Shown: positions 1-64,000, numbered from the stretch's first letter. The stretch: DNA of 64,000 nucleotides from an uncultured candidate division Zixibacteria bacterium (GCA_963713865.1 OY970208.1:288001-352000); one strand, 5' to 3'. Notes: generated from the sequence alone by a model not told the origin. A program made the numbers and translations.

Positions 1-1673
1 TCACTCATTCCCCATTCACACACCATCTTTCTGGCAAGCTCTGTGGCTCTTTCAATATCATTCCCCGCACCGGTAGTAAGCTCATTAAAAACTAACTTCT
101 CTGCTTCCCTGCCGCCTAAAAGATGAACCAGCTTCGTCTCCAGATACCCTCTCGAATGGGTATGTTTCTCATCTATAGGTAGATAGTGAGTTAAACCAAG
201 GGATAATCCCCTGGGGATTATAGTCATCTTGTGAACTGGATCTGAACCGGGGATGAGTTTAGCCACCAGAGCATGCCCGGATTCGTGATAAGCAGTAAGT
301 TTCTTCTCCTCTTCACTTATCACCATGCTTCTCCTTTCAGTTCCCATCATCACCTTATCCTTAGCTTCCTCAAAATCTTCCATAATTACTTTATCACGGT
401 CTTTCCTGGCAGCCAAAAGGGCAGCTTCATTCACCAGGTTAGCTAAATCTGCACCTGAAAGCCCTGGGGTTCCCCTGGCTAAAATCGATAAATCTATCTC
501 CTCATCCATCTTTATCTTACGAGTATGGACTTTTAAGATCCCCTCTCTACCTTTCACATCCGGAATATCAACCACAATCTGGCGATCAAATCTACCCGGT
601 CTTAACAGAGCCGGATCCAGAACGTCCGGTCGATTTGTTGCAGCTAAGAGGATTACCCCTTCATTCGACTCAAAACCATCCATCTCCACTAAAAGCTGGT
701 TCAGGGTCTGTTCTCTTTCATCATGTCCACCACCCAGACCGGCACCTCGATGACGTCCTACTGCATCTATCTCATCGATAAAAATTATGCACGGCGCATT
801 CCTTTTCCCTTGATCGAACAGATCTCTCACTCTCGAAGCTCCCACGCCCACAAACATCTCCACAAAATCCGAACCGCTCATACTGAAAAAGGGAACTCCA
901 GCCTCTCCAGCTACTGCTTTAGCTAAAAGAGTTTTTCCCGTACCGGGAGCACCTAAAAGTAATGCCCCTTTAGGGATTTTACCCCCTAATCTTTGAAATT
1001 TGGAAGGGTCTTTTAAAAACTCTATAATCTCCTGCAATTCTTGCTTGGCTTCATCTGCACCAGCTACATCGCTAAAGGTAACTTTGGGCCTGTCCCCGGT
1101 TAAAAGCCTGGCTCTGCTTTTACCAAAGGAGAAAAGTCCCTTGGTTCCCCCCTGCATCTGTCTGAAAAGTAGAAACCAGAGTAACCCTAAAAGCAATATA
1201 TAAGGCAATACCCCCAGAATAAGACTTGACCAGTTAAATTTGGGTGGCTCAGCTTTTATCTGCACACCTTTTTCTTCTAATTTCTGGAGAAGGCTGGGGT
1301 CTTCAAAAGGAAGGTATAGTTTGAAGTTACGATAGGATTTAGTAATCTTTCCCTCAGTCTTTTTAACTTCTTTGACGAATTCCCCTTCCACATCTTTTTC
1401 CAGCAAAAGAACGGTTTTGACATTGTTAGAATCGAGCTGTTCAATGAATTCGCTGTAGGTGATCTCGATCTCTTTCTTAAAACCCCGATTATAATACTGG
1501 AAAAGATATACTGAAATAAGGAAAAGAAATACCCAGATAATCATGGTTCTGCCAGCTTTCCGCCAGCGAAACTCATCCCCCGGCTTTTTCCCGTCCGGCT
1601 CTCCTCTTAATCTGTTTTTCTTCTTGGGATCAAACCTGCTGCCTCGATTTAAATTATCCTTTTTTTCATTCAT
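1..1673 (-). CDS. ftsH: ATP-dependent zinc metalloprotease FtsH (3' end runs off the window)
   Basis: Manual translation from ATG 1673: N-terminal TM segments, TFSDVAG, Walker [41 protein letters not shown], zinc motif HESGH; absent from the ORF track because it has no stop in the window; follows tilS-hpt as in the usual synteny. Confidence 0.97.
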
Positions 1674-1703
1674 AAGCTCTACCTTGTCATCTTTTTCTTA
1701 GTC

Positions 1704-2258
1704 TCAAAGTTCAAACCATCTCTGAGTTAATTTATCTCCCTCAACCTTAGCTATGTAAGGCAGATTGCGGTACCTTTCACCTAAATCCAGACCATAACCC
1801 ACAACAAACTCGTTCGGAACTTCAAATCCTACGTATTTGATGGGCACATGAACTCTTCTCCTCTCCTTTCTATCCAAAAGGGTAACTATCTCCAGACTCT
1901 TCGGATTACGCAGAAGTAGATTTTTCCTTATGAAGTTCAGGGTCAAGCCAGTATCCACGATATCCTCTATGATTATTACGTTTTTCCCTTCGATATTAGC
2001 ACTTAAATCCTTAATTAATCTTACCGCTCCACTCCCTTCGATCTCCTGGCCATAACTGGCAACTGCAATGAAGTCAACCTCATGCGGGATTTTAATCTGC
2101 CTGATCAGATCAGCTAAAAAGATAAAACTACCTTTAAGTATTCCGATCAAGATCAGCTCTTTTCCTGCATAATCCTTGGAAATTTTAGCACCTAATTCCT
2201 TTACCCTTTTTTTCAGTTCCCTTTTCGGGATAATAATTTTTACACCTTTCCCTTTCAT
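1704..2258 (-). CDS. hpt: Hypoxanthine phosphoribosyltransferase
   Basis: GILKGSFIFLADL, PRPP loop VIIIEDIVDTGLT, FVVGYGLD..RNLPYI. Confidence 0.96.
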   Translation of the reverse strand: MKGKGVKIIIPKRELKKRVKELGAKISKDYAGKELILIGILKGSFIFLADLIRQIKIPHEVDFIAVASYGQEIEGSGAVRLIKDLSANIEGKNVIIIEDIVDTGLTLNFIRKNLLLRNPKSLEIVTLLDRKERRRVHVPIKYVGFEVPNEFVVGYGLDLGERYRNLPYIAKVEGDKLTQRWFEL

Positions 2259-2288
2259 TTACTACCCTGTGGATCAGTTAATAGACAA

Positions 2289-3690
2289 CTAACTTTTTTG
2301 AGCTTTTATTTTCAATATCTTTTTGGTATCCTTAGTTATTTTAAATTCATCTGCAATTCTATAGCCCAGAACCCAGAACGATTTTACCCTTTGAAGTTAA
2401 AACCAAAGCTCTTTCTTTTTCATAACGAGGAACTTTAAGATCAGTTAGAAAATCTTTTAAACTTTTTGTTCCTTTCATCCCTAATGGTTTGAACTTATCA
2501 CCAGATTCGGGATTTCTTAAACTAAAGGGAAGCTTTAACTTGCCCCAATCCAAAAACGCTGTCATCTGGTTATCGTTAAAAGGTTTTTCCTTTAAATCCT
2601 TTTTCTTGATAATCTCTGAATCTAAGCTGATTCCAAACATTTTACTCTTTTTAATCCCCGGAAAAACGACTGGTAAACCTTTCTTCTTTTTTTCAACCTG
2701 GTATATATTCAAATAATTTAAGGAGATCTCTGCCAGAAGACTTCTATTCAAAAAAATCCTTCTACCGGTCTTTTTTTTCTGGGCTAAATCTAAAATCCGC
2801 TCTACTATCTCAAAATTTGTCTTGAAAACACCACCTCCCATCTGATCAATGGCTAATCTGACCAGTTCTCTTCTAAAATAAATATCATAATTAAATAGTT
2901 TGTTTAAATCAAGCGAAATCTTCTTATCTTCTCTTTCTATAATTTTATTGAATACCTTGAAAGTTTCTTCTTTTAAAAATTTCTCTTGAGCAGATAAAAT
3001 CGAGGCTGTTCGATTCAGAGCATCCACGATCTTAGGGTTATAACTCTTTCTAAGGAGTGGTATCAGTTCCAATCTTATCCTGTTTCTAAAATAATCCTTT
3101 CTTAAATTTGAGGAATCTATCTTGAACTGTAACTTATTTTCTGATAAAAATTTTTCGATCAGCCCTCTTTTTATCTCTAAAAGAGGTCTGATAATTTTAC
3201 CGGACACAAGAGGGATACCTGATAGACCCAAACCACCTGCTCCTCGAATCAATCTCATTAAAACCGTTTCTGCCTGGTCGTCTGCATTATGCCCTAAGGC
3301 TATTTTTGTAGCCTTTATCCGATTTGCTAATTTAATTAGATAATCATATCTTATCTTCCGGGCACACTCCTCAATTGATAATTTCTCTTTCTTTGCTATC
3401 CTTTTAATATCAAAAGACTTAGAATAAAATTTTAACCTTAAATTAAGAGCTAATCGTTTTACAAACCTCTCATCTTCATCTGACTCTTTCCCTCTGAGCT
3501 TGTGGTTTATATGTGCAATAAATAATTTCAAACCATATTCCCCCTTTATCTGATTCAGGAGATTAAGCAAAGCCACAGAATCCGGACCGCCAGAACAGGC
3601 AACAATTACCCTATCCCCTTTTTTTAACATATTCCAGCGGTTAATCGTTTCTTCGAATTTTCTCAACATCACCATATACCTTAACCTCAT
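2289..3690 (-). CDS. tilS: tRNA(Ile)-lysidine synthetase TilS (one extra base near 2373-2379)
   Basis: SGGPDS PP-loop, GHNADDQAET, IRPLL; removing one base at GTTCTGG restores the C-terminal IVWVLGYRIADEFK...AQKS* ending at 2289. Confidence 0.95.
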
Positions 3691-3946
3691 ATCCCCTTGA
3701 AAGATAAATATTTTAGAGGAATTGTCAAACTAAAAGGTGGCATTTTCTCAATGGAATTGTAGTAGTTCTAACAACTCCATTTCCAGGGACTGGAGTCCAA
3801 GTCCTGCCCCGGTTAAGGTTTTTTACCTGACTGATTTTTCTTGACTTTTTATAAGAAATTAAATAGGGTATAAGAAAGCTTAATCGATTCAAGATAAAAG
3901 CTTATTTATCATTCCAAGTGAATTATAATGTAAAGGAGATACTTAT

Positions 3947-4984
3947 ATGCCTAATTCAGCTCTTGAAATTATGAGAAAAGGGTTCAGTCATATTAATGAA
4001 GGGCAGTTGCTTTTAATTCTTTTGATTCTTTTTAGTTTCTTTTATATACAGACAAGTATGACCGCAGCCCCCTCATTAGAGGAAGGGAAAAAGTTATTTA
4101 AAGAGGAAAAATTCCAGGAGGCAAAAGCCGTTCTGGAACAAGTGATTAAATCAGACCCTCGAAACCACGAAGCATATTTTATCCTGGGTAAGATCTATTA
4201 CTCTGAGAAAAACTACGATAAGTCTATTGAAAATCTCGAAAAAGCAGTGGAACTTAAAGATTCAGTATCAGAATATCATCTATGGTATGGCAGCTCTTAC
4301 CTTATGAAAGCTCAAAAATCAGGTAAAATCAAAGCCTTATTTAGAGCTAAAAAAGGGGTGGGCGAGCTTGAAAAAGCCGTTAAATTAGATTCAACTGATG
4401 CTGAGGCCAGATTTAGCCTTTTTCAGTATTATCTTGTAGCTCCAGGTATTGCCGGTGGAGATAAAAAGAAAGCAGAGAAAGAGGCAAAGATAATTCAGGG
4501 CTTAAATCCCTATTTAGGTGCTCACGCCTGTGCAGCTTATTGGGAAGCTGAAAAAAATCTGGAAAAAACAGAAACCTATCTAAATGAAGCGGTGAAATTG
4601 GATACCTCCTCTACTTTCAATTCAAGATATTCCCTGGGATATTTTTTCCTGAGATATAAAAAATATGACAAGACGGTAATAGTTTTTGAGGAGATTTTAT
4701 CAAAGAATCCTGAAGAGAAGAACGCGCTTTATCAAATTGGCAAAGCTTATCTCCTCGCTCAGCATAATCTGGATAAAGCGGAGGACTGTTTCAAAAAGTA
4801 TCTGGAAACTGAACCGACCAAAAATGCACCTTCTTGGGCAGCAACTCATTGGAGATTAGGAATGGTCTATAACCTTCAGGGGAAAAAAGAATTAGCCCTG
4901 CAGGAGACGAAAAAGGCTTTAGAACTGGAACCTGACAACCAAGAATTTAAGAAAACCCTCCAGGAATTACAGAAGAAAAAATAA
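3947..4984 (+). CDS. Tetratricopeptide-repeat protein, likely exported
   Basis: Hydrophobic N-terminus and repeated TPR patterns (AYFILGKIYY, ALYQIGKAYL, HWRLGMVY...ALELEPDN). Confidence 0.85.
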   Translation: MPNSALEIMRKGFSHINEGQLLLILLILFSFFYIQTSMTAAPSLEEGKKLFKEEKFQEAKAVLEQVIKSDPRNHEAYFILGKIYYSEKNYDKSIENLEKAVELKDSVSEYHLWYGSSYLMKAQKSGKIKALFRAKKGVGELEKAVKLDSTDAEARFSLFQYYLVAPGIAGGDKKKAEKEAKIIQGLNPYLGAHACAAYWEAEKNLEKTETYLNEAVKLDTSSTFNSRYSLGYFFLRYKKYDKTVIVFEEILSKNPEEKNALYQIGKAYLLAQHNLDKAEDCFKKYLETEPTKNAPSWAATHWRLGMVYNLQGKKELALQETKKALELEPDNQEFKKTLQELQKKK

Positions 4985-5192
4985 GCTTCACGGTAAAGAA
5001 CATCATACCCAGCTCAATAATTGGTGGTGACATAGATTCGAACGACTTTACATATCATATTGAGGCTGGCTTATGTTTAAGTAAGAGATTTAGCAGGGCT
5101 GGGAGCCCTGCCTAGGGGAGTTTTATATTATATTTTTAGAGAGCAAAATAATTTCTTGATAAATTTCTGCTAACTTTTAGATAATAATAACG

Positions 5193-5210
5193 TATAGATA
5201 ATTGTCTATA
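5193..5210. promoter_or_regulatory. Putative ArsR operator (inverted repeat)
   Basis: TATAGATAATTGTCTATA near-perfect palindrome just upstream of the ArsR start codon. Confidence 0.55.
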
Positions 5211-5224
5211 TATTAGGTGAACTT

Positions 5225-5512
5225 ATGAACGATAAATGTCAGCTAATCTTTCAAGCCCTATCCGATAAGACCCGGCAGAAGATCCTGGAGATGTTAAAGG
5301 ATAAAGAGCTCTGCGTTATGGCCATTTGCAAGCCCTTTGATATGCGCCAGCCATCAATATCTCATCACCTGAATATCTTGAAAAGGGCAGGACTGGTAAA
5401 ATGCTGCAAAAAAGGAAAGGAGGTCCATTACAAGTTAAATCAGCATGCTTTGGAGAACTGCTGTTGCTCCATTTTAACTGAATTCGACCTGAGACCCAAA
5501 AAAGCAAAATAA
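5225..5512 (+). CDS. ArsR/SmtB family transcriptional regulator
   Basis: FQALSDKTRQKIL, ELCV, QPSISHHLNILKRAGLV; Cys-rich (CC, CCC). Confidence 0.93.
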   Translation: MNDKCQLIFQALSDKTRQKILEMLKDKELCVMAICKPFDMRQPSISHHLNILKRAGLVKCCKKGKEVHYKLNQHALENCCCSILTEFDLRPKKAK

Positions 5513-5527
5513 TTTTTTTAACTTATT

Positions 5528-5555
5528 ATATAGATATATTTAAATATATCTATAT
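5528..5555. promoter_or_regulatory. Perfect 28-bp palindrome, putative second ArsR operator
   Basis: ATATAGATATATTT-AAATATATCTATAT, sharing the TATAGA half-site with 5193-5210. Confidence 0.55.
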
Positions 5556-5575
5556 TTGAAAGGAGGTGATAAGAA

Positions 5576-5752
5576 ATGTTCTGTACCTTTGGTTGTGATC
5601 CCAAGAAGTTCTCCCAGCTCTTCGAAAAGGAGATAGAGGAGACCAAAGACGGGATCATCATAAAATTAAAAGCCAGGGATAAGGAGAAAGCGGAGGCTTT
5701 GAAAAATCTCATCTCCGCTTCTAAGACCCTCTTCGGCGAAGACTGCTGCTAA
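5576..5752 (+). CDS. Small Cys-containing protein (58 aa), not in the ORF track
   Basis: Strong SD AAGGAGGTGA then MFCTFGCDPKKFSQLFEKEIEETKDGIIIKLKARDKEKAEALKNLISASKTLFGEDCC*. Confidence 0.8.
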   Translation: MFCTFGCDPKKFSQLFEKEIEETKDGIIIKLKARDKEKAEALKNLISASKTLFGEDCC

Positions 5753-5790
5753 AGAGGAGCTGAATCTCCTATCCCCGGCAATTTTTTAAG

Positions 5791-5845
5791 GTAGGGGCGA
5801 GATAACCTCGCCCCTACCCAAGCAAGCCTAAAAGGCTCGCACTAC
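5791..5845. repeat. GTAG-type REP-like hairpins
   Basis: GTAGGGGCGAG-ATAAC-CTCGCCCCTAC and GCAAGCC-TAAAA-GGCTCGCACTAC between convergent genes. Confidence 0.7.
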
Positions 5846-5849
5846 GATG

Positions 5850-6506
5850 CTATTCTTTCCCTATATACTGTCTACTGCCTACTTTCTTCCCCCACATCTC
5901 TTCCGTAATCCTCATCTCTTCAAATTGCACCAGGATTTCCTCTCCCTCTTTTTTAAAATATTTTCTTATACCCTTAAAACGCTCGTCTCCGAAAACATCT
6001 ATTTTACTTCTCGGATCGTGTTTATTGAATTTAGTTCCACAGAATTCAAATCCGCATTTGAGATAACATTTTATTGCCCTACGATTCAAAGTAGCCACGT
6101 CTAAATATAGTTCCTTAAATTTCATTTTTTCAAAATAATAAGGCAGAAGGGTTTTAATCGCCTCACTCCCATACCCCTTATCAATATATTCATATCCCAG
6201 ATAAATCCCTAAATATGCCTTTTTATCCTCCCAATTAAGGTTATACAGGCTGAGAAATCCAATAAGTTCCTTTTTGAGATTATCTATGGCTAAGAAAAGC
6301 CTCCCGGGTTCTTTTTTCCTCTTTTGATACCATTCCTTTTTTTGTGCTTGAGTCATCCCTTCTATATTGTAATGAAAATACAAAGGATCAGGGTATTTTT
6401 GCCACTTCAATCTTTTATCGATATCATCCCTTCTGAGCGGACGGATTATTATTCGTTCCCCTTTGAGCTTAAAGCGGACTATTGTGAAGGATAAATTTTG
6501 GTTCAT
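5850..6506 (-). CDS. GNAT family N-acetyltransferase (RimJ/RimL-like)
   Basis: IIIRPL, ELIGFLSL, KGYGSEAI, NRRAIKCYLKCGF. Confidence 0.85.
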   Translation of the reverse strand: MNQNLSFTIVRFKLKGERIIIRPLRRDDIDKRLKWQKYPDPLYFHYNIEGMTQAQKKEWYQKRKKEPGRLFLAIDNLKKELIGFLSLYNLNWEDKKAYLGIYLGYEYIDKGYGSEAIKTLLPYYFEKMKFKELYLDVATLNRRAIKCYLKCGFEFCGTKFNKHDPRSKIDVFGDERFKGIRKYFKKEGEEILVQFEEMRITEEMWGKKVGSRQYIGKE

Positions 6507-6599
6507 TTACTTAAAGATTGACCCAGGTTGAGGGCAACCTGGATTTACTGTTTGTTCTTATTTTCCCCTGTCTACTGTATGCTGTCTACTATCTACTTA

Positions 6600-7091
6600 C
6601 TACAGCCATCTGGACATAATTAGAAAATCCATTTTATACCAGTGCTTACGCAGATAGGCTTCGGGAACAAAACCGGAGGCTAAATAGAAACTGACGGTTG
6701 AGACCAGATAAGGTGTGGTATAAGCAAAAAGCTTATGACAACCTTTTTCTTTCGAGTAGCTTACAATCTTATTAATCAGTTCTTTGCCAATCCCTTTTCC
6801 TTGTGCTTCTAAGGCTGTGCAAATCCAGGAAAGATCCGAAATACCGCCCTGTTCAAGTCTGCCAATAGCCAGGCCGTCTATTTTCTCATTTTCTACAGCT
6901 ACAAAACCATACTTTCTTTCATCTCCGATAAACCTTAAAAAAGTATCATAAGAATAGAGTTTAAGCTCCTCCTCCAGGAGTTTTCTGGGGTAAACCTCTT
7001 TTTCATACTTCTCCCAGGTTTTTCCCCTGACCGTTCTGGAAAGCTCAATCGAGCTTTCGATATCTTCTTTTGTCATCTTTCGGACAGTCAC
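6600..7091 (-). CDS. GNAT family N-acetyltransferase
   Basis: AQGKGIGKEL acetyl-CoA motif, FYLASGF; the ORF-track start (7136) lies in a REP, and GTG 7091 follows GGAGG. Confidence 0.8.
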   Translation of the reverse strand: MTVRKMTKEDIESSIELSRTVRGKTWEKYEKEVYPRKLLEEELKLYSYDTFLRFIGDERKYGFVAVENEKIDGLAIGRLEQGGISDLSWICTALEAQGKGIGKELINKIVSYSKEKGCHKLFAYTTPYLVSTVSFYLASGFVPEAYLRKHWYKMDFLIMSRWL

Positions 7092-7110
7092 TAAACCTCC
7101 TATAAATTCT

Positions 7111-7167
7111 GGAGTATAAACCTTCAGGTTTATCAAAAAAAGAGATAAAGCTAAAGCATTATACTCC
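7111..7167. repeat. Inverted pair of GGAGT-type REP-like hairpins
   Basis: GGAGTATAAACCTTCAGGTTTATC and inverted GATAAAGCTAAAGCATTATACTCC; same family at 7755-7807, 19103, about 35963 and 59082. Confidence 0.65.
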
Positions 7168-7170
7168 GAA

Positions 7171-7749
7171 TCAAGCCAAACCTAACTTCTTCTCCAACTC
7201 CTCAATCAGATGCAAATACTCGTGATGTTTTCCTTCACCGATAACCTCTTTTTCCACCTTTTCAAATTTCTCTTCCAAAACCTTCTGCTCTTTTTCCGGG
7301 ATATTTCTGTCTGCCATTATATAGAGGATATTATCCTTTTTGAAGATATGCGGAGCTAAAAGTCCGGTGTAACCTCTGGTATTCTCAATTATATCTTTAA
7401 TAGATGATTTGTCCCCTTTTTCATGTTTCTCAGCTGCCTCTGCTAAACCTTTGACGAAATTTCTACCTAAGGTATGCTCATATAACATAACCCCCAGAGG
7501 ACCCCCCTCTCTGGGAATCCCGTATTTCTCCATCATCGGGAAAAGGGTCTCCTCTTCTTTGCCATGATGACATCTATCTGCAAAATTGCGGATGAAAGAA
7601 ACCGCTTTCTTGAAGACTACCACTGGAACATCTTTACCTTCCTCTAAATTTTGTGAGGCTTTTTCCAAAACTTTCAGCATCTTTAAAATAACCTTATGCT
7701 CTTCTTTTAATTCCTCTGTAGGTTTCACAATTGAACCTCTTCTTTTCAT
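7171..7749 (-). CDS. Hemerythrin HHE cation-binding domain protein
   Basis: LKEEH, CHHGKEEETLFP, GPLGVMLYEH, HIFK(K)DNILY. Confidence 0.9.
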   Translation of the reverse strand: MKRRGSIVKPTEELKEEHKVILKMLKVLEKASQNLEEGKDVPVVVFKKAVSFIRNFADRCHHGKEEETLFPMMEKYGIPREGGPLGVMLYEHTLGRNFVKGLAEAAEKHEKGDKSSIKDIIENTRGYTGLLAPHIFKKDNILYIMADRNIPEKEQKVLEEKFEKVEKEVIGEGKHHEYLHLIEELEKKLGLA

Positions 7750-7754
7750 AATAT

Positions 7755-7807
7755 GGAGTATAAAACTTTAGTTTTATCTTATTCGTAAGCCTAAAGGGCT
7801 ACACTCC
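7755..7807. repeat. Inverted pair of GGAGT-type REP-like hairpins
   Basis: GGAGTATAAAACTTTAGTTTTATC ... GTAAGCCTAAAGGGCTACACTCC. Confidence 0.6.
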
Positions 7808-7919
7808 AGATTTAAGTAATTATCTTTTTTGTCAAGAAGCCCTCCGGACATGCTTGACTTACTTTGTTTGCATTAGCAAGCTAATGCACTCCTATAACCT
7901 ACTACCTATGATCTATTAC

Positions 7920-9237
7920 CTAAATTTTCCATATCCTTTTATTCAAAATCCTAACCAGTTCATCAATCTTCACCCTTATCTGTTCCATCGAATCTCTTTC
8001 CCTCAAGGTCACGGTCTCGTCCTGCAAAGTCTGAGAGTCAACGGTTATGCCAAAAGGTGTTCCTGCCTCATCCTGCCTTCTATATCTTCTGCCAATGGCA
8101 CCGCCTTCGTCATAAAAAACTTTAAAATGAGGCCTCAATATATCCTCGATCTTCTTTGCCACCTCTGGCATATTATCTCTTTTAACCAAAGGATAAATCC
8201 CGGCTTTGATTGGAGCAATTTTAGGGTCTAATCTCAGGACCGTTCTCTCCTCACCTTTGACCACCTCTTCATAGTAACCATCCACCAAACAGACCAGCAT
8301 AGTGCGGTCTACCCCGGCTGAGGTTTCGATGATATAAGGGATAAATCTTTCTTTGGTCTGGTCATTGTAATAGGAAAGGTCTTTACCAGTTACCTGGGTA
8401 TGTTCTGGAAAGGTCATAATCAGTGCGGTTATGAATCCCCTCTATCTCTTTCCAGTCAAAGGGGAAATTATATTCTATGTCATAAGCGGTCTTAGCATAG
8501 AAAGCTAATTCTTTTTTATCATGCTGATGAAACCTTAAATTCTCTTTTTTTATACCCAGGTTTAGATACCATTTCATCCTCTCCTCTTTCCAGTATTCGA
8601 TCCATTTCTCATCTTCATCTGGATGGATGAAAAACTGCATTTCCATCTGCTCGAATTCACGCGAGCGGAAGATGAAATTTCCCGGAGAGATCTCATTCCT
8701 GAAAGCCTTCCCTATCTGGGCGATTCCAAAAGGGAGTTTTTGCCTGGAAGGGGCTAAGACGTTTAAAAAATTAACATAGATACCCTGAGCAGTTTCCGGG
8801 CGAAGATAGACTCCAGAAGCTTCATCCTCTACCGGTCCCATGTGTGTTTTGAACATCAGGTTGAACTGCCGTGCTTCAGTCAGCTCTCCTCCACAGTTAG
8901 GACATTTATTGCCAGATACCTCATCTGCCCTGAACCTCATCTTGCAGTTTTTGCAGTCAACCATCGGGTCTGCAAAAGACTCCACGTGACCTGAGGTTAT
9001 CCAGACCGAAGGATGCATTAAAATCGAGGCATCCAGCCCTTCGATATCATCCCGGAACTGGGTCATACTTTTCCACCAGTTCTGTTTGATATTATTTTTA
9101 AGCTCAACCCCTAAAGGGCCATAATCCCAGCAGCTATTAATCCCACCATAGATTTCACTGGACTGAAAGATGAAACCTTTTCTTTTACACAAAGAGACCA
9201 ATTTATCCATCAAATCTTGATTCTTTTTATTTGACAC
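7920..9237 (-). CDS. glyQS: Glycine--tRNA ligase, homodimeric alpha2 type (one extra base at 8402-8408)
   Basis: [47 protein letters not shown] then [25 protein letters not shown]; removing one base joins the two ORFs (DLS[R/K][11 protein letters not shown]). Confidence 0.95.
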
Positions 9238-9311
9238 CTTGCCTCCTGTCCTATCATCCTGTGGATCCCTTACGGGACAGTTCTATTTCCAAAGTAACAA
9301 TATTAATCTGA

Positions 9312-10067
9312 TTAATCCTCTAATCGTCTTATAAACTCCAGGGTTTTCAAATCCTTGGCCCCGGTATGATAACGAACAAAGCTTTTAACTAAATCTTCGA
9401 TCTCTTTTAAACTTCCCTTATCTACGGGGATTTTATCGATTTTGTTAATGTCCAGGGATAGAAGTTGTTCTGGCAGAAAGATAGGCTTTTCGACCGAGTT
9501 TAAGATAATATTCCTCTTCTCTGGTACAGTGGTGACAAATAACCCCGCCTCTTTCCGGGCTCAGGAAAACCTCTTCTTCTTTTATCTCCTTCCCACACCT
9601 TACGCAGGTATCCAGTCTAGGCTTATACCCTAAATTTGAAAAAAGCTTCAGGGCAAAACCCCAGAAGATTTTCTCTAAATCTGATTCATCCATACTTTCC
9701 ATCCGCGATAAAGTTTTCAGGCTTAAATTGAAAATCCTCTGGTTAGGCTCTTCACCGCTTATCAATTGATCCAAAAGCTCAGTCACAGCTGATGCCCAGG
9801 AAAAACGATTGAGGCTTTTGCCTAAACCCGAAAAATTCTTCAGGGTTTCCCCTGAAGATAGAAGATGAAGTTCACTTTTCTCCCTTTTGTAGAATACTAT
9901 CTCGGATAACGAAAAATATCCCAGGGGAGGGGTTCTGCTTTTTCTTCTTTTTATCCCCTTGGCTAACAGCTTTATCTTCCCGAAATCTCTGGTATAAAGG
10001 GTAAAAATGTTCGAGGAATCACCGTACTTCAAGCTCTTTAAAACTATCCCTTCGGTCTTGACCAGAC

Positions 10068-10071
<4 letters not shown>
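9312..10071 (-). CDS. recO: DNA repair protein RecO (one extra base at 9467-9473)
   Basis: TEGIVLKS..YGDS, GKIKLLAKG, zinc finger CVRC...CHHC; the shifted frame continues QLLSLDINKID...LKTLEFIRRLED* to 9312. Confidence 0.92.
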
Positions 10072-11806
<1,735 letters not shown>

Positions 11807-12179
11807 CTAAATCTAAAGCTTAAAAATACTTTTGCAATAGAAAAATTCAGGGGGGCGTGGAAATTTATTCATATTATTTTTATCAGGTAAGACGATAATG
11901 AATTAACCAAACTCTCCAGGACCCAGGAAAACCCAACCCAAATTAAAATAAATTTGAAGCAGGGGTGGGCGGGGTAGCATCCCCCAACCCCTATCTGTCT
12001 GTAATTTGACCCGCCAGAGGGAATCTACATAGGATTGTTGGCAGAGATTTTACTTGAACGAGTTTCCAACCTCACAGGGTGTCGAAATATTTTCAGGTTG
12101 TAAACTAAAATGGATATGCCATATAGACCTATCCCTTGCTAAGAGGTGCTTCTTCTACCTATCGAATGATAGCTCCTTT

Positions 12180-14433
12180 TCAACACGTTGGTGGTGGTCC
12201 ACCCTTGAACAGATAATTGATCAAATAGACTATATCTGCAACAGTTACATCGCCATCACAATTTGCGTCTCCTGCTTCAATTGAGTTAGGTTCAGGACCT
12301 CCTTTGAAAAGGTAGTTTATTGTGTATACAACATCAGACACAGTTATCTTTTCATCTCCATTGACATCGCCGCGTAAGAAAACATGGAAACTCCAGGTCT
12401 GAGTTGACCAGGTTTCTCCACCCCGCATGTCGTATCCTTTAACCTTCCAGAAATATGAGCCCGTATTAAGAGTATCTGAATGATTACTTACAGGGAGGTT
12501 TCCATGAATGATTGTGGAATCTGGATGAAAGTTCAATGATGGGCTTATATGTAGACTGTATCTAACCGTATCCCCAGCATCGGGGTCAGTGGCATTTGCC
12601 CAATCAAAGGCCAGAGCCGCAGTAACAAAAGCACTATCTTCAGGTAACAGTAGTGAAAATAAACTTGGAGGAGTATTCGGACTACTCTTCAGTTCGTCGG
12701 AGCTTATGATAGAGTAATGCTGAACCGACGCCAGAGTTCCTTTGTGATTCACGGTCAAAACATATTGGCCAGCAGGCGGAGAGGCCACATAGATTTGCTC
12801 CACATTGTCTCTAATATTGTCACCAGTGCTCGCAGCACCACCAGGATTGCCAGGGTTCAGTACATAAGGCAGGTAGATAGTGGAAGTGGCTATGTGTTCC
12901 AGCCTGAGATCCAGGTCGTTCACGAGCATAAGAGTGGTGGGATTCAGTGAGGGAGGAGGAGGAGTCCCTGGAGGGTCAGTCCAAGCCAAGGTGATGCGAA
13001 TCGGCTCAGACCCGTAACTATAGAAATAATAATTATTGAATTGTTCATTGCTCAAGCTGTCTTCAGCGATTAGTCCTTGCTCCGCGGAGTTTTGTTGAAT
13101 TAACTTGGCAGCTTTTAAGGTATTCATTAAACCCCAGCCAAACATGTAGTCCGGACCTGTATTAGGACCTGCCTCATCGGCTGTATGTATAAGGAGCGCT
13201 TTCATAGTTGATGACCGGGGTGTCGTATCTGCATGGGATGCTTCATAGTAACGTACCAGAAGATTAAGGGAACCAGATAAATTGGGCGTGCTCGCCGAAG
13301 TTCCAATATAATCTGAATACGAACTATTACTGGAACTGGCACAAGAATAAAGATAAATACCGTTAGTAACTAAATCGGGCTTGATCCTGCCATCATCCGT
13401 AGGTCCCCAACTACTAAAAGAGCTCATCACTACACCTCTAGGTTCAGTGTAACCATCTGGGATGTCAGATACCGCACCAACGGTGATTGTATTCTTTGAG
13501 TTACCTCTATGCGAAAGACAATCGTATCCGTCTGTTCCTCCATCCGGATCACGAGTATCAGTGCTCCACACCCAGCTCCCACTATAGGGATCCCACACAT
13601 AATGCCCCCCATCTGGTCCAGGTCCAGATTGACTTCGGTCATTACCAGCTGCTATGACAATAGTGTAATAAGGGGCATTATAGGCAATTTGGTCCCATTC
13701 TTGGGCAGCAGAGCTATAAAAGCCAAAGTAATAATCCTCAGTAGTGCTGATGGTAATGTTTCCCCACCAATACCAATTTTCACTAGAATGATGCCATCCT
13801 GTGGCAATACCGTAGGAATGATTCGAGACGTTCATCCCTGAAACAGCCGCTGAAGCCATTTCTGACTCGTCGTAATTCCAATCATAAGCTGCTAGTCTGC
13901 CCTGAAAAGACATTCCTTTTGCTGCACCATCTACTCCTGCAGCCACCATAGTCCCGGCAACGTGTGTCGCATGTCCACTCGTACCGCTTGAGCTATCCAT
14001 CTGAGTCACCCGGCCACCAAACTCCTGGTGAGTTGTGAGCACACCACCACCATCCCATATTCCAAGCTCTCCCAATAAAGTTGCTGAGCCACTAAGAGAC
14101 AATCCACCACTCCCTCCAAGCCAGAACATCGTCCGTACTGATAGTTTTCGCTGCATTTAGGTTGTCCACTGCATAGTACACTGGATAACCTCTGTCGTCT
14201 ATATACATGAGCTGAATATTCGGATCCATGTTCAGCTGCTTCTGAGGTACTGCATCGCTTTTGAGCAAATCGTAGTACAGCTTGGAACGGCGAGCATCTA
14301 ATTGTTCTCGAAAAACTTGACTTAATTCCTTAAGTTTGGCTACTTGCGTAACTTGTTGCCTATCTGTGAATGCACTTGCCGTTAAACAAAAAACTAAGTA
14401 CAGGACAACGAAAATGATAAATTTTTTTGACAC
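12180..14433 (-). CDS. Secreted S8 (subtilisin-like) serine peptidase with C-terminal dockerin-like domain (one extra base at 14121-14127)
   Basis: Signal peptide in ORF 14092-14433; catalytic motifs WDGG, HATHVAGT, AAGN, GTSAS; C-terminal duplicated GDVNGD/GDANCD...DIVYLINYLFKGGP. Confidence 0.9.
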
Positions 14434-14879
14434 ATTGTTCTCTCTCTGAAAGTTATTACTGTTTAAGTACGATATCCATCACTCTAATTAAAAATAACCC
14501 AAAACCAAAAAAAGTCAATCAAAATCAACTCGTTAGGGCATATCCTCCTTTCTTGTCTTTCTCTAATTGGATATGTCCTTTCTACTTACCTAAATCAACT
14601 AAAATTTACACAAAAGAATTTATATAATAACTAAAGGGTGAAAGAACACTTTAGCTAATTTTTTTAGAGCTTGGAAGCTCAAAGCTGTCAAAAATGAGTT
14701 CCAGAATCTACTAAAGCTTGAGATTTGAAGACTTATGGGAATTAAAAACCTGGAGGTAGTTGACGAGTTTAGCACTTTCCTTATTCAAAATTCCAAGTTT
14801 TCTTCGCAACCCATCTAAACCCGACCTGAATTTAAACAAAAGTTCGCACTTGGAAGCTAAGCCATTCTAAAACAGGAGA

Positions 14880-15728
14880 CTAATTCCCACCAATTTTTCG
14901 CAAGAGAAAAAATAAAATAACCCCGGAAATCGAGGATAGAAAATTGACCCAGTCGTTATTCAGCCAGGAAATCCCGGAGACTCTTTTTGTTTCCAATCCA
15001 CAATGAGCCTTTTTTTCCGTTATCTTATGACAAACCGGACATAGATATTGAGCCTGAAGATATGCACCCAGAAGACTATCGATAAGAGAGCCTGAAAAGC
15101 CAGCTAAAATTATTATTAAGAAAGCATTCAATCTTAAAGGAAAAGGAGAGACTCCTGGAATAAATCCGCTCAAAACCAGGAAGAAAGAGCCACAAAAAGA
15201 GCTTATAGTGCCTAAAAGACTTATTCCACCAGAACTCCCCGGAGAGACTCTCTTAAAACTTTTTAGAGATAAAGGTGCAGAAGGAGATAGAATCCCTATT
15301 TCTGTCCCCCAGGTATCAGCAGTTACTGCGGCTAAAGAAGACAGATAGGCAGAGTAAATGGAGGAAGATGGAAATAAGAGATAAATAAAACAAAGAATCC
15401 CGGCTAAACTGCCATTAGCTAACACCTGATTTTTATCCCTGGCTCCAGTTTTCTCAAAAATTGTTTTGTATTCTGTTTTCTTCCCCTGTTTATATTTTGA
15501 AAGTAAACTGGATGAAAAAAAGAAAAAAAGTAAAGGCAAGGCAAAAGTGACCCCTCCTGTTCCAAAGATGATACTGCCTAAAAGAAAAGCAGATAAAGCC
15601 CCGTCCAGGGTTAGAAGTTTAAATCTGTAAGCTAAAATAGAGACCAGATCGCTTAAAGCTGTGCCTGAGATTAGCTGGAGTAAAAGTCTCAAGATCATAA
15701 AAGCTGAAATCTTTTCCTGAAAAACCAC
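14880..15728 (-). CDS. DUF92/TMEM19 family membrane protein
   Basis: RDKNQVLANG, ADTWGTEIG, PGSSGGISLLG, IDSLLGAYLQ, NNDWVN. Confidence 0.88.
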   Translation of the reverse strand: MVFQEKISAFMILRLLLQLISGTALSDLVSILAYRFKLLTLDGALSAFLLGSIIFGTGGVTFALPLLFFFFSSSLLSKYKQGKKTEYKTIFEKTGARDKNQVLANGSLAGILCFIYLLFPSSSIYSAYLSSLAAVTADTWGTEIGILSPSAPLSLKSFKRVSPGSSGGISLLGTISSFCGSFFLVLSGFIPGVSPFPLRLNAFLIIILAGFSGSLIDSLLGAYLQAQYLCPVCHKITEKKAHCGLETKRVSGISWLNNDWVNFLSSISGVILFFLLRKIGGN

Positions 15729-17851
15729 TCTAAGGACAAAAAGAATATAAAAAAGAATAAAAGTAGCGGTTTATCCCAGAGGGTTATCTCTCTTATCTTA
15801 AGCCTGGGCTTTTTCTCCAGATCCAGCCTTTTTAGAAGCGATGCAAAATCTTCAGGCTCAGAATAATCTCCTCCGGAAAGCAGGGCAATCTCTTTAAGAA
15901 GCTCTTTGTCTGGCTTTAAATCCTCATCCTCTAAACTTACATCCTCGATCTCAAATTTACCTGAATAACTTCCCAGAATAAACTCCTCCTTTCTGGCTTC
16001 TCCTTTGAAGAGATATTCTCCTGGAGGCAAAAAAGAAAGAGTATAGTAATAATCGCCATCTTCAGGCATAAGGTTGAAAAGCAGTGAATCGGCTTCTTTC
16101 CCTTTTGGATAAACCTTTATTTTTATCTCTGCCCCTTTGATCTTTTGATAACTTTCATCGAAAACTCGGGAATTAAATTTTATCTCCTCACCTCTTTTAT
16201 AGACTGCTTTGTCCGTATAGATTTTAAACCTCTCCAGATCTTCTCGGGATAGAAGCCATCTGAAGGAGTTCTCCCAGAATTTTTTATAGGCTGAATTATC
16301 TTCCTTAACCCCCCAGAGCAAAAAATCCCATTTCCATAAAGGGGATAAGCCCAGGACCTCTATTTTTCCCTTTTCCAATTCCCTGATTATTATTGCGGGC
16401 AAACTCTCCTCCCCTGTTTTAACCAGTGTCAGTACCTTAGCTCCGTTTTTTTCTTTGAGGGGTATAATCATCTCAAAAGGAGGAAGATTTGTCCAGAGAA
16501 AAAGATTTTCCTCTAACTCTTCTGAAAGCTGGGTTAAGGGATGAAATTCCCCCTCCGGTGAAAGGCTCAAGATGAAATTCTGAAACAGAGGTTTCTTTTC
16601 TTTTATTATCTCAAAGGGAAGGAAATCAAAACCACTTAATATCTCTTTCCTTTTGTAGAACTCTTCACCCACTAAGAGCAAAAACGAAATTCCTTTTTTC
16701 TGCAAAAGGTTTTTAATTTCTTTTTGATTTTGTATTAAAAATTGAGGGGAATCCAGAACGATTAAAAGGTCAAAATCTTCAATCTTTTTACTCTGGGAAA
16801 GTTCTGGCAAAAGAGGTTTTCCGGATTTTGAGAAGACCAGAGTCTCAAAAGTTATGTCTTTGTTTAGATTTAATAACCTTTTGAGGAAGCTGAATTCCCA
16901 GTTCAAGCTCTGGCTTACTAAAAGAAGATTGAACCTTTTCTTGAGAACTTTCTGGGTGAAGCTTTTAAGGTTATTCTGCTGAAAACTTTCCCCTTCTACT
17001 TTAGGGATTACCACCTGGTATCTATGTATCCCCTCCTCTTCTGGTTCAAATACCAGTTCAGTTTCCTGGAGCTCGCCTGAGATATTAAATGACAATTCTT
17101 TGCGAGCTAAAACTTTTTTATTCTCCTGCAGAAGAACAGGAATTTTAACCCCTTTATATCCCTGATTTTTTATAGTAACTTTAATGGTATCATTCTCTCC
17201 AGAATAGGTGATCTCATCATATTTAACTTTTTCTAAGCTCAAATCCTTAAAAGGCACAAACTCACCTATGCCTACCGTATAGACAGGCATAGTATAATTT
17301 CGAGCAACAGCTATAGGGTCTTTCCCGGAATTATTAGTTCCATCGCTGAAAAGAATTACCGTGGAAAACTCTTTGCCCCTTGAATTCTCTTTGAGCTTTT
17401 CCAAATTATTTCCGATTGAAGTGGCTTCACCTGAAAAAACAGGTAGCTTCCCGGAAAGATTATAGGGAACTATACTATCAGAAAAAAGGTAAGAGGAAAT
17501 TTCCGCTTTTGATAAGACCTCTTTAAAACTTTTCTCCGCTAAAAGATTTTGCAGGACCTCTTTTCTGGTAATAGCCTTATCTTTTATATTCATACTCCTG
17601 GATGAATCCAAGAGTAAAGCAATCTTGGGCTTCTCCCAGGATTTTTTTGCTACCCCCAGTAAAGCTTCACCTAAAGCTAAAAAAAGGCTTATAAGAGCCA
17701 GCCACCTTAAAACTAAAAGCAAAACTTTCCTCCTGGCTTTAAGAGGTGGTAATGTAAAACGATAGGAAAGAAAAGCTAGGACCAAGGCAACTGCAAAGAT
17801 GAAGATAAGCAGAATTATATTGGGGGTTTGAAAATCTATCCACAGTTTCAA
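15695..17851 (-). CDS. Membrane-anchored VWA-domain protein
   Basis: N-terminal TMs, MIDAS-like LLDSSRSM, ILFSDGTNN, C-terminal TM LEWFFRKR. Confidence 0.75.
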   Translation of the reverse strand: MKLWIDFQTPNIILLIFIFAVALVLAFLSYRFTLPPLKARRKVLLLVLRWLALISLFLALGEALLGVAKKSWEKPKIALLLDSSRSMNIKDKAITRKEVLQNLLAEKSFKEVLSKAEISSYLFSDSIVPYNLSGKLPVFSGEATSIGNNLEKLKENSRGKEFSTVILFSDGTNNSGKDPIAVARNYTMPVYTVGIGEFVPFKDLSLEKVKYDEITYSGENDTIKVTIKNQGYKGVKIPVLLQENKKVLARKELSFNISGELQETELVFEPEEEGIHRYQVVIPKVEGESFQQNNLKSFTQKVLKKRFNLLLVSQSLNWEFSFLKRLLNLNKDITFETLVFSKSGKPLLPELSQSKKIEDFDLLIVLDSPQFLIQNQKEIKNLLQKKGISFLLLVGEEFYKRKEILSGFDFLPFEIIKEKKPLFQNFILSLSPEGEFHPLTQLSEELEENLFLWTNLPPFEMIIPLKEKNGAKVLTLVKTGEESLPAIIIRELEKGKIEVLGLSPLWKWDFLLWGVKEDNSAYKKFWENSFRWLLSREDLERFKIYTDKAVYKRGEEIKFNSRVFDESYQKIKGAEIKIKVYPKGKEADSLLFNLMPEDGDYYYTLSFLPPGEYLFKGEARKEEFILGSYSGKFEIEDVSLEDEDLKPDKELLKEIALLSGGDYSEPEDFASLLKRLDLEKKPRLKIREITLWDKPLLLFFFIFFLSLEWFFRKRFQLL

Positions 17852-17951
17852 GGAAACCCTTCTTTCTGATCCTCTATACCTTTCTTTTGGATAAAAAAAC
17901 CACTGCCGAAAACATCTACAGTGGCCGGTTGCAGATCCCTATTACAGAAAT

Positions 17952-18926
17952 CTATTTCTCACGGGTCAAGATGAAATCAACTAATTTCTCCAACGCTTCT
18001 TTATATTCGGTTGGATTTAATTCGGAGATTAATTCTAAAGCTTCATTGCCAAAATCCTGGGCTCTTTTTAAGCTGTATTCCACACCGCCTTCTTTTTGGA
18101 CAAAGGAGCAGATCTGAGAGAAATGTTCTGGCTTATATCCTTCTTCTAAGATTTTCATTATTTTATCACGGGTTCCATCCTCTGAGTTAGCCAGGGTATA
18201 GATCAGGGGTAAGGTGATCTTACCTTCTTGTAGGTCATTCCCCAATTCTTTTCCGGTTTTCTCCTTATCACCTACTAAATCTAAAAGGTCATCGATTATC
18301 TGAAAAGACATGCCAAAACCCTCACCAAACCTCTGGTAGATATACTGAGTTTTTTCATCCAAACCCCTGGCAATCGCTCCAGACCCGCAGGCAACGGAGA
18401 AAAGAGAAGCAGTCTTATCTGTTATAATCTTAAGATATACTCTCTCCGTCAAATTGTAATTTCCTCGCTCCTGAATCTGCAGAAGCTCCCCCAGGCTAAT
18501 ACTCTCAGTAGCTTTAGAAACAGCTTTAAGGAGTGGAGTAAGTCCGGTTTGAACCAAGATCTTAAATGACTTTGCTAATAGATAATCACCCATCAGGACT
18601 GAGACTAAATTACTCCAGCGATAATTCACTGAGGCTTTTCCCCTGCGGGTAGTAGATTGATCGATAACATCATCATGCAGTAAGGTTGCAGTATGAATCA
18701 ACTCTATGGCTACGGCTGCATCTAAAGCATTATCTTTATTAGAACTATTAGTCTCGCCAAAGCTCAGAAGAACCAAAGCTGGCCTGAGTCTTTTCCCTTT
18801 TCGCTCCAGAAGATACTGAGCCACCTGAAAAATCAAAGGTGAATCTGAAGAAAGATATTCTTCTAACTTTTGTTCCACCTTATCTAAATCAGCTTTTATC
18901 AGCGAAAGGATCGAATCCAGACTCAT
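17952..18926 (-). CDS. Polyprenyl diphosphate synthase (IspB/HepT-like)
   Basis: GKRLRP, ELIHTATLLHDDVID, RRG, FQIIDDLLD, GNDLQEGKITLP. Confidence 0.93.
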   Translation of the reverse strand: MSLDSILSLIKADLDKVEQKLEEYLSSDSPLIFQVAQYLLERKGKRLRPALVLLSFGETNSSNKDNALDAAVAIELIHTATLLHDDVIDQSTTRRGKASVNYRWSNLVSVLMGDYLLAKSFKILVQTGLTPLLKAVSKATESISLGELLQIQERGNYNLTERVYLKIITDKTASLFSVACGSGAIARGLDEKTQYIYQRFGEGFGMSFQIIDDLLDLVGDKEKTGKELGNDLQEGKITLPLIYTLANSEDGTRDKIMKILEEGYKPEHFSQICSFVQKEGGVEYSLKRAQDFGNEALELISELNPTEYKEALEKLVDFILTREK

Positions 18927-19102
18927 TGCTAAATTTATGATTATCCCATCAAGTCCTAAACCGGATGGCAGAAGGAGATCTTAAAATTTTTGACACAACT
19001 GAAATTTTCCGAAAAACTCCTTCCAATTTTGAATAAAATACCATCTCCTTTTCAGATTGTCAAACGAAAATTATAGCTGATTTTTAATTTTTGTATGCTT
19101 TT

Positions 19103-19210
19103 GGAGTGTGCACCTTTAGGTTTACCAGTTTTTCGTAGGGTAACTCTCAAGATCCATTCTGGACCTTCAGGGTTGCTTCTTTTTTTCGCAAGGCTAAAGC
19201 CTTGCCCTAC
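19103..19210. repeat. Cluster of REP-like hairpins
   Basis: GGAGTGTGCACCTTTAGGTTTACC, GTAGGGTAAC..., GCAAGGCTAAAGCCTTGCCCTAC. Confidence 0.6.
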
Positions 19211-19235
19211 GATTAATACTCTATCAACTTTTGAA

Positions 19236-19721
19236 TTATCTTTTAACCCCAAATTTATTCTTCAACTTTTTTACTACAATCTCCGGTACGAAACGACTTA
19301 TCTCGCCTTTGTTACGAGCGATCTCTTTGATCAAAGTTGAGCTTAAATAGGTATATTTCTCGCTGGGCATTAGAAATACCGTCTCGGTCTCAGGGGCTAA
19401 TTTACGGTTCATCAAAGCCATCTGAAACTCATATTCGAAATCCGAAATCGCTCTCAAACCTCGAATTATTACCACCGCTTTACTCTTAGAGACAAAATCC
19501 GCTAAAAGTCCAGAAAAAAGCTGAGCCTTCACACCTTTTATACCCTTAATACTTTCCTGCACCATCTTCAATCTATCCTGAGCTGAGAAAAGCGTTGCTT
19601 TATTAGGTTTAGAGGTAACTGCAACTATCAATTCATCAAATAAATTCGTAGCCCTCTGGATTAAATCTAAGTGTCCATTGGTAATTGGATCAAAAGTCCC
19701 GGCATAGATCGCCTTTTTCAT
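19236..19721 (-). CDS. coaD: Pantetheine-phosphate adenylyltransferase
   Basis: YAGTFDPITNGHLD, IIRGLRAISDFEYEFQMALMN, LSSTLIKE. Confidence 0.97.
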   Translation of the reverse strand: MKKAIYAGTFDPITNGHLDLIQRATNLFDELIVAVTSKPNKATLFSAQDRLKMVQESIKGIKGVKAQLFSGLLADFVSKSKAVVIIRGLRAISDFEYEFQMALMNRKLAPETETVFLMPSEKYTYLSSTLIKEIARNKGEISRFVPEIVVKKLKNKFGVKR

Positions 19722-20314
19722 AAAAGCTCCTTTTTACCATTAATAGGTTTTTTCTTAAAAAAGGAAATCAGGGTATCCCCATATTTTCTCTTTTGAAGTA
19801 ACAAGAAATCTTTTTTTTCTTCTATCTTTTCTTTTTTATGATGCTCCATCACCAGAATCCCGTCTGCATTTAAAAAACTCTTCTCCGCTAAAATCCCTAA
19901 TAATTTCTGGCAGAGTCCTTTTCCATAAGGAGGGTCAGCTAAGATAAGATCGAATCCGCCAGAGGTGATTTCATTTTCGCTTCTGAGAAATCTGAGAATG
20001 TCTTTTTTAACCATCTTACCTTTATTTTCAAATCCAAGCTTTTTCAGGTTTTTTCGGGTAAGGTTTAAACTGGCAGAAGAATTATCCACAAAAACAACTT
20101 CTTCTGCTCCTCTGGACAAAGCCTCAAGCCCCAAAGCACCGCTTCCTGCAAAAAGGTCCAAAACTTTCTTCCCTTCCAGCAGTTGCCCGAATTCTAATCC
20201 ATAGGACAGGATATTAAAAATCGCTCCTTTGACCTTATCTGAGGTAGGTCTGATCTCTCTTCTCTTTAAAGAGAAGAGCTTTTCCCCTTTTTTCTCACCA
20301 GAGATAACTCGCAA
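19718..20314 (-). CDS. rsmD: 16S rRNA m2G966 methyltransferase RsmD
   Basis: MRVISG, RPTSDKVK, LDLFAGSGALGLEALSRGA, DPPY; upstream of coaD. Confidence 0.94.
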   Translation of the reverse strand: MRVISGEKKGEKLFSLKRREIRPTSDKVKGAIFNILSYGLEFGQLLEGKKVLDLFAGSGALGLEALSRGAEEVVFVDNSSASLNLTRKNLKKLGFENKGKMVKKDILRFLRSENEITSGGFDLILADPPYGKGLCQKLLGILAEKSFLNADGILVMEHHKKEKIEEKKDFLLLQKRKYGDTLISFFKKKPINGKKELL

Positions 20315-20330
20315 GTTTTATCCTCTTAGA

Positions 20331-20741
20331 TTATTCTACAGTGATAAGGTTCTTGAACTTCTCAAGGGTTTTAGGTCCGATTCCTTTTACATTTACAATC
20401 TCATCTATTGTAGAAAAATTACCCTTATTCTCCCGAAACTCTAAAATCCTCTTACCTAATTCTGGACCGATTCCAGGTAGAGATTCGAGCTCTTTTAGCG
20501 TCGCGGTATTGAGGTTAACCTTCCTACCCGGGATTTTCAAATCTATATTATCAGAAATAGCAGAACTTTTTACCGGCTCAAAAATTTTCTTTTGTTCTGG
20601 AAAATTGTTCTCTATCAATAGCTCCGGGGCAAAATCAGGATGATACTTTTTATAGATAGTTACACTGCTTCCTATTAAAAGTACCGCTATAAGAAAGATT
20701 ATGGTTTTTGATTCCTGTGGGGTAAAGCTAAAAAAATCCAT
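20331..20741 (-). CDS. ComEA family helix-hairpin-helix DNA-binding protein
   Basis: VNLNTAT..ELESLPGIG, VKGIGPKT. Confidence 0.88.
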   Translation of the reverse strand: MDFFSFTPQESKTIIFLIAVLLIGSSVTIYKKYHPDFAPELLIENNFPEQKKIFEPVKSSAISDNIDLKIPGRKVNLNTATLKELESLPGIGPELGKRILEFRENKGNFSTIDEIVNVKGIGPKTLEKFKNLITVE

Positions 20742-20747
20742 TTTATT

Positions 20748-21657
20748 TTAATCGTAAAGAACCTTGAGTAAAACTTTTCCCACCTTCTCCAGACTTTCCG
20801 GACTGCACTTGTCCGGGGTGTCCTGCAGGGTATGCCAGTAAGGATAATCGAAGTCGATTAAGTCTATACAGGGTATCCCGGCCTGGATCAAAAAAAGATG
20901 GTCATCTATTACATAGTGTTTCACTTCCGGTCTGAAATTTGAGAGCGAGAGCTTCACTGCTTTTTCCCAAACCAGCCCAACAATATCTTTGGCATATCTA
21001 TTGGAATAACCCTCTTTATAGATCTGTAAGTCTTTATCTCCTATCATATCCAGTAAAATGCCAAACGATGCCTTGTATTCTCCCAAGTTCCGGGAAAAGT
21101 AATTTGAGCCCAGAACACCACCTGTCTGGATGTTCCTCTGAGCCAAAGTCCTCCCCATCGAAAAAGACAATATCCACACCATACTTGGGCTTTTTCTTAG
21201 AAATTATAGTAGCTAATTCCATAAGAACTGCTACTCCGGAAGCTCCGTCATTTGCTCCCAGGATCGGGGTTGAATTATTTACAGAATCAGGATCTTTATC
21301 TGCCCACGGTCTGGTATCCCAATGAGCACATAAAAGGACTCTTTCTTTTTCATCAGGATAAAAAGAGACGATTATATTGCTCAACTCCAATCTTAAATTC
21401 TCAGTAGTATCCTCCCATATAAAATCCTGCGATTTAACTAAGTTAATATATGCGGAAAAGAAGTCAAGCAGATACTTTTTCAAAGCTTGATGCCCGTAAG
21501 AGCCTGGATCTCTGGGACCAAACTGGCATTGTACTTTAAGATATTGATACGCCCTTTCTCCTTTAAATTCAAAATGAGGATTAGAAGAACAGTTAAACCC
21601 GACTAAAAGGCAGAAAAGGAAAAAACCTAAGCTTAATCTATATCTTTTAATGTTCAT
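20748..21657 (-). CDS. M28 family peptidase / glutaminyl cyclase-like lipoprotein (one extra base at 21110-21116)
   Basis: AHWDTRP, GANDGASGVA, FFDGEDFG then LLDMIGD, DDH, YWHT..DTPD; removing one base joins the ORFs at WCLGS. Confidence 0.88.
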
Positions 21658-21701
21658 TTCTCCTTTTCATACTCTGATAAATCGTTTTATCCCGAATCGA
21701 T

Positions 21702-24700
21702 TTAGAAGACGAACTCAACCCAGATGCTTAATTCCCGGGTATGATTCTTTTCGCCGGTTATATTATTTTTCGTATCTATCCAGAGTGCAGATAACCCTCC
21801 TCTCACCTGAGAAGAGAAGCTATAGCTTGCTCGTGGCACCACCGAGAAACTTTTATTATTTCCGGTTACCACGAATTTGTTACCCACGGCTGAGCTTTTA
21901 CTTTGATCTCGCTTTATGGAAATTTCCAAACTTACCGCTAAATTGCTGCGGAATTTTATCTTTTTCAGAAAGGGGAGCTTTATCCCTTTTGGTGCGCTAA
22001 AGGAATAGGCCGCATTGGCTGAATAAGAATTTGAGGTGCTGATACCTGTATTCGGTTGAGCGATATTTCGATTCTCAGTAATTTGTTTATCCCATTTCCA
22101 GCTTGTTTGTACCCCGTTTTTAAGGGTCATATTCAGCGAGAACATTGGAGAAAAACTTGTGGAAATATCTCTTTTGTTCAATTTATATTGAACCCCATCC
22201 CGTGCCTCATCAACTTTTTTCCTGTACCCAAAAGAATAATAAGCAGAAGTAGCAAATCTTTTTAGAAATTTTATTTTCTCCAAACTTCCCCAGGTTATAC
22301 TTAGATCCGGAAAGGTTTTAGAGATATTCTCGTTTGGCTGTCCAGATCCTAAAGTATTCGATACTGTCCTGGAATACCTGAAGCTTGAGATATTGATGTC
22401 TGAGGAAATCCTCAATCCACTGCTCAAGTCTAAACTCGTCTGGGTATTCAGCCCATTCGAGCTGGTTTCAGTTCCGGAAGTTAAAGGCACATCGGTTTTA
22501 TGGGTAAATCCAAATTGATAGGAAAGGGATGGTCGGGCTAAAAGCCCGCTTTTGTTTGAGGTCTTGGTTATGCGGTAGTTGATACTAAGGGCTGAAAGGT
22601 TCTGGCTTAAATTGCCAATAAAACCCCTTACAGTCTCCAAGGGATTTATCCCTTTCCCCTCCTTTTTTTCTTTGGGCTTGGTTTTTAAAATCCCGAAGAC
22701 TCTCTGCCAGTAGAAGGTAAAATTCGCATTTCTGGCAGCTTGATTCCCCACCACCCTCGATCCATGGTATAGCTTGGGATCAGCATTCTCTTTATAGAAA
22801 GAATTAAAACTAAAGCTCTGATCTAAAATCCCCACCCATTTAGGCCGATAACTTGCTGAAAAACTCTGGCCCCGGTTCAGCTCAATTCCTAATTTTGCCT
22901 TCTTGGGTAAAAGTGAGAATTTAATATCATTATCATTCCTGATATCTCTCGAAGTATCAAATTTATAATCTAATTGCACAGTTTTCAAAGGAGTCATGGA
23001 GCTTTCAATCCAGCCTCTGAAATCACGGGTATAATCTGAGGTTATATTTCCAACATCACTCTGCGAAAAAGATTTAGCCCCTTTAATGGATGATGTAAAT
23101 ACAAGTTTATTTGGAAGAAAACTTATGGTTTCGGAAGACAGCTTCTTTAAAAGGAAAACCGATTTCAAGCCTTTGAATGGGGAAACAGTCAGATTTTTTT
23201 TGAGGGTAGCATCATATTTTAATCCGAATCCATAACTTTCTACTCTGCTTATTGGAACTGTAGGACTTCTCGAATCTGTGCGCGAATAAAATAAATTTTC
23301 ACTTAAAGTGAGTCTTTTGAGAATCAGTTTCAATAGCCAGTTATTGGTCTCACGGATAAATCTGGGTGAAAAGCTGAAGCTCTTAGATGTGGTCTCGCTT
23401 CGTTCTCTGCTTCTCAGTTCGGTGGGGAGCACGATATCCGACCCGGGTTTGAGCCTTGGCAAGTCAAGAGCATTAGACCAGTTAAAAGAAAAAGGCAGGC
23501 TAAAGCCCCAGGAAGGGGGAATAAATTTCTCAAGAGAAATACCTGATCTTAATCCCAAACTGGTAGAATTAGTTCCAGACCCTTTATTATCAATATCTGC
23601 TAAATCTCTGAACTCACTGTCTTTACGCGAGAAGGTAAAATCTAAGCTAATAAGATCAGCGAACTTCGTTGAAACGCTTCCGGTATAATACCATCCTGGC
23701 ACTTTACGCACATCTGTAATCCTGAGCTCATCCACCCAGATCTCACCTGAAACTACTTTGGATGAATCCTGTTTCAGGGTATCAGAATATACTCCCATAG
23801 CAAGCCAGGAGACTGAGCTGAGGGTGGGATTCCCAACAACTCTATAATTCCCTGCAGTAGTATCCCGATACCCGGTAGAATCTTTGGGAGGATTCATCAG
23901 CATATAGTTTTTCAGGGCAGTTATCTGGCTGAAATCTATATTGACTTCATTCCTGGGATCCCATCCTTCATAAAGCTCGGTATGATATTCATAGTAATTT
24001 TTGGTGTCTGTGCCCATCCGGTAGAAAAACGTAACACAAGAATCTTCTATATTTCCATGAACGAACATTTTCAGCTTTTGATAATTAGTGTAATCCTCTG
24101 CTCTATGTATCCGGTAAGCCATACCCGAATGACCACGCTTGAGTTCCTTATATCTAAAAACCAGAGATTGCTCTCTTTCCCGCACGCCTGTGTTCCGGTC
24201 CAAAACTCCAGCCACACCCGAAGGTGGATCATAATTGCTATTCTCATAAGTATTAATCACGAAAACATTGAAAGACTCTTGAATTGTATCAACCGGGGCA
24301 AAGCTACCCGACTCATTCATTAACGCAACCCCTGAACTCTGCCACCTATTTCCCACTAACTGCATGGATGCGATCTGAACCATAGTTGATTCAGGAGAGG
24401 TAAGCCAGAGACGGGCATATCTTATATGGTCCCAGTAAGGAACTCCTACTTTATTCGAATCCGGAACATCTTCTAAAGGGATGCGATAAAGTCTCCATCC
24501 TTTATAATCGGTATTATCTACAAAATAGGGTGAGGAATGATAATCTTGTTGTAAATCTAATGTAAATTCAAAATAACTATTGATCTTATCTAAAACACCA
24601 TCATAGTTAATATCCTCAGTATCAGGCCTATAACCCCTGTCCGGATCTTTGGAATTACCCTGTGTTCCATTGATATGGCTATAATCATTTGTATTGTCAT

Positions 24701-27662
24701 AATTCCAGTTATCCCCGCTCGGATCAGCAAGTGTAGTATCGTAATAAGCTTGCTCCTGTGCATCGGTCATCCCGTCTAATCCTATATCTTCACCCGGACT
24801 TAATATCCCATCCTGTATTCCGCTTACCACACTATCTTCAGTATCCAGCAATCCATTCGCATTTATATCCTCGCTTATATCTCCCAAATCGATTTTTAAA
24901 ACCCCTGTATCCCCCTTAACCCAGACCTCTAGAAACTTGGTTCTGGTCTGGTCATAACTTCCCGGGCCAAATGCTCTCATAATACCATTACAGGACCTGT
25001 CTATTTCAGAGGGCTTAAAGCTGGTATCTGCCGGTATATGCGGTCTATTAGGAGAATATACTAAATTAAGCACATTGACTAATCGGTCTCTTTCCTGAAC
25101 TTGATAGTTAGGCCAGATATCAGTCACACGTACCTGTTCATACGGATTATACCATATCATCCGGGCTCTCTGCCACCTGTTCAGACTATCCCGTGGAGGA
25201 GGCAGGCTGGCAAGGGTCCAGACTCCCCGACGCACATTCAAATCAGTATATTCTAAGGAACCTTCAAAATCATCTATATAGGCTTTATTTTTAATATTTG
25301 GATTGGGTATGCTTTGTGCCAGTTTCAAAGAAAAATTAAGTTTGGATGGTTCTTCGGTTCCGAAAAAAGGTAAAGCATCAGCTATTTTTGTCATAATTGG
25401 AGGAGATAAGTTAAAGGATAGATCAGTTCCCCAGACAAAATTCTTTTTAGGTTCCTCTCCCACCCTGGGCCTTTCCTCAGTGGTTTTCTCGCTTTTGTAA
25501 ATAGCTACGCCATTGATTTTCAAACCGCCTTCGGTTTCATAATTAGCTTGCAATCCATAAAGTGATTTTTTCTCCGCCATGATAAATGGCGCATATTCAT
25601 AGTCAACTTTTAGCTCTGCAGTTGGATCCAAAACCTCCTGAGATATAAAAGATATCTGCCCGGTTTCATAATCGATATTGTAATCACGCCCCTTAGCTAA
25701 AACTCTGCCATTGAGAGTAACGACCTCTGAGTTTTCGATTATATTACTACGTCCCAGGGAATATTCAGTTCTTCGGTTCTTAGTCTCAACGTTAATATAG
25801 TATTTACTTTGATATGTCCGGTCAATACTACTTGGTATGGTATTATATAAAGCCGGAACTTTATCCTCATCTTTTAAGGTATCAGCTAGAGTATCTGTGT
25901 AAGACCGGCCAGTAGCAAAGGGATGCCGGTCCGGGAATATGAGTAATCCCTTTACCAAATCTAACTGATTTATACTGAAATCTATAACTCCATCCGGATT
26001 CGGTAATCCACTTTTATCATATCTATCCAGCCCGAATATCCGCAGATACCTCACTCCGTTGTAATTATTTGGATCAGTCGCAGGGTTTTCCCCTCCAATC
26101 CCTTTATAAATATCAATTTTTAACCCATCCTCCTCGATATTTTTAGATCCCAGAGAATAGACATTTCTCCATTCATATTCCCAGGTCACCTGACTAGGTC
26201 GAGGATCTCTGGCTTTTAAAAGCTTAAGCAGATAGGTTGTATCGTCTTTTAAATCGGCTACTGTGGTATCAAAATGCAGATTGCCAATATAAATTGTGTC
26301 TTTGCTACCATCTTGATTCTGGCGTAACATTTCGCCGTAATAGGCTAAAACTTCATACTCGCCCAAAGAAGAAAGCAACTCAACATTGGGCAGGGTTGCA
26401 TATTTAACACTGTCTATTATTTTCTCCGTCATAAGGGGATAAAGTAAATAATCCTTTTCACTATCAAGTTTTATGAATCTTATCCATTCCATCTCACCCG
26501 GGCATAGAGTTGTATCCAGAAGGCTATCACAAGTTGGATCCACACAGGCAAGACCATGAGGAGTAGTTATGGAAATTGAATCTCCTGTTTCAGGAATACT
26601 TTTATATAGTTCAAAGTAGATTAAGCTATCCCCTGCGTGAAAATCATCAGTATCATATCCTAAATAACTACTTCTTCCTAAATAATAAAATCTTCTTTTA
26701 ACGTAATTATAATCACGGATATAAGATTTAGAACTCTCTGCTCCGGCTTTAAACTCTGTTTTTTCAGTTGAGGCTTTTTCCTGGCTGGTTATCATAGTCA
26801 AGCCTAATTTACCCACTTTGGCAGTGGCTTTAAACCCGAAAAGCCCTCGCACCGTTTGGCTATATCCCACCAGACTGCTTCCCACTCCCAGGCTGGTATT
26901 TCCTGCCTCTATGCTTTGCAGTATCTCATCTTCCTCCCCGACATATTTAAGGTGGATCCGGTTCTCTAAGTCAGTTTTGCTTTCACTATTCTGGTCCACG
27001 TCTACTGAGATTTTACTCCCGATATTACCATTTACTTTAAAGCTATATCTCTGTTCCATATTTAAAGAGGGCCACTTGGAGGGCTTATAAGTAGCAGTCG
27101 TTGCTATGCCTTCCTTCCACTGACTCTTTCCCGAAAAGGAGATTTTCCTGTTCCCGGTGATCTTCAAGCTGGGACCTCCCTCACCAATGAACTTTGACAC
27201 GATAGAAGGAAATTTAATCGGGATATCAAACTGAAATAGGCTCTTCCTCTGCCCTTGTTGGGTCTGGGCCAAGGAAAGGCTCAGGTTTTCTATCCAGCTC
27301 TTCTGATACTGTGAGCTGAGAGTATAGCTCAAATAAGAATCAAAGCTCAGGGGGAAAAATCTATAGACCGGATAAGTGCTTAATTTATCATTTAGTCCAA
27401 CCACTTTATCTTTGAAGTTGATCTCAATACTCCGGCTGAATCCGATCTTATTTTTGAGCAAAGGGAGCTCTTTAAAAGCTAAGGAAAGCCCTATATTAGG
27501 AAAATCTGGTTTAGAGTAGAGATATTTATTCTCCTTTACCTCTAAATTTATTTTCAGACCCTGGGCTGAGGTTAAAGCTGGTAAAAGAAAAAATAAAACC
27601 GCCAGTTTAAATAAAAACTTTAGGCCCTTGGCGGCAATAAATATTTTCAAGCTCTTAAGCAT
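21702..27662 (-). CDS. sprA: Cell-surface protein SprA-like (T9SS translocon homologue)
   Basis: 1986 aa; IHLKYVGEEDEILQSIEAGN, GLFGFK, AYIDDFEG, IDLGDISED, PDTED, WRLYRIPL, EIWVDELR; beta-barrel-like C-terminus ending in F. Confidence 0.85.
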   Translation of the reverse strand: MLKSLKIFIAAKGLKFLFKLAVLFFLLPALTSAQGLKINLEVKENKYLYSKPDFPNIGLSLAFKELPLLKNKIGFSRSIEINFKDKVVGLNDKLSTYPVYRFFPLSFDSYLSYTLSSQYQKSWIENLSLSLAQTQQGQRKSLFQFDIPIKFPSIVSKFIGEGGPSLKITGNRKISFSGKSQWKEGIATTATYKPSKWPSLNMEQRYSFKVNGNIGSKISVDVDQNSESKTDLENRIHLKYVGEEDEILQSIEAGNTSLGVGSSLVGYSQTVRGLFGFKATAKVGKLGLTMITSQEKASTEKTEFKAGAESSKSYIRDYNYVKRRFYYLGRSSYLGYDTDDFHAGDSLIYFELYKSIPETGDSISITTPHGLACVDPTCDSLLDTTLCPGEMEWIRFIKLDSEKDYLLYPLMTEKIIDSVKYATLPNVELLSSLGEYEVLAYYGEMLRQNQDGSKDTIYIGNLHFDTTVADLKDDTTYLLKLLKARDPRPSQVTWEYEWRNVYSLGSKNIEEDGLKIDIYKGIGGENPATDPNNYNGVRYLRIFGLDRYDKSGLPNPDGVIDFSINQLDLVKGLLIFPDRHPFATGRSYTDTLADTLKDEDKVPALYNTIPSSIDRTYQSKYYINVETKNRRTEYSLGRSNIIENSEVVTLNGRVLAKGRDYNIDYETGQISFISQEVLDPTAELKVDYEYAPFIMAEKKSLYGLQANYETEGGLKINGVAIYKSEKTTEERPRVGEEPKKNFVWGTDLSFNLSPPIMTKIADALPFFGTEEPSKLNFSLKLAQSIPNPNIKNKAYIDDFEGSLEYTDLNVRRGVWTLASLPPPRDSLNRWQRARMIWYNPYEQVRVTDIWPNYQVQERDRLVNVLNLVYSPNRPHIPADTSFKPSEIDRSCNGIMRAFGPGSYDQTRTKFLEVWVKGDTGVLKIDLGDISEDINANGLLDTEDSVVSGIQDGILSPGEDIGLDGMTDAQEQAYYDTTLADPSGDNWNYDNTNDYSHINGTQGNSKDPDRGYRPDTEDINYDGVLDKINSYFEFTLDLQQDYHSSPYFVDNTDYKGWRLYRIPLEDVPDSNKVGVPYWDHIRYARLWLTSPESTMVQIASMQLVGNRWQSSGVALMNESGSFAPVDTIQESFNVFVINTYENSNYDPPSGVAGVLDRNTGVREREQSLVFRYKELKRGHSGMAYRIHRAEDYTNYQKLKMFVHGNIEDSCVTFFYRMGTDTKNYYEYHTELYEGWDPRNEVNIDFSQITALKNYMLMNPPKDSTGYRDTTAGNYRVVGNPTLSSVSWLAMGVYSDTLKQDSSKVVSGEIWVDELRITDVRKVPGWYYTGSVSTKFADLISLDFTFSRKDSEFRDLADIDNKGSGTNSTSLGLRSGISLEKFIPPSWGFSLPFSFNWSNALDLPRLKPGSDIVLPTELRSRERSETTSKSFSFSPRFIRETNNWLLKLILKRLTLSENLFYSRTDSRSPTVPISRVESYGFGLKYDATLKKNLTVSPFKGLKSVFLLKKLSSETISFLPNKLVFTSSIKGAKSFSQSDVGNITSDYTRDFRGWIESSMTPLKTVQLDYKFDTSRDIRNDNDIKFSLLPKKAKLGIELNRGQSFSASYRPKWVGILDQSFSFNSFYKENADPKLYHGSRVVGNQAARNANFTFYWQRVFGILKTKPKEKKEGKGINPLETVRGFIGNLSQNLSALSINYRITKTSNKSGLLARPSLSYQFGFTHKTDVPLTSGTETSSNGLNTQTSLDLSSGLRISSDINISSFRYSRTVSNTLGSGQPNENISKTFPDLSITWGSLEKIKFLKRFATSAYYSFGYRKKVDEARDGVQYKLNKRDISTSFSPMFSLNMTLKNGVQTSWKWDKQITENRNIAQPNTGISTSNSYSANAAYSFSAPKGIKLPFLKKIKFRSNLAVSLEISIKRDQSKSSAVGNKFVVTGNNKSFSVVPRASYSFSSQVRGGLSALWIDTKNNITGEKNHTRELSIWVEFVF

Positions 27663-27720
27663 TGATCACCTATAAAAAAACCCTTAGATATTATCGATAA
27701 AAACCTCCTTTCCTAAAGTT

Positions 27721-28677
27721 TTACTCTCCTAAATAAATTACTTCTTCTTCTAACTCTATATTAAATCTTTTTTTCACTTTCTCTTTCAAGATTCTGGCTA
27801 ACTTTTTTACCTCTTCTGCCTTAGCTTTACCTGAGTTCACGATTATATTGGCATGTTTATTAAAAACTTTAGCATCTCCAACTTTCACTTCTTTGGCACC
27901 TACCTGCTCTAAAAGATACCCCGCAGAGACTCCGGATGAAAAAACCCTTGAGGATTTAATATTCTTAAAAAATGAACCTGCAGAGCCTTCTTTTTCCGGA
28001 AGTTTTTCTTTCCTCACCTTTAGATTTTCTTCCACCTTTTTCTTTATCTTCTCTTTCTCACCTTTTTGCAAAACTAAGGTAGCAGAAAGTAGAATATCTT
28101 TAACATTCTTCAACTTAGAATAACGGTAATCGAATTCAAAATAAGCCTGATTTACTATCTCCAGACTCCCTTTGGGAGTCAGGATTACCCCTTCCTCAAA
28201 AATATTGGATATCGACTTGCCAAAAGCTCCGGCATTACCATAAACTGCACCCCCTAAGGAGCCATAGATACCGGCTGCAAATTCAAGACCTGTCAAGCTC
28301 TGTTCAATAGAGAGGTCCACTAATTCCGAAAGTAAAATCCCGGATTGGGCAGTTATCTTGTTATCCTGGCAAAGAACCTTTCGACATAAATTCTTTATCA
28401 AAAGTCCGCGAAATCCAGAATCGCTAACCAGAAGGTTGCTTCCGCCGCCTAAGATAAAATACGCAAGATTAAGCTCTTTTGCGGTATTAACCCCTTTAAT
28501 CAGCTCCTCCGGGGTATAGGCTTCATAGAAAAAGTCAGCCGGGCCTCCGATCCTGAAGGTGGTATGAGAAGCTAAAAATTCATTTACTTTAAGCTTTCCC
28601 CCTAAGATTTCAAAGAGCGTCTCTCTTATCCCTTCAGGATAAGCTTTATAACAACATCCTCTTCTATTTATCGACAT
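27721..28677 (-). CDS. murB: UDP-N-acetylmuramate dehydrogenase
   Basis: HTTFRIGGPA, ILGGGSNLL, GGAVYGNAGAFG, SAGSFFKN, KHANIIVN. Confidence 0.96.
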   Translation of the reverse strand: MSINRRGCCYKAYPEGIRETLFEILGGKLKVNEFLASHTTFRIGGPADFFYEAYTPEELIKGVNTAKELNLAYFILGGGSNLLVSDSGFRGLLIKNLCRKVLCQDNKITAQSGILLSELVDLSIEQSLTGLEFAAGIYGSLGGAVYGNAGAFGKSISNIFEEGVILTPKGSLEIVNQAYFEFDYRYSKLKNVKDILLSATLVLQKGEKEKIKKKVEENLKVRKEKLPEKEGSAGSFFKNIKSSRVFSSGVSAGYLLEQVGAKEVKVGDAKVFNKHANIIVNSGKAKAEEVKKLARILKEKVKKRFNIELEEEVIYLGE

Positions 28678-28855
28678 CTGAAAAGCAGGTTTAACCTCTT
28701 TATAATTTAAGGAGTCTTTTTAAAAAAGCAAGCGGAAATTGAAGGAAAAACTAAAAATCTGGTATAGAAGCGACACAAAGGGTCATCACTCTATTCACAA
28801 TGAAAATCAAAAGAACCGAGCAAAATAGAAGATTACTCCCTTGTCTTTCCATCCT

Positions 28856-29029
28856 TTAAGAACAGAACCCTAAGCTTTCCGAGTTTTTATCCTCTAATTT
28901 CAGGAAAGAATAGGTATCCCCCTTAAAAACTGCCAGACAGTTATCGCAGATATATTTCCCCTTTTCTTTTCTTAGATGCTTTCCGCACAAGGGACAAGAT
29001 TTTTTCCTTTTATTTTTTAGTAATCTCAT
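28856..29029 (-). CDS. Small zinc-ribbon protein (57 aa), not in the ORF track
   Basis: MRLLKNKRKKSCPLCGKHLRKEKGKYICDNCLAVFKGDTYSFLKLEDKNSESLGFCS*; CxxC...CxxC; AAGGA upstream (alternative ATG at 29035). Confidence 0.7.
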   Translation of the reverse strand: MRLLKNKRKKSCPLCGKHLRKEKGKYICDNCLAVFKGDTYSFLKLEDKNSESLGFCS

Positions 29030-29055
29030 ACTCATATCCTTTTGATGATTATTTC

Positions 29056-29072
29056 AGCAATAGCTATGCCAG
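29056..29072 (-). promoter_or_regulatory. Sigma-54 (-24/-12) promoter
   Basis: CTGGCATAGCTATTGCT matches GG-N10-GC (TGGCA...TTGC), about 25 nt upstream of the zinc-ribbon ORF. Confidence 0.65.
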
Positions 29073-29245
29073 ATTACTGGTTTCTTGCCGGATATAGGTA
29101 AGAGATTATCCAGAAAGGGAATATGATTAATGGTTCTTGGATTTTTTTAATATTACTTAAAACGGGAGTTCGAAAGTATGGATTCCTTCCCATAGAAAAA
29201 TATTGAGAGGATTTTTGTTGACAAATAATCTATCAGAAAATTATT

Positions 29246-29572
29246 TTATCTTAGCACCTTAAGAAGATTTATCCCGATCAAAAGGCAAACAAAGAAGGGG
29301 AGAATATTAAAGAAAGAATACGGGATAATAAAGGAGGTTAAACCAGACAAGATTAAGGAGGGGATCAAAATATAAAAGACCAGATTAAGCGTGGCTTTGA
29401 AAATCTTCACCAGGAGCAAAAGGAAAAAATATAAAAGAAGCAGGTCAAAGGTGACCTGGGCAAAAAGCCCGAAATTCTGCCGGATGTAAAGGTTAAAGCT
29501 CCAGAGCCACCCCAGCCATTCTTTTAAATATTGAATTATTTCTGGTAAGGTATGGAATATTTTTAAAAGCAT
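29246..29572 (-). CDS. Hypothetical membrane protein
   Basis: 108 aa, several hydrophobic segments. Confidence 0.6.
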   Translation of the reverse strand: MLLKIFHTLPEIIQYLKEWLGWLWSFNLYIRQNFGLFAQVTFDLLLLYFFLLLLVKIFKATLNLVFYILIPSLILSGLTSFIIPYSFFNILPFFVCLLIGINLLKVLR

Positions 29573-29589
29573 CTAATTATTGAAATGAG

Positions 29590-29835
29590 TTAAGTCATTA
29601 CCTCCTCCACCGGTTCAATAGTAAGACTGGACTCTCCTACTTTCTTTAACCCCACAATCCTTCTGGTCAAGAAGTTCTGGTCTTTAAGCCACTCCTTGGA
29701 GATAGAAAGGACCTCCTCCTCCGGAAGGTCTGAGACCCAGGCAAGGGTTATGCGATTTATATGTTTTTCGTTTCCTTTAACTACGTTTTCGGATACTAAA
29801 ATATTGGACATATTCAGTGTGAATTTGACTTTCAT
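29590..29835 (-). CDS. Hypothetical protein
   Basis: MKVKFTLNM...SLTIEPVEE; start reassigned to ATG 29835 (AAGGA upstream). Confidence 0.6.
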   Translation of the reverse strand: MKVKFTLNMSNILVSENVVKGNEKHINRITLAWVSDLPEEEVLSISKEWLKDQNFLTRRIVGLKKVGESSLTIEPVEEVMT

Positions 29836-30085
29836 ATATTTGGTCCTTTTTGGTTTAAATCCGCCATATGCGGATAAAACTCTGTGTGTGGAAAAAGCAA
29901 GGATAATGCCGAGAAATAGCAAAAAACAAAGTTCTATCTAACTATCGTTACTTTTAGAGGTTAAAGCTTAAAATTAAAATGAACCTTTTTAATACACCTT
30001 TTTTTGAATCAAAAATTGTGGGGATAAACCTATAATTTATGGCTTTTACACCTTCTAAGAAAGTAAGCAAAAAGGAGAAAATAGA

Positions 30086-31501
30086 ATGAGTAATTCTAAA
30101 AAGCCCGACAGTAATCCCAGGGGACTGGATAAACTTTTCCATCTCCGGGAACTCAATACCAATTTCAGGACCGAGCTTTTAGGTGGGGTCACAACATTTC
30201 TTACTATGTCTTATATTATCTTTGTCAACCCGCTTTTCTTAAGTTTTTTCGGTGATCCCAATCTCAAAAATTTAGCTCTCCCCTTCTCTGCCTCGATGAC
30301 TGCAACTTGTCTTGCTTCTGCCTTGATGTGCATCTTGATGGGTTTGTGGACTAATTACCCCTTCGCTTTAGCTCCAGGCATGGGATTGAATGCGATAGTC
30401 TCCTACCAGATGGTTTTGAGTATGGGTTTATCCTGGCCCCAGGCAATGGGGATTATCGTCTTAGAGGGTATTGCGATTACTATTCTGGTTATTACCGGCT
30501 TCAGGGAAGCGGTTATGAACTCTATTCCGATGTCCTTGAAACAGGCAATCTCCATCGGGATTGGTCTTTTTTTAGCCTTTATTGGTCTCCAGAATGCTGG
30601 CTTTGTGAAATCCCATCCGGTTACTTTTGTGACCTTAGGTGATTTCACTAAATGGCCCATTTTAGTCTCTGTAATTGGACTTCTGTTTACTGCGATAATG
30701 ATGAAAAGGAAAGAAAAGGGTGCTTTACTCATAGGAATCGCTTTTTCCACGGTCTTAGCTATTATAATAAATTATCTTTCAGGACTCTCTGCTTTTCCGG
30801 AACAGGGGAAGGCAATCATACCTGAATCTGTCTTCTCTGCCCCGGATTTATCTACCTTTGGAAAGTTTGATTTTTCCGCTATTTTAAAATTAGGGCTTCT
30901 CCCTGCTCTGATGCTCATATTCTCGGTTATGCTCTCTGATTTTTTCGACACCTTAGGCTCGGTGATAGGACTGGGAACCGAGGCAAAGTTTTTAGATGAG
31001 AAAGGGAATCTTCCCCGCATCAATCGGGTGCTTTTAGTCGATTCCTTATCTGCGGTTATGGGAGGGATAAGCTCTTCCAGCTCAGTTACCACTTATATCG
31101 AGAGTGCGGCAGGCATCTCTACAGGTGGAAGAAGTGGACTTTCCACAGTAGTTGTGGGCATACTTTTCTTTCTGGCAATCTTCTTCTCCCCTTTAGCTGG
31201 TGTAGTACCCAAAGAGGCAACTGCTCCAGCCCTTATTATAGTAGGGTTTTTGATGCTTACCATAATCAAGGAAATCCCTTTTGATAAATTTGAGGAGGTT
31301 TTTCCCGCTTTCTTGATAATGATAGTTATGCCCATGACCTATTCCATCACAAACGGAATAGGGTTTGGCTTTATTTCTTATACTCTGATAATGCTTCTCT
31401 CGGGAAAGGGGAAACAGGTTCACCCGCTGATGTATCTGGTCTCAGTTGCTTTTGTGCTTAATTTCCTATTACCGGTTTTGAAGATGGTTTTTAAGTTTTA
31501 G
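30086..31501 (+). CDS. NCS2 family purine permease (AzgA/PbuG-like)
   Basis: GGVTTFLTMSYIIFVNP, ALAPGMGLNA, DFFDTLG, TTYIESAAG..GGRSGL, TYSITNGI. Confidence 0.93.
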   Translation: MSNSKKPDSNPRGLDKLFHLRELNTNFRTELLGGVTTFLTMSYIIFVNPLFLSFFGDPNLKNLALPFSASMTATCLASALMCILMGLWTNYPFALAPGMGLNAIVSYQMVLSMGLSWPQAMGIIVLEGIAITILVITGFREAVMNSIPMSLKQAISIGIGLFLAFIGLQNAGFVKSHPVTFVTLGDFTKWPILVSVIGLLFTAIMMKRKEKGALLIGIAFSTVLAIIINYLSGLSAFPEQGKAIIPESVFSAPDLSTFGKFDFSAILKLGLLPALMLIFSVMLSDFFDTLGSVIGLGTEAKFLDEKGNLPRINRVLLVDSLSAVMGGISSSSSVTTYIESAAGISTGGRSGLSTVVVGILFFLAIFFSPLAGVVPKEATAPALIIVGFLMLTIIKEIPFDKFEEVFPAFLIMIVMPMTYSITNGIGFGFISYTLIMLLSGKGKQVHPLMYLVSVAFVLNFLLPVLKMVFKF

Positions 31502-31567
31502 ATGGTAGCGACAGATCATTGATCTGTCCTTGCATTATTTAAATCTTTATATTTGAGGAGGTGAAAA

Positions 31568-31921
31568 ATGGGTAATTCTATCTGTCATATTGAGATTTCT
31601 ACAACAGATCTTAAAAAAGCTGAAAAGTTTTATTCAGAGCTTTTCAGCTGGAAGGTTACAGCCTGGGAAGGTTCTTCAGATTATTTAATGTTTGATACCG
31701 GCAAGGAGCCAGGCGGAGGGATTATGAAAGTAGATAAGGTTAATCCTGGTGATGGGGTCCTTATCTATGTTCTGGTGGAGGATATTGAGAAGACCCTGAA
31801 TAAAGCCAAAAGCTTAGGCGGTAAAATAATCAAGGAGAAAACAGAAATCTCGTCTATTGGCTGGTTCGGGCTATTAGCTGATTTAGACGGGAATATCATC
31901 GGAATTTTTAAGAGCAGATAA
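31568..31921 (+). CDS. VOC/glyoxalase family protein
   Basis: ICHIEI...AEKFYSELFSW, GGGI, IYVLVEDI, DLDGNIIGI. Confidence 0.88.
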   Translation: MGNSICHIEISTTDLKKAEKFYSELFSWKVTAWEGSSDYLMFDTGKEPGGGIMKVDKVNPGDGVLIYVLVEDIEKTLNKAKSLGGKIIKEKTEISSIGWFGLLADLDGNIIGIFKSR

Positions 31922-31993
31922 TAAGTCTATCTTTTAATTATGGCAGGGGCAATTTCCATTTGGATACATCCGGATATGAATAGCCCCTGCTAT

Positions 31994-33043
31994 TTAACGA
32001 GCTATCCCTGCTTCTCGAAAATATTCATAGATAGCTTCCGCTATAACCTGGTGCCCTTTCGCATTATAGTGGATATAATCCTCCCTCCCGCTGTCATAAA
32101 GGTCGCCCCGATCCTCAAAAAGCAAAGCCACATCCACCAGGGGAACTTTTATCTCCTTAGAAAGCTCCCTTAGGGCTGCATTGTAATGTTTATTGGCGAT
32201 ATGCGGTTTCGAAGTCTTACCTGGACCCAAAAATATCCGGGCGGAGGAGACCGGTGTGCTTAGAAATATCACCTTAATGCCTGAGTCCTGGGCTATTTCT
32301 ACCATCTCCTTTAAATTGACAATATAATCCATCAACGATACCCTGTATCCGAGTTTCATTTCCTCCGGTGCTTTTTTACTCAATTTTAACAAATTCATAA
32401 TCTCAAATTTCAAAAAAGAATAGATCTTTGAAAAAGAAAGACAATCGTCTATGTTCAAAATCCACTGAGGTGGAAATTTTTGATCCTTATCTTTTCGGGT
32501 TGACACACACATATCGTTCCAGCCATAGGAGAGAATGATGATATCCGGATGAAACCTTAAAATCTCTCTTTTAAGAAATCTCAGACCCTGATAGGTACTG
32601 TATCCGGTCATTCCGGCATTTATCACCTCAAACTCCGGTTGGGGTAAGTTCTGGTTCAAAAGGACTTCCAATCTCTTGGCATAGGTCTGTTCTGAATCAA
32701 CCTTCCAGCCAAAGGTACAGGAGTTACCCATACAGATTATCCTTTTCATATTCGGATTTTTGTTCTCGGAGAATTCTTTATCCCGGTAACCCTTTGAGTT
32801 TATCTTATAAATCCCGTCCACAAAGAACTTTCCTCTGATGGTCTGATTGGGTCTGATCCTCCAGAAAAGCTCGGAATCCTTTTTGTAATACTTAGGGTAA
32901 TTGAGCTCTGGGTTCAAAAGAAAGGTTTTATCTGGATATATTTGAATATTTATCAGTCTGAAAAAAAGCTCCCCCAACAACAAAAACAAAATGACGCTTG
33001 AAAAAGAGAAAAGCAGGGTTTTGGAGAGTTTCGGTTTATCCAT
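31994..33043 (-). CDS. SGNH/GDSL hydrolase-like protein
   Basis: INSKGYRD, MGNSCTFG, INAGMTGYST, GWND, DYIHYNAKGH. Confidence 0.85.
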   Translation of the reverse strand: MDKPKLSKTLLFSFSSVILFLLLGELFFRLINIQIYPDKTFLLNPELNYPKYYKKDSELFWRIRPNQTIRGKFFVDGIYKINSKGYRDKEFSENKNPNMKRIICMGNSCTFGWKVDSEQTYAKRLEVLLNQNLPQPEFEVINAGMTGYSTYQGLRFLKREILRFHPDIIILSYGWNDMCVSTRKDKDQKFPPQWILNIDDCLSFSKIYSFLKFEIMNLLKLSKKAPEEMKLGYRVSLMDYIVNLKEMVEIAQDSGIKVIFLSTPVSSARIFLGPGKTSKPHIANKHYNAALRELSKEIKVPLVDVALLFEDRGDLYDSGREDYIHYNAKGHQVIAEAIYEYFREAGIAR

Positions 33044-33049
33044 CAGAAT

Positions 33050-33217
33050 TTAGAAAAGAGAATAAATGAAAGGGGCAATGACCGAGCTTTCCGCAAAGAT
33101 TATAAGCAATGAGAGGATGAGCAGGATGAAGATTATCGGTCCCAGCCAGTATCTTTTCCTGAACCGAATGAACTGCCAGAACTCCTTGAAGATCGAAAAA
33201 CGAGAGAAAAAACTCAT
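33050..33217 (-). CDS. DUF5989/SxtK-like small membrane protein (55 aa), not in the ORF track
   Basis: MSFFSRFSIFKEFWQFIRFRKRYWLGPIIFILLILSLLIIFAESSVIAPFIYSLF*; AAGGAG SD; typical RKxYWLxP...APFIYxLF motif. Confidence 0.85.
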   Translation of the reverse strand: MSFFSRFSIFKEFWQFIRFRKRYWLGPIIFILLILSLLIIFAESSVIAPFIYSLF

Positions 33218-33231
33218 ATTATCTCCTTTAT

Positions 33232-33869
33232 TGTCATTCTGACCCTGCCAAAGGCGGGGGAAGAATCTAATCTTTTTTAGTATCCAGATGCTTCGCTTCG
33301 CTCAGCATGACACCTCCCACCTTCGCTTGTCATTCTGAGCCCTACTGGCGAAGAATCTCTTCTTTTCTATTTGAGATTCTTCACTTCATTCAGAATAACA
33401 CCTCCCATCCCCTGTCATTCTGAGGGAGTTCCCTACAAGGGCGACCGAAGAATCTCAATAAATTCCTCATTTAAATCCTTCCATTCTGGATTAACTGATT
33501 CTATCAAGCTAATTTTCTTAATCCTCAACCATCCTTTAATCTGTTTCTCTCTGGTAATAGCACTTCTCACATCTTCTGTCATTTCATAATAGACTAATTT
33601 AGTGAGATTATATTTCTTGGTAAATCCCGCAATTAACTTATTCTTATGCTCATACATTCTGCGTTCTAAGTTATTAGTAACTCCTGTATATATAGTTCCT
33701 GAGTTATTAGTTAAGATATAAACATAATACTGTTTCATATTTTTTCAATGAAATTTTCAGATACTTCGCTTTGCTCAGTATGACACCTCCCACCTTCGCT
33801 TGTCATTCTGAGCCCTACTGGCGAAGAATCTCTTCTTTTTTATTATCAGATGCTTCGCTTAGCATGACA
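33232..33869. repeat. Cluster of TGTCATTCTGAG...GAAGAATCT / AGAT(T/G)CTTCG...ATGACA REP-like hairpins around a GIY-YIG gene, including 82-bp direct repeats
   Basis: Near-identical direct repeats at 33285-33366 and 33758-33839; same family at 62938-63011 and 63282-63368. Confidence 0.85.
33433..33738 (-). CDS. GIY-YIG nuclease family protein
   Basis: YYVYILTN..TIYTGVTNNLERRMYEHK, LVYYE, AITREKQIKGW.R..K..LIE..NPEW.DL. Confidence 0.93.
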   Translation of the reverse strand: MKQYYVYILTNNSGTIYTGVTNNLERRMYEHKNKLIAGFTKKYNLTKLVYYEMTEDVRSAITREKQIKGWLRIKKISLIESVNPEWKDLNEEFIEILRSPL

Positions 33870-33881
33870 ACACTCAATCAT

Positions 33882-35615
33882 TTAATCCTGAGCAAACAAC
33901 TTCTCATACGAGAACTCCTCCTTAAGAGGAGGCATCTCCTCTTTATCTAATACGAAATTACCCATAATAAGGTAGTCCATCCCGGAGCGCCTAAAGGAAA
34001 GATAAGCCTCTTCTGGAGTACAGACGATCGGCTCACCTCTTAAATTAAAAGAGGTATTCAAAAGGGCTGGATACCCGGTCAGGTTATAAAATTCTGCGAG
34101 CAGGTCATAAAAAAGCTGGTTCTCCTCTCTTTTCACGGTCTGTAATCTAGCTGAGCCGTCTACATGAGTTACTGCTGGAATCTCTTTACTCTTCACCTGA
34201 AAAGTCAGAAGCATAAAGGGGGAAGGTCTATCTATTTCAAAAAAATCCTTTGCTTTCTCCCAGATAATACTGGGCGCAAATGGCCTGAAACCTTCACGAT
34301 ATTTTACCTTTTGATTCACTCTATCCTTGTTCTCTGCCTTTCGAGGATCAGCTAAAATGCTCCGGTTACCTAAAGCTCTGGGACCAAATTCCATCCTGCC
34401 CTGAAACCAGCCCAGGATATTCTGTTCTGAAAGAAGTTTAGCAGCAAATTTAAGTAGTTCAGCCCGATTATATTCCTTATAAGTTATCCCCTCACAAATT
34501 AAAAAATCTTTTATCTGATCTTGTGAAAATCCCGGACCCAAATAGGCATCTTTCCATACAAAACCCCTCTGATTATTTAGAAGGGTGTAATAGATATAAG
34601 CTGCTACTCCCACTGCACCACCGGCATCGCTTGAACCAGGCTGAATAAAAAGCTCCTCCATAGGAGTCTCTTTTAAAATCCTTGAATTAGCCAAGCAGTT
34701 TAAGGCAACACCGCCGGCTAAGCATAAATTTTTCAAACCGGTTTCTTTATATAAATTGTTCGTCATCTTTAAAACAATCTCTTCAGTTACTTTCTGCAAA
34801 CTCGCAGCCATATCTTTATGCAGTTTTTTAATCTCAGTCTCAGGTTTTCTGGGAGCTGAACCGAAAAGTTTATCAAACCGGCCATTGGTCATCTTCAAAC
34901 CATAATCATAGGAGAAGTATCTCATATTCAGCTTGAAACTGCCATCTTCTTCTAAATCAACCAGCTCTTTCATTATAAGATCATAATGGACTGGCTCACC
35001 ATAGGGAGCCAATCCCATCACTTTATATTCTGCACTGTTCACCTTAAAACCTAAATAATAGGTGAAAGCACTGTATAAAAGCCCCAAGGAATGCGGGAAC
35101 CTCATCTCATATAAAAGCTCAATCTGATTATCTTTACCCATCCCGTATGCACCGGTCGACCACTCGCCCACTCCATCTATGGTAAGTATGCCTGCCTCTT
35201 TAAAGGGGGAGACCAAAAAACTTGACCCCGCATGGGAGAGGTGGTGCTCGATCATCAATACTTCTCCCTTATAATCAAGCTCCTTACGAATCAGAGATGG
35301 TATCCAGAGCTTTTCTTTCAGCCACATAGGAGTTGCCATCAAGAACGAGACAAAAGATTTTGGAAAGGTAGCTAAGTGCGAAAATAAAATCCTTTCGAAT
35401 TTGATAAAAGGTTTCTCATAGAAACCTATATAGTCAAGCTCCTTGGCAGATATATTTTCAGTGGAAAGGCAATAATTGATCGCTCGTAGAGGAAAGTTGG
35501 AATCGTGTTTAAGCCGGGAAAACCGTTCCTCCTGAGCTGCAGCTACTATCCTGCCATCTTTGAGCAAGGCAGCCGCTGAATCGTGATAAAAAGCTGAGAT
35601 ACCTAAGATATACAT
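33882..35615 (-). CDS. Carbamoyltransferase (NodU/CmcH/SxtI family)
   Basis: ILGISAFYHDSAAAL, AQEERF, EHHLSHA, IDGVGEW, EYKVMGLAPYG, AGGVALNC, GRMEFGPRALGNRS, LNTSFN. Confidence 0.95.
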   Translation of the reverse strand: MYILGISAFYHDSAAALLKDGRIVAAAQEERFSRLKHDSNFPLRAINYCLSTENISAKELDYIGFYEKPFIKFERILFSHLATFPKSFVSFLMATPMWLKEKLWIPSLIRKELDYKGEVLMIEHHLSHAGSSFLVSPFKEAGILTIDGVGEWSTGAYGMGKDNQIELLYEMRFPHSLGLLYSAFTYYLGFKVNSAEYKVMGLAPYGEPVHYDLIMKELVDLEEDGSFKLNMRYFSYDYGLKMTNGRFDKLFGSAPRKPETEIKKLHKDMAASLQKVTEEIVLKMTNNLYKETGLKNLCLAGGVALNCLANSRILKETPMEELFIQPGSSDAGGAVGVAAYIYYTLLNNQRGFVWKDAYLGPGFSQDQIKDFLICEGITYKEYNRAELLKFAAKLLSEQNILGWFQGRMEFGPRALGNRSILADPRKAENKDRVNQKVKYREGFRPFAPSIIWEKAKDFFEIDRPSPFMLLTFQVKSKEIPAVTHVDGSARLQTVKREENQLFYDLLAEFYNLTGYPALLNTSFNLRGEPIVCTPEEAYLSFRRSGMDYLIMGNFVLDKEEMPPLKEEFSYEKLFAQD

Positions 35616-35858
35616 TTAAAACTGCCTGCGAGCGTTTTCCAAATTAATTTCTATCTTCTCTTTTTTTATCCAGAAAGATTTTTTCTTGTCTTTCCATTTC
35701 TTATTTAAAAGGTCTTTTCCTAAAAACCTGAGGAAGATGGAGAAAAGCCCGAGTATAACAAAATAAAAAAGTGTCAGGATGATTATAGACTGGACATAAG
35801 CTACTTTTTTGGAAAAAGCCTTAATCCCAGACCAGAGTTTATTCAGAAAACTTCTCAT
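35616..35858 (-). CDS. SxtJ-like small membrane protein
   Basis: TM segment IILTLFYFVIL then GKDLL...SFWIK...RRQF; directly upstream of the carbamoyltransferase. Confidence 0.75.
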   Translation of the reverse strand: MRSFLNKLWSGIKAFSKKVAYVQSIIILTLFYFVILGLFSIFLRFLGKDLLNKKWKDKKKSFWIKKEKIEINLENARRQF

Positions 35859-36058
35859 AAAATTACCTCAAAAGACAATATTAAAGCCAAAAGCATAATT
35901 GTCAAGACTTCCTTGAAATAAAAGGAAAACAGAAGATGGAAAATGAAAAATAAATAAGAATTTGGATTGTAAACTTTAGGTTTACCAAAAATTCTTTTGT
36001 CTTAATATGAATTAAAGTAAAGCTGAAGCTTTACCCTTCAGAGTGTAGTCTTTCACTT

Positions 36059-37540
36059 TTATTGAAATCTGGAAACTATGGTTTTATAAATCTCCTCTGC
36101 AATAATCCTGTGCCCTTCTTGGGTAGGGTGGCAGTGGTCGATAAACAGGGTTTCATTTCCTATTTTACTGAAAGCAGAGACTGCATCCACTAAGGGAACC
36201 TCATATTTTAAAGAAAGATTTTTGAGTTTTTCCCGATATGCATTTTTAATCCTCAAAGACTGGAAATCCAGCTCCTTCGCCCTTTCTAATTCCTTTTGTG
36301 CTTCTACTAATTCCCCTGCATTTTTCAGGGCAATACCTAAGTTGTAAGGCAAGAGCGCATAAGAAGAATCCTGGGCAATCGCCTTTCTGAAAAGATTTTC
36401 TGCCACTTTATAATTCCCTTCTCTCCAGTATAAAACACCCAGGTTATTCAGATACACAAAATTATCCGGCTGGAAAATTAAACCCTTTTCATAAAAAGCT
36501 TTGCTGGAATCTATGTTCCCCTGATCCTCATAGGCAGATTTAAAAACCGTGATCGAATACCAGTCGATCTTATCATAAATTTCAGCAAAATGAGCCCAGT
36601 CAATGCAGTAGGAGACCTTCCTTTTTAAAAGGGATTGGGTCTCATCTGCCATCACCAGCTCACCTTTTTCGTCTTTTAAGCTGGTGAAGACTTTAAACTG
36701 TAAACCAGAAGGCCACTCCAATGGAACCGGAACATTTATCAAAACTATTTTCATATTGTTGTCTTTTGCAAATTTTATCATCCCCTCGATATTCTGATAA
36801 TAATCTTCAGGTGAAACCCTGACCATCACCTCCTTTTTCTCTTTTTGTTTTCTCTCAAGAGAAGCTTTAATCGGAAGAATAAGCTCTTTTAGAAATCTAT
36901 AGGTGGCAAGATGGTTAAGAGTGCCCAGAAAACCAACTAATTGAGGATTTCTATTCATCAGCTCTTTATCAGAAATGTAGCCATTTTGAGAGGCATCATT
37001 ATTTCCGAAATAGACAATTATTAAATCAGGAGAGTATTTTAATCCATAATTCTTAAGATAGGTTAACCCCTGCAAGGAGGTATATCCAGAAACGGCTGCA
37101 TTTACCAGCTCAAATTTTTTATCCGGATGTTTTTGATTCAAGATTTTGACTAATTGCTCCCCAAAAGCATCTTCTCTTTTATGCAAACCCAATCCAACTG
37201 GAGCAGAATCGCCTAATAAGAGTATTCTATAAGTGTTAGCTGGCTTTGGAATTGAAATCTCCGGACCTAAAAGTCCATCTGAATTGGTCTGGAAGATGCC
37301 TTTGTGAACATTGGGTCTGAATTTCCAGAGAAGAAAAGGGTCTCTTTCCTGAACCCCTAAAAAGCGGGAGAAAAGCTCCTGCTGCCAGAGCTTATTCTCC
37401 TTGATTAATTTCTCCTGGTCTGTACCTTTAGCTATGAGATGAAACCCTGAGTCCAGAACCCTTAAGATTATCTCTATAAATAGAAAAAAAAGGATTACAA
37501 GGATTATCGAGAAGAAAAGATATTTTAGTAATTTTGACAT
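36059..37540 (-). CDS. SGNH/GDSL hydrolase-like protein with TPR insert
   Basis: LLGDSAPVG, NAAVSGYTS, GNND, TPR (LNNLGVLY, YNLGIAL), DHCHPTQEGH. Confidence 0.85.
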   Translation of the reverse strand: MSKLLKYLFFSIILVILFFLFIEIILRVLDSGFHLIAKGTDQEKLIKENKLWQQELFSRFLGVQERDPFLLWKFRPNVHKGIFQTNSDGLLGPEISIPKPANTYRILLLGDSAPVGLGLHKREDAFGEQLVKILNQKHPDKKFELVNAAVSGYTSLQGLTYLKNYGLKYSPDLIIVYFGNNDASQNGYISDKELMNRNPQLVGFLGTLNHLATYRFLKELILPIKASLERKQKEKKEVMVRVSPEDYYQNIEGMIKFAKDNNMKIVLINVPVPLEWPSGLQFKVFTSLKDEKGELVMADETQSLLKRKVSYCIDWAHFAEIYDKIDWYSITVFKSAYEDQGNIDSSKAFYEKGLIFQPDNFVYLNNLGVLYWREGNYKVAENLFRKAIAQDSSYALLPYNLGIALKNAGELVEAQKELERAKELDFQSLRIKNAYREKLKNLSLKYEVPLVDAVSAFSKIGNETLFIDHCHPTQEGHRIIAEEIYKTIVSRFQ

Positions 37541-37735
37541 AGATTTTTATTTAATAATAAATTTATCCAGAAAACTAAAAATCATACGGAAAATAAGGGA
37601 TGGTTGACTAACTGTCAAGGATGGTTTAGATATCTTGCTCTTTTCTGGAAAGGATAAGAACGACCTCATCCTGACCCTCTTCTATAGGGAAAGGGTAAAA
37701 AATGACTCGGGGCTGTTCAAGAAATTTCAATTAGC

Positions 37736-38173
37736 TTATAATCTTTTTGGAATGCCGGTAACAAATGCTAAGAGCCAGATAGCCCAGGCATAGACTGAAA
37801 AACGGCTGAAAAGCTCCTGTGCTTTACCACCCTTAATCAGTGCCAGTATTGCCCAGATAAGATGCAGGAACATAATGACCAGGGCAGAAAAACCACAAAT
37901 AGAGTGGATATTCAAATTGATTTTAGCGGCTTTAATCGACATAATTGAAGTGCCGGTTAAATCGCATAAAAATCCGGTAAGGAACACTATTACCATCCAC
38001 AGCTTAAGCTTTTTTACGAATCTTTCTGACCAGATGGCGGAACTGTAGAAAATCAAAGCTGCCATTATAAACAGTATAGAAAGAAGCACTTTTTTTATGT
38101 TTGCCTTATTTAAATACTCGTACTTACCCTGCTTTAAACATAATAAATATAAGGGTTTTTTAGGATTTGTCAA
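37736..38173 (-). CDS. HsmA/TIGR03987-like membrane protein (true start probably GTG 38089)
   Basis: ALIFYSSAIWSE, GFLCDLTGT, HSICG..ALVIM..HLIWA, FSRFS...W.IWL. Confidence 0.7.
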   Translation of the reverse strand: MTNPKKPLYLLCLKQGKYEYLNKANIKKVLLSILFIMAALIFYSSAIWSERFVKKLKLWMVIVFLTGFLCDLTGTSIMSIKAAKINLNIHSICGFSALVIMFLHLIWAILALIKGGKAQELFSRFSVYAWAIWLLAFVTGIPKRL

Positions 38174-38249
38174 TTAAATAAGTTCCCAAAGAAATAGAAA
38201 CTTGATAGATCCAGGTTACCCTCAACCCGGGATAGCCCTTAATAAAAGA

Positions 38250-38491
38250 AAATGGACAGAATCCACCTGAGGCGGATTCTGTACCTACACGAAAAATAAC
38301 AGGGGTCCCGCCAAAGGCGGGACGACCGGAGTTTATTCACCTTGGCGAAGGTCATGAACCCTTTAAGATTGAATCCTTAAGTCTTTTAAAAATTAGCTAT
38401 TACAAAGCCACGCAAAAACTTACTAATTCTTGGACTATCCATAATAACCCACACAAAACCCATAATAACCTAATCCAAATTGAAACAGGCA
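38250..38491 (-). pseudogene. Decayed copy of the REP + tRNA-fMet 3' half + flank block also present at about 41372-41590
   Basis: AAATGGACAGAA..TTCTGTACCTAC, AAAAATAACAGGGGT, TTCACCTTGGCGAAGGTCATGAACCC, TATTACAAAG, ATCCATAATAACCCAC align with 41372-41590. Confidence 0.7.
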
Positions 38492-38880
38492 GTGGCTGGT
38501 ATTTTTCATGACCCTAGTACTAAAACTATGAGAGCACCTCATAGGTAATTTTTTCTTTATTGGTGTCTGTACACCAGACGCAGTGGATTTGATATCCGAG
38601 TTGGTATCTTTAGCTAACTTGTTGTTATTCAATATAATCTTTCTACTGAATAAGCTTACAGGATAATTTAATTTGTATCAATTTGTATCATTTGGGACGG
38701 TTTATGGACACTATTTGGACACCAGGATTGATAAATGGACAGATCGTGGGAGTCATAAATAGGTTTAACCGAAATGAATTTACCTTGACTTTTCCAATTC
38801 ATGAGTTATCATTTTACTAAAGTAGCGGATACTAATCATATCGAATTTTGTGAACCAGTGACCTCGAAAACAAGTCAAAG

Positions 38881-41163
38881 ATGCCTACTAAGATGTCTTT
38901 AGGGACTAAAATCTCTACACTCTGTTTCATGTTCTTACTTATTCTCTATCCAGGGCAGTCTCTTGTGTCATTTATTGATGTGAGTCCGAATCCTAATTTC
39001 AGAAATTTATATACCTCAGTTTTCTGTGCGGATTTTGACGGGGATGGGCGTTTGGATTTAGCGGTGGCAAATAGCGGAAGTAATACGGTCTCCATATTAA
39101 AGAACAAGGGGGATGGGACATTTCAGACTGCGGTTAACTATGGTGTAGGAAATTCTCCTGTGTCCATTTTTTCTGCTGATTTAGACGGGGATGGGCGTTT
39201 GGATTTAGCGGTAGCAAACAGCGGAAGTAATACGGTCTCCATATTAAAGAACAAGGGGGACGGGACATTTCAGACTGCGGTTAACTATGGTGTAGGAAAT
39301 TCTCCTGTGTCCATTTTTTCTGCTGATTTAGACGGGGATGGGTATTTGGATTTAGCGGTGGCAAATAGCAGAAGTAATACGGTCTCCATATTAAAGAATA
39401 AGGGTAATGGAACATTTCAGACTGCGGTCAACTATGCAGCAGGGGACGTTCCTGCTTCTATTTTTTGTGCGGACTTAACCGGGGAGGGTGATATAGACTT
39501 AGCTGTAGCAAATAGTGAAAGTAACACTGTCTCTTTATTTAAGAACAACGGTAATGGAACTTTTCAGGCTAAAGTTGATACTGGTACGGGAAAGAGTCCT
39601 TATTCTATTTTCTGTGCGGATTTAGACGGGGATGGCCATTTAGATTTAGCAGTGGCAAACAGTGGAAGTAACACTATCTCCATATTCAAGAATAAGGGGA
39701 ACGGAATTTTTCAAGGTTCAGTGAACTACACTGTTGGTGAACGTCCGCATTCTATTTTCTGTGCGGATTTAGACGGGGATGGGCATTTGGATTTAACTGT
39801 GACAAATAATTATAGCAATGATGTTTCTATTCTCAAGAACAAGGGTGATGGAACATTTCAGTCGGCAGTGAACTATGCAGGAGGGGACGGTCCTGCTTCT
39901 ATTTTTTGTGCAGATTTAAATGGTAATGGATATAAAGACTTGGTCGTGACAAATGATGGAAGTGAACAGGATATTTTTGTAAGCAGTAGTATTTCAATTT
40001 TAGAAAACCAAGGGGATGGCACATTTCCGAGACCGCTTAACTATAGAGTAGGAAGCGAGCCTATTTCAGTCTTTTGTGCGGATTTAAATGGGGATGGAGC
40101 TGAAGACTTAGCTGTGGCAAATAATAATAGTAACGATATTTCCATTCTCAACAACAATGGTGATGGGACATTTCAGAGCGCGATCAACTATCCAGCAGGA
40201 AACCGCCCTGCTTCTGTTTTTTGTGCAGATTTAGACGGGGATAGGCATTTAGACTTAGCGGTGGCAAATAGCAGGAGCAACACCATTTCCGTATTAATCA
40301 ACAATGGTGATGGAACTTTTCAGAACGCGGTCAGCTATGTTGTGGGAAATTCTCCTCTGTCTATTTTTTGTGCAGATTTAGATAGGAACGGACGTTTTGA
40401 CTTAGCTGTGGCAAACAGCGGAAGTAACACTGTCTCCATACTGAAGAACAATGGTGATGGAACTTTTGCGACCGCGGTTAACTACAGCGTAGACAGTGCA
40501 GGGGCAGTTCCTACTTGTGTCTTTTGTGCGGATTTAGACGGAGATGGGGATTTAGATTTGGCGGTCGCGAATAATGCTGGCTATATCACCATATTGAAGA
40601 ATAACAGCGATGGAACTTTTCAATCCAAAGTTGACGGCACCATAGGAATCTATATTCCAGAAGTGGAGTACCCTGTAGGAATTTTTCCTCATTCTATTTT
40701 TTGTGCGGACTTTGACGGGGATAAGGATTTAGACTTGGCTGTTGCAAATAGTGGAAGTAATACTATCTCCATATTAAGGAACAAAGGTGGTGGGACTTTT
40801 GAGGCAGCTGTCAACTACAGCGTGGGGGACGTTCCTAGTTCTATTTTCTGTGCGGACTTAAACGGGGATGGGCATTTAGATTTAGCTGTGGCCAATAGCG
40901 GAAGTAATACTATCTCCATATTCAAGAATAAGGGGAATGGAATTTTTCAAACTCCAGTTAATTATACTGTTGGTGAACGTCCGCATTCTATTTTCTGTGC
41001 GGATTTAGACCGGGATGGGAATTTAGACTTGGCTGTGGTAAACACTTATAGCAACGATGTTTCCATTCTCAAGAACAATGGTAATGGGACATTTCAGAGC
41101 GCTGTAAGCTATGCGGCAGGGGATGTTTCTAATTTTATTTATTGTGTACATTCATATAGATAG
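38881..41163 (+). CDS. FG-GAP/VCBS repeat (beta-propeller) protein, likely exported
   Basis: About 14 repeats of ADLDGDGxLDLAVANSxSNTxSILKNxGxGTF; near-identical 147-bp DNA repeats starting at 39037, 39184 and 39331. Confidence 0.92.
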   Translation: MPTKMSLGTKISTLCFMFLLILYPGQSLVSFIDVSPNPNFRNLYTSVFCADFDGDGRLDLAVANSGSNTVSILKNKGDGTFQTAVNYGVGNSPVSIFSADLDGDGRLDLAVANSGSNTVSILKNKGDGTFQTAVNYGVGNSPVSIFSADLDGDGYLDLAVANSRSNTVSILKNKGNGTFQTAVNYAAGDVPASIFCADLTGEGDIDLAVANSESNTVSLFKNNGNGTFQAKVDTGTGKSPYSIFCADLDGDGHLDLAVANSGSNTISIFKNKGNGIFQGSVNYTVGERPHSIFCADLDGDGHLDLTVTNNYSNDVSILKNKGDGTFQSAVNYAGGDGPASIFCADLNGNGYKDLVVTNDGSEQDIFVSSSISILENQGDGTFPRPLNYRVGSEPISVFCADLNGDGAEDLAVANNNSNDISILNNNGDGTFQSAINYPAGNRPASVFCADLDGDRHLDLAVANSRSNTISVLINNGDGTFQNAVSYVVGNSPLSIFCADLDRNGRFDLAVANSGSNTVSILKNNGDGTFATAVNYSVDSAGAVPTCVFCADLDGDGDLDLAVANNAGYITILKNNSDGTFQSKVDGTIGIYIPEVEYPVGIFPHSIFCADFDGDKDLDLAVANSGSNTISILRNKGGGTFEAAVNYSVGDVPSSIFCADLNGDGHLDLAVANSGSNTISIFKNKGNGIFQTPVNYTVGERPHSIFCADLDRDGNLDLAVVNTYSNDVSILKNNGNGTFQSAVSYAAGDVSNFIYCVHSYR

Positions 41164-41285
41164 ATATTCAGACTTGATCAGTCAAATACTTTTGGCGATA
41201 GTGTATTTGTACTTTTTTGTTCTGTCAGGAGCTACTCCTGACAGAAGTGTCAGGTCTGAGGACCTGATACAACATAGAATTAAAA

Positions 41286-41465
41286 ATTGCGGGGGTCCCG
41301 CCAAAGGTGGGGGATGGACAACCAGCCTGCAAAAATATACGTTAATCAATAAATCCGAGTTATCCTCAAAAAAATGGACAGAACGATGTTCTGTCCCTAC
41401 GCAATAAATAAAAAATAGCGGGGGTTGGATTTGAACCAATTCGCCTTGGCGAAGGTTATGAGCCC
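41286..41465 (-). pseudogene. tRNA-fMet remnants: decayed copy (41287-41330) and 3' 50 nt with mini-palindrome (41416-41465)
   Basis: TAGCGGGGGTTGGATTTGAACCAATTCGCCTTGGCGAAGGTTATGAGCCC is identical to the array units; the whole block is homologous to 42532-42732. Confidence 0.8.
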
Positions 41466-41971
41466 ATTAAGACTGTTTCCCTAACCCTTTAAAATATCAG
41501 TTATTACAAAGGACCACAAAAACTTCCTTACTTTCTCACCATCCATAATAACCCACCATAATCCAAGATCATCCAACCTGAAATGAGGCATAAAAGAGGC
41601 ACGGGATAGATTCCCCCCCTAGTACCACTCCCTATTTCTTGAGAAATTTCGATTTTTTAGTTGACTTAGCAGAGGGGATTGGTTAAACTATATATGTTAA
41701 TCGACTAATATCATAGATTAGCGTTCTGTAAGCGAGCGTTTAAAGAACGATTTTAGAGGGAGAAGGATTTATGTTTGGGGGAATATCAGACACGCAAATC
41801 TGCTCATTAATACCTGACTTTTTTGGGGGTTCTATAGGATGGTAGGGGGGGTTCACAGATGCCCGCTTTCAGTTAACAGAACTTTTTTTTGGAGTCTTCT
41901 GATATCTTTCCCTTTGAAAATATTATGGTGGAGGGAATGCTCAAAAAAAGCTATAAGATAAGGAGGAAGCC

Positions 41972-42133
41972 ATGCCCGGAAAACCAACGAAGTATCAAGA
42001 AAGGATGAGAGTCTTGCGTGAGCAAGCAAGAAATGGCAATATGAGAGCCATGGAGGAGTTGTACAAAAGATACCACGTAAATGAAATAATGATTAACAAT
42101 GAACTCATAAACCTAAAGGAAAAGTTTGCGTGA
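41972..42133 (+). CDS. Small hypothetical protein (53 aa), not in the ORF track
   Basis: SD AGGAGG then MPGKPTKYQERMRVLREQARNGNMRAMEELYKRYHVNEIMINNELINLKEKFA*. Confidence 0.65.
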   Translation: MPGKPTKYQERMRVLREQARNGNMRAMEELYKRYHVNEIMINNELINLKEKFA

Positions 42134-42531
42134 TCTGTGACCAGTTAGTAATTAGGTAAAGAAGCTGGGGGTCCCCAAAATGGACGAGTTTATAACTTTT
42201 TTGATATCAGAGAATTTTGATATACATGCCAAATTAGTTGAGTTCTGTCATTGGGTGCCTTATGGGACGATGTTAGAACCTGTTTCATGGTCTCAAGTTA
42301 AGTTTACCCCGACCATGTTTACACTATTTCTTCTCTGACTACCCAAAGGGCGTCAGAATATTCTCAGGTTAGCTACGGGGGCTTATTTTTTGTAATTAAT
42401 TAAACCAAAGAAACACAGACAGGGGTAGGTTCAGATATATTCCGGAGCTGTGGAAGTGTTAAACTTTGAGGCAGAAACGAGGCAAAAAGAGCCGAATTAA
42501 TTTTTGGCTCTTGTAAGTCCTTGTATTTCAA

Positions 42532-42595
42532 TAGCGGAGGGTGGATTTGAAGGGCGACCTTCCCCCGCCTTTGGCGGGAGACGGACTACCAGCCT
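42532..42595 (-). pseudogene. Decayed tRNA-fMet copy with the anticodon hairpin replaced by a mini-palindrome
   Basis: TAGCGGAGGGTGGATTTGAAGGGCGACCTTC[CCCCGCCTTTGGCGGGA]GACGGACTACCAGCCT versus the tRNA's ...CGACCTTC[GGGTTATGAGCCC]GACGAGCTACCAGCCT. Confidence 0.75.
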
Positions 42596-42682
42596 AAAAA
42601 AATATCCGTTAATCAATAAATCCGAGTTAACCTCAAAAAAATGGACAGAACGATGTTCTGTCCCTACACGACAAATAAAAAA

Positions 42683-42769
42683 TAGCGGGGGTTGGATTTG
42701 AACCAATTCGCCTTGGCGAAGGTTATGAGCCCGACGAGCTACTCCGCCGCAGGCGGACTCCACCCTGCG
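42683..42769 (-). pseudogene. Pseudo-tRNA-fMet (87 nt) with two palindrome replacements; identical copies at 43027-43113 and 43371-43457
   Basis: CGCAGGGTGGAG[TCCGCCTGCGGCGGA]GTAGCTCGTCGGGCTCATAACC[TTCGCCAAGGCGAA]TTGGTTCAAATCCAACCCCCGCTA. Confidence 0.9.
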
Positions 42770-42998
42770 ACATTTCGTCTATAAATTCCCTACCTTTTCC
42801 AGTTTTCAACCACCTCTCCCTTTTAACAGCTTCTCCTCTGCTGTCGAACTCCTCTGAGTAAATCACCCGCCAGTTACTATCTACCTTTGTAGTTTTACAT
42901 AATCCAAAATTATGCTCCGATAACCTGCGTCCTAAATCGGAAGTATACCCAGTATATTGTTTTCCTTTAGCAGATTGAAGCACATATACTGTAAACAT
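42723..42998 (-). CDS. GIY-YIG nuclease family protein (copy 3)
   Basis: VYVLQS...QYTGYTSDLGRRLSEHN, WRVIYSEEF..RGEAVKRERWLKTGKGREFI. Confidence 0.92.
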   Translation of the reverse strand: MFTVYVLQSAKGKQYTGYTSDLGRRLSEHNFGLCKTTKVDSNWRVIYSEEFDSRGEAVKRERWLKTGKGREFIDEMSQGGVRLRRSSSSGS

Positions 42999-43066
42999 AA
43001 GAGGAAATCAGAGGGATAATAAAAAATAGCGGGGGTTGGATTTGAACCAATTCGCCTTGGCGAAGG

Positions 43067-43342
43067 TTATGAGCCCGACGAGCTACTCCGCCGCAGGCGG
43101 ACTCCACCCTGCGACATTTCGTCTATAAATTCCCTACCTTTTCCAGTTTTCAACCACCTCTCCCTTTTAACAGCTTCTCCTCTGCTGTCGAACTCCTCTG
43201 AGTAAATCACCCGCCAGTTACTATCTACCTTTGTAGTTTTACATAATCCAAAATTATGCTCCGATAACCTGCGTCCTAAATCGGAAGTATACCCAGTATA
43301 TTGTTTTCCTTTAGCAGATTGAAGCACATATACTGTAAACAT
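43067..43342 (-). CDS. GIY-YIG nuclease family protein (copy 2)
   Basis: Identical to copies 1 and 3. Confidence 0.92.
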   Translation of the reverse strand: MFTVYVLQSAKGKQYTGYTSDLGRRLSEHNFGLCKTTKVDSNWRVIYSEEFDSRGEAVKRERWLKTGKGREFIDEMSQGGVRLRRSSSSGS

Positions 43343-43410
43343 AAGAGGAAATCAGAGGGATAATAAAAAATAGCGGGGGTTGGATTTGAACCAATTCGCC
43401 TTGGCGAAGG

Positions 43411-43686
43411 TTATGAGCCCGACGAGCTACTCCGCCGCAGGCGGACTCCACCCTGCGACATTTCGTCTATAAATTCCCTACCTTTTCCAGTTTTCAACCA
43501 CCTCTCCCTTTTAACAGCTTCTCCTCTGCTGTCGAACTCCTCTGAGTAAATCACCCGCCAGTTACTATCTACCTTTGTAGTTTTACATAATCCAAAATTA
43601 TGCTCCGATAACCTGCGTCCTAAATCGGAAGTATACCCAGTATATTGTTTTCCTTTAGCAGATTGAAGCACATATACTGTAAACAT
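43411..43686 (-). CDS. GIY-YIG nuclease family protein (copy 1)
   Basis: Identical to copies 2 and 3; starts 28 nt after the tRNA discriminator base. Confidence 0.92.
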   Translation of the reverse strand: MFTVYVLQSAKGKQYTGYTSDLGRRLSEHNFGLCKTTKVDSNWRVIYSEEFDSRGEAVKRERWLKTGKGREFIDEMSQGGVRLRRSSSSGS

Positions 43687-43714
43687 AAGAGGAAATCAGA
43701 GGGATAATAAAAAA

Positions 43715-43788
<74 letters not shown>

Positions 43789-43817
43789 ATCATAGTCTAA
43801 TTAAATAGACGGGTAGT

Positions 43818-43847
43818 AATATAAGTTGTTTGAATTTAATAAGTCAA
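43818..43847 (-). promoter_or_regulatory. Sigma-70-like promoter for tRNA-fMet
   Basis: TTGACT-N18-TATATT, about 30 nt upstream of the tRNA 5' end. Confidence 0.6.
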
Positions 43848-43879
43848 GCGTTTTATAAAAATAATTTTCTTGTTTTGTA

Positions 43880-45193
43880 TTATTCCTGGCCTGTAGCTTT
43901 ATCATACTTTGCCTGGGCGATAAGATAATCCGCCAATGCTTGTAAATAATTAATCTGGGCATAGGTCAAGGCTAATTCTGCATCCATCTCCTCTAAGCTG
44001 GTTATAACCCCCTGTGCATATTGAACCTTGGCAATCCTTAAACTCTCTTTTGCCTGCTTAACGTTTTCCTCCTGCGAGATTATCGTCTCCTTAGCTAAAT
44101 CCAGACTGGTTACTGCCTCTTTTACCTCTAATTTAATCCCCTCTTTTAAATCGTTTTCACCGATATCTAATTGTCTCAAATCCGACCTAGCTTGATTAAC
44201 CTTAGAACGGGTGGCAAAACCGTCGAATAAGGGGAAACTCAAAGCTATAGTGAAATTCCAGTCAGTATCCCATTTCTTCTCGCCGTAAAAAGGATTTTTA
44301 TAATCGTAATTAGCTATACCCATTAAAGATGGTTTATTCCCGGCTCTGGTAATAGCTAAACCCTTTTGAGCAATCCTTTTCTGAAAGTCTAAAGATTTCA
44401 ATTCCGGTCTCTGCAAAAGAGCTGCTTGGGTTGCACTTTCCAGTTTCACTTCTCCTGGTTTAAAGAAAAGCTCACCCTCCAGCTCGACTTCAGCCTCCTG
44501 AGTAAGACCTAAGATATTTTTAAAAGAGCTCAAAGCCAGATCATAAGCCTGCCTTGCCTGAAGTAAAGGCGGTTTGGCATTGGCTAACTGAACTTTTGCC
44601 CTGAGAAGGTCGAACTCCGAAGCCTGTCCGGCTTTATATCTTAAATCCACGGTTTTAAGATGCTCCTCGATATTTTTCAAAGCGTCTTCTCTGACCCGGA
44701 TAAGCTCACGCGCTAAAAGCACCGAGTAGAAAGAGCTTTTCACCTGGTAAGTTATCCCCTGCTTATTCTTTTTGTAATTTTCCTCCTCCAATCTGAGATT
44801 CAACTGTGAGATAGCGTAGTTATTCTGAACTCTTCCCCAGGTGAAAATCGACTGCTGCAAAGAGAGATTAAAATCGAAATTATCATGAAAACCGGTTTTA
44901 AACTCCCCCGCGAAAAAACCAGGAACCGAAACTTCAATACTGGGAATTACTCCTAAATATGTATAAGTCCCTTGAAAAGAAAGGTGGGGATAGAAACCAG
45001 ATTTCGCCTCTGAGATCTTAAATTTTGAAGATCTGATCTTCTCCTTCTGGCTCAAAAGTAATCTGTTGTTCTGATAAGCAGTATCAAGACTTTTTTCCAG
45101 ATTAAGGATCAGCTTCTCACCAGAGAATGAAACTGTAGTCATCCAGATGAAAAATGAAAAAAACAGAATTAACCTTAAATAAAATTTATGCAT
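43880..45193 (-). CDS. TolC family outer-membrane efflux protein
   Basis: Signal peptide, FYPHLSF, RYKAGQASEFDLLRAKVQL, SFPLFDGF, YAQGVITSLE. Confidence 0.9.
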   Translation of the reverse strand: MHKFYLRLILFFSFFIWMTTVSFSGEKLILNLEKSLDTAYQNNRLLLSQKEKIRSSKFKISEAKSGFYPHLSFQGTYTYLGVIPSIEVSVPGFFAGEFKTGFHDNFDFNLSLQQSIFTWGRVQNNYAISQLNLRLEEENYKKNKQGITYQVKSSFYSVLLARELIRVREDALKNIEEHLKTVDLRYKAGQASEFDLLRAKVQLANAKPPLLQARQAYDLALSSFKNILGLTQEAEVELEGELFFKPGEVKLESATQAALLQRPELKSLDFQKRIAQKGLAITRAGNKPSLMGIANYDYKNPFYGEKKWDTDWNFTIALSFPLFDGFATRSKVNQARSDLRQLDIGENDLKEGIKLEVKEAVTSLDLAKETIISQEENVKQAKESLRIAKVQYAQGVITSLEEMDAELALTYAQINYLQALADYLIAQAKYDKATGQE

Positions 45194-48100
45194 TTTCCCC
45201 TCCGCTATTTTGCTCTCCGATTTTAATATTCCTTTTCAAAAATTCTCCGAAATTATCTACTATAATATAAGTTACTGGAACCACAATCAAAGTCAAAAGA
45301 GTTGAGGTGACCAGACCACCTATTACCGTGATTCCCATCCCCTGTCTCCATTCTCCACCTTCTCCCAGACCTAATGCCGCAGGCAGCATCCCCATAATCA
45401 TAGCGGCCGAGGTCATAAGAATTGGCCGCAGACGAATAGGTCCGGCTTTTAAGAGTGCTTCCTCCCTCTGCATACCTTTTTTTCTCAAAGTTATAGTATA
45501 ATCGATAAGCAAAATGGAGTTTTTGGTCACAATCCCCATCAAAAGGATTACTCCTACCATTGCCATTATATCAATACTCTGGCCAGTTAAAAATATTGCC
45601 AGAAGTGCTCCCACAACTGCTAAGGGTAAAGCTAACATAATGGTGAAAGGGTGGAGAAAAGAGTTAAACTGGGAGCCTAAAACTATATAGATGAAGATAA
45701 TTCCTATGATTAAAGCTAAAACCATATTCTTAAACATATCACCCATCCTTTCTACATCACCCACGTATTCAATTTTATATCCCGGAGGAAGAGGAAAATC
45801 GGCTAACTTCTTATTTAAATCATTCACCACATCCCCTAAGGGACGATCCACCACATTGGCAGTAATTGTAGCTGCCCTTTCTCTATTATTTCGGCTGATT
45901 TGAGTGGGACCGCTCTCTTCATAGAAATCAGCTATGCTTTTAAGCGGAACAGTAGCTCCAGTCGTAGTCGAAATATCAAGGGAGGAGATGTCCTGGAAAT
46001 TATTCTTCTGTTCCGGAGGTAAAATCACCCTGATGTCTATCTCTTTTTCCCCCTGTCTCAGTTTTGTAGCCACAGTTCCATCTACTAAGGAACGTAAAGT
46101 TGAAGCAATCTGGGCAGTGGAAACCCCTAAACGGCTGGCCTTCTCTCGATTCACTACTACTCTCATCTCCGGCTTCCCCCCTCTAATCGAACGGTCAGGA
46201 TCAGCCACACCAGGAATTTTTTCCAACATGGTCAAGATTTTCCCTGACAGTTCATCTAAAACCGAGATCTCTGGACCTTTGATGTAGAGTTGAAGAGGAT
46301 AATCCTCTTCACCCTCAAACATCCCGATCATCGAGACTCTGGCTTTCAAGCCTGGCATCTCCGCCAGCCTTTTTCTTACTTCTTTTTCGACTTCGACTGT
46401 TTTTTTACTTCTCTCTTCCAAGGGGACAAGTTCAACCCGGATACTACCTTTGTTAGAGGTTCCAGACTCCAGTCCTATGGTAGTGAAGATAGACTGAACA
46501 TCAGGGTAGATGAAAAGGATTCTCTCAACCTCGGTTGTCATTTTCTCTGTAGTCTGAATAGAGGTTCCAACCGGAGTCTCCAGAATTACATTGAACTCTC
46601 CTCGATCTCCCTGGGACTTAAACTCCTTGCCAATAAAGGGGATCAAACCCAGGCTTGAAAAGAAAATAAGGATGGAGACAAAGATTATCAAAAATTTATG
46701 ATTCAAAGACCAGGCTAAAAGTCTTCCGTAAATCTGATTGAGCCTGTTATAACCCCGGTTAAAAGGAGCAAACAATTTCTTCAACAAGCTTTCCTTGTCT
46801 TTTTTTTCTTTCACTAATATTTTAGCTGAAAGCATTGGAGCCATAGTAAAAGAATCCCATAAAGAATACAGGATCGCAAAGACCACGGTGAAGGCAAAAG
46901 CCTTCAAGATTTTTCCTACTATTCCACCCATATAGGCAACTGGAACGAAGACCGCAATAATGGTGAAAGTACAAGCCATAACTGCCAGCCCCACCTCCTG
47001 GGTTCCAAAGGCAGCTGCCTGCTCCGGATCCATACCTTCCTCTACATGTCTGAAGATATTTTCCCGCACCACAATGGCATCATCGATCAGGATACCGACA
47101 CACAAGGATAAACCCATTAAGGTGATTATATTTATGGTATAGCCGACCAGGTTCATCATAATGAATGTGGCTAAGATAGAAGAAGGAATAGCTAAAGCGG
47201 CGATTATAGTACTGCGGAAATTTCCTAAGAAAATGAAAATAACTAATATCGCAAAGATTGCCCCTAAATATAAAGTCCGCATAGTGTCATCTACTGACCT
47301 GCGGATAAATTTGGATTGATCTGAGGCAATTTCGATGGAGGTACCTGAAGGAATTTCTTTTTTCAATCCTTCAATGGTTTTCTTAAGCCTGTCACATACC
47401 TCAACCGTATTTCCACCAGACTGTTTATACACTATAAAGGAAACTGAAGACCTGCCATTAAGTTTAGAGATTTCCCTTAGTTCCTTAAAACTATCCCTTA
47501 CTTCAGCCACATCTTTTAAATGGACCGGGCTTCCCTCATAACTTGCCACAGGTATTCTGTCGATATCCGAAACTTCCTGAAACTCACCTGTAGTTCTGAG
47601 AACAAATTCCTGTGGCTCTATCTCTACCCTCCCTCCAGGAACATTCAGATTTTCTTGAGACAAGCTCCCGATAACCTGCTCAACTGACAGATGATAAGCT
47701 TCAAGCTTTTTTCTGTCAACCTCCACTTTTATCTCCCTTTCCAGTCCTCCTACTAAATCAACCTGAGCTACTTGCTTTGTCTGCTGGATTCGGTTTTTGA
47801 TTTTATCATCCGCCAGGGTCCGCAGCTCATCTAAAGGAAGATCACTTGCCAGAGAGAAAATCATCACCGGCGTAGCAGAAACATCAAAGCGAGCTATGAC
47901 CGGTTCATCTATATCTTTAGGCAGTTCTGAGCGGATCTGTGAAAGCTTAGCTCTGACATCAGAATCTGCATCCCGGACCTTTACCTCAAGTTCGAATTCT
48001 AATAAAACCTGAGAAAAACCTTCAGCGGTGGTGGAGTAAATATTTTTCAGTCCATTGATAGCGCTCACAGCTTCTTCGATCGGTTTGGTCACCTGATTCT

Positions 48101-48278
48101 CGATCTCCTGAGCACCGGCTCCTGGATAGACCGTGGTGATCGACAGGTAGGGAAAATTAACATTCGGCATTAAATCGATACCCATGCGGTTATAGGAAAC
48201 TATTCCTAAGACTAAAACCGCCAGAACCTGCATTATGATAAAAACAGGCCGGCGAATGGCTAAATTAGGTAAAAACAT
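45186..48278 (-). CDS. RND efflux transporter permease (AcrB/AcrD/AcrF family)
   Basis: AIRRPV, YPGAGA, VGILIDDAIVVRENI, GIVTKNSILLIDY, RLRPILMTS. Confidence 0.96.
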   Translation of the reverse strand: MFLPNLAIRRPVFIIMQVLAVLVLGIVSYNRMGIDLMPNVNFPYLSITTVYPGAGAQEIENQVTKPIEEAVSAINGLKNIYSTTAEGFSQVLLEFELEVKVRDADSDVRAKLSQIRSELPKDIDEPVIARFDVSATPVMIFSLASDLPLDELRTLADDKIKNRIQQTKQVAQVDLVGGLEREIKVEVDRKKLEAYHLSVEQVIGSLSQENLNVPGGRVEIEPQEFVLRTTGEFQEVSDIDRIPVASYEGSPVHLKDVAEVRDSFKELREISKLNGRSSVSFIVYKQSGGNTVEVCDRLKKTIEGLKKEIPSGTSIEIASDQSKFIRRSVDDTMRTLYLGAIFAILVIFIFLGNFRSTIIAALAIPSSILATFIMMNLVGYTINIITLMGLSLCVGILIDDAIVVRENIFRHVEEGMDPEQAAAFGTQEVGLAVMACTFTIIAVFVPVAYMGGIVGKILKAFAFTVVFAILYSLWDSFTMAPMLSAKILVKEKKDKESLLKKLFAPFNRGYNRLNQIYGRLLAWSLNHKFLIIFVSILIFFSSLGLIPFIGKEFKSQGDRGEFNVILETPVGTSIQTTEKMTTEVERILFIYPDVQSIFTTIGLESGTSNKGSIRVELVPLEERSKKTVEVEKEVRKRLAEMPGLKARVSMIGMFEGEEDYPLQLYIKGPEISVLDELSGKILTMLEKIPGVADPDRSIRGGKPEMRVVVNREKASRLGVSTAQIASTLRSLVDGTVATKLRQGEKEIDIRVILPPEQKNNFQDISSLDISTTTGATVPLKSIADFYEESGPTQISRNNRERAATITANVVDRPLGDVVNDLNKKLADFPLPPGYKIEYVGDVERMGDMFKNMVLALIIGIIFIYIVLGSQFNSFLHPFTIMLALPLAVVGALLAIFLTGQSIDIMAMVGVILLMGIVTKNSILLIDYTITLRKKGMQREEALLKAGPIRLRPILMTSAAMIMGMLPAALGLGEGGEWRQGMGITVIGGLVTSTLLTLIVVPVTYIIVDNFGEFLKRNIKIGEQNSGGENA

Positions 48279-49201
48279 TATCTTCTCTCTCCTTTAACAA
48301 TCTTTACCTTATCCCCAGGTTGCAGTTGATTTTGACCTAAGGTAACCAAACTATCCTCTGGGGAAAGACCACTTTTTATATAAGTTAAATCTTTATCGCT
48401 GAACCCGGCATCCACCCATCTTTCCTCTGCTTTACTACCCTTTAGCACAAAGACTTTTTTCTTACCTCCTTCTGTTAAGATAGTATGTTTAGGGATAAGA
48501 ACAAGATTTTCGGTTTTACCTATGACCAGTCTGACTTCTACGAACATCCCCGGCTTTAAAAGATGATTCCGGTTGGGAATGGTTATCTCTACGCTTGCGG
48601 TCCGGGTTAAACTATTTAAGGTGGGACTGATCAGGGTAACAACGCCCGAAAATTCCCTGTCAGGATAGGCATCCACCTTGATTTTGGCTTTCTGATTTAA
48701 CTTGATTTTTGGAAGATCCTCTTCTGTAACCTGAATTACAATTTTAACTGAATCAAGGTTCAATATTTGAGCCAGGGGAGAGCCTCCCGAACCCCCGGAA
48801 GGTTCACTTACCTGTGCTCCTTTATCTAGATATACTTTTCCAACAATCCCTTCAACCGGAGAAGTCGTTTCAGCCAGCTTATAATCCAGTCCAGTAATAT
48901 CCCGGTCGATTATAGCCACTAACTGATCTTTTTTGACCCTGTCCCCTTCTTTAACTTTCATCTCTACCAATTTACCGGAAGCTTTTGGAAATATATCTAT
49001 TTCCTCTACTCCCTTAACTTCCCCGGTGTAATTAAGTATTGGAGTATAGGGTGAAGTTTTCACCACTTCCACCTCCACTGGGATAACCCTTTCCTTTACC
49101 TCTGCAGTTTGAGCTTTTCTCTCTTTGAAAACTACCATCAACCTGAAAAAGACAAAGAAGAAGATTAAAACTACTATGAGGATTCCAATCGTTTTTTTCA
49201 T
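48278..49201 (-). CDS. RND efflux periplasmic adaptor (MFP) subunit
   Basis: VKEGDRVKKDQ, SPVEGIV, VDAYPDREFSG, LKPGMFV. Confidence 0.92.
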   Translation of the reverse strand: MKKTIGILIVVLIFFFVFFRLMVVFKERKAQTAEVKERVIPVEVEVVKTSPYTPILNYTGEVKGVEEIDIFPKASGKLVEMKVKEGDRVKKDQLVAIIDRDITGLDYKLAETTSPVEGIVGKVYLDKGAQVSEPSGGSGGSPLAQILNLDSVKIVIQVTEEDLPKIKLNQKAKIKVDAYPDREFSGVVTLISPTLNSLTRTASVEITIPNRNHLLKPGMFVEVRLVIGKTENLVLIPKHTILTEGGKKKVFVLKGSKAEERWVDAGFSDKDLTYIKSGLSPEDSLVTLGQNQLQPGDKVKIVKGERR

Positions 49202-49210
49202 CTTTTCTCC

Positions 49211-49756
49211 TTACTTCTTATTATGAGTTTTACATCTTTTAACCAGCTCGATCAACTCATCCAAATGTTTAATAGTCAATTTCAAATGGAAAATCCCTTT
49301 CTCCACTATGAACTTCCAGTTGAAGGGCATCTTTACACATCCGTTTTTATAAATCTCCTGAATCCTTTTAAGCACTTTCCGAAGTTGATCTTTCTTCTTG
49401 GAAAGCGAAGTTAAAATTTTCTTTTTGGATAAACCCTGAAGGAATGCCACACCTACGATAAAGCTATCCTCAGGCATTTTCTGTTCATTCAAAGCCATCT
49501 CCACCAGTTCCCCCAACCTTTTCCTACCCTTAGGGGTGATATGATAGACTTTCCTCTCCGGCATCTTACCCGGCTTTTCACCCTTACCCTCGATAAGTTT
49601 TTGTTTTTGCAGGCGATTTAGAGTATTATAGATCGAGGCTAAGTTCACCTGCGCCCAGTGCTCCATTTCCCTTTTCTCTATCTCCTGATAAAGCTGATAG
49701 CCATACATCGGCTTTTCACTCAGAAGACCTAAGACCACCAGTTCGTTTTTAGTCAT
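49211..49756 (-). CDS. PadR family transcriptional regulator
   Basis: VLGLLSEKPMYGYQL, SIYNTLNRL, PERKVYHITPKGR. Confidence 0.92.
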   Translation of the reverse strand: MTKNELVVLGLLSEKPMYGYQLYQEIEKREMEHWAQVNLASIYNTLNRLQKQKLIEGKGEKPGKMPERKVYHITPKGRKRLGELVEMALNEQKMPEDSFIVGVAFLQGLSKKKILTSLSKKKDQLRKVLKRIQEIYKNGCVKMPFNWKFIVEKGIFHLKLTIKHLDELIELVKRCKTHNKK

Positions 49757-49774
49757 AATTACTCTAATTAAAAC

Positions 49775-49791
49775 TATTCTAACTTAGAATA
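49775..49791. promoter_or_regulatory. Putative PadR operator
   Basis: Perfect inverted repeat TATTCTAA-C-TTAGAATA, 19 bp upstream of the padR start. Confidence 0.6.
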
Positions 49792-49869
49792 ATTTAAAAT
49801 ATAATACGTAAAAAGTCAAACTTTGTTTCAATTTCATAATAATTTTTTAAGCTGTCAGGGGGTAATTAC

Positions 49870-50943
49870 TTATCGGGTACAATTGCACCTTATCTTCCTA
49901 TAATCCATATCCGGGGATTCGAACCCGGATTTCAATTTTTCCCACATTTGCACGGTTTCCTTACAAAGAGAGACATCGGTATAATTGTATTTTTCTTTAA
50001 GGTGATTAATCAAGTGCAGGTACATAGTATACCTATTGGAGAATTCTATCTTTTTGCCCCAGTTTGACTTCTCTTCCAAGTAAATTTTCCAGGATTTATC
50101 TTTAGTTCCATTAATGGTGCTTTGCAAACCCCTTAAAGAGCCTAAAGTTATACGCTCAGGTTTGAATTCTGTAAAGATCTGGTCAATCAACTCAATATAA
50201 CTCTCTTGCCATCCAGAAATTGGCACCATCGGGTCTATTCTGACCCTTATCTCATAACCAGCTTTAGCTAACTTGCCTGCCGCTTCTATTCGTTTTGAAA
50301 CCGGAGGCGCTTTTTTCTCCCATTTTTTTGCAACCTTATCTGCATTCAGACTGAAGCTGATGATTGCTTGTTTATGTGATTCTATTTCAAGTAAATTTTT
50401 AATTTTAGTTGATTTGGTCAAAAATAAAACTTTATGTTTATTTTGAGACTCAAACAGCGGAATGATGAATTTAGAGAAAGGGTTGTGTCCGTTTTCGCAC
50501 ATTAGGGAATCAGCAATTTCTCCAGTATTCAGGATTTCAGGTGGTAGAGACGTCTCGCCAGAGGCGGACGTCTCTACATCAAAAAATTCTCTGACGTGCT
50601 GTTCAATTTTAGCATAATCTTTAATAACCGGTTTTATCCCTTCTGGTCGAAACCTGAAAGTCCCCTTTAAATAACACCAACTGCAATCAAACGGACACCC
50701 ATAAGCCCATTTAAGCTCTAAAAAATGCGGACAGACCACATCAGTGGATTCAACAGGTAAAGGTGTTTTTTCAAATCTCGTGATAATCGAACCATCACCA
50801 ATACGTTGAACAAGTCGTTTCTCGGAAGCATCAATCAATTTATATGGTCTAATAACAACTCTCAATGAAGCTTTTTCTTTCTTAGATAGTAAGCTTCTTT
50901 CTTTGACTATACTTGAGATATTAGAGAAAGGTAATTCTGTCAT
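49870..50943 (-). CDS. Spore photoproduct lyase-like radical SAM protein
   Basis: GCPFDCSWCYL (CxxxCxxC), NTGEIADSL, LTKS, SFSLN, RIEAA...GY.IRVRIDP, ITLGSLR. Confidence 0.8.
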   Translation of the reverse strand: MTELPFSNISSIVKERSLLSKKEKASLRVVIRPYKLIDASEKRLVQRIGDGSIITRFEKTPLPVESTDVVCPHFLELKWAYGCPFDCSWCYLKGTFRFRPEGIKPVIKDYAKIEQHVREFFDVETSASGETSLPPEILNTGEIADSLMCENGHNPFSKFIIPLFESQNKHKVLFLTKSTKIKNLLEIESHKQAIISFSLNADKVAKKWEKKAPPVSKRIEAAGKLAKAGYEIRVRIDPMVPISGWQESYIELIDQIFTEFKPERITLGSLRGLQSTINGTKDKSWKIYLEEKSNWGKKIEFSNRYTMYLHLINHLKEKYNYTDVSLCKETVQMWEKLKSGFESPDMDYRKIRCNCTR

Positions 50944-52030
50944 TTTCTTTTAATCCAGTTTTCTTAGAACTAATACGTTTTATACTTACTTTTTGCTCTT
51001 GTTCTAGTTCTTTTAATGCTAGATTGTAATGTTTTTTTACATATGGAGGTTCTTCATACCAAGGTACACAAACTTCCTTTTGTATTTCATTATAAGTTTT
51101 TATGTTTCCTTTAAATCGACCTAATAAATATTTTTTTAAATCTTCAATATTATTAATATTGAACAACGTTATTTGTGATCTTGCTGATATATCTTCTGGT
51201 CCTAAATATGCAAAATTTCCTTCAGTGCTCTGTTTGTCCATTACATCTTTCATTATCGAATGTCCTAAAAAATTATTAGTGGCATGAATTAAATAATATA
51301 CAGTTTGCCTTTTTTCATCGGTGCATACACGAAAAGGCCAAGAATACTTTAATCCTGCAATTTCATGCAAATTTTGTCTATAAAGATCTATTAATGCTAT
51401 TTCCTGGTTTTCTTTTGTCGCTACAATCTCTTTCCATCCATCATTACCAAATAATTCATTGAAGGTCTCTTTAAGTTTCTCATGTAAGAGGAAACGGTTT
51501 ATGTCTCGAACCATAAAAGTGAAAAATATCTCTGTTCTGGGATTGGACAATATTTTTTTGACTATGTTGAAAGGAATTCCTGAAAAACCAAAAGGGTCGA
51601 CAAAAAAGAATGATGGAGCCAGTATATACTTCTGTTGCTCCAAATCTTTAAAAATCTCTTCAATGACAATAGCAAATTCATCATTCTTTTTTATAATTTC
51701 AATTTTATTAATATGTTTTATTTTAGGTGTTTCCCTTTTTAAAACGGATTCAAGGTTTTTAAAATTTTCTAAATTTCTTTCTATAAATATACAGATAAAC
51801 TTTTCATAATACTTCTGAAGTTCATCTGCAAGTTTAAGTGCGATTAAAGGAGAACCAGGAGATCTATCAGTATATTCACCTCTCCCCGCAAAACCATCAA
51901 AATAACATATATGTCTGAATGAACTGCCGAGAATGGTAATCCATGCTTTTAGATACTTCTCTAAAAGAATATGTTTTACTCGAGTATGCTCGCGATACGT
52001 CCATTTTTCTAAATCATTATTTTTTAACAT
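50921..52030 (-). CDS. Three-Cys-motif partner protein (TcmP)-like, SAM-methyltransferase-like fold (ORF-track start 52081)
   Basis: HTRVKHILLEKYLKAW, YFDGFAGRG, GSPLIAL, FFFVDPFG, YYLIHATNN..G...MK. Confidence 0.8.
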   Translation of the reverse strand: MLKNNDLEKWTYREHTRVKHILLEKYLKAWITILGSSFRHICYFDGFAGRGEYTDRSPGSPLIALKLADELQKYYEKFICIFIERNLENFKNLESVLKRETPKIKHINKIEIIKKNDEFAIVIEEIFKDLEQQKYILAPSFFFVDPFGFSGIPFNIVKKILSNPRTEIFFTFMVRDINRFLLHEKLKETFNELFGNDGWKEIVATKENQEIALIDLYRQNLHEIAGLKYSWPFRVCTDEKRQTVYYLIHATNNFLGHSIMKDVMDKQSTEGNFAYLGPEDISARSQITLFNINNIEDLKKYLLGRFKGNIKTYNEIQKEVCVPWYEEPPYVKKHYNLALKELEQEQKVSIKRISSKKTGLKENDRITFL

Positions 52031-52209
52031 ATCTCTACCCCTTTTTTCAATTTCAGTACTGTATCCGAATGCAGGTCGCAAACCAAAGCTTTAGAATGAA
52101 GTTTTTTTGCCTTGGTAGAAATATCAACCACCCCGAAAGCTATTTGAAACAAAAAAAATAGAGCAAATATTGAGATTGTCGTTTTCATAGATAAATTAAA
52201 AGATTGAAA

Positions 52210-52545
52210 TTATTCTTTTTTCTCCCCCTCAGAGGATTCGGAAGGTTTCTTTTCCTCTTTAGTTATCCCTTCTTCTTTTTTCAGCTCCTCTAAATAATTC
52301 ATCCTCAGGTCAAATAAAACATTATCTAAATATTTTTTCTCCTCCTCGGTAAGATTGCCCTTGGTTTTTTCTTGAAGTAATTCTAAAATATCTATTGAGT
52401 ATTTAGCCTGTTCCAGGTTTCTCTCTACCTGTTTGGTTATTGGGTTAATCAGCTTTCCCATCTGCTGCAGAGCTGCGGTCTGAAACATAAAAACCAAATG
52501 GAAAAAAAGTTCTACTCTGGTCTGAGTTTTGTTTTCCTCGTTCAT
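52210..52545 (-). CDS. DUF1844 family protein
   Basis: ALQQMGKLINP, NLEQAKYSIDILELLQEKTKGNL.EEE..L...L..LRMNY. Confidence 0.85.
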   Translation of the reverse strand: MNEENKTQTRVELFFHLVFMFQTAALQQMGKLINPITKQVERNLEQAKYSIDILELLQEKTKGNLTEEEKKYLDNVLFDLRMNYLEELKKEEGITKEEKKPSESSEGEKKE

Positions 52546-52575
52546 ACTTATCTGCTTTATACTTGTTGTGACTAT

Positions 52576-52770
52576 TTATTTCTTTTGCATCTCCTGAGCA
52601 AATTTATGGGCTACATCCAGACTGTGTTGTAAATCCATCATTTCCGCATCCACTTTCTTTAAAAGCCGGTTAAGATCGTAGTCATTTGACTCAGAGAGCA
52701 ATTTTTTAATCCCCTTCTCTAACCTGGTCGCATCTTCTAAAAGCTCTTCAATTTTATCTGCTATGTTCAT
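52576..52770 (-). CDS. Small helical hypothetical protein
   Basis: 64 aa, coiled-coil-like, GAGG SD, co-oriented with neighbours. Confidence 0.6.
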   Translation of the reverse strand: MNIADKIEELLEDATRLEKGIKKLLSESNDYDLNRLLKKVDAEMMDLQHSLDVAHKFAQEMQKK

Positions 52771-52812
52771 TTTAACCTCTATTTTAAAAATTTAAAATCA
52801 ATTATATGCCCG

Positions 52813-53370
52813 TTACTCAATGCTCCTGGTTTTAACCAGCCTTTCAGAAACCCTCCTGATGTCTAAACGATATTGATTCATAACTACCTGGGCTACCTCC
52901 ACCGGATCCAAGCCATAATCCTCTAATCCCTTCGTCTTAACCGGGGTGTTATGGCTGGAGATATTGATAGCCAGATGGATCTTGGTGGAAACCTTTGTCC
53001 GGGTAACTGTGGAGATAGTAAGCTTGGCATCCCCATCAAAGATGTCATCTCCCCATCTCTGCAAAATATCCCCTTTCAGCCGGTGATTGAGTTTATCCTT
53101 GAGGACCGATACTATAAGCTTCTGTTTCAAAATCGCCTTCTCCAGGTCTAAATCGAAATGTTCGACAACAAAATGCAGCATCTTCTCACTTCTTATCAGG
53201 GTTTTCTTCTTATAGTGATCAATACCTACTAAATATTTCTCCTCCAGTTCACAGGGACCGATGAAGCTTAGGATACTATCACCTAAAAGGTCAAAATTAG
53301 TATAAGCCCAATGGGAACAAAGCTGTTCCCCGGTGAATTTTACCTCTTCAGATACAAACAACGATTTCAT
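52813..53370 (-). CDS. DUF366 family protein (biotin/lipoate ligase-like fold)
   Basis: FTGEQL.SHWAY.NF.LLGDSI.SFIGPC, MLHFVVEHF, RWGDDIF, KLTIS, KIHLAINI. Confidence 0.75.
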   Translation of the reverse strand: MKSLFVSEEVKFTGEQLCSHWAYTNFDLLGDSILSFIGPCELEEKYLVGIDHYKKKTLIRSEKMLHFVVEHFDLDLEKAILKQKLIVSVLKDKLNHRLKGDILQRWGDDIFDGDAKLTISTVTRTKVSTKIHLAINISSHNTPVKTKGLEDYGLDPVEVAQVVMNQYRLDIRRVSERLVKTRSIE

Positions 53371-53419
53371 AATTCCTCTCTTTTCCTACGGATCCATTTT
53401 TTGGAAAAATATATGAAAT

Positions 53420-55586
53420 TTATCCGATATCCGCCAGCTTGAATTTATCTTTATATCTTTTAATAAATTTACTCCTCAAACATAGATTATCCTTTGAGCT
53501 TAAGTTTGGATCCTCCTGCACTATCCTGAAAGCCCAATCCCGAGCCTTGTATAGCAGCCCTAAATCCTCAGTTAAATCTGCAATTTTCAGATCTGGCAAT
53601 CCGTGCTGTCTGGTCCCGAAGAACTCCCCTGGACCTCTCAATTTTAAGATCCGCTTCTGAGATTCTAAATCCATCTGTAGTTGAGGATAAAATCTGTAGT
53701 CTTTTTTTCGCCTCCCCGGAAATCAATTGGAGAGAAATTTCAAGATACAATAGGATTGCTCCTCTCCCCTGCCGATTCTCCCTCTGAGCTGATGAAGCTG
53801 GGAAAGCCCAAACCTCTCCGCATGCTCAATTAACATCAGCGTAGAATTAGGCACATCCAAACCCACCTCGATCACGGTAGTGCAAACTAAAATATCAAAT
53901 TTCTTTAAGCGAAAATCTTTCATTATCTTTTCGCGCTCTTCTCTTTTTATCCTGCCGTGAAGCAAAGCTATTTGTCTGTGAGAAAAAACTTTCTCTTTAA
54001 GAAATTGATACCCCTCAGTTGCCGCTTTTAAATCAGCTTTTTCTGATTCCTCTATCAAAGGGTAAACGATATAAGCCTGTCTTCCTTTTTTAAGCTCCTC
54101 CTCTAAAAAAAGATAACCCTTTTCCGAGGAATGCTCCTCTAAAAGTCTGGTCTCAATCTTTTTCCTTCCTGGAGGCATCTGGTCAATTACCGAAACATCC
54201 AGATCACCATATACTGTCAGGGCTAAGGTTCGAGGAATAGGGGTGGCAGTCATAACCAAGAGGTGTGGTGATTTACCTTTAAGCTTTAAACTTAACCTCT
54301 GCAAAACTCCAAAACGATGCTGCTCATCTATAACCGCCAGACCTAACTTATTGAAATTTACCTCTTTTTGAATAAGGGAATGGGTACCTATTATGATCTT
54401 TGCTTCACCGGAAGAGATTTTCTCTAAGATTTTTTTCCTTTCTCCGGTTTTTACCGAACTGGTTAAAAGGAGTGGTTTTATCTTTAAAGGTTCTAAAAAG
54501 AAACTCAGGCTCAGATAATGCTGTTCAGCTAAAACCTCAGTTGGTGCCATTATTGCTGTTTGATAACCATTTTCCACTGCCATCAACATAGATAAGAAGT
54601 GCTACGACGGTCTTTCCTGAGCCAACATCCCCCTGCAAAAGCCGGTGCATGGCTTTTCCTGAGGAAACATCCTGATAAACCTCATTTAAAACCTTTCTCT
54701 GGGCAGGAGTCAACTCAAAGGGCAAACTTTGCATGAAAGTTTTGACTAATTCTCCGGGTCTGTGAAATATTATCCCCTCTTCTTTTATTTCCGATCTTTT
54801 TTTCCTCAGAGCTAAAAGAAGCTCCAAATAGAAAAGTTCTTCAAAAGCTAACCTTTTCCTTGCACTTTGGGCATTTTCTAAAGAAGCTGGAAAATGGATA
54901 TTTTTCAAGGACCAGTCTAAAGAGGGAAGCTCAAGCTCTTCTCTCACCTCAGCTGGAAGTGACTCTGGAACCTGGGTCTGAAGATTTTCCAGAATAAAGC
55001 TTATGGTTCGGCGGAAGCCTCGACTATCCAGATAGAGATGTTTTAACTCTGAAGTCGAAGGATATAAAGGGATAATTCCTCCGGTATGGATCAGCTTCTC
55101 CCCTTTTTCCGAATTTGGATCCACAGGACCGGAGATTATCTCAAATTCCGGATGGGGCATCTGCAGTCCGTAGAAATCTCGTATTTCCCCTGAGGCAATA
55201 ACTGTATCACCCTCCTTGAACCTGTTCTGGACATACCTGATTCCGGAAAACCAGACTAATTTTAAAAAATTTTTATGTTCTCTTATGATCAGCCAGTATT
55301 GGGGTTTTCTCCATCTTTTTATACCATAGGACTCAACTGTTCCCATAACTGTCGCCTTAGAGTTGACCTGAAGCTGACTTATGGGGGTGAAGGTGCTCCG
55401 GTCCAGGTATCTGCGCGGGATATGATAAAGAAGGTCTTCCACTGTTTTTATGCCCATGGAGTCTAACGCTTTCGCTTTAGTCGGACCTATCCCTTTTAGA
55501 TACTGTATCGGGCTTTGAAGGTCGATCCGCTTAAGTCCACCCGGGGCAGATTTAGAATTAACTGACAAGGCAGTAGTCAAAGCCAA
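53420..55586 (-). CDS. recG: ATP-dependent DNA helicase RecG (split by three apparent indels near 54595, 53730 and 53643)
   Basis: PRRYLDR, RLAFEELF, RLLQGDVGSGKT, MAPTEVLAEQH, IDEQHRFG, MTATPIPRTL, QLRGRIGRG, LRGPGEFFGTRQHG spread over consecutive ORFs. Confidence 0.95.
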
Positions 55587-55803
55587 CTCCCATAAAAAGA
55601 TTTACCTTTTGAAAATTATATTAATCTTTTAACTCAACTCTGTCAAGTGGTTTTAGAGGGGTATCTGAAAAAGTCGAGCAGTTGCTCAATTTATTGGACT
55701 TTTTTTACTCAATGAATCGAGTTACTATAGATTACAGAACTCTTAGAACCCTTTTTTGGATTTGATCCAATGGAAAAAATTTTAAAAAATCCTAATTTTT
55801 TAC

Positions 55804-55833
55804 TTGACAAATTAAAATTGGTTATATTATAAT
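55804..55833 (+). promoter_or_regulatory. Consensus sigma-70 promoter
   Basis: TTGACA-N18-TATAAT, about 245 nt upstream of the 56078 ORF. Confidence 0.65.
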
Positions 55834-56077
55834 TATTTTAGAAACTTACGTAAATTAAAAGGAAGACCCGGGGATGGAATGGGCGGTGGGGTTAAAATAT
55901 TTTAAATAAAAAAAGGAGAGTAAGAGAGTAATTCAGGAAGTTGGCTCTTAACTTTTATCATAACCCCTACATAAGGAGGTGACAGTAGTTTTGAGGGGGA
56001 ACAAAACTGGAGGTAAAAGAAGGAGAAACAAGCCTGACAACACCCTTTAAACCTTTTAAAGAAAGGAGTATAAGTTT

Positions 56078-56854
56078 ATGCTCAAGAAAATATCTTTGGT
56101 TGTCGTTCTGATATTTCTTTTGGGGAGTGTCGCCTGGTCAGCCAGTAAGTTAGTTGCCACCAGCGACTTAAGCCAAGCATCCCTGAATCTCTCTGCGGAT
56201 GAGCCCTTGGGTGCAGTAGCAGTTGCTTTGCAATTTGCTGAGCCAGGTTCTGATGTTATCTGCACAAGGGCAGATTTTTCCAACGGGATAGCTGACTATA
56301 TAACCGACGACGGGCAAAACGGAGTTAAATTCACAGCCATCGACAATGAAAAGAAGACTATCTTAGCTGTGGTGATACCATTCCAGGCAGAGGCAATTCC
56401 CAAAGGCGAAGGAGTTTTTCTGAATCTGGAATTCAAAGGTGAAGGAAAGGTTAAGCTGGAAGAGACCACTATATACCAGCAGAAAGGGATTTCCCTGGTG
56501 AATACCAAAGCAGAATATGTGCAATTCGACTTCAATCCGGTTGAGCTTGGCAGTCCGATGAAGCCGGTCCTTCCTAAAGAGTTTAACTTATCCCAGAACT
56601 ATCCTAATCCGTTTAATCCTACAACCAACATCAGCTATGCTCTGCCTGCAAATTCCTATGTCAAGCTGTCGATTTATAACATCTTAGGCCAGAGAGTAAA
56701 GACTTTAGTGGATGGCGAGGAGCAGGCTGGGTTCAAAAATGTAATCTGGGATGGTAAAAACGACCGGGGCGAAGAAGTTAGCTCCGGCATCTATTTCTAT
56801 CGGATACAGGCCGGTTCTTTCACCAAAACCGCTAAGATGAGCTTGTTGAAATAG
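56078..56854 (+). CDS. Secreted protein: cohesin-like domain plus FlgD-Ig/T9SS type A sorting domain
   Basis: Signal peptide; beta-rich LGAVAVALQF...IPKGEGVFLNLEF; C-terminal LPKEFNLSQNYPNPFNPTT...IYNILGQRVKTL...WDGKN...SSGIYFYRI...KMSLLK. Confidence 0.8.
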   Translation: MLKKISLVVVLIFLLGSVAWSASKLVATSDLSQASLNLSADEPLGAVAVALQFAEPGSDVICTRADFSNGIADYITDDGQNGVKFTAIDNEKKTILAVVIPFQAEAIPKGEGVFLNLEFKGEGKVKLEETTIYQQKGISLVNTKAEYVQFDFNPVELGSPMKPVLPKEFNLSQNYPNPFNPTTNISYALPANSYVKLSIYNILGQRVKTLVDGEEQAGFKNVIWDGKNDRGEEVSSGIYFYRIQAGSFTKTAKMSLLK

Positions 56855-56888
56855 TTTTTCTTCTTACTCATTTCCTTCCTGTAGTAAA

Positions 56889-56920
56889 GCCTCCCGCAGA
56901 AATGCGGGAGACTTTTTTTT
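56889..56920 (+). terminator. Rho-independent terminator
   Basis: CTCCCGCA-GAAA-TGCGGGAG followed by T8. Confidence 0.85.
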
Positions 56921-56944
56921 AGACGATTTGGGTTGGACTGTAAT

Positions 56945-57148
56945 ACCTACCTTGCCCTCAAGGAGGGATATTTATTCTGAAAGTATAATAAGAAACCCAC
57001 GTTGAGAGCAACAGGGGTTTACCAATTTAATTAGAGTTTATATTCAGTAAACCCGCCTTGCCCACAAGGCGGGATAAATGTTAGCAAGCCCTCTGCAGAT
57101 AATACAAACTCGGTAACCTTACCTTGCCCGCAGGTGGGATAAATGTTT
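56945..57148. repeat. Three or four copies of a hairpin repeat CCCGCCTTG-CCCA-CAAGGCGGGATAAATGTT
   Basis: Copies near 56946, 57051 and 57116, plus a decayed one near 56994. Confidence 0.6.
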
Positions 57149-57242
57149 TTAACTTATATTCTTAAATATTAACCCTTGTTTTTTCGTAATAGATATTTAT
57201 ATTGAAAAAAGTTGAATGAATATCGAATTGATTGGAGGAAAG

Positions 57243-57434
57243 ATGTCAAAAACTTGTGAAATTTGCGGAAAAGGTCCACAATATGGACACACTATCAGCC
57301 ATGCCCATAAACTGAGCAAAAGGCGATGGATACCTAACCTGCAAAAAGTCCATGCCTTAGTTGACGGGAAAAGAGTAACCATTAGGGTTTGTACCAGTTG
57401 TATTAAAGCCGGTAAAGTGCAGAAGGCAAAATAA
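57243..57434 (+). CDS. rpmB: 50S ribosomal protein L28 (zinc-ribbon type)
   Basis: GGAGG SD then MSKTCEICGKGPQYGHTISHAH..KRRWIPNLQ...VCTSCIKAGK. Confidence 0.96.
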   Translation: MSKTCEICGKGPQYGHTISHAHKLSKRRWIPNLQKVHALVDGKRVTIRVCTSCIKAGKVQKAK

Positions 57435-57506
57435 ATACAGTGGTCAGTGTTCAGTCCGCTTGAGGTGGAGTGGCGAGTTTTACTGACCACTAATTAAGGA
57501 GGGGTT

Positions 57507-58220
57507 TTGACCCAGATTAGGATTTCAGCCAAGGAATTAGGTGCATTTGCTTTCAAAGATTCTTGCCCCCGTTGTTTATGGATAAAACTTCATTCTGCCA
57601 ATAAATTACCCTACCAGATTTTCCCTGGAATTTTCAGCTCTATAGATTCCTATACTAAGAAGTTCATCAGCTCTTATTTTGAAAAATATGGATATTTCCC
57701 GGATTGGCTTCCCTCTCAGGAAGAGCTCACCGGTTTGACCAAAAAGCTTCACCATTCCACCTTTAATATCATAGACCAGATAACAGATATACTTTTGACC
57801 GGTGTCCCGGATGAAATCTTCACTCTAAAAGACGGTTCTTATTTTATCTTAGACTATAAGACTGCAAGATATACCGAAACCCAGGATATTCTTTTGCCCC
57901 TGTACGAAGTCCAGCTTAATGCTTATGCCTATATTGCTGAAAAAAAAGGTCTTTCACCCGTGAAAAATATTGCCCTGGCTTATATGGAGCCGCAAACCGG
58001 GCTGACCCGGGAAAATGTTGAAGAAGTGAAAACTGAGCAGGGATTTCTTTTGCCCTTCTCCGGAAAAATCGTTCAGCTTAACTTGAAACTCGACATCATC
58101 CCTGACCTTTTAAAAAAGGTCAGAAACTTATATGACCAGCCATCTGCTCCTCAGGGTAAAGCCGAGTGTAAAGACTGCCTTCTGCTGGACAACCTGATTA
58201 AAATTCTCAGCATAAATTGA
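57507..58220 (+). CDS. PD-(D/E)XK nuclease superfamily protein (Cas4/AddB-like)
   Basis: CPRC at the N-terminus, GVPDE...ILDYKT, QLNAYA, C-terminal CKDC. Confidence 0.8.
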   Translation: MTQIRISAKELGAFAFKDSCPRCLWIKLHSANKLPYQIFPGIFSSIDSYTKKFISSYFEKYGYFPDWLPSQEELTGLTKKLHHSTFNIIDQITDILLTGVPDEIFTLKDGSYFILDYKTARYTETQDILLPLYEVQLNAYAYIAEKKGLSPVKNIALAYMEPQTGLTRENVEEVKTEQGFLLPFSGKIVQLNLKLDIIPDLLKKVRNLYDQPSAPQGKAECKDCLLLDNLIKILSIN

Positions 58221-59053
58221 CCATGCCTCAAATCTCTGAGACCAAATATATCTGGATAATCTCCGACGGCTCCGGCTCAACTGCCGAAAGGGTTTTACAG
58301 GCAACTCTGGTCCAGTTTGGACAGAAAAATATCGTGGTTGAGCGTTTTCCCAGGGTATTAAAAAAAACACAGATACGGGAAATCGTTCAGAGGGCATCCA
58401 GGAGTAAAGGGCTGATCGCATATACTCTGGTTTCCCCGGAATTGAGAAATGAGATCGTGATTCAGGCAAACCAGTATAATCTCCCCACAGTTGATCTTTT
58501 AGGACCGCTTCTTACCAGTTTGAGCAATTTTCTTGCCTCACCCCCTGAAGCAAAACCTGGTTTGCTCTCAGAGCTGGACCATAAATATTTTAAAAAGATA
58601 GATGCAGTCGGATTTGCAGTAAAACACGACGACGGTCATAGGGTTCGCGACCTGAATGAGGCAGACTTGGTGATAACCGGAGTCTCCCGAACCTCCAAAA
58701 CCCCTTTAAGCATCTATTTAGCTTATAACAAGGGGCTACTTGTAGCTAATATCCCTTTGATTTTAGGAATAACCCCTCCTGAAGAGCTTTTCAAAATCGA
58801 CCAGTCAAAAATCGTGGGTTTAACCATAAACCCTGAGCTTTTGATAAAACTCCGCGAATCAAGATTGGCTCAATTAGTCCATCCGGATATAGATTATGCT
58901 GACCCCAAGCACATTGTAGCAGAACTAAATTATAGCCACAGGATCTTCCAGCAAAATCCCAACTGGCCCATAATCGACATCACCGGCAAAGCCATAGAAG
59001 AAATAGCCAATGAGATTTGTTCCTTGACGATTGATAAAACAAGTGGTCAGTAG
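58217..59053 (+). CDS. PEP synthase/PPDK regulatory kinase-pyrophosphorylase (DUF299)
   Basis: ISDGSGSTA, FAVKHDDG, ADLVITGVSRTSKTPLSIYLA, ANIPL, IDITGKAIEE. Confidence 0.93.
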   Translation: MTMPQISETKYIWIISDGSGSTAERVLQATLVQFGQKNIVVERFPRVLKKTQIREIVQRASRSKGLIAYTLVSPELRNEIVIQANQYNLPTVDLLGPLLTSLSNFLASPPEAKPGLLSELDHKYFKKIDAVGFAVKHDDGHRVRDLNEADLVITGVSRTSKTPLSIYLAYNKGLLVANIPLILGITPPEELFKIDQSKIVGLTINPELLIKLRESRLAQLVHPDIDYADPKHIVAELNYSHRIFQQNPNWPIIDITGKAIEEIANEICSLTIDKTSGQ

Positions 59054-59081
59054 ACAGTAGGCAGTAGACAAGGGAAAAACT

Positions 59082-59205
59082 GGAGTGTAAACCTTTCCGA
59101 GAAGCGGAGACTATGTCTCGGCGTCCTACGGACGGGCTGGCTCGTAGCCTCCATAGGACAGGTTTACCATAAAAAACGCAGAGGGGCGGAGCTTGTCTCC
59201 GCCCG
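59082..59205. repeat. REP-like hairpins, the first with a nested insertion
   Basis: GGAGTGTAAACCT[about 65 nt]AGGTTTACC, then GGGGCGGAG-CTTGT-CTCCGCCC. Confidence 0.6.
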
Positions 59206-59389
59206 AATGCCTTAGAAGGTTATTTACTGATGGATTTGCTATTATCCGTCAATAACGAAATCCCTTATTGACGGATTTAATAGTTTGCGTCAATAATATG
59301 ATTAATTATTGCAGGATATATTATTAGGGGTAAAATTTATTGTACACAGAAGATTAGAATGAGTGATTGGAATTGAAACTCTTTTCCTG

Positions 59390-59461
59390 AAAATAAAAAG
59401 TCCCCCTCACGGGAAACCTTTTAACGACCGGGAGACACCCCGATCCCATTTCAAAACTTTC
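59390..59461 (-). ncRNA. Candidate small RNA with its own promoter and terminator
   Basis: TTGACT (59491-96)-N17-TAAATA with overlapping TATAAT; hairpin GATCGGG-GTGTCT-CCCGGTC; terminator GGTTTCCC-GTGA-GGGGGACT plus U-tract; no minus-strand gene downstream. Confidence 0.4.
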
Positions 59462-59585
59462 TAATTATATTTACGGCAGAAAAAAGAAAAAGTCAAGTAG
59501 TTTTAAAAGAATTTTTTAAGTTATTGACCCAAAAGGGCTTGAGCGGAGATTACTCCAAGCCTACGCAATTGTAGGGTAGTGCAAT

Positions 59586-59948
59586 ATGAAAAACTTAGAA
59601 GCTATACGCACAAGATATCTACAGCAGGATAAAGCCAGACGCATAGGCGGCTTGGTGGCCAATCTGGCTCGTGTAGCATCTTTCTCTGATAAATCAGGCA
59701 ACTTCAAAGCAGTGGAAACTTTAATAGAAGAGAGTAAATTTTTAATCGAATGGATAGCCCCTGATTTACCATTGGATGTGCAAACGAAACTAATTGAACT
59801 TCAAATCCAGCTCTCCCTCTGGCATCTCAAATTCACTGAAATATGTCAGAATCCTGAGTCGCTAAAGAACTTAATCACCCAAGCTTCCGCCTGGTCAAAA
59901 GAGCTTTTGAAATTATCGGGATTAATTGAAAAGAAGGAACTTCAATGA
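59586..59948 (+). CDS. Hypothetical helical protein
   Basis: 120 aa, RYLQQDKARRIGGLVANLARV...LIEESKFLIEW; ATGA overlap with the TIR gene. Confidence 0.75.
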   Translation: MKNLEAIRTRYLQQDKARRIGGLVANLARVASFSDKSGNFKAVETLIEESKFLIEWIAPDLPLDVQTKLIELQIQLSLWHLKFTEICQNPESLKNLITQASAWSKELLKLSGLIEKKELQ

Positions 59949-60925
59949 AACAAACAGTAAATCCGAAGGTATTTATAAGCCATGCAAGCGAAGATAAAGA
60001 ACGCTTTGTTATAGACTTTGCAACAAAACTTCGAGAAAAAGGTGTAGACGCTTGGCTTGATAAATGGGAGATGAAACCAGGAGATAGTTTGGTTGACAAA
60101 ATTTTTGAGGAAGGTATAAAAGGAAGTGAGGCTTTCATAATCATCTTATCCAAAAACAGCATTAACAAAAAGTGGGTTAGGGAAGAATTGAATTCAGCTG
60201 TAGTTCAAAAAATAGAAAAAAGCACAAAATTAATCCCTGTTATTATTGATGAAAGTATTGAGGTTCCGGTAAGTTTAAAACATACTGTTTGGATAACAAT
60301 AAAAGATTTACAACATTATGTAGAGGATTTTGAACAACTACTTCTATCGATTTACGATATTGTCCAGAAACCTCCATTGGGAGAAAAACCTAAGTATGCA
60401 ACTGATATAGAGATTATACCAGGTTTCAACAAAACCGACTCATTAGTATTTAAGATTGTTGGAGATATTATCTATGAAAAAGATTATATCGGAAGATTTC
60501 TAAGTTGTGGAGAAGCAATAGAAAGAGCATCTAAGTTTGAAATCCCAAAAGAAGAAGTTATTGACTCCATAGAAATTTTAGGGTCAAAAGGTTTATGGGA
60601 AATAATGTGGGTATCGGGTGGAATAGAGGTATCTACAATTGCAATGACTCCTTATAGTTTTGTAAAGTACTGTGAAAATTTCGTAGAAGATTTTAATAGA
60701 ATATTTAAAAATATCATATCAGCAATTCTTAATGAAGGTTTGTATATAGATGAAGAAATTACATCGAAGGTAGGATGCAAATCAGTTATAGTAGATACTC
60801 TTTTGGATTATTTTCATGATGTAGGTTATATTGAACTCAACAAATCGCTTGGAGGACCTAGCCAAGTTGTTGAGATTACTTCTTTAGGAAAAAGACAATT
60901 CAGGAATATATTAGAAGACGAATGA
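59945..60925 (+). CDS. TIR-domain protein
   Basis: KVFISHASEDK, GVDAWLDKWE..PGDSL..KI, ILSKNSINKKWVREELNSA, LIPV; winged-helix-like end EITSLGK. Confidence 0.9.
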   Translation: MKQTVNPKVFISHASEDKERFVIDFATKLREKGVDAWLDKWEMKPGDSLVDKIFEEGIKGSEAFIIILSKNSINKKWVREELNSAVVQKIEKSTKLIPVIIDESIEVPVSLKHTVWITIKDLQHYVEDFEQLLLSIYDIVQKPPLGEKPKYATDIEIIPGFNKTDSLVFKIVGDIIYEKDYIGRFLSCGEAIERASKFEIPKEEVIDSIEILGSKGLWEIMWVSGGIEVSTIAMTPYSFVKYCENFVEDFNRIFKNIISAILNEGLYIDEEITSKVGCKSVIVDTLLDYFHDVGYIELNKSLGGPSQVVEITSLGKRQFRNILEDE

Positions 60926-61040
60926 ATTAAACATATGTCTATTCGACTACAAATACCCTCTGTAATTAGAAAATACTCAAAATGTTATTTTTTTAACAAA
61001 CCATCTTCCCTCTATGATACTCTCTAAGCAAATTCTCTTT

Positions 61041-62673
61041 TTATAACCCCCCCTTCACAATCTCCCACGGAAACAAATAATCTTTTGGTTTTTCTTTAAA
61101 GGCTAAGAATTCCATCTCTACTCCTGCTTTCCTAAAAGCCTGTGCCAGAGGCAGGTTTTCTTTGATATGGTAATAAATCCCCATCCCTACTTTCCTATTC
61201 CCCTGGGATAAAACTCCTTGCAGGGTTGCTTCTTTTATGCTTTTCTTTTCAAATTTAATCCCTTTCAACGCTCTTATTCCATCTGAGATTATTTTTAATT
61301 TTTCCCGCAGGGATTTTTCAGAGTCCATTGGTGCCCATTGGAAAGGAGTAAAGGGTTTGGGAACAAAAGGGTTTATGGAAAGGATGATTTGTCTTTTTTC
61401 GAAGACTCTGAGCGAAGTCAAAGAGCGGGTCTCCCCTACATTTTGGCGGGAGGTCATAAAGACCTCCCCTACATCTTTAATCAAATCCACAATCCCCTTA
61501 ATATCCTCTTTTTTCTCAAAAGGAAGTCCAACAATAAAATAAAGCTTCAGCTTCTCCAAATTTTTCTCTTTGGCTAACCGAACTGCATTTAAAACATCTT
61601 TGCGCTCTATTCTTTTATCAATTATCTTCCACATCCTTTCAGTCCCGGCCTCAGGAGCAAGTGTCAGTGTTTTAAGTCCGGATTTAATCAGAATATCTAA
61701 AAGATTTGAAGTAACTTTATCTACTCGCAGGGATGAAATCCCTATTTCATATCCTTTTTGATATAACTCAGAGCAAAGCTCCTCCAGAAAAGGCAGATCC
61801 GAGACCATCGAGCCTAAAAGCCCGACAGATTTTGCTCCTCCAGCTATATTTTTCGATCTCAGAGATAATCTTTTCCTTTGTATGAAACCTGAAAGGCTTA
61901 TAAATCTGCCCGACTGCGCAGAATTTGCATTTCCAGGCACATCCCCTTTCGGTCTCAACTATGAACATATTTTTAAAGTGAGAAAAAGGAGTAACAATCG
62001 AAGAATAAGTCTCAAGTTTTTCAAGATTAGCTTTTCGCCTTTCGATTTTCGCAGGAAATCCCTTTTCAATTTTATATTTCTTTAAAAAACCTTTTTCATC
62101 ATAAACCGGCTCGTAAAATTCGGGAATATAAACACCTTTTACCTTAGTTAGCTCTAAAAGGAGCTTTTTCCTGGGATAACCTTTTTTAAAAATCTCAGCC
62201 ATCTCAATAATCCCTTGTTCTGCTTCACCGATAAAGACAGCATCGAAAAAGGGTGCCATAACCTCAGGATTCAAAGTAACAGCCACTCCACCAGCCATGA
62301 GAAAAGGATGGCTCTCATTTCTATCCTTTTTTAATAGAGGGATTTTTGCCTGCTTTAAAATCTTTAAAATATTCAGATAATCTAACTCGAAAGGGACCGA
62401 GAAAGAGATGATTTGAAAGAAATTCAAAGGGTCACCTGATTCCAAGGTTCTAACTTTATCTTGAGGTTTATAATCGAAAAGAAAGAATCTTTCGCAGGAG
62501 ACGCCCTCAATCTGATTTAAGATTCTATAAATCGATTGAAATCCTAAATTAGCAATCCCCACTTCATATTTATTGGGAAACCCTAAAGCCACTCTCAATT
62601 GATATGAGCTTTTGATTATGGTTCCCTTTTCCCGGGATAGAATCTCTTTTCTTATCTTATCGAATTCTCTCAT
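61041..62673 (-). CDS. B12-binding-like radical SAM protein (TIGR03960/YgiQ-like; one extra base near 61845)
   Basis: FPNKYEVGIANLGFQ, FSVPFELDY, FIGEAE, ETERGCAWKCKFC, then SSLRVD, TLAPEAGTER, KLYFIVGLP, FVPKPFTPFQW. Confidence 0.85.
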
Positions 62674-62704
62674 CTTTTCAAACGATTAGAATCTCTCTCC
62701 CTCT

Positions 62705-63410
62705 GGGGTAGCCGCAGACTTTATATCTGCGTAACTCCGCAACCTAAAGGTTGCAGCTACCTTGTGATTTTCATTTATCCCTCCCTTCCAGGGAGGGACA
62801 AAGGGAGGGTGATTGATTTTCATAACACATCCCTCTCTCTCCGCCTCTGGCGGGATTTTCAACCTAACCCTCTCCCACAAGGGAAGAGGAAACTATGTAC
62901 CGAAGGGCTTGATAAATCAAGCCCCTACAATTCTTCTTGTCATTCTGAGGAAGCGTAAGCGACCGAAGAATCTAAAGATTCTTCGTCCGCCTTTGGCGGA
63001 CTCAGAATGACATAAATAACTATATAAGACTTCTTGAACAACCAACTACTATAGACTATTCTTTTATCTCTCTTCTAAAGTTTAACATCATAATTATAAA
63101 AAATAAAAAGTGTTTCTCCAAGAAAATAAAACGTCCGGGATAAACCCGGACGCTACGAACTGCCCTCATGTTTTTTTGTAGGGACAGAACATAGTTCTGT
63201 CCTCAAATACAAGGGGCGGGTTTCAAACCCGCCCCTGCCTAAGCGACCAAAGGGAGTGTTGAAAAACTAGAACCGAGAGAGTGTCATTCTGACCCCGCCA
63301 ATGGCGGGGGAAGAATCTATGCGTGAATCAAGGAGATTCTTCGGTCACTGCGCTCCCTCAGAATGACAGGGTTGGCTTATTCAACAGTTCCTGAAAAGTC
63401 GCACTACGAA
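62705..63410. repeat. Dense mosaic of REP-like hairpins from several families
   Basis: GTAGCCGCAGA..TCTGCG, CGCAACCTAAAGGTTGCAGCTAC, GGGCTTGATAAATCAAGCCCCTAC, two TGTCATTCTGA..CAGAATGACA, CGTCCGGG..CCCGGACGCTAC, GTAGGGACAGAA..TTCTGTCC, GGGGCGGGTTT..AAACCCGCCCC. Confidence 0.8.
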
Positions 63411-63420
63411 ACACAAGTTT

Positions 63421-64000
63421 TTACAAACTCACTGAAATCCTGTATAATCCACCCTCCCTATCAATCACCATTGTCAGCCTTCTCTGTTTTTTAATATCAC
63501 TCATCGCTTTCTTATAGTCATCCATAGCATTAATCTTCTGATTATTGATCTCCCGGATAACATCACCCTCCCTTAAACCCAAACTTTCTCCCCTGCTATT
63601 TTCCTGAACTGAAGTTATAACTACCCCGGCTCTACTTGACAGATTCAGCTTGTCAGCCAGCCCTGAAGTGATTTCCGAAACCGTAACCCCTAAAAAATCC
63701 TCTTTCTCTTCCGAAACCTTCACTGCAGGCTCTTTCTGAGCTGAAAGATCTATTTTCAAATTCTTTTTATCTCTGACCAGAGAGAGCTCAAGTTTATCTC
63801 CTGGCTTTAACAAAGAGATAAAGTCCTGAAAATCGGCTTTATCCCTGACCTTTTCGCCATTAACTTCGGTTATCAGATCCCCTCTTTTAATCTTGGCTTT
63901 TTCTGCCGGGCTACCTACATCCACCTCTAAAACTATAGCCCCTTCCTTTTCTTCCATATTTAAAGACTGAGCTAAAAGCGGAGTCAAGTCCTGAACTCTT
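63421..64000 (-). CDS. DegP/DegQ-like (HtrA) serine protease, C-terminal tandem PDZ domains (5' part outside the window)
   Basis: VQDLTPLLAQSL, GAIVLEV..GSPAEKA.IKRGDLI..VNG, FLGVTVSEIT, GLREGDVIREIN. Confidence 0.85.
   Translation of the reverse strand, partial: RVQDLTPLLAQSLNMEEKEGAIVLEVDVGSPAEKAKIKRGDLITEVNGEKVRDKADFQDFISLLKPGDKLELSLVRDKKNLKIDLSAQKEPAVKVSEEKEDFLGVTVSEITSGLADKLNLSSRAGVVITSVQENSRGESLGLREGDVIREINNQKINAMDDYKKAMSDIKKQRRLTMVIDREGGLYRISVSL

What the first reader, a model, noticed from the sequence alone, without database searches (positions are those of the whole stretch)
29860..63309. A 14-17 bp mini-palindrome (YCCGCC-N3-GGCGGR) repeatedly replaces loops of pre-existing hairpins
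Seen: copies at 29860, 33244, 38262, 38306, 41296, 42564, 42743/43087/43431, about 50554, 62840, 62986 and 63293, with a TTCGCC-N2-GGCGAA variant at 38336, 41440 and 42707/43051/43395. Filled and empty versions can be compared inside this window. REP GGACAGAA-CGATG-TTCTGTCCCTAC (41376, 42643) becomes GGACAGAA-TCCACCTGAGGCGGA-TTCTGTACCTAC (38254). The tRNA anticodon hairpin is replaced at 42563, the T-arm region at 38306 and the D-loop in the array. The inner hairpin of the TGTCATTCTGA repeat family is replaced at 33244, 62986 and 63293 but not at about 33329 or 33801. The stem is conserved while the 3-nt loop varies (AAA, TTT, TGA, GCA, AGA, TCT, AAT, ATA). There is replacement without an obvious target-site duplication. 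Inference: an ultra-short non-autonomous element written into stem-loop targets, possibly by the GIY-YIG protein that carries it at its own 3' end, loosely analogous to REP/RAYT pairs but without an HUH transposase.
Basis: partly seen in the sequence, partly recalled or inferred. Interest (0 to 1): 0.85.

Follow-up and report, generated by a model that had tools for sequence, protein, structure and literature searches.

The report
Tiny GC hairpin cap invading hairpin tips
A 15-17-base GC-rich mini-hairpin is repeated a few hundred times in this uncultured bacterium and repeatedly takes the place of the tip of other DNA hairpins, including helices of ribosomal RNA, so it behaves like one of the smallest mobile DNA modules seen, though the enzyme behind it is unknown and is probably not the nuclease first suspected.

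Summary
YCCGCC-N3-GGCGGR occurs 8 times in the window (0.01 expected) and 116 times in the 2.72-Mb genome (0.4-0.7 expected; backwards control 0), with about 150 one-mismatch copies.

- **Location:** 105 of 116 copies lie outside long ORFs. They sit in more than 60 unrelated sequence contexts.
- **Hosts:** the motif usually forms the apex of a larger hairpin. Hosts include several REP families, tRNA remnants, 16S h17, 23S H45, RNase P P3 and an FMN riboswitch. Some copies lie inside octamer tandem repeats.
- **Replacement:** orthologous sites in relatives show the apex alone exchanged. One site inside a radical-SAM gene shows three states: empty, REP, and REP with cap.
- **Copying:** identical 15-17-mers, including an asymmetric T-bulge subtype, recur in unrelated hosts. 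This argues for copying rather than convergence.
- **Distribution:** all 31 genomes sampled from the order are enriched.
- **GIY-YIG link: not supported.** These mini-genes are tRNA-linked elements. 15 of 20 such loci in relatives carry no cap, and the clade is common in cap-poor genomes.

Best reading: a nested, non-autonomous hairpin-cap repeat, closest to cyanobacterial SDRs and REP loop variants. The mechanism is unresolved. This scan has noted similar nested mini-hairpins before, on this genome and on others.

The parts
33243..33259 (.). Cap variant CCCTGCC-AAA-GGCGGGG at the apex of a TGTCATTCTGA...GAAGAATCT hairpin
   Evidence: The ortholog in G001 has a different apex, GTCCCC-GCA-GGGGAC, between flanks that are otherwise conserved.
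38261..38277 (.). Cap (CCACC-TGA-GGCGG) filling the REP GGACAGAA...TTCTGTAC
38306..38322 (.). Cap TCCCGCC-AAA-GGCGGGA in a decayed tRNA-fMet remnant (T-arm side)
41296..41312 (.). Cap variant (CCGCC-AAA-GGTGG) in a strongly reduced tRNA-fMet remnant
41376..41400 (.). Empty REP GGACAGAA-CGATG-TTCTGTCCCTAC (second copy at 42643-42667)
42563..42579 (.). Cap replacing the anticodon stem-loop of a tRNA-fMet-like remnant (42530-42605, minus strand)
   Evidence: Compared by eye with the real tRNA at 43714-43789.
42680..43710 (-). Three tandem 344-bp units. Each holds a 91-aa GIY-YIG ORF (42723-42998, 43067-43342, 43411-43686) plus a partial tRNA-fMet copy. The copy carries cap TCCGCC-TGC-GGCGGA in the D-loop (cores 42744, 43088, 43432) and TTCGCC-AA-GGCGAA in place of the 3' anticodon-stem and variable-loop segment (42707, 43051, 43395).
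43714..43789 (-). Intact initiator-type tRNA-Met (CAT), the uncapped reference for the remnants
50544..50577 (.). GTAG-tagged REP GTAGAGACG...CGTCTCTAC lying in frame inside a radical-SAM/SPL-like gene (49870-50943, minus strand). Its apex is replaced by the T-bulge cap subtype TCTCGCC-AGA-GGCGGA.
62839..62855 (.). Cap at the centre of a ~79-nt repeat unit that is absent as a whole from G001
62985..63001 (.). Cap TCCGCC-TTT-GGCGGA at the apex of AGATTCTTCG...CTCAGAATGACA. G001 has CTATCG here.
63293..63309 (.). Cap CCCCGCC-AAT-GGCGGGG in a TGTCATTCTGA unit. The surrounding ~148 nt are absent from G001 and from one contig of run X1.
33433..33738 (-). 101-aa GIY-YIG ORF flanked on both sides by TGTCATTCTGA-family hairpins. 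It is context only and not shown to act on caps.

Best explanation
YCCGCC-N3-GGCGGR, effectively 15-17 nt, is a family of gene-less GC-rich mini-hairpin repeats ("caps"). The family is long-lived in this order of Zixibacteria.

**How caps spread**
- An existing cap is copied into the apex of another DNA hairpin, or into short tandem repeats. It displaces the loop and a few adjoining base pairs and leaves a continuous helix.
- Caps also ride passively on REP-type repeats that carry them.

**Where they survive**
Insertion is orientation-neutral. Copies persist where an apical extension is harmless: intergenic REPs, tRNA remnants, terminator tips, variable helices of rRNA, RNase P and a riboswitch, and rarely in frame in a protein loop. 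Copies then decay by C-to-T and G-to-A transitions.

**Shown**
- Excess over chance, intergenic bias and apex position.
- Orthologous apex-only replacement.
- Identical units in unrelated hosts.
- Distribution across the whole order.

**Inferred**
The reaction itself. My preferred version is that an extruded hairpin tip is cut or stalls replication, is trimmed, and is repaired by short templated copying from an ectopic cap (a template switch). About 0.3 of the 0.55 confidence rests on that version. No cap-specific enzyme is identified.
For: **Excess**
- 116 copies against 0.37-0.73 expected; 0 copies of the backwards motif; it is the commonest of all 5-3-5 palindromes in the genome.

**Position**
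- 11 of 116 copies lie in ORFs of at least 150 aa, although 82% of the genome does.
- Flanks pair at -10 kcal/mol or better in 37 of 116 sites, against 11% for shuffled partners and 6.6% for random positions.

**Independent contexts**
- 217 relaxed copies fall in 118 flank clusters, 87 of them singletons.
- The 15-mer CCCGCCAAAGGCGGG stands in 15-16 unrelated contexts and the 17-mer TCCCGCCAAAGGCGGGA in 11. Sharing collapses at 19-21 nt.
- The asymmetric subtype YCTCGCC-N3-GGCGGR has 26 copies, in REPs, in TGTCATT families in both orientations, and in singletons.

**Pairing is kept**
- The sixth pair is C-G in 54, T-A in 50 and T.G in 8 of 116.
- The compensated subfamily CCGCT-N3-AGCGG has 13 copies in the same kinds of host.

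**Decay**
- 124 one-transition against 33 one-transversion copies.

**Replacement at orthologous sites, G000 against 438 kb of G001**
- Genome positions 350987, 321245, 1272620, 2653478, 2601176 and 1435905; G001 C1:61040, C1:80853 and C1:148401.

**Three-state series in the radical-SAM gene**
- No element in G006 and four genomes of other families.
- A 28-nt REP in G003 and G008.
- The REP with a cap in G000.
- The other 13 of 14 REPs of that family in G000 are uncapped.

**Structured RNAs**
- TCCCGCCTTTGGCGGGA caps 16S h17 in 3 of the 5 sequences from the window's family (G000, G001, G005). G008 has a variant of it, G007 a different hairpin, and the 7 others do not have it (G003, of the window's family, has a TTCGCC-TTT-GGCGAA variant; the 6 from other families have unrelated or longer apexes) (12 sequences aligned).
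- It caps 23S H45 in 3 of 3 sequences from the window's family and 0 of 5 from other families.
- A cap-like apex forms RNase P P3, and a cap lies in the FMN riboswitch match.

**Distribution**
- 31 of 31 genomes of the order hold 30-487 copies, against 0-17 for the control.
Against: - No mobilising enzyme was found.
- No event was caught between near-identical strains. G001 is only about 86-91% identical in genes, so every "empty" or "other" state could also have changed after the split.
- Most differences are replacements rather than clean insertions. That fits a transposon poorly, and hypervariable tips under selection for stable GC caps would give the same picture. Other GC triloop caps such as CCCC-N3-GGGG do occupy the same orthologous tips.
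- Persistence over a whole order and presence in rRNA and RNase P genes would also fit a selected function.
- Loops differ between orthologous shared caps: TCA against GGA, and TTT against ACT.
- There is no strand bias relative to replication: AAA 14 against TTT 20 on the leading strand, and the T-bulge arm on the leading strand in 10 of 26. The usual signature of single-strand HUH transposition is therefore missing.
- Only 37 of 116 sites have strongly pairing flanks.
Confidence: 0.55

Rival explanations
1. The caps are minimal REP-type substrates moved by the RAYT-like Y1 (HUH) transposases of these genomes, which act on single-stranded hairpins.
For: - Y1_Tnp (PF01797) matches are found in 31 of 31 genomes of the order, 8 of them in G000.
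- Cap density correlates with their number, rho 0.42-0.45, nominal p 0.01-0.02, across 31 related genomes.
- 41 of 116 caps lie within 32 nt of a GTAG or CTAC tag, against 33 of 232 control positions. Many hosts are therefore GTAG REPs.
Against: - 0 of 8 RAYT-like genes in G000 has a cap within 1.5 kb, where 26% of random 3.3-kb windows do.
- The cap itself has no adjacent GTAG tag (1 of 116).
- There is no replichore bias.
- Apex replacement is not the known RAYT or TnpA chemistry; this point is recalled, not tested.
- The correlation may only reflect general REP richness and shared ancestry.
Confidence: 0.15
2. The motif is not mobile. It is a selected structure, for example a very stable DNA or RNA triloop hairpin or the site of a hairpin-binding or dimeric DNA-binding protein, that arises repeatedly at hairpin tips.
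For: - The stem is conserved while the loop is free. The sixth and seventh pairs covary, and there is a compensated CCGCT/AGCGG subfamily.
- The excess is conserved across the whole order.
- The motif is tolerated in 16S, 23S, RNase P and a riboswitch.
- Different GC caps occupy the same orthologous tips.
Against: - Identical 15-17-mers and a destabilising T-bulge subtype recur in unrelated hosts.
- Orthologs differ by block replacement, not by stepwise substitution.
- There are many decaying copies.
- There is no terminator signature: a T-run follows 22 of 116 caps against 53 of 232 controls.
- Caps are not concentrated in divergent promoter regions: 10 of 104 intergenic sites against 17% of intergenic bases.
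Confidence: 0.2
3. One reading: the small GIY-YIG nuclease writes the cap into stem-loops and carries it at its own 3' end.
For: - In G000, 3 of 6 GIY-YIG loci have a cap within 300 nt.
- The tandem array and the tRNA-Ser(GCT) locus carry caps just after the ORF.
- Endonucleases have been proposed as mobilisers of yeast mitochondrial GC clusters (passage in PMC4478555).
Against: - 15 of 20 GIY-YIG loci in relatives have no cap in the stretch fetched. The 5 that do include 4 tRNA-Ser loci.
- rho is 0.27, p 0.14.
- G026 (224 caps) and G004 (40 caps) have no match with this query.
- 81 of 101 genomes of the phylum have matches, including cap-poor ones: G062 with 1 cap and 2 matches, G082 with 3 and 4, G068 with 8 and 5.
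- The ORF's 3' overlap with a cap results from reading into a tRNA remnant.
Confidence: 0.05

Closest known systems
Small dispersed repeats (SDR4-6) of Nostocaceae (Elhai et al. 2008, Genome Res 18:1484)
   Same: Both are very short, gene-less, hairpin-forming dispersed repeats with compensatory changes. Both nest in other repeats and in short tandem repeats, insert precisely, and differ between relatives. Their mobilising mechanism is unknown. The 2008 paper itself was not held. I saw only passages in PMC5861425 and PMC4390886: SDR5 inserts precisely inside HIP1, and SDRs were not found outside Nostocaceae. The remaining points are recalled.
   Different: - SDRs are 21-27 nt; this unit is 13-17 nt.
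- The phylum differs (Zixibacteria).
- Here the event is a replacement of a hairpin apex rather than insertion at a fixed octamer.
- Caps also sit in 16S, 23S and RNase P helices.
- Sequence relatedness could not be tested.
REP/BIME and GTAG- or CGTC-tagged REPs with alternative loops (Di Nocera et al. 2013, PMC3733652; REPIN-RAYT, PMC3116915)
   Same: - Both are intergenic palindromes in high copy.
- REP families are described with alternative, self-complementary GC-rich loop variants whose proportions differ between species.
- Some REPs sit inside small palindromes or in frame in genes (passages seen).
- Many hosts here are GTAG REPs.
   Different: - The cap has no GTAG or CGTC tag.
- It is shared by many unrelated REP families and by structural RNAs, rather than being a loop variant of one family.
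- No RAYT gene is flanked by it.
Palindromic GC clusters of yeast mitochondria (GC42; Wu and Hao 2015, PMC4478555)
   Same: GC-rich hairpin elements in an AT-richer genome. Changes concentrate in the loops. Units merge and shuffle, presence and absence vary between strains, and the mechanism is unresolved, with endonucleases or reverse transcription proposed (passages seen).
   Different: - About 42 nt, with a putative AG target-site duplication; none is seen here.
- Organellar.
- Not described in those passages as replacing hairpin tips.
Rickettsia palindromic elements (recalled; mentioned in a passage of PMC3733652)
   Same: Palindromic repeats tolerated in frame inside protein genes. The REP plus cap in the radical-SAM gene is the parallel here.
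   Different: RPEs are far longer (recalled). Here only 1 of 14 copies of that REP family lies in the gene, and only 11 of 116 caps lie in long ORFs.
Quasi-palindrome template-switch mutagenesis (recalled from the E. coli literature; not read here)
   Same: It is a replication-linked process acting at hairpin tips that rewrites short stretches in one step, without target duplication.
   Different: It copies from the other arm of the same palindrome. Here a constant foreign 15-17-mer appears, so an ectopic donor would be needed.

Membership tests
REP / REPIN-RAYT | Short imperfect palindrome, high copy number, intergenic | tested here: met
   116 exact copies, with 105 of 116 outside ORFs of at least 150 aa. 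The unit is only 13-17 nt, shorter than the 20-40 bp quoted for REPs in the abstract of PMC3733652.
REP / REPIN-RAYT | Conserved GTAG (or CGTC) tag at one end of the element | tested here: not met
   GTAG or CTAC lies within 6 nt of the cap in 1 of 116 copies. The tags found within 32 nt (41 of 116) belong to the host REPs.
REP / REPIN-RAYT | A cognate RAYT gene flanked by the repeats | tested here: not met
   0 of 8 Y1_Tnp-like genes in G000 has a cap within 1.5 kb.
REP / REPIN-RAYT | Inverted doublets (REPINs) at fixed spacing | not tested
   Spacing between caps was not analysed.
Small dispersed repeats (SDR) | Dispersed repeat of 21-27 nt | tested here: not met
   The shared unit is 15-17 nt, and sharing between contexts collapses at 19-21 nt. 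The SDR size is recalled from the abstract.
Small dispersed repeats (SDR) | Common hairpin supported by compensatory changes | tested here: met
   The sixth pair is C-G in 54 and T-A in 50 of 116. The CCGCT/AGCGG subfamily has 13 copies.
Small dispersed repeats (SDR) | Nested in other repeats and in short tandem repeats; differs between relatives | tested here: met
   REP hosts, GGTTYAAA octamer arrays and orthologous differences.
Small dispersed repeats (SDR) | Sequence relatedness to SDR4, SDR5 or SDR6 | not testable with these tools
   The paper and its sequences were not held.
Intrinsic terminators | GC-rich hairpin followed by a T-run | tested here: not met
   A T4 run lies within 12 nt of the stem in 22 of 116 caps, against 53 of 232 control positions. 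A few individual caps do sit on terminator-like stems, at genome 2653478 and after the 5S gene.
DNA transposon / MITE | Terminal inverted repeats with target-site duplication | tested here: not met
   Filled-versus-other comparisons show replacement of 5-14 nt by 15-17 nt with no duplicated flank.

The most novel reading that the evidence does not exclude
These bacteria possess an undescribed hairpin-tip editing pathway. A host or selfish enzyme recognises extruded DNA hairpin tips, removes them and installs a templated 15-17-nt cap. That would make the cap the smallest self-propagating DNA unit known, and one able to remodel rRNA, RNase P and riboswitch helices as well as selfish repeats.
Probability: 0.25. 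Interest if true: 0.85.

Novelty: new variant of a known kind. Interest (0 to 1): 0.62.

Why it matters
- **Size limit of mobile DNA.** If the caps are truly copied into hairpin tips, they push the lower size limit of mobile DNA to about 15 nt. They would point to a reaction, replacement of a hairpin apex, that no described transposase performs.
- **Rewriting of essential RNAs.** The same 17-mer has rewritten variable helices of 16S and 23S rRNA, and a cap-like apex forms RNase P P3. This gives a concrete route by which selfish repeats shape essential RNAs.
- **A defined system for testing.** The three-state series in the radical-SAM gene and the 1-in-14 capped REP supply defined "before" and "after" sequences.
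- **Annotation of the GIY-YIG mini-genes.** The negative result corrects a tempting assignment. These genes look like tRNA-gene-linked mobile elements in their own right.

Tried and rejected
- **Reads from public runs.** No run held more than 0.23 of the sampled words. Contigs of X1, X3, X6 and X9 piled up on the repeat-rich stretch 62677-64000 at depth 100-450, so the indels at cap loops there mix many loci and organisms. The only usable results were one X1 contig that skips 63250-63397, and two contigs that replace 50005-52037.
- **Strand bias relative to replication.** None was found. The skew-based origin and terminus are themselves uncertain.
- **RAYT adjacency.** None.
- **Terminator reading.** Rejected.
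- **Promoter or operator reading.** Not favoured. Of 104 intergenic sites, 76 are co-directional, 18 convergent and 10 divergent, against 72%, 11% and 17% of intergenic bases. Genes were approximated by ORFs only.
- **GIY-YIG link.** Rejected.
- **16S h17 as the source of the cap.** Rejected. Families whose h17 lacks the cap are still cap-rich.
- **Gene conversion from a capped paralog as the origin of the capped REP in the radical-SAM gene.** Rejected. The other 13 of 14 family members in G000 are uncapped.
- **The 29860 copy and a general TTCGCC-N2 variant.** Rejected.
- **Literature.** Elhai 2008 is not held. Searches found no description of this motif or of caps shared across REP families and rRNA. 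Supplements were not consulted.

Full report
**Setting.** The window is G000:C1:288001-352000 of a single-contig genome of 2,723,046 bp and 40.4% GC. Earlier notes of this scan call the organism a Zixibacteria chromosome. I did not verify the taxon name. The cyanobacterial HIP1 octamer occurs only twice.

**Is the motif real?**
- CCGCC-N3-GGCGG occurs 8 times in the window against 0.01 expected. None of 100 shuffles reached 8.
- It occurs 116 times in the genome. It is the commonest of all 5-3-5 palindromes; the next commonest stem, AAAAA, has 83.
- Markov chains of order 1-4 predict 0.37-0.73 copies.
- The same letters read backwards, GGCGG-N3-CCGCC, occur 0 times. Other loop lengths are rare: N2 4, N4 13, N5 2, N6 2.
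- One-mismatch relatives add 124 transition and 33 transversion copies. This is the pattern of a GC-rich repeat decaying in an AT-richer genome.
- The next pair outward is pyrimidine-purine in 104 of 116 copies (C-G 54, T-A 50), plus 8 T.G. Loop position 1 is T or A in 100 of 116, and position 3 is A or T in 96 of 116.
- A compensated subfamily, CCGCT-N3-AGCGG, has 13 copies in the same kinds of host.

- The copy at 29860 is not a member.
- The TTCGCC-N2-GGCGAA "variant" is confined to the duplicated tRNA-fMet remnants. These account for 4 of the 5 copies in the genome.

**Where does it sit?**
- Only 11 of 116 copies lie in ORFs of at least 150 aa, although such ORFs cover 82% of the genome. 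Most of those 11 are within 50 nt of an ORF end.
- The 20-nt flanks outside the cap pair with each other at -10 kcal/mol or better in 37 of 116 sites. The figure is 11% for shuffled partners and 6.6% for random positions. At -12 kcal/mol or better it is 25 of 116, against 4.2% and 2.9%.
- Clustering the flanks of 217 relaxed copies gives 118 contexts, 87 of them singletons.
- The larger clusters are distinct repeat families:
  - the GTAG-tagged REP GGACAGAA...TTCTGTCC;
  - the TGTCATTCTGA...GAAGAATCT and GTCATTGCGAG...CGAAGCAATC hairpins, where the cap stacks on a tandem G.A motif;
  - AGGGGCACGTTG...;
  - GGTTGAAAATC...;
  - and others.
- The GGACAGAA REP exists with a 5-nt centre (mostly CAYTG or CARTG) or with a 15-16-nt cap, and with nothing in between.

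**Structured RNA genes carry it too.**
- Rfam places genome position 1310415 inside the 16S gene, 1314342 inside the 23S gene and 1369015 inside an FMN riboswitch match.
- A cap-like CCCCACC-UAU-GGCGGGG forms the P3 hairpin of RNase P RNA.
- In 16S helix h17, TCCCGCCTTTGGCGGGA is present in G000, G001 and G005. G008 and G003 carry TTCGCC variants. G007 and the six sequences from the other families of the order have different or longer tips (12 sequences).
- In 23S helix H45, exactly the same 17-mer is present in G000, G001 and G008. G011 has a different hairpin, and four family-f2 genomes have an expansion of about 70 nt (8 sequences).
- H45 is, from recall, a classic site of intervening sequences.
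- Families without the rRNA caps are still cap-rich. The rRNA genes are therefore targets, not the source.

**Is it copied or convergent?**
- Identical units recur in unrelated flanks. CCCGCCAAAGGCGGG is in 15-16 contexts, TCCGCCTCAGGCGGA in 8-10, and the 17-mer TCCCGCCAAAGGCGGGA in 11. At 19 nt the best unit is shared by 4 contexts and at 21 nt by 2. The unit is therefore about 15-17 nt.
- The same leading 15-mer tops the list in 438 kb of G001.
- An asymmetric subtype with one extra T, YCTCGCC-N3-GGCGGR, has 26 copies. They occur in the GGACAGAA REP, the GTAGAGACG REP, TGTCATT-type hairpins in both orientations relative to the host, and singletons.
- A destabilising bulge shared across unrelated hosts is hard to explain by selection for a stable hairpin. 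Descent from a template explains it easily.

**Orthologous comparisons.** G001 belongs to the same genus. Its 16S is 99% identical and its genes are about 86-91% identical. I compared the window's syntenic stretches and 400 kb more of G001.

Apex-only differences between conserved flanks:

| Site | G000 | G001 |
|---|---|---|
| genome 350987 | TCCGCCTTTGGCGGA | CTATCG |
| 321245 | CCCTGCC-AAA-GGCGGGG | GTCCCC-GCA-GGGGAC |
| 1272620 | GTCCGCC-TTT-GGCGAGAC | GTCCCC-GAA-GGGGGC |
| 2653478 (terminator-like stem AAAAAAGGCAG...CTGCCTTTTTT) | cap | a different tip |
| G001 C1:61040, C1:80853, C1:148401 | different tips | caps |

Further observations from the same calls:
- Caps inside GGTTYAAA octamer repeats are present in one genome only: genome 2601176 and 1435905, and G001 C1:102663 and C1:126733.
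- Shared caps can differ in the loop: TCA against GGA at 1117413, and TTT against ACT at 1426777.
- Whole host units carrying caps are also present or absent: 350841, 1426835, and G001 C2:16411 and C2:38198.
- No comparison shows a target-site duplication.
- In nearly every case 5-14 host bases are replaced by 15-17.

**The clearest case** lies in the radical-SAM/SPL-like gene at window 49870-50943. Protein alignment of 10 orthologs shows an in-frame extra segment only in G000, G003 and G008. At the DNA level:
- G006, G013, G009 and G019 have no element.
- G003 and G008 have a 28-nt GTAG REP, GTAGAGACG-CATGGCCATG-CGTCTCTAC in G003.
- G000 has the same arms with the central 10 nt replaced by the 16-nt T-bulge cap. 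This adds two codons.

In G000 this REP family has 14 copies, and only this one is capped. Conversion from a capped paralog of the same family is therefore excluded. Identical 16-mers exist elsewhere, at genome 2633010 and 1404705.

**Distribution.**
- All 31 genomes sampled from the order hold 30-487 copies, against 0-17 for the backwards control.
- In a sample of 101 genomes of the phylum, most genomes outside the order have ratios near 1-3. A few are strongly enriched: G054 46:1, G091 86:2, G114 87:8.

**The GIY-YIG idea.**
- G000 has 8 small GIY-YIG ORFs at 6 loci, plus UvrC.
- Four of the six loci lie directly after a tRNA gene (fMet, Gly-TCC, Ala-TGC in the rRNA spacer, Ser-GCT) and are followed by a partial copy of that tRNA.
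- The middle of the remnant is a cap in the fMet and Ser cases. It is another small hairpin, TCCATCTGGA, in the Gly case, and is simply deleted in the Ala case.
- In relatives, 20 of 20 fetched GIY-YIG loci lie beside a tRNA gene, but only 5 of 20 contain a cap, and 4 of those are tRNA-Ser loci.
- Cap density does not track GIY-YIG number: rho 0.27, p 0.14, over 31 related genomes.
- Cap-rich G026 (224 caps, 89% complete) and G004 gave no match with this query.
- 81 of 101 genomes of the phylum have matches, including cap-poor ones.
- I conclude that the nuclease genes are tRNA-linked mobile elements whose decaying tRNA copies are good hosts for caps, not the writers of caps.

**Other candidates and readings.**
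- Y1 (RAYT-like) genes are present in all 31 genomes, and their number correlates weakly with cap density (rho 0.42-0.45). None of the 8 in G000 has a cap within 1.5 kb, and the cap carries no GTAG tag.
- Loop orientation and the T-bulge arm show no bias relative to the skew-inferred replication direction.
- T-runs are not enriched after caps.
- Intergenic class is only mildly shifted toward convergent gene pairs.

**Mechanism.**
- Shown: a constant 15-17-nt palindromic unit appears in one step in place of the tip of unrelated hairpins or within short tandem repeats. It appears in either orientation and without duplication of the target. It then decays.
- Inferred: the tip of an extruded hairpin is cut or stalls synthesis, is trimmed back a few pairs, and is rebuilt by copying a cap from elsewhere. 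The continuous helices at most junctions and the replacement-type events fit this better than transposase-type insertion. No step has been observed.

**Comparison with what is known.**
- The closest described systems are the SDRs of Nostocaceae. I saw only passages in citing papers, because the original was not held.
- Next are the alternative GC-rich self-complementary loops of GTAG REP families (passages of PMC3733652).
- Then the yeast mitochondrial GC clusters (passages of PMC4478555).
- The present case differs in four ways:
  - its size;
  - one cap is shared by many repeat families and by rRNA, RNase P and riboswitch helices;
  - the event is an apex replacement;
  - it occurs in a different lineage.
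- My searches found no description of it. Supplementary files were not seen.
- Earlier AI notes of this scan describe nested mini-hairpins in this genome and in other Zixibacteria, Chloroflexota and Bacteroidota. I treated them as leads only.

**Verdict.** The reading as a mobile mini-element is plausible at about 0.55. The GIY-YIG link is not supported. I class it as a new variant of a known kind, with moderately high interest.

Noticed in passing
window 42680-43790; genome 2133100-2133740, 1312530-1313150, 2706150-2706770: Small GIY-YIG ORFs (87-120 aa) sit directly beside tRNA genes, with a partial copy of the same tRNA on their far side. This holds for 4 of 6 loci in G000 and for 20 of 20 loci fetched from relatives. 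At tRNA-fMet the unit is triplicated in tandem with a 344-bp period. They look like tRNA-gene-targeting homing-type elements.
   Followed up: partly
genome 1312630-1312833 (L001 about 3631-3834); G001:C3:103825-104034: One of these GIY-YIG mini-genes lies inside the 16S-23S spacer, right after tRNA-Ala(TGC), in both G000 and G001.
   Followed up: no
window 33180-33890: The 101-aa GIY-YIG ORF at 33433-33738 is flanked on both sides by several TGTCATTCTGA-type hairpins in inverted orientation. The layout is reminiscent of RAYT genes flanked by their REPs.
   Followed up: no
genome about 1,687,880 against G001:C1:60134; also genome 1609534, 2342140 and three more: A second 17-nt mini-element, GTCTCAAGACCTTGACG, sits in the loop of GTAG REPs of the GCGAGGC type. 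There are 5 copies in G000 and 4 in 438 kb of G001. At one orthologous REP it is a clean 17-nt loop insertion, present in G001 and absent in G000.
   Followed up: partly
genome 1435905, 2601176, 2113587, 2129498; G001 C1:48680, 102663, 126733: Caps recur inside GGTTYAAA octamer tandem repeats, as ...GGTTTAA-TCCGCC-N3-GGCGGA-CAAAGGTT... This parallels SDRs inside heptamer repeats of Nostoc (recalled).
   Followed up: partly
window 50005-52037: A variable island holds most of the radical-SAM gene and a wHTH-domain ORF. About 1.1 kb of other sequence replaces it in G001 and in contigs of runs X1 and X3.
   Followed up: no
genome 1312542-1312614: The genuine tRNA-Ala(TGC) has CCGCC/GGCGG as its anticodon stem, around the normal 7-nt loop.
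   Followed up: no
genome 1316405 (L001 about 7406): A cap forms the apex of a terminator-like hairpin (AAATTTGTC...GACAATTTTG followed by Ts) 12 nt after the 5S rRNA gene.
   Followed up: no
whole genome: The cumulative GC skew has its minimum near 2.70 Mb and its maximum near 1.91 Mb. This would mean very unequal replichores, or an unreliable skew signal.
   Followed up: no
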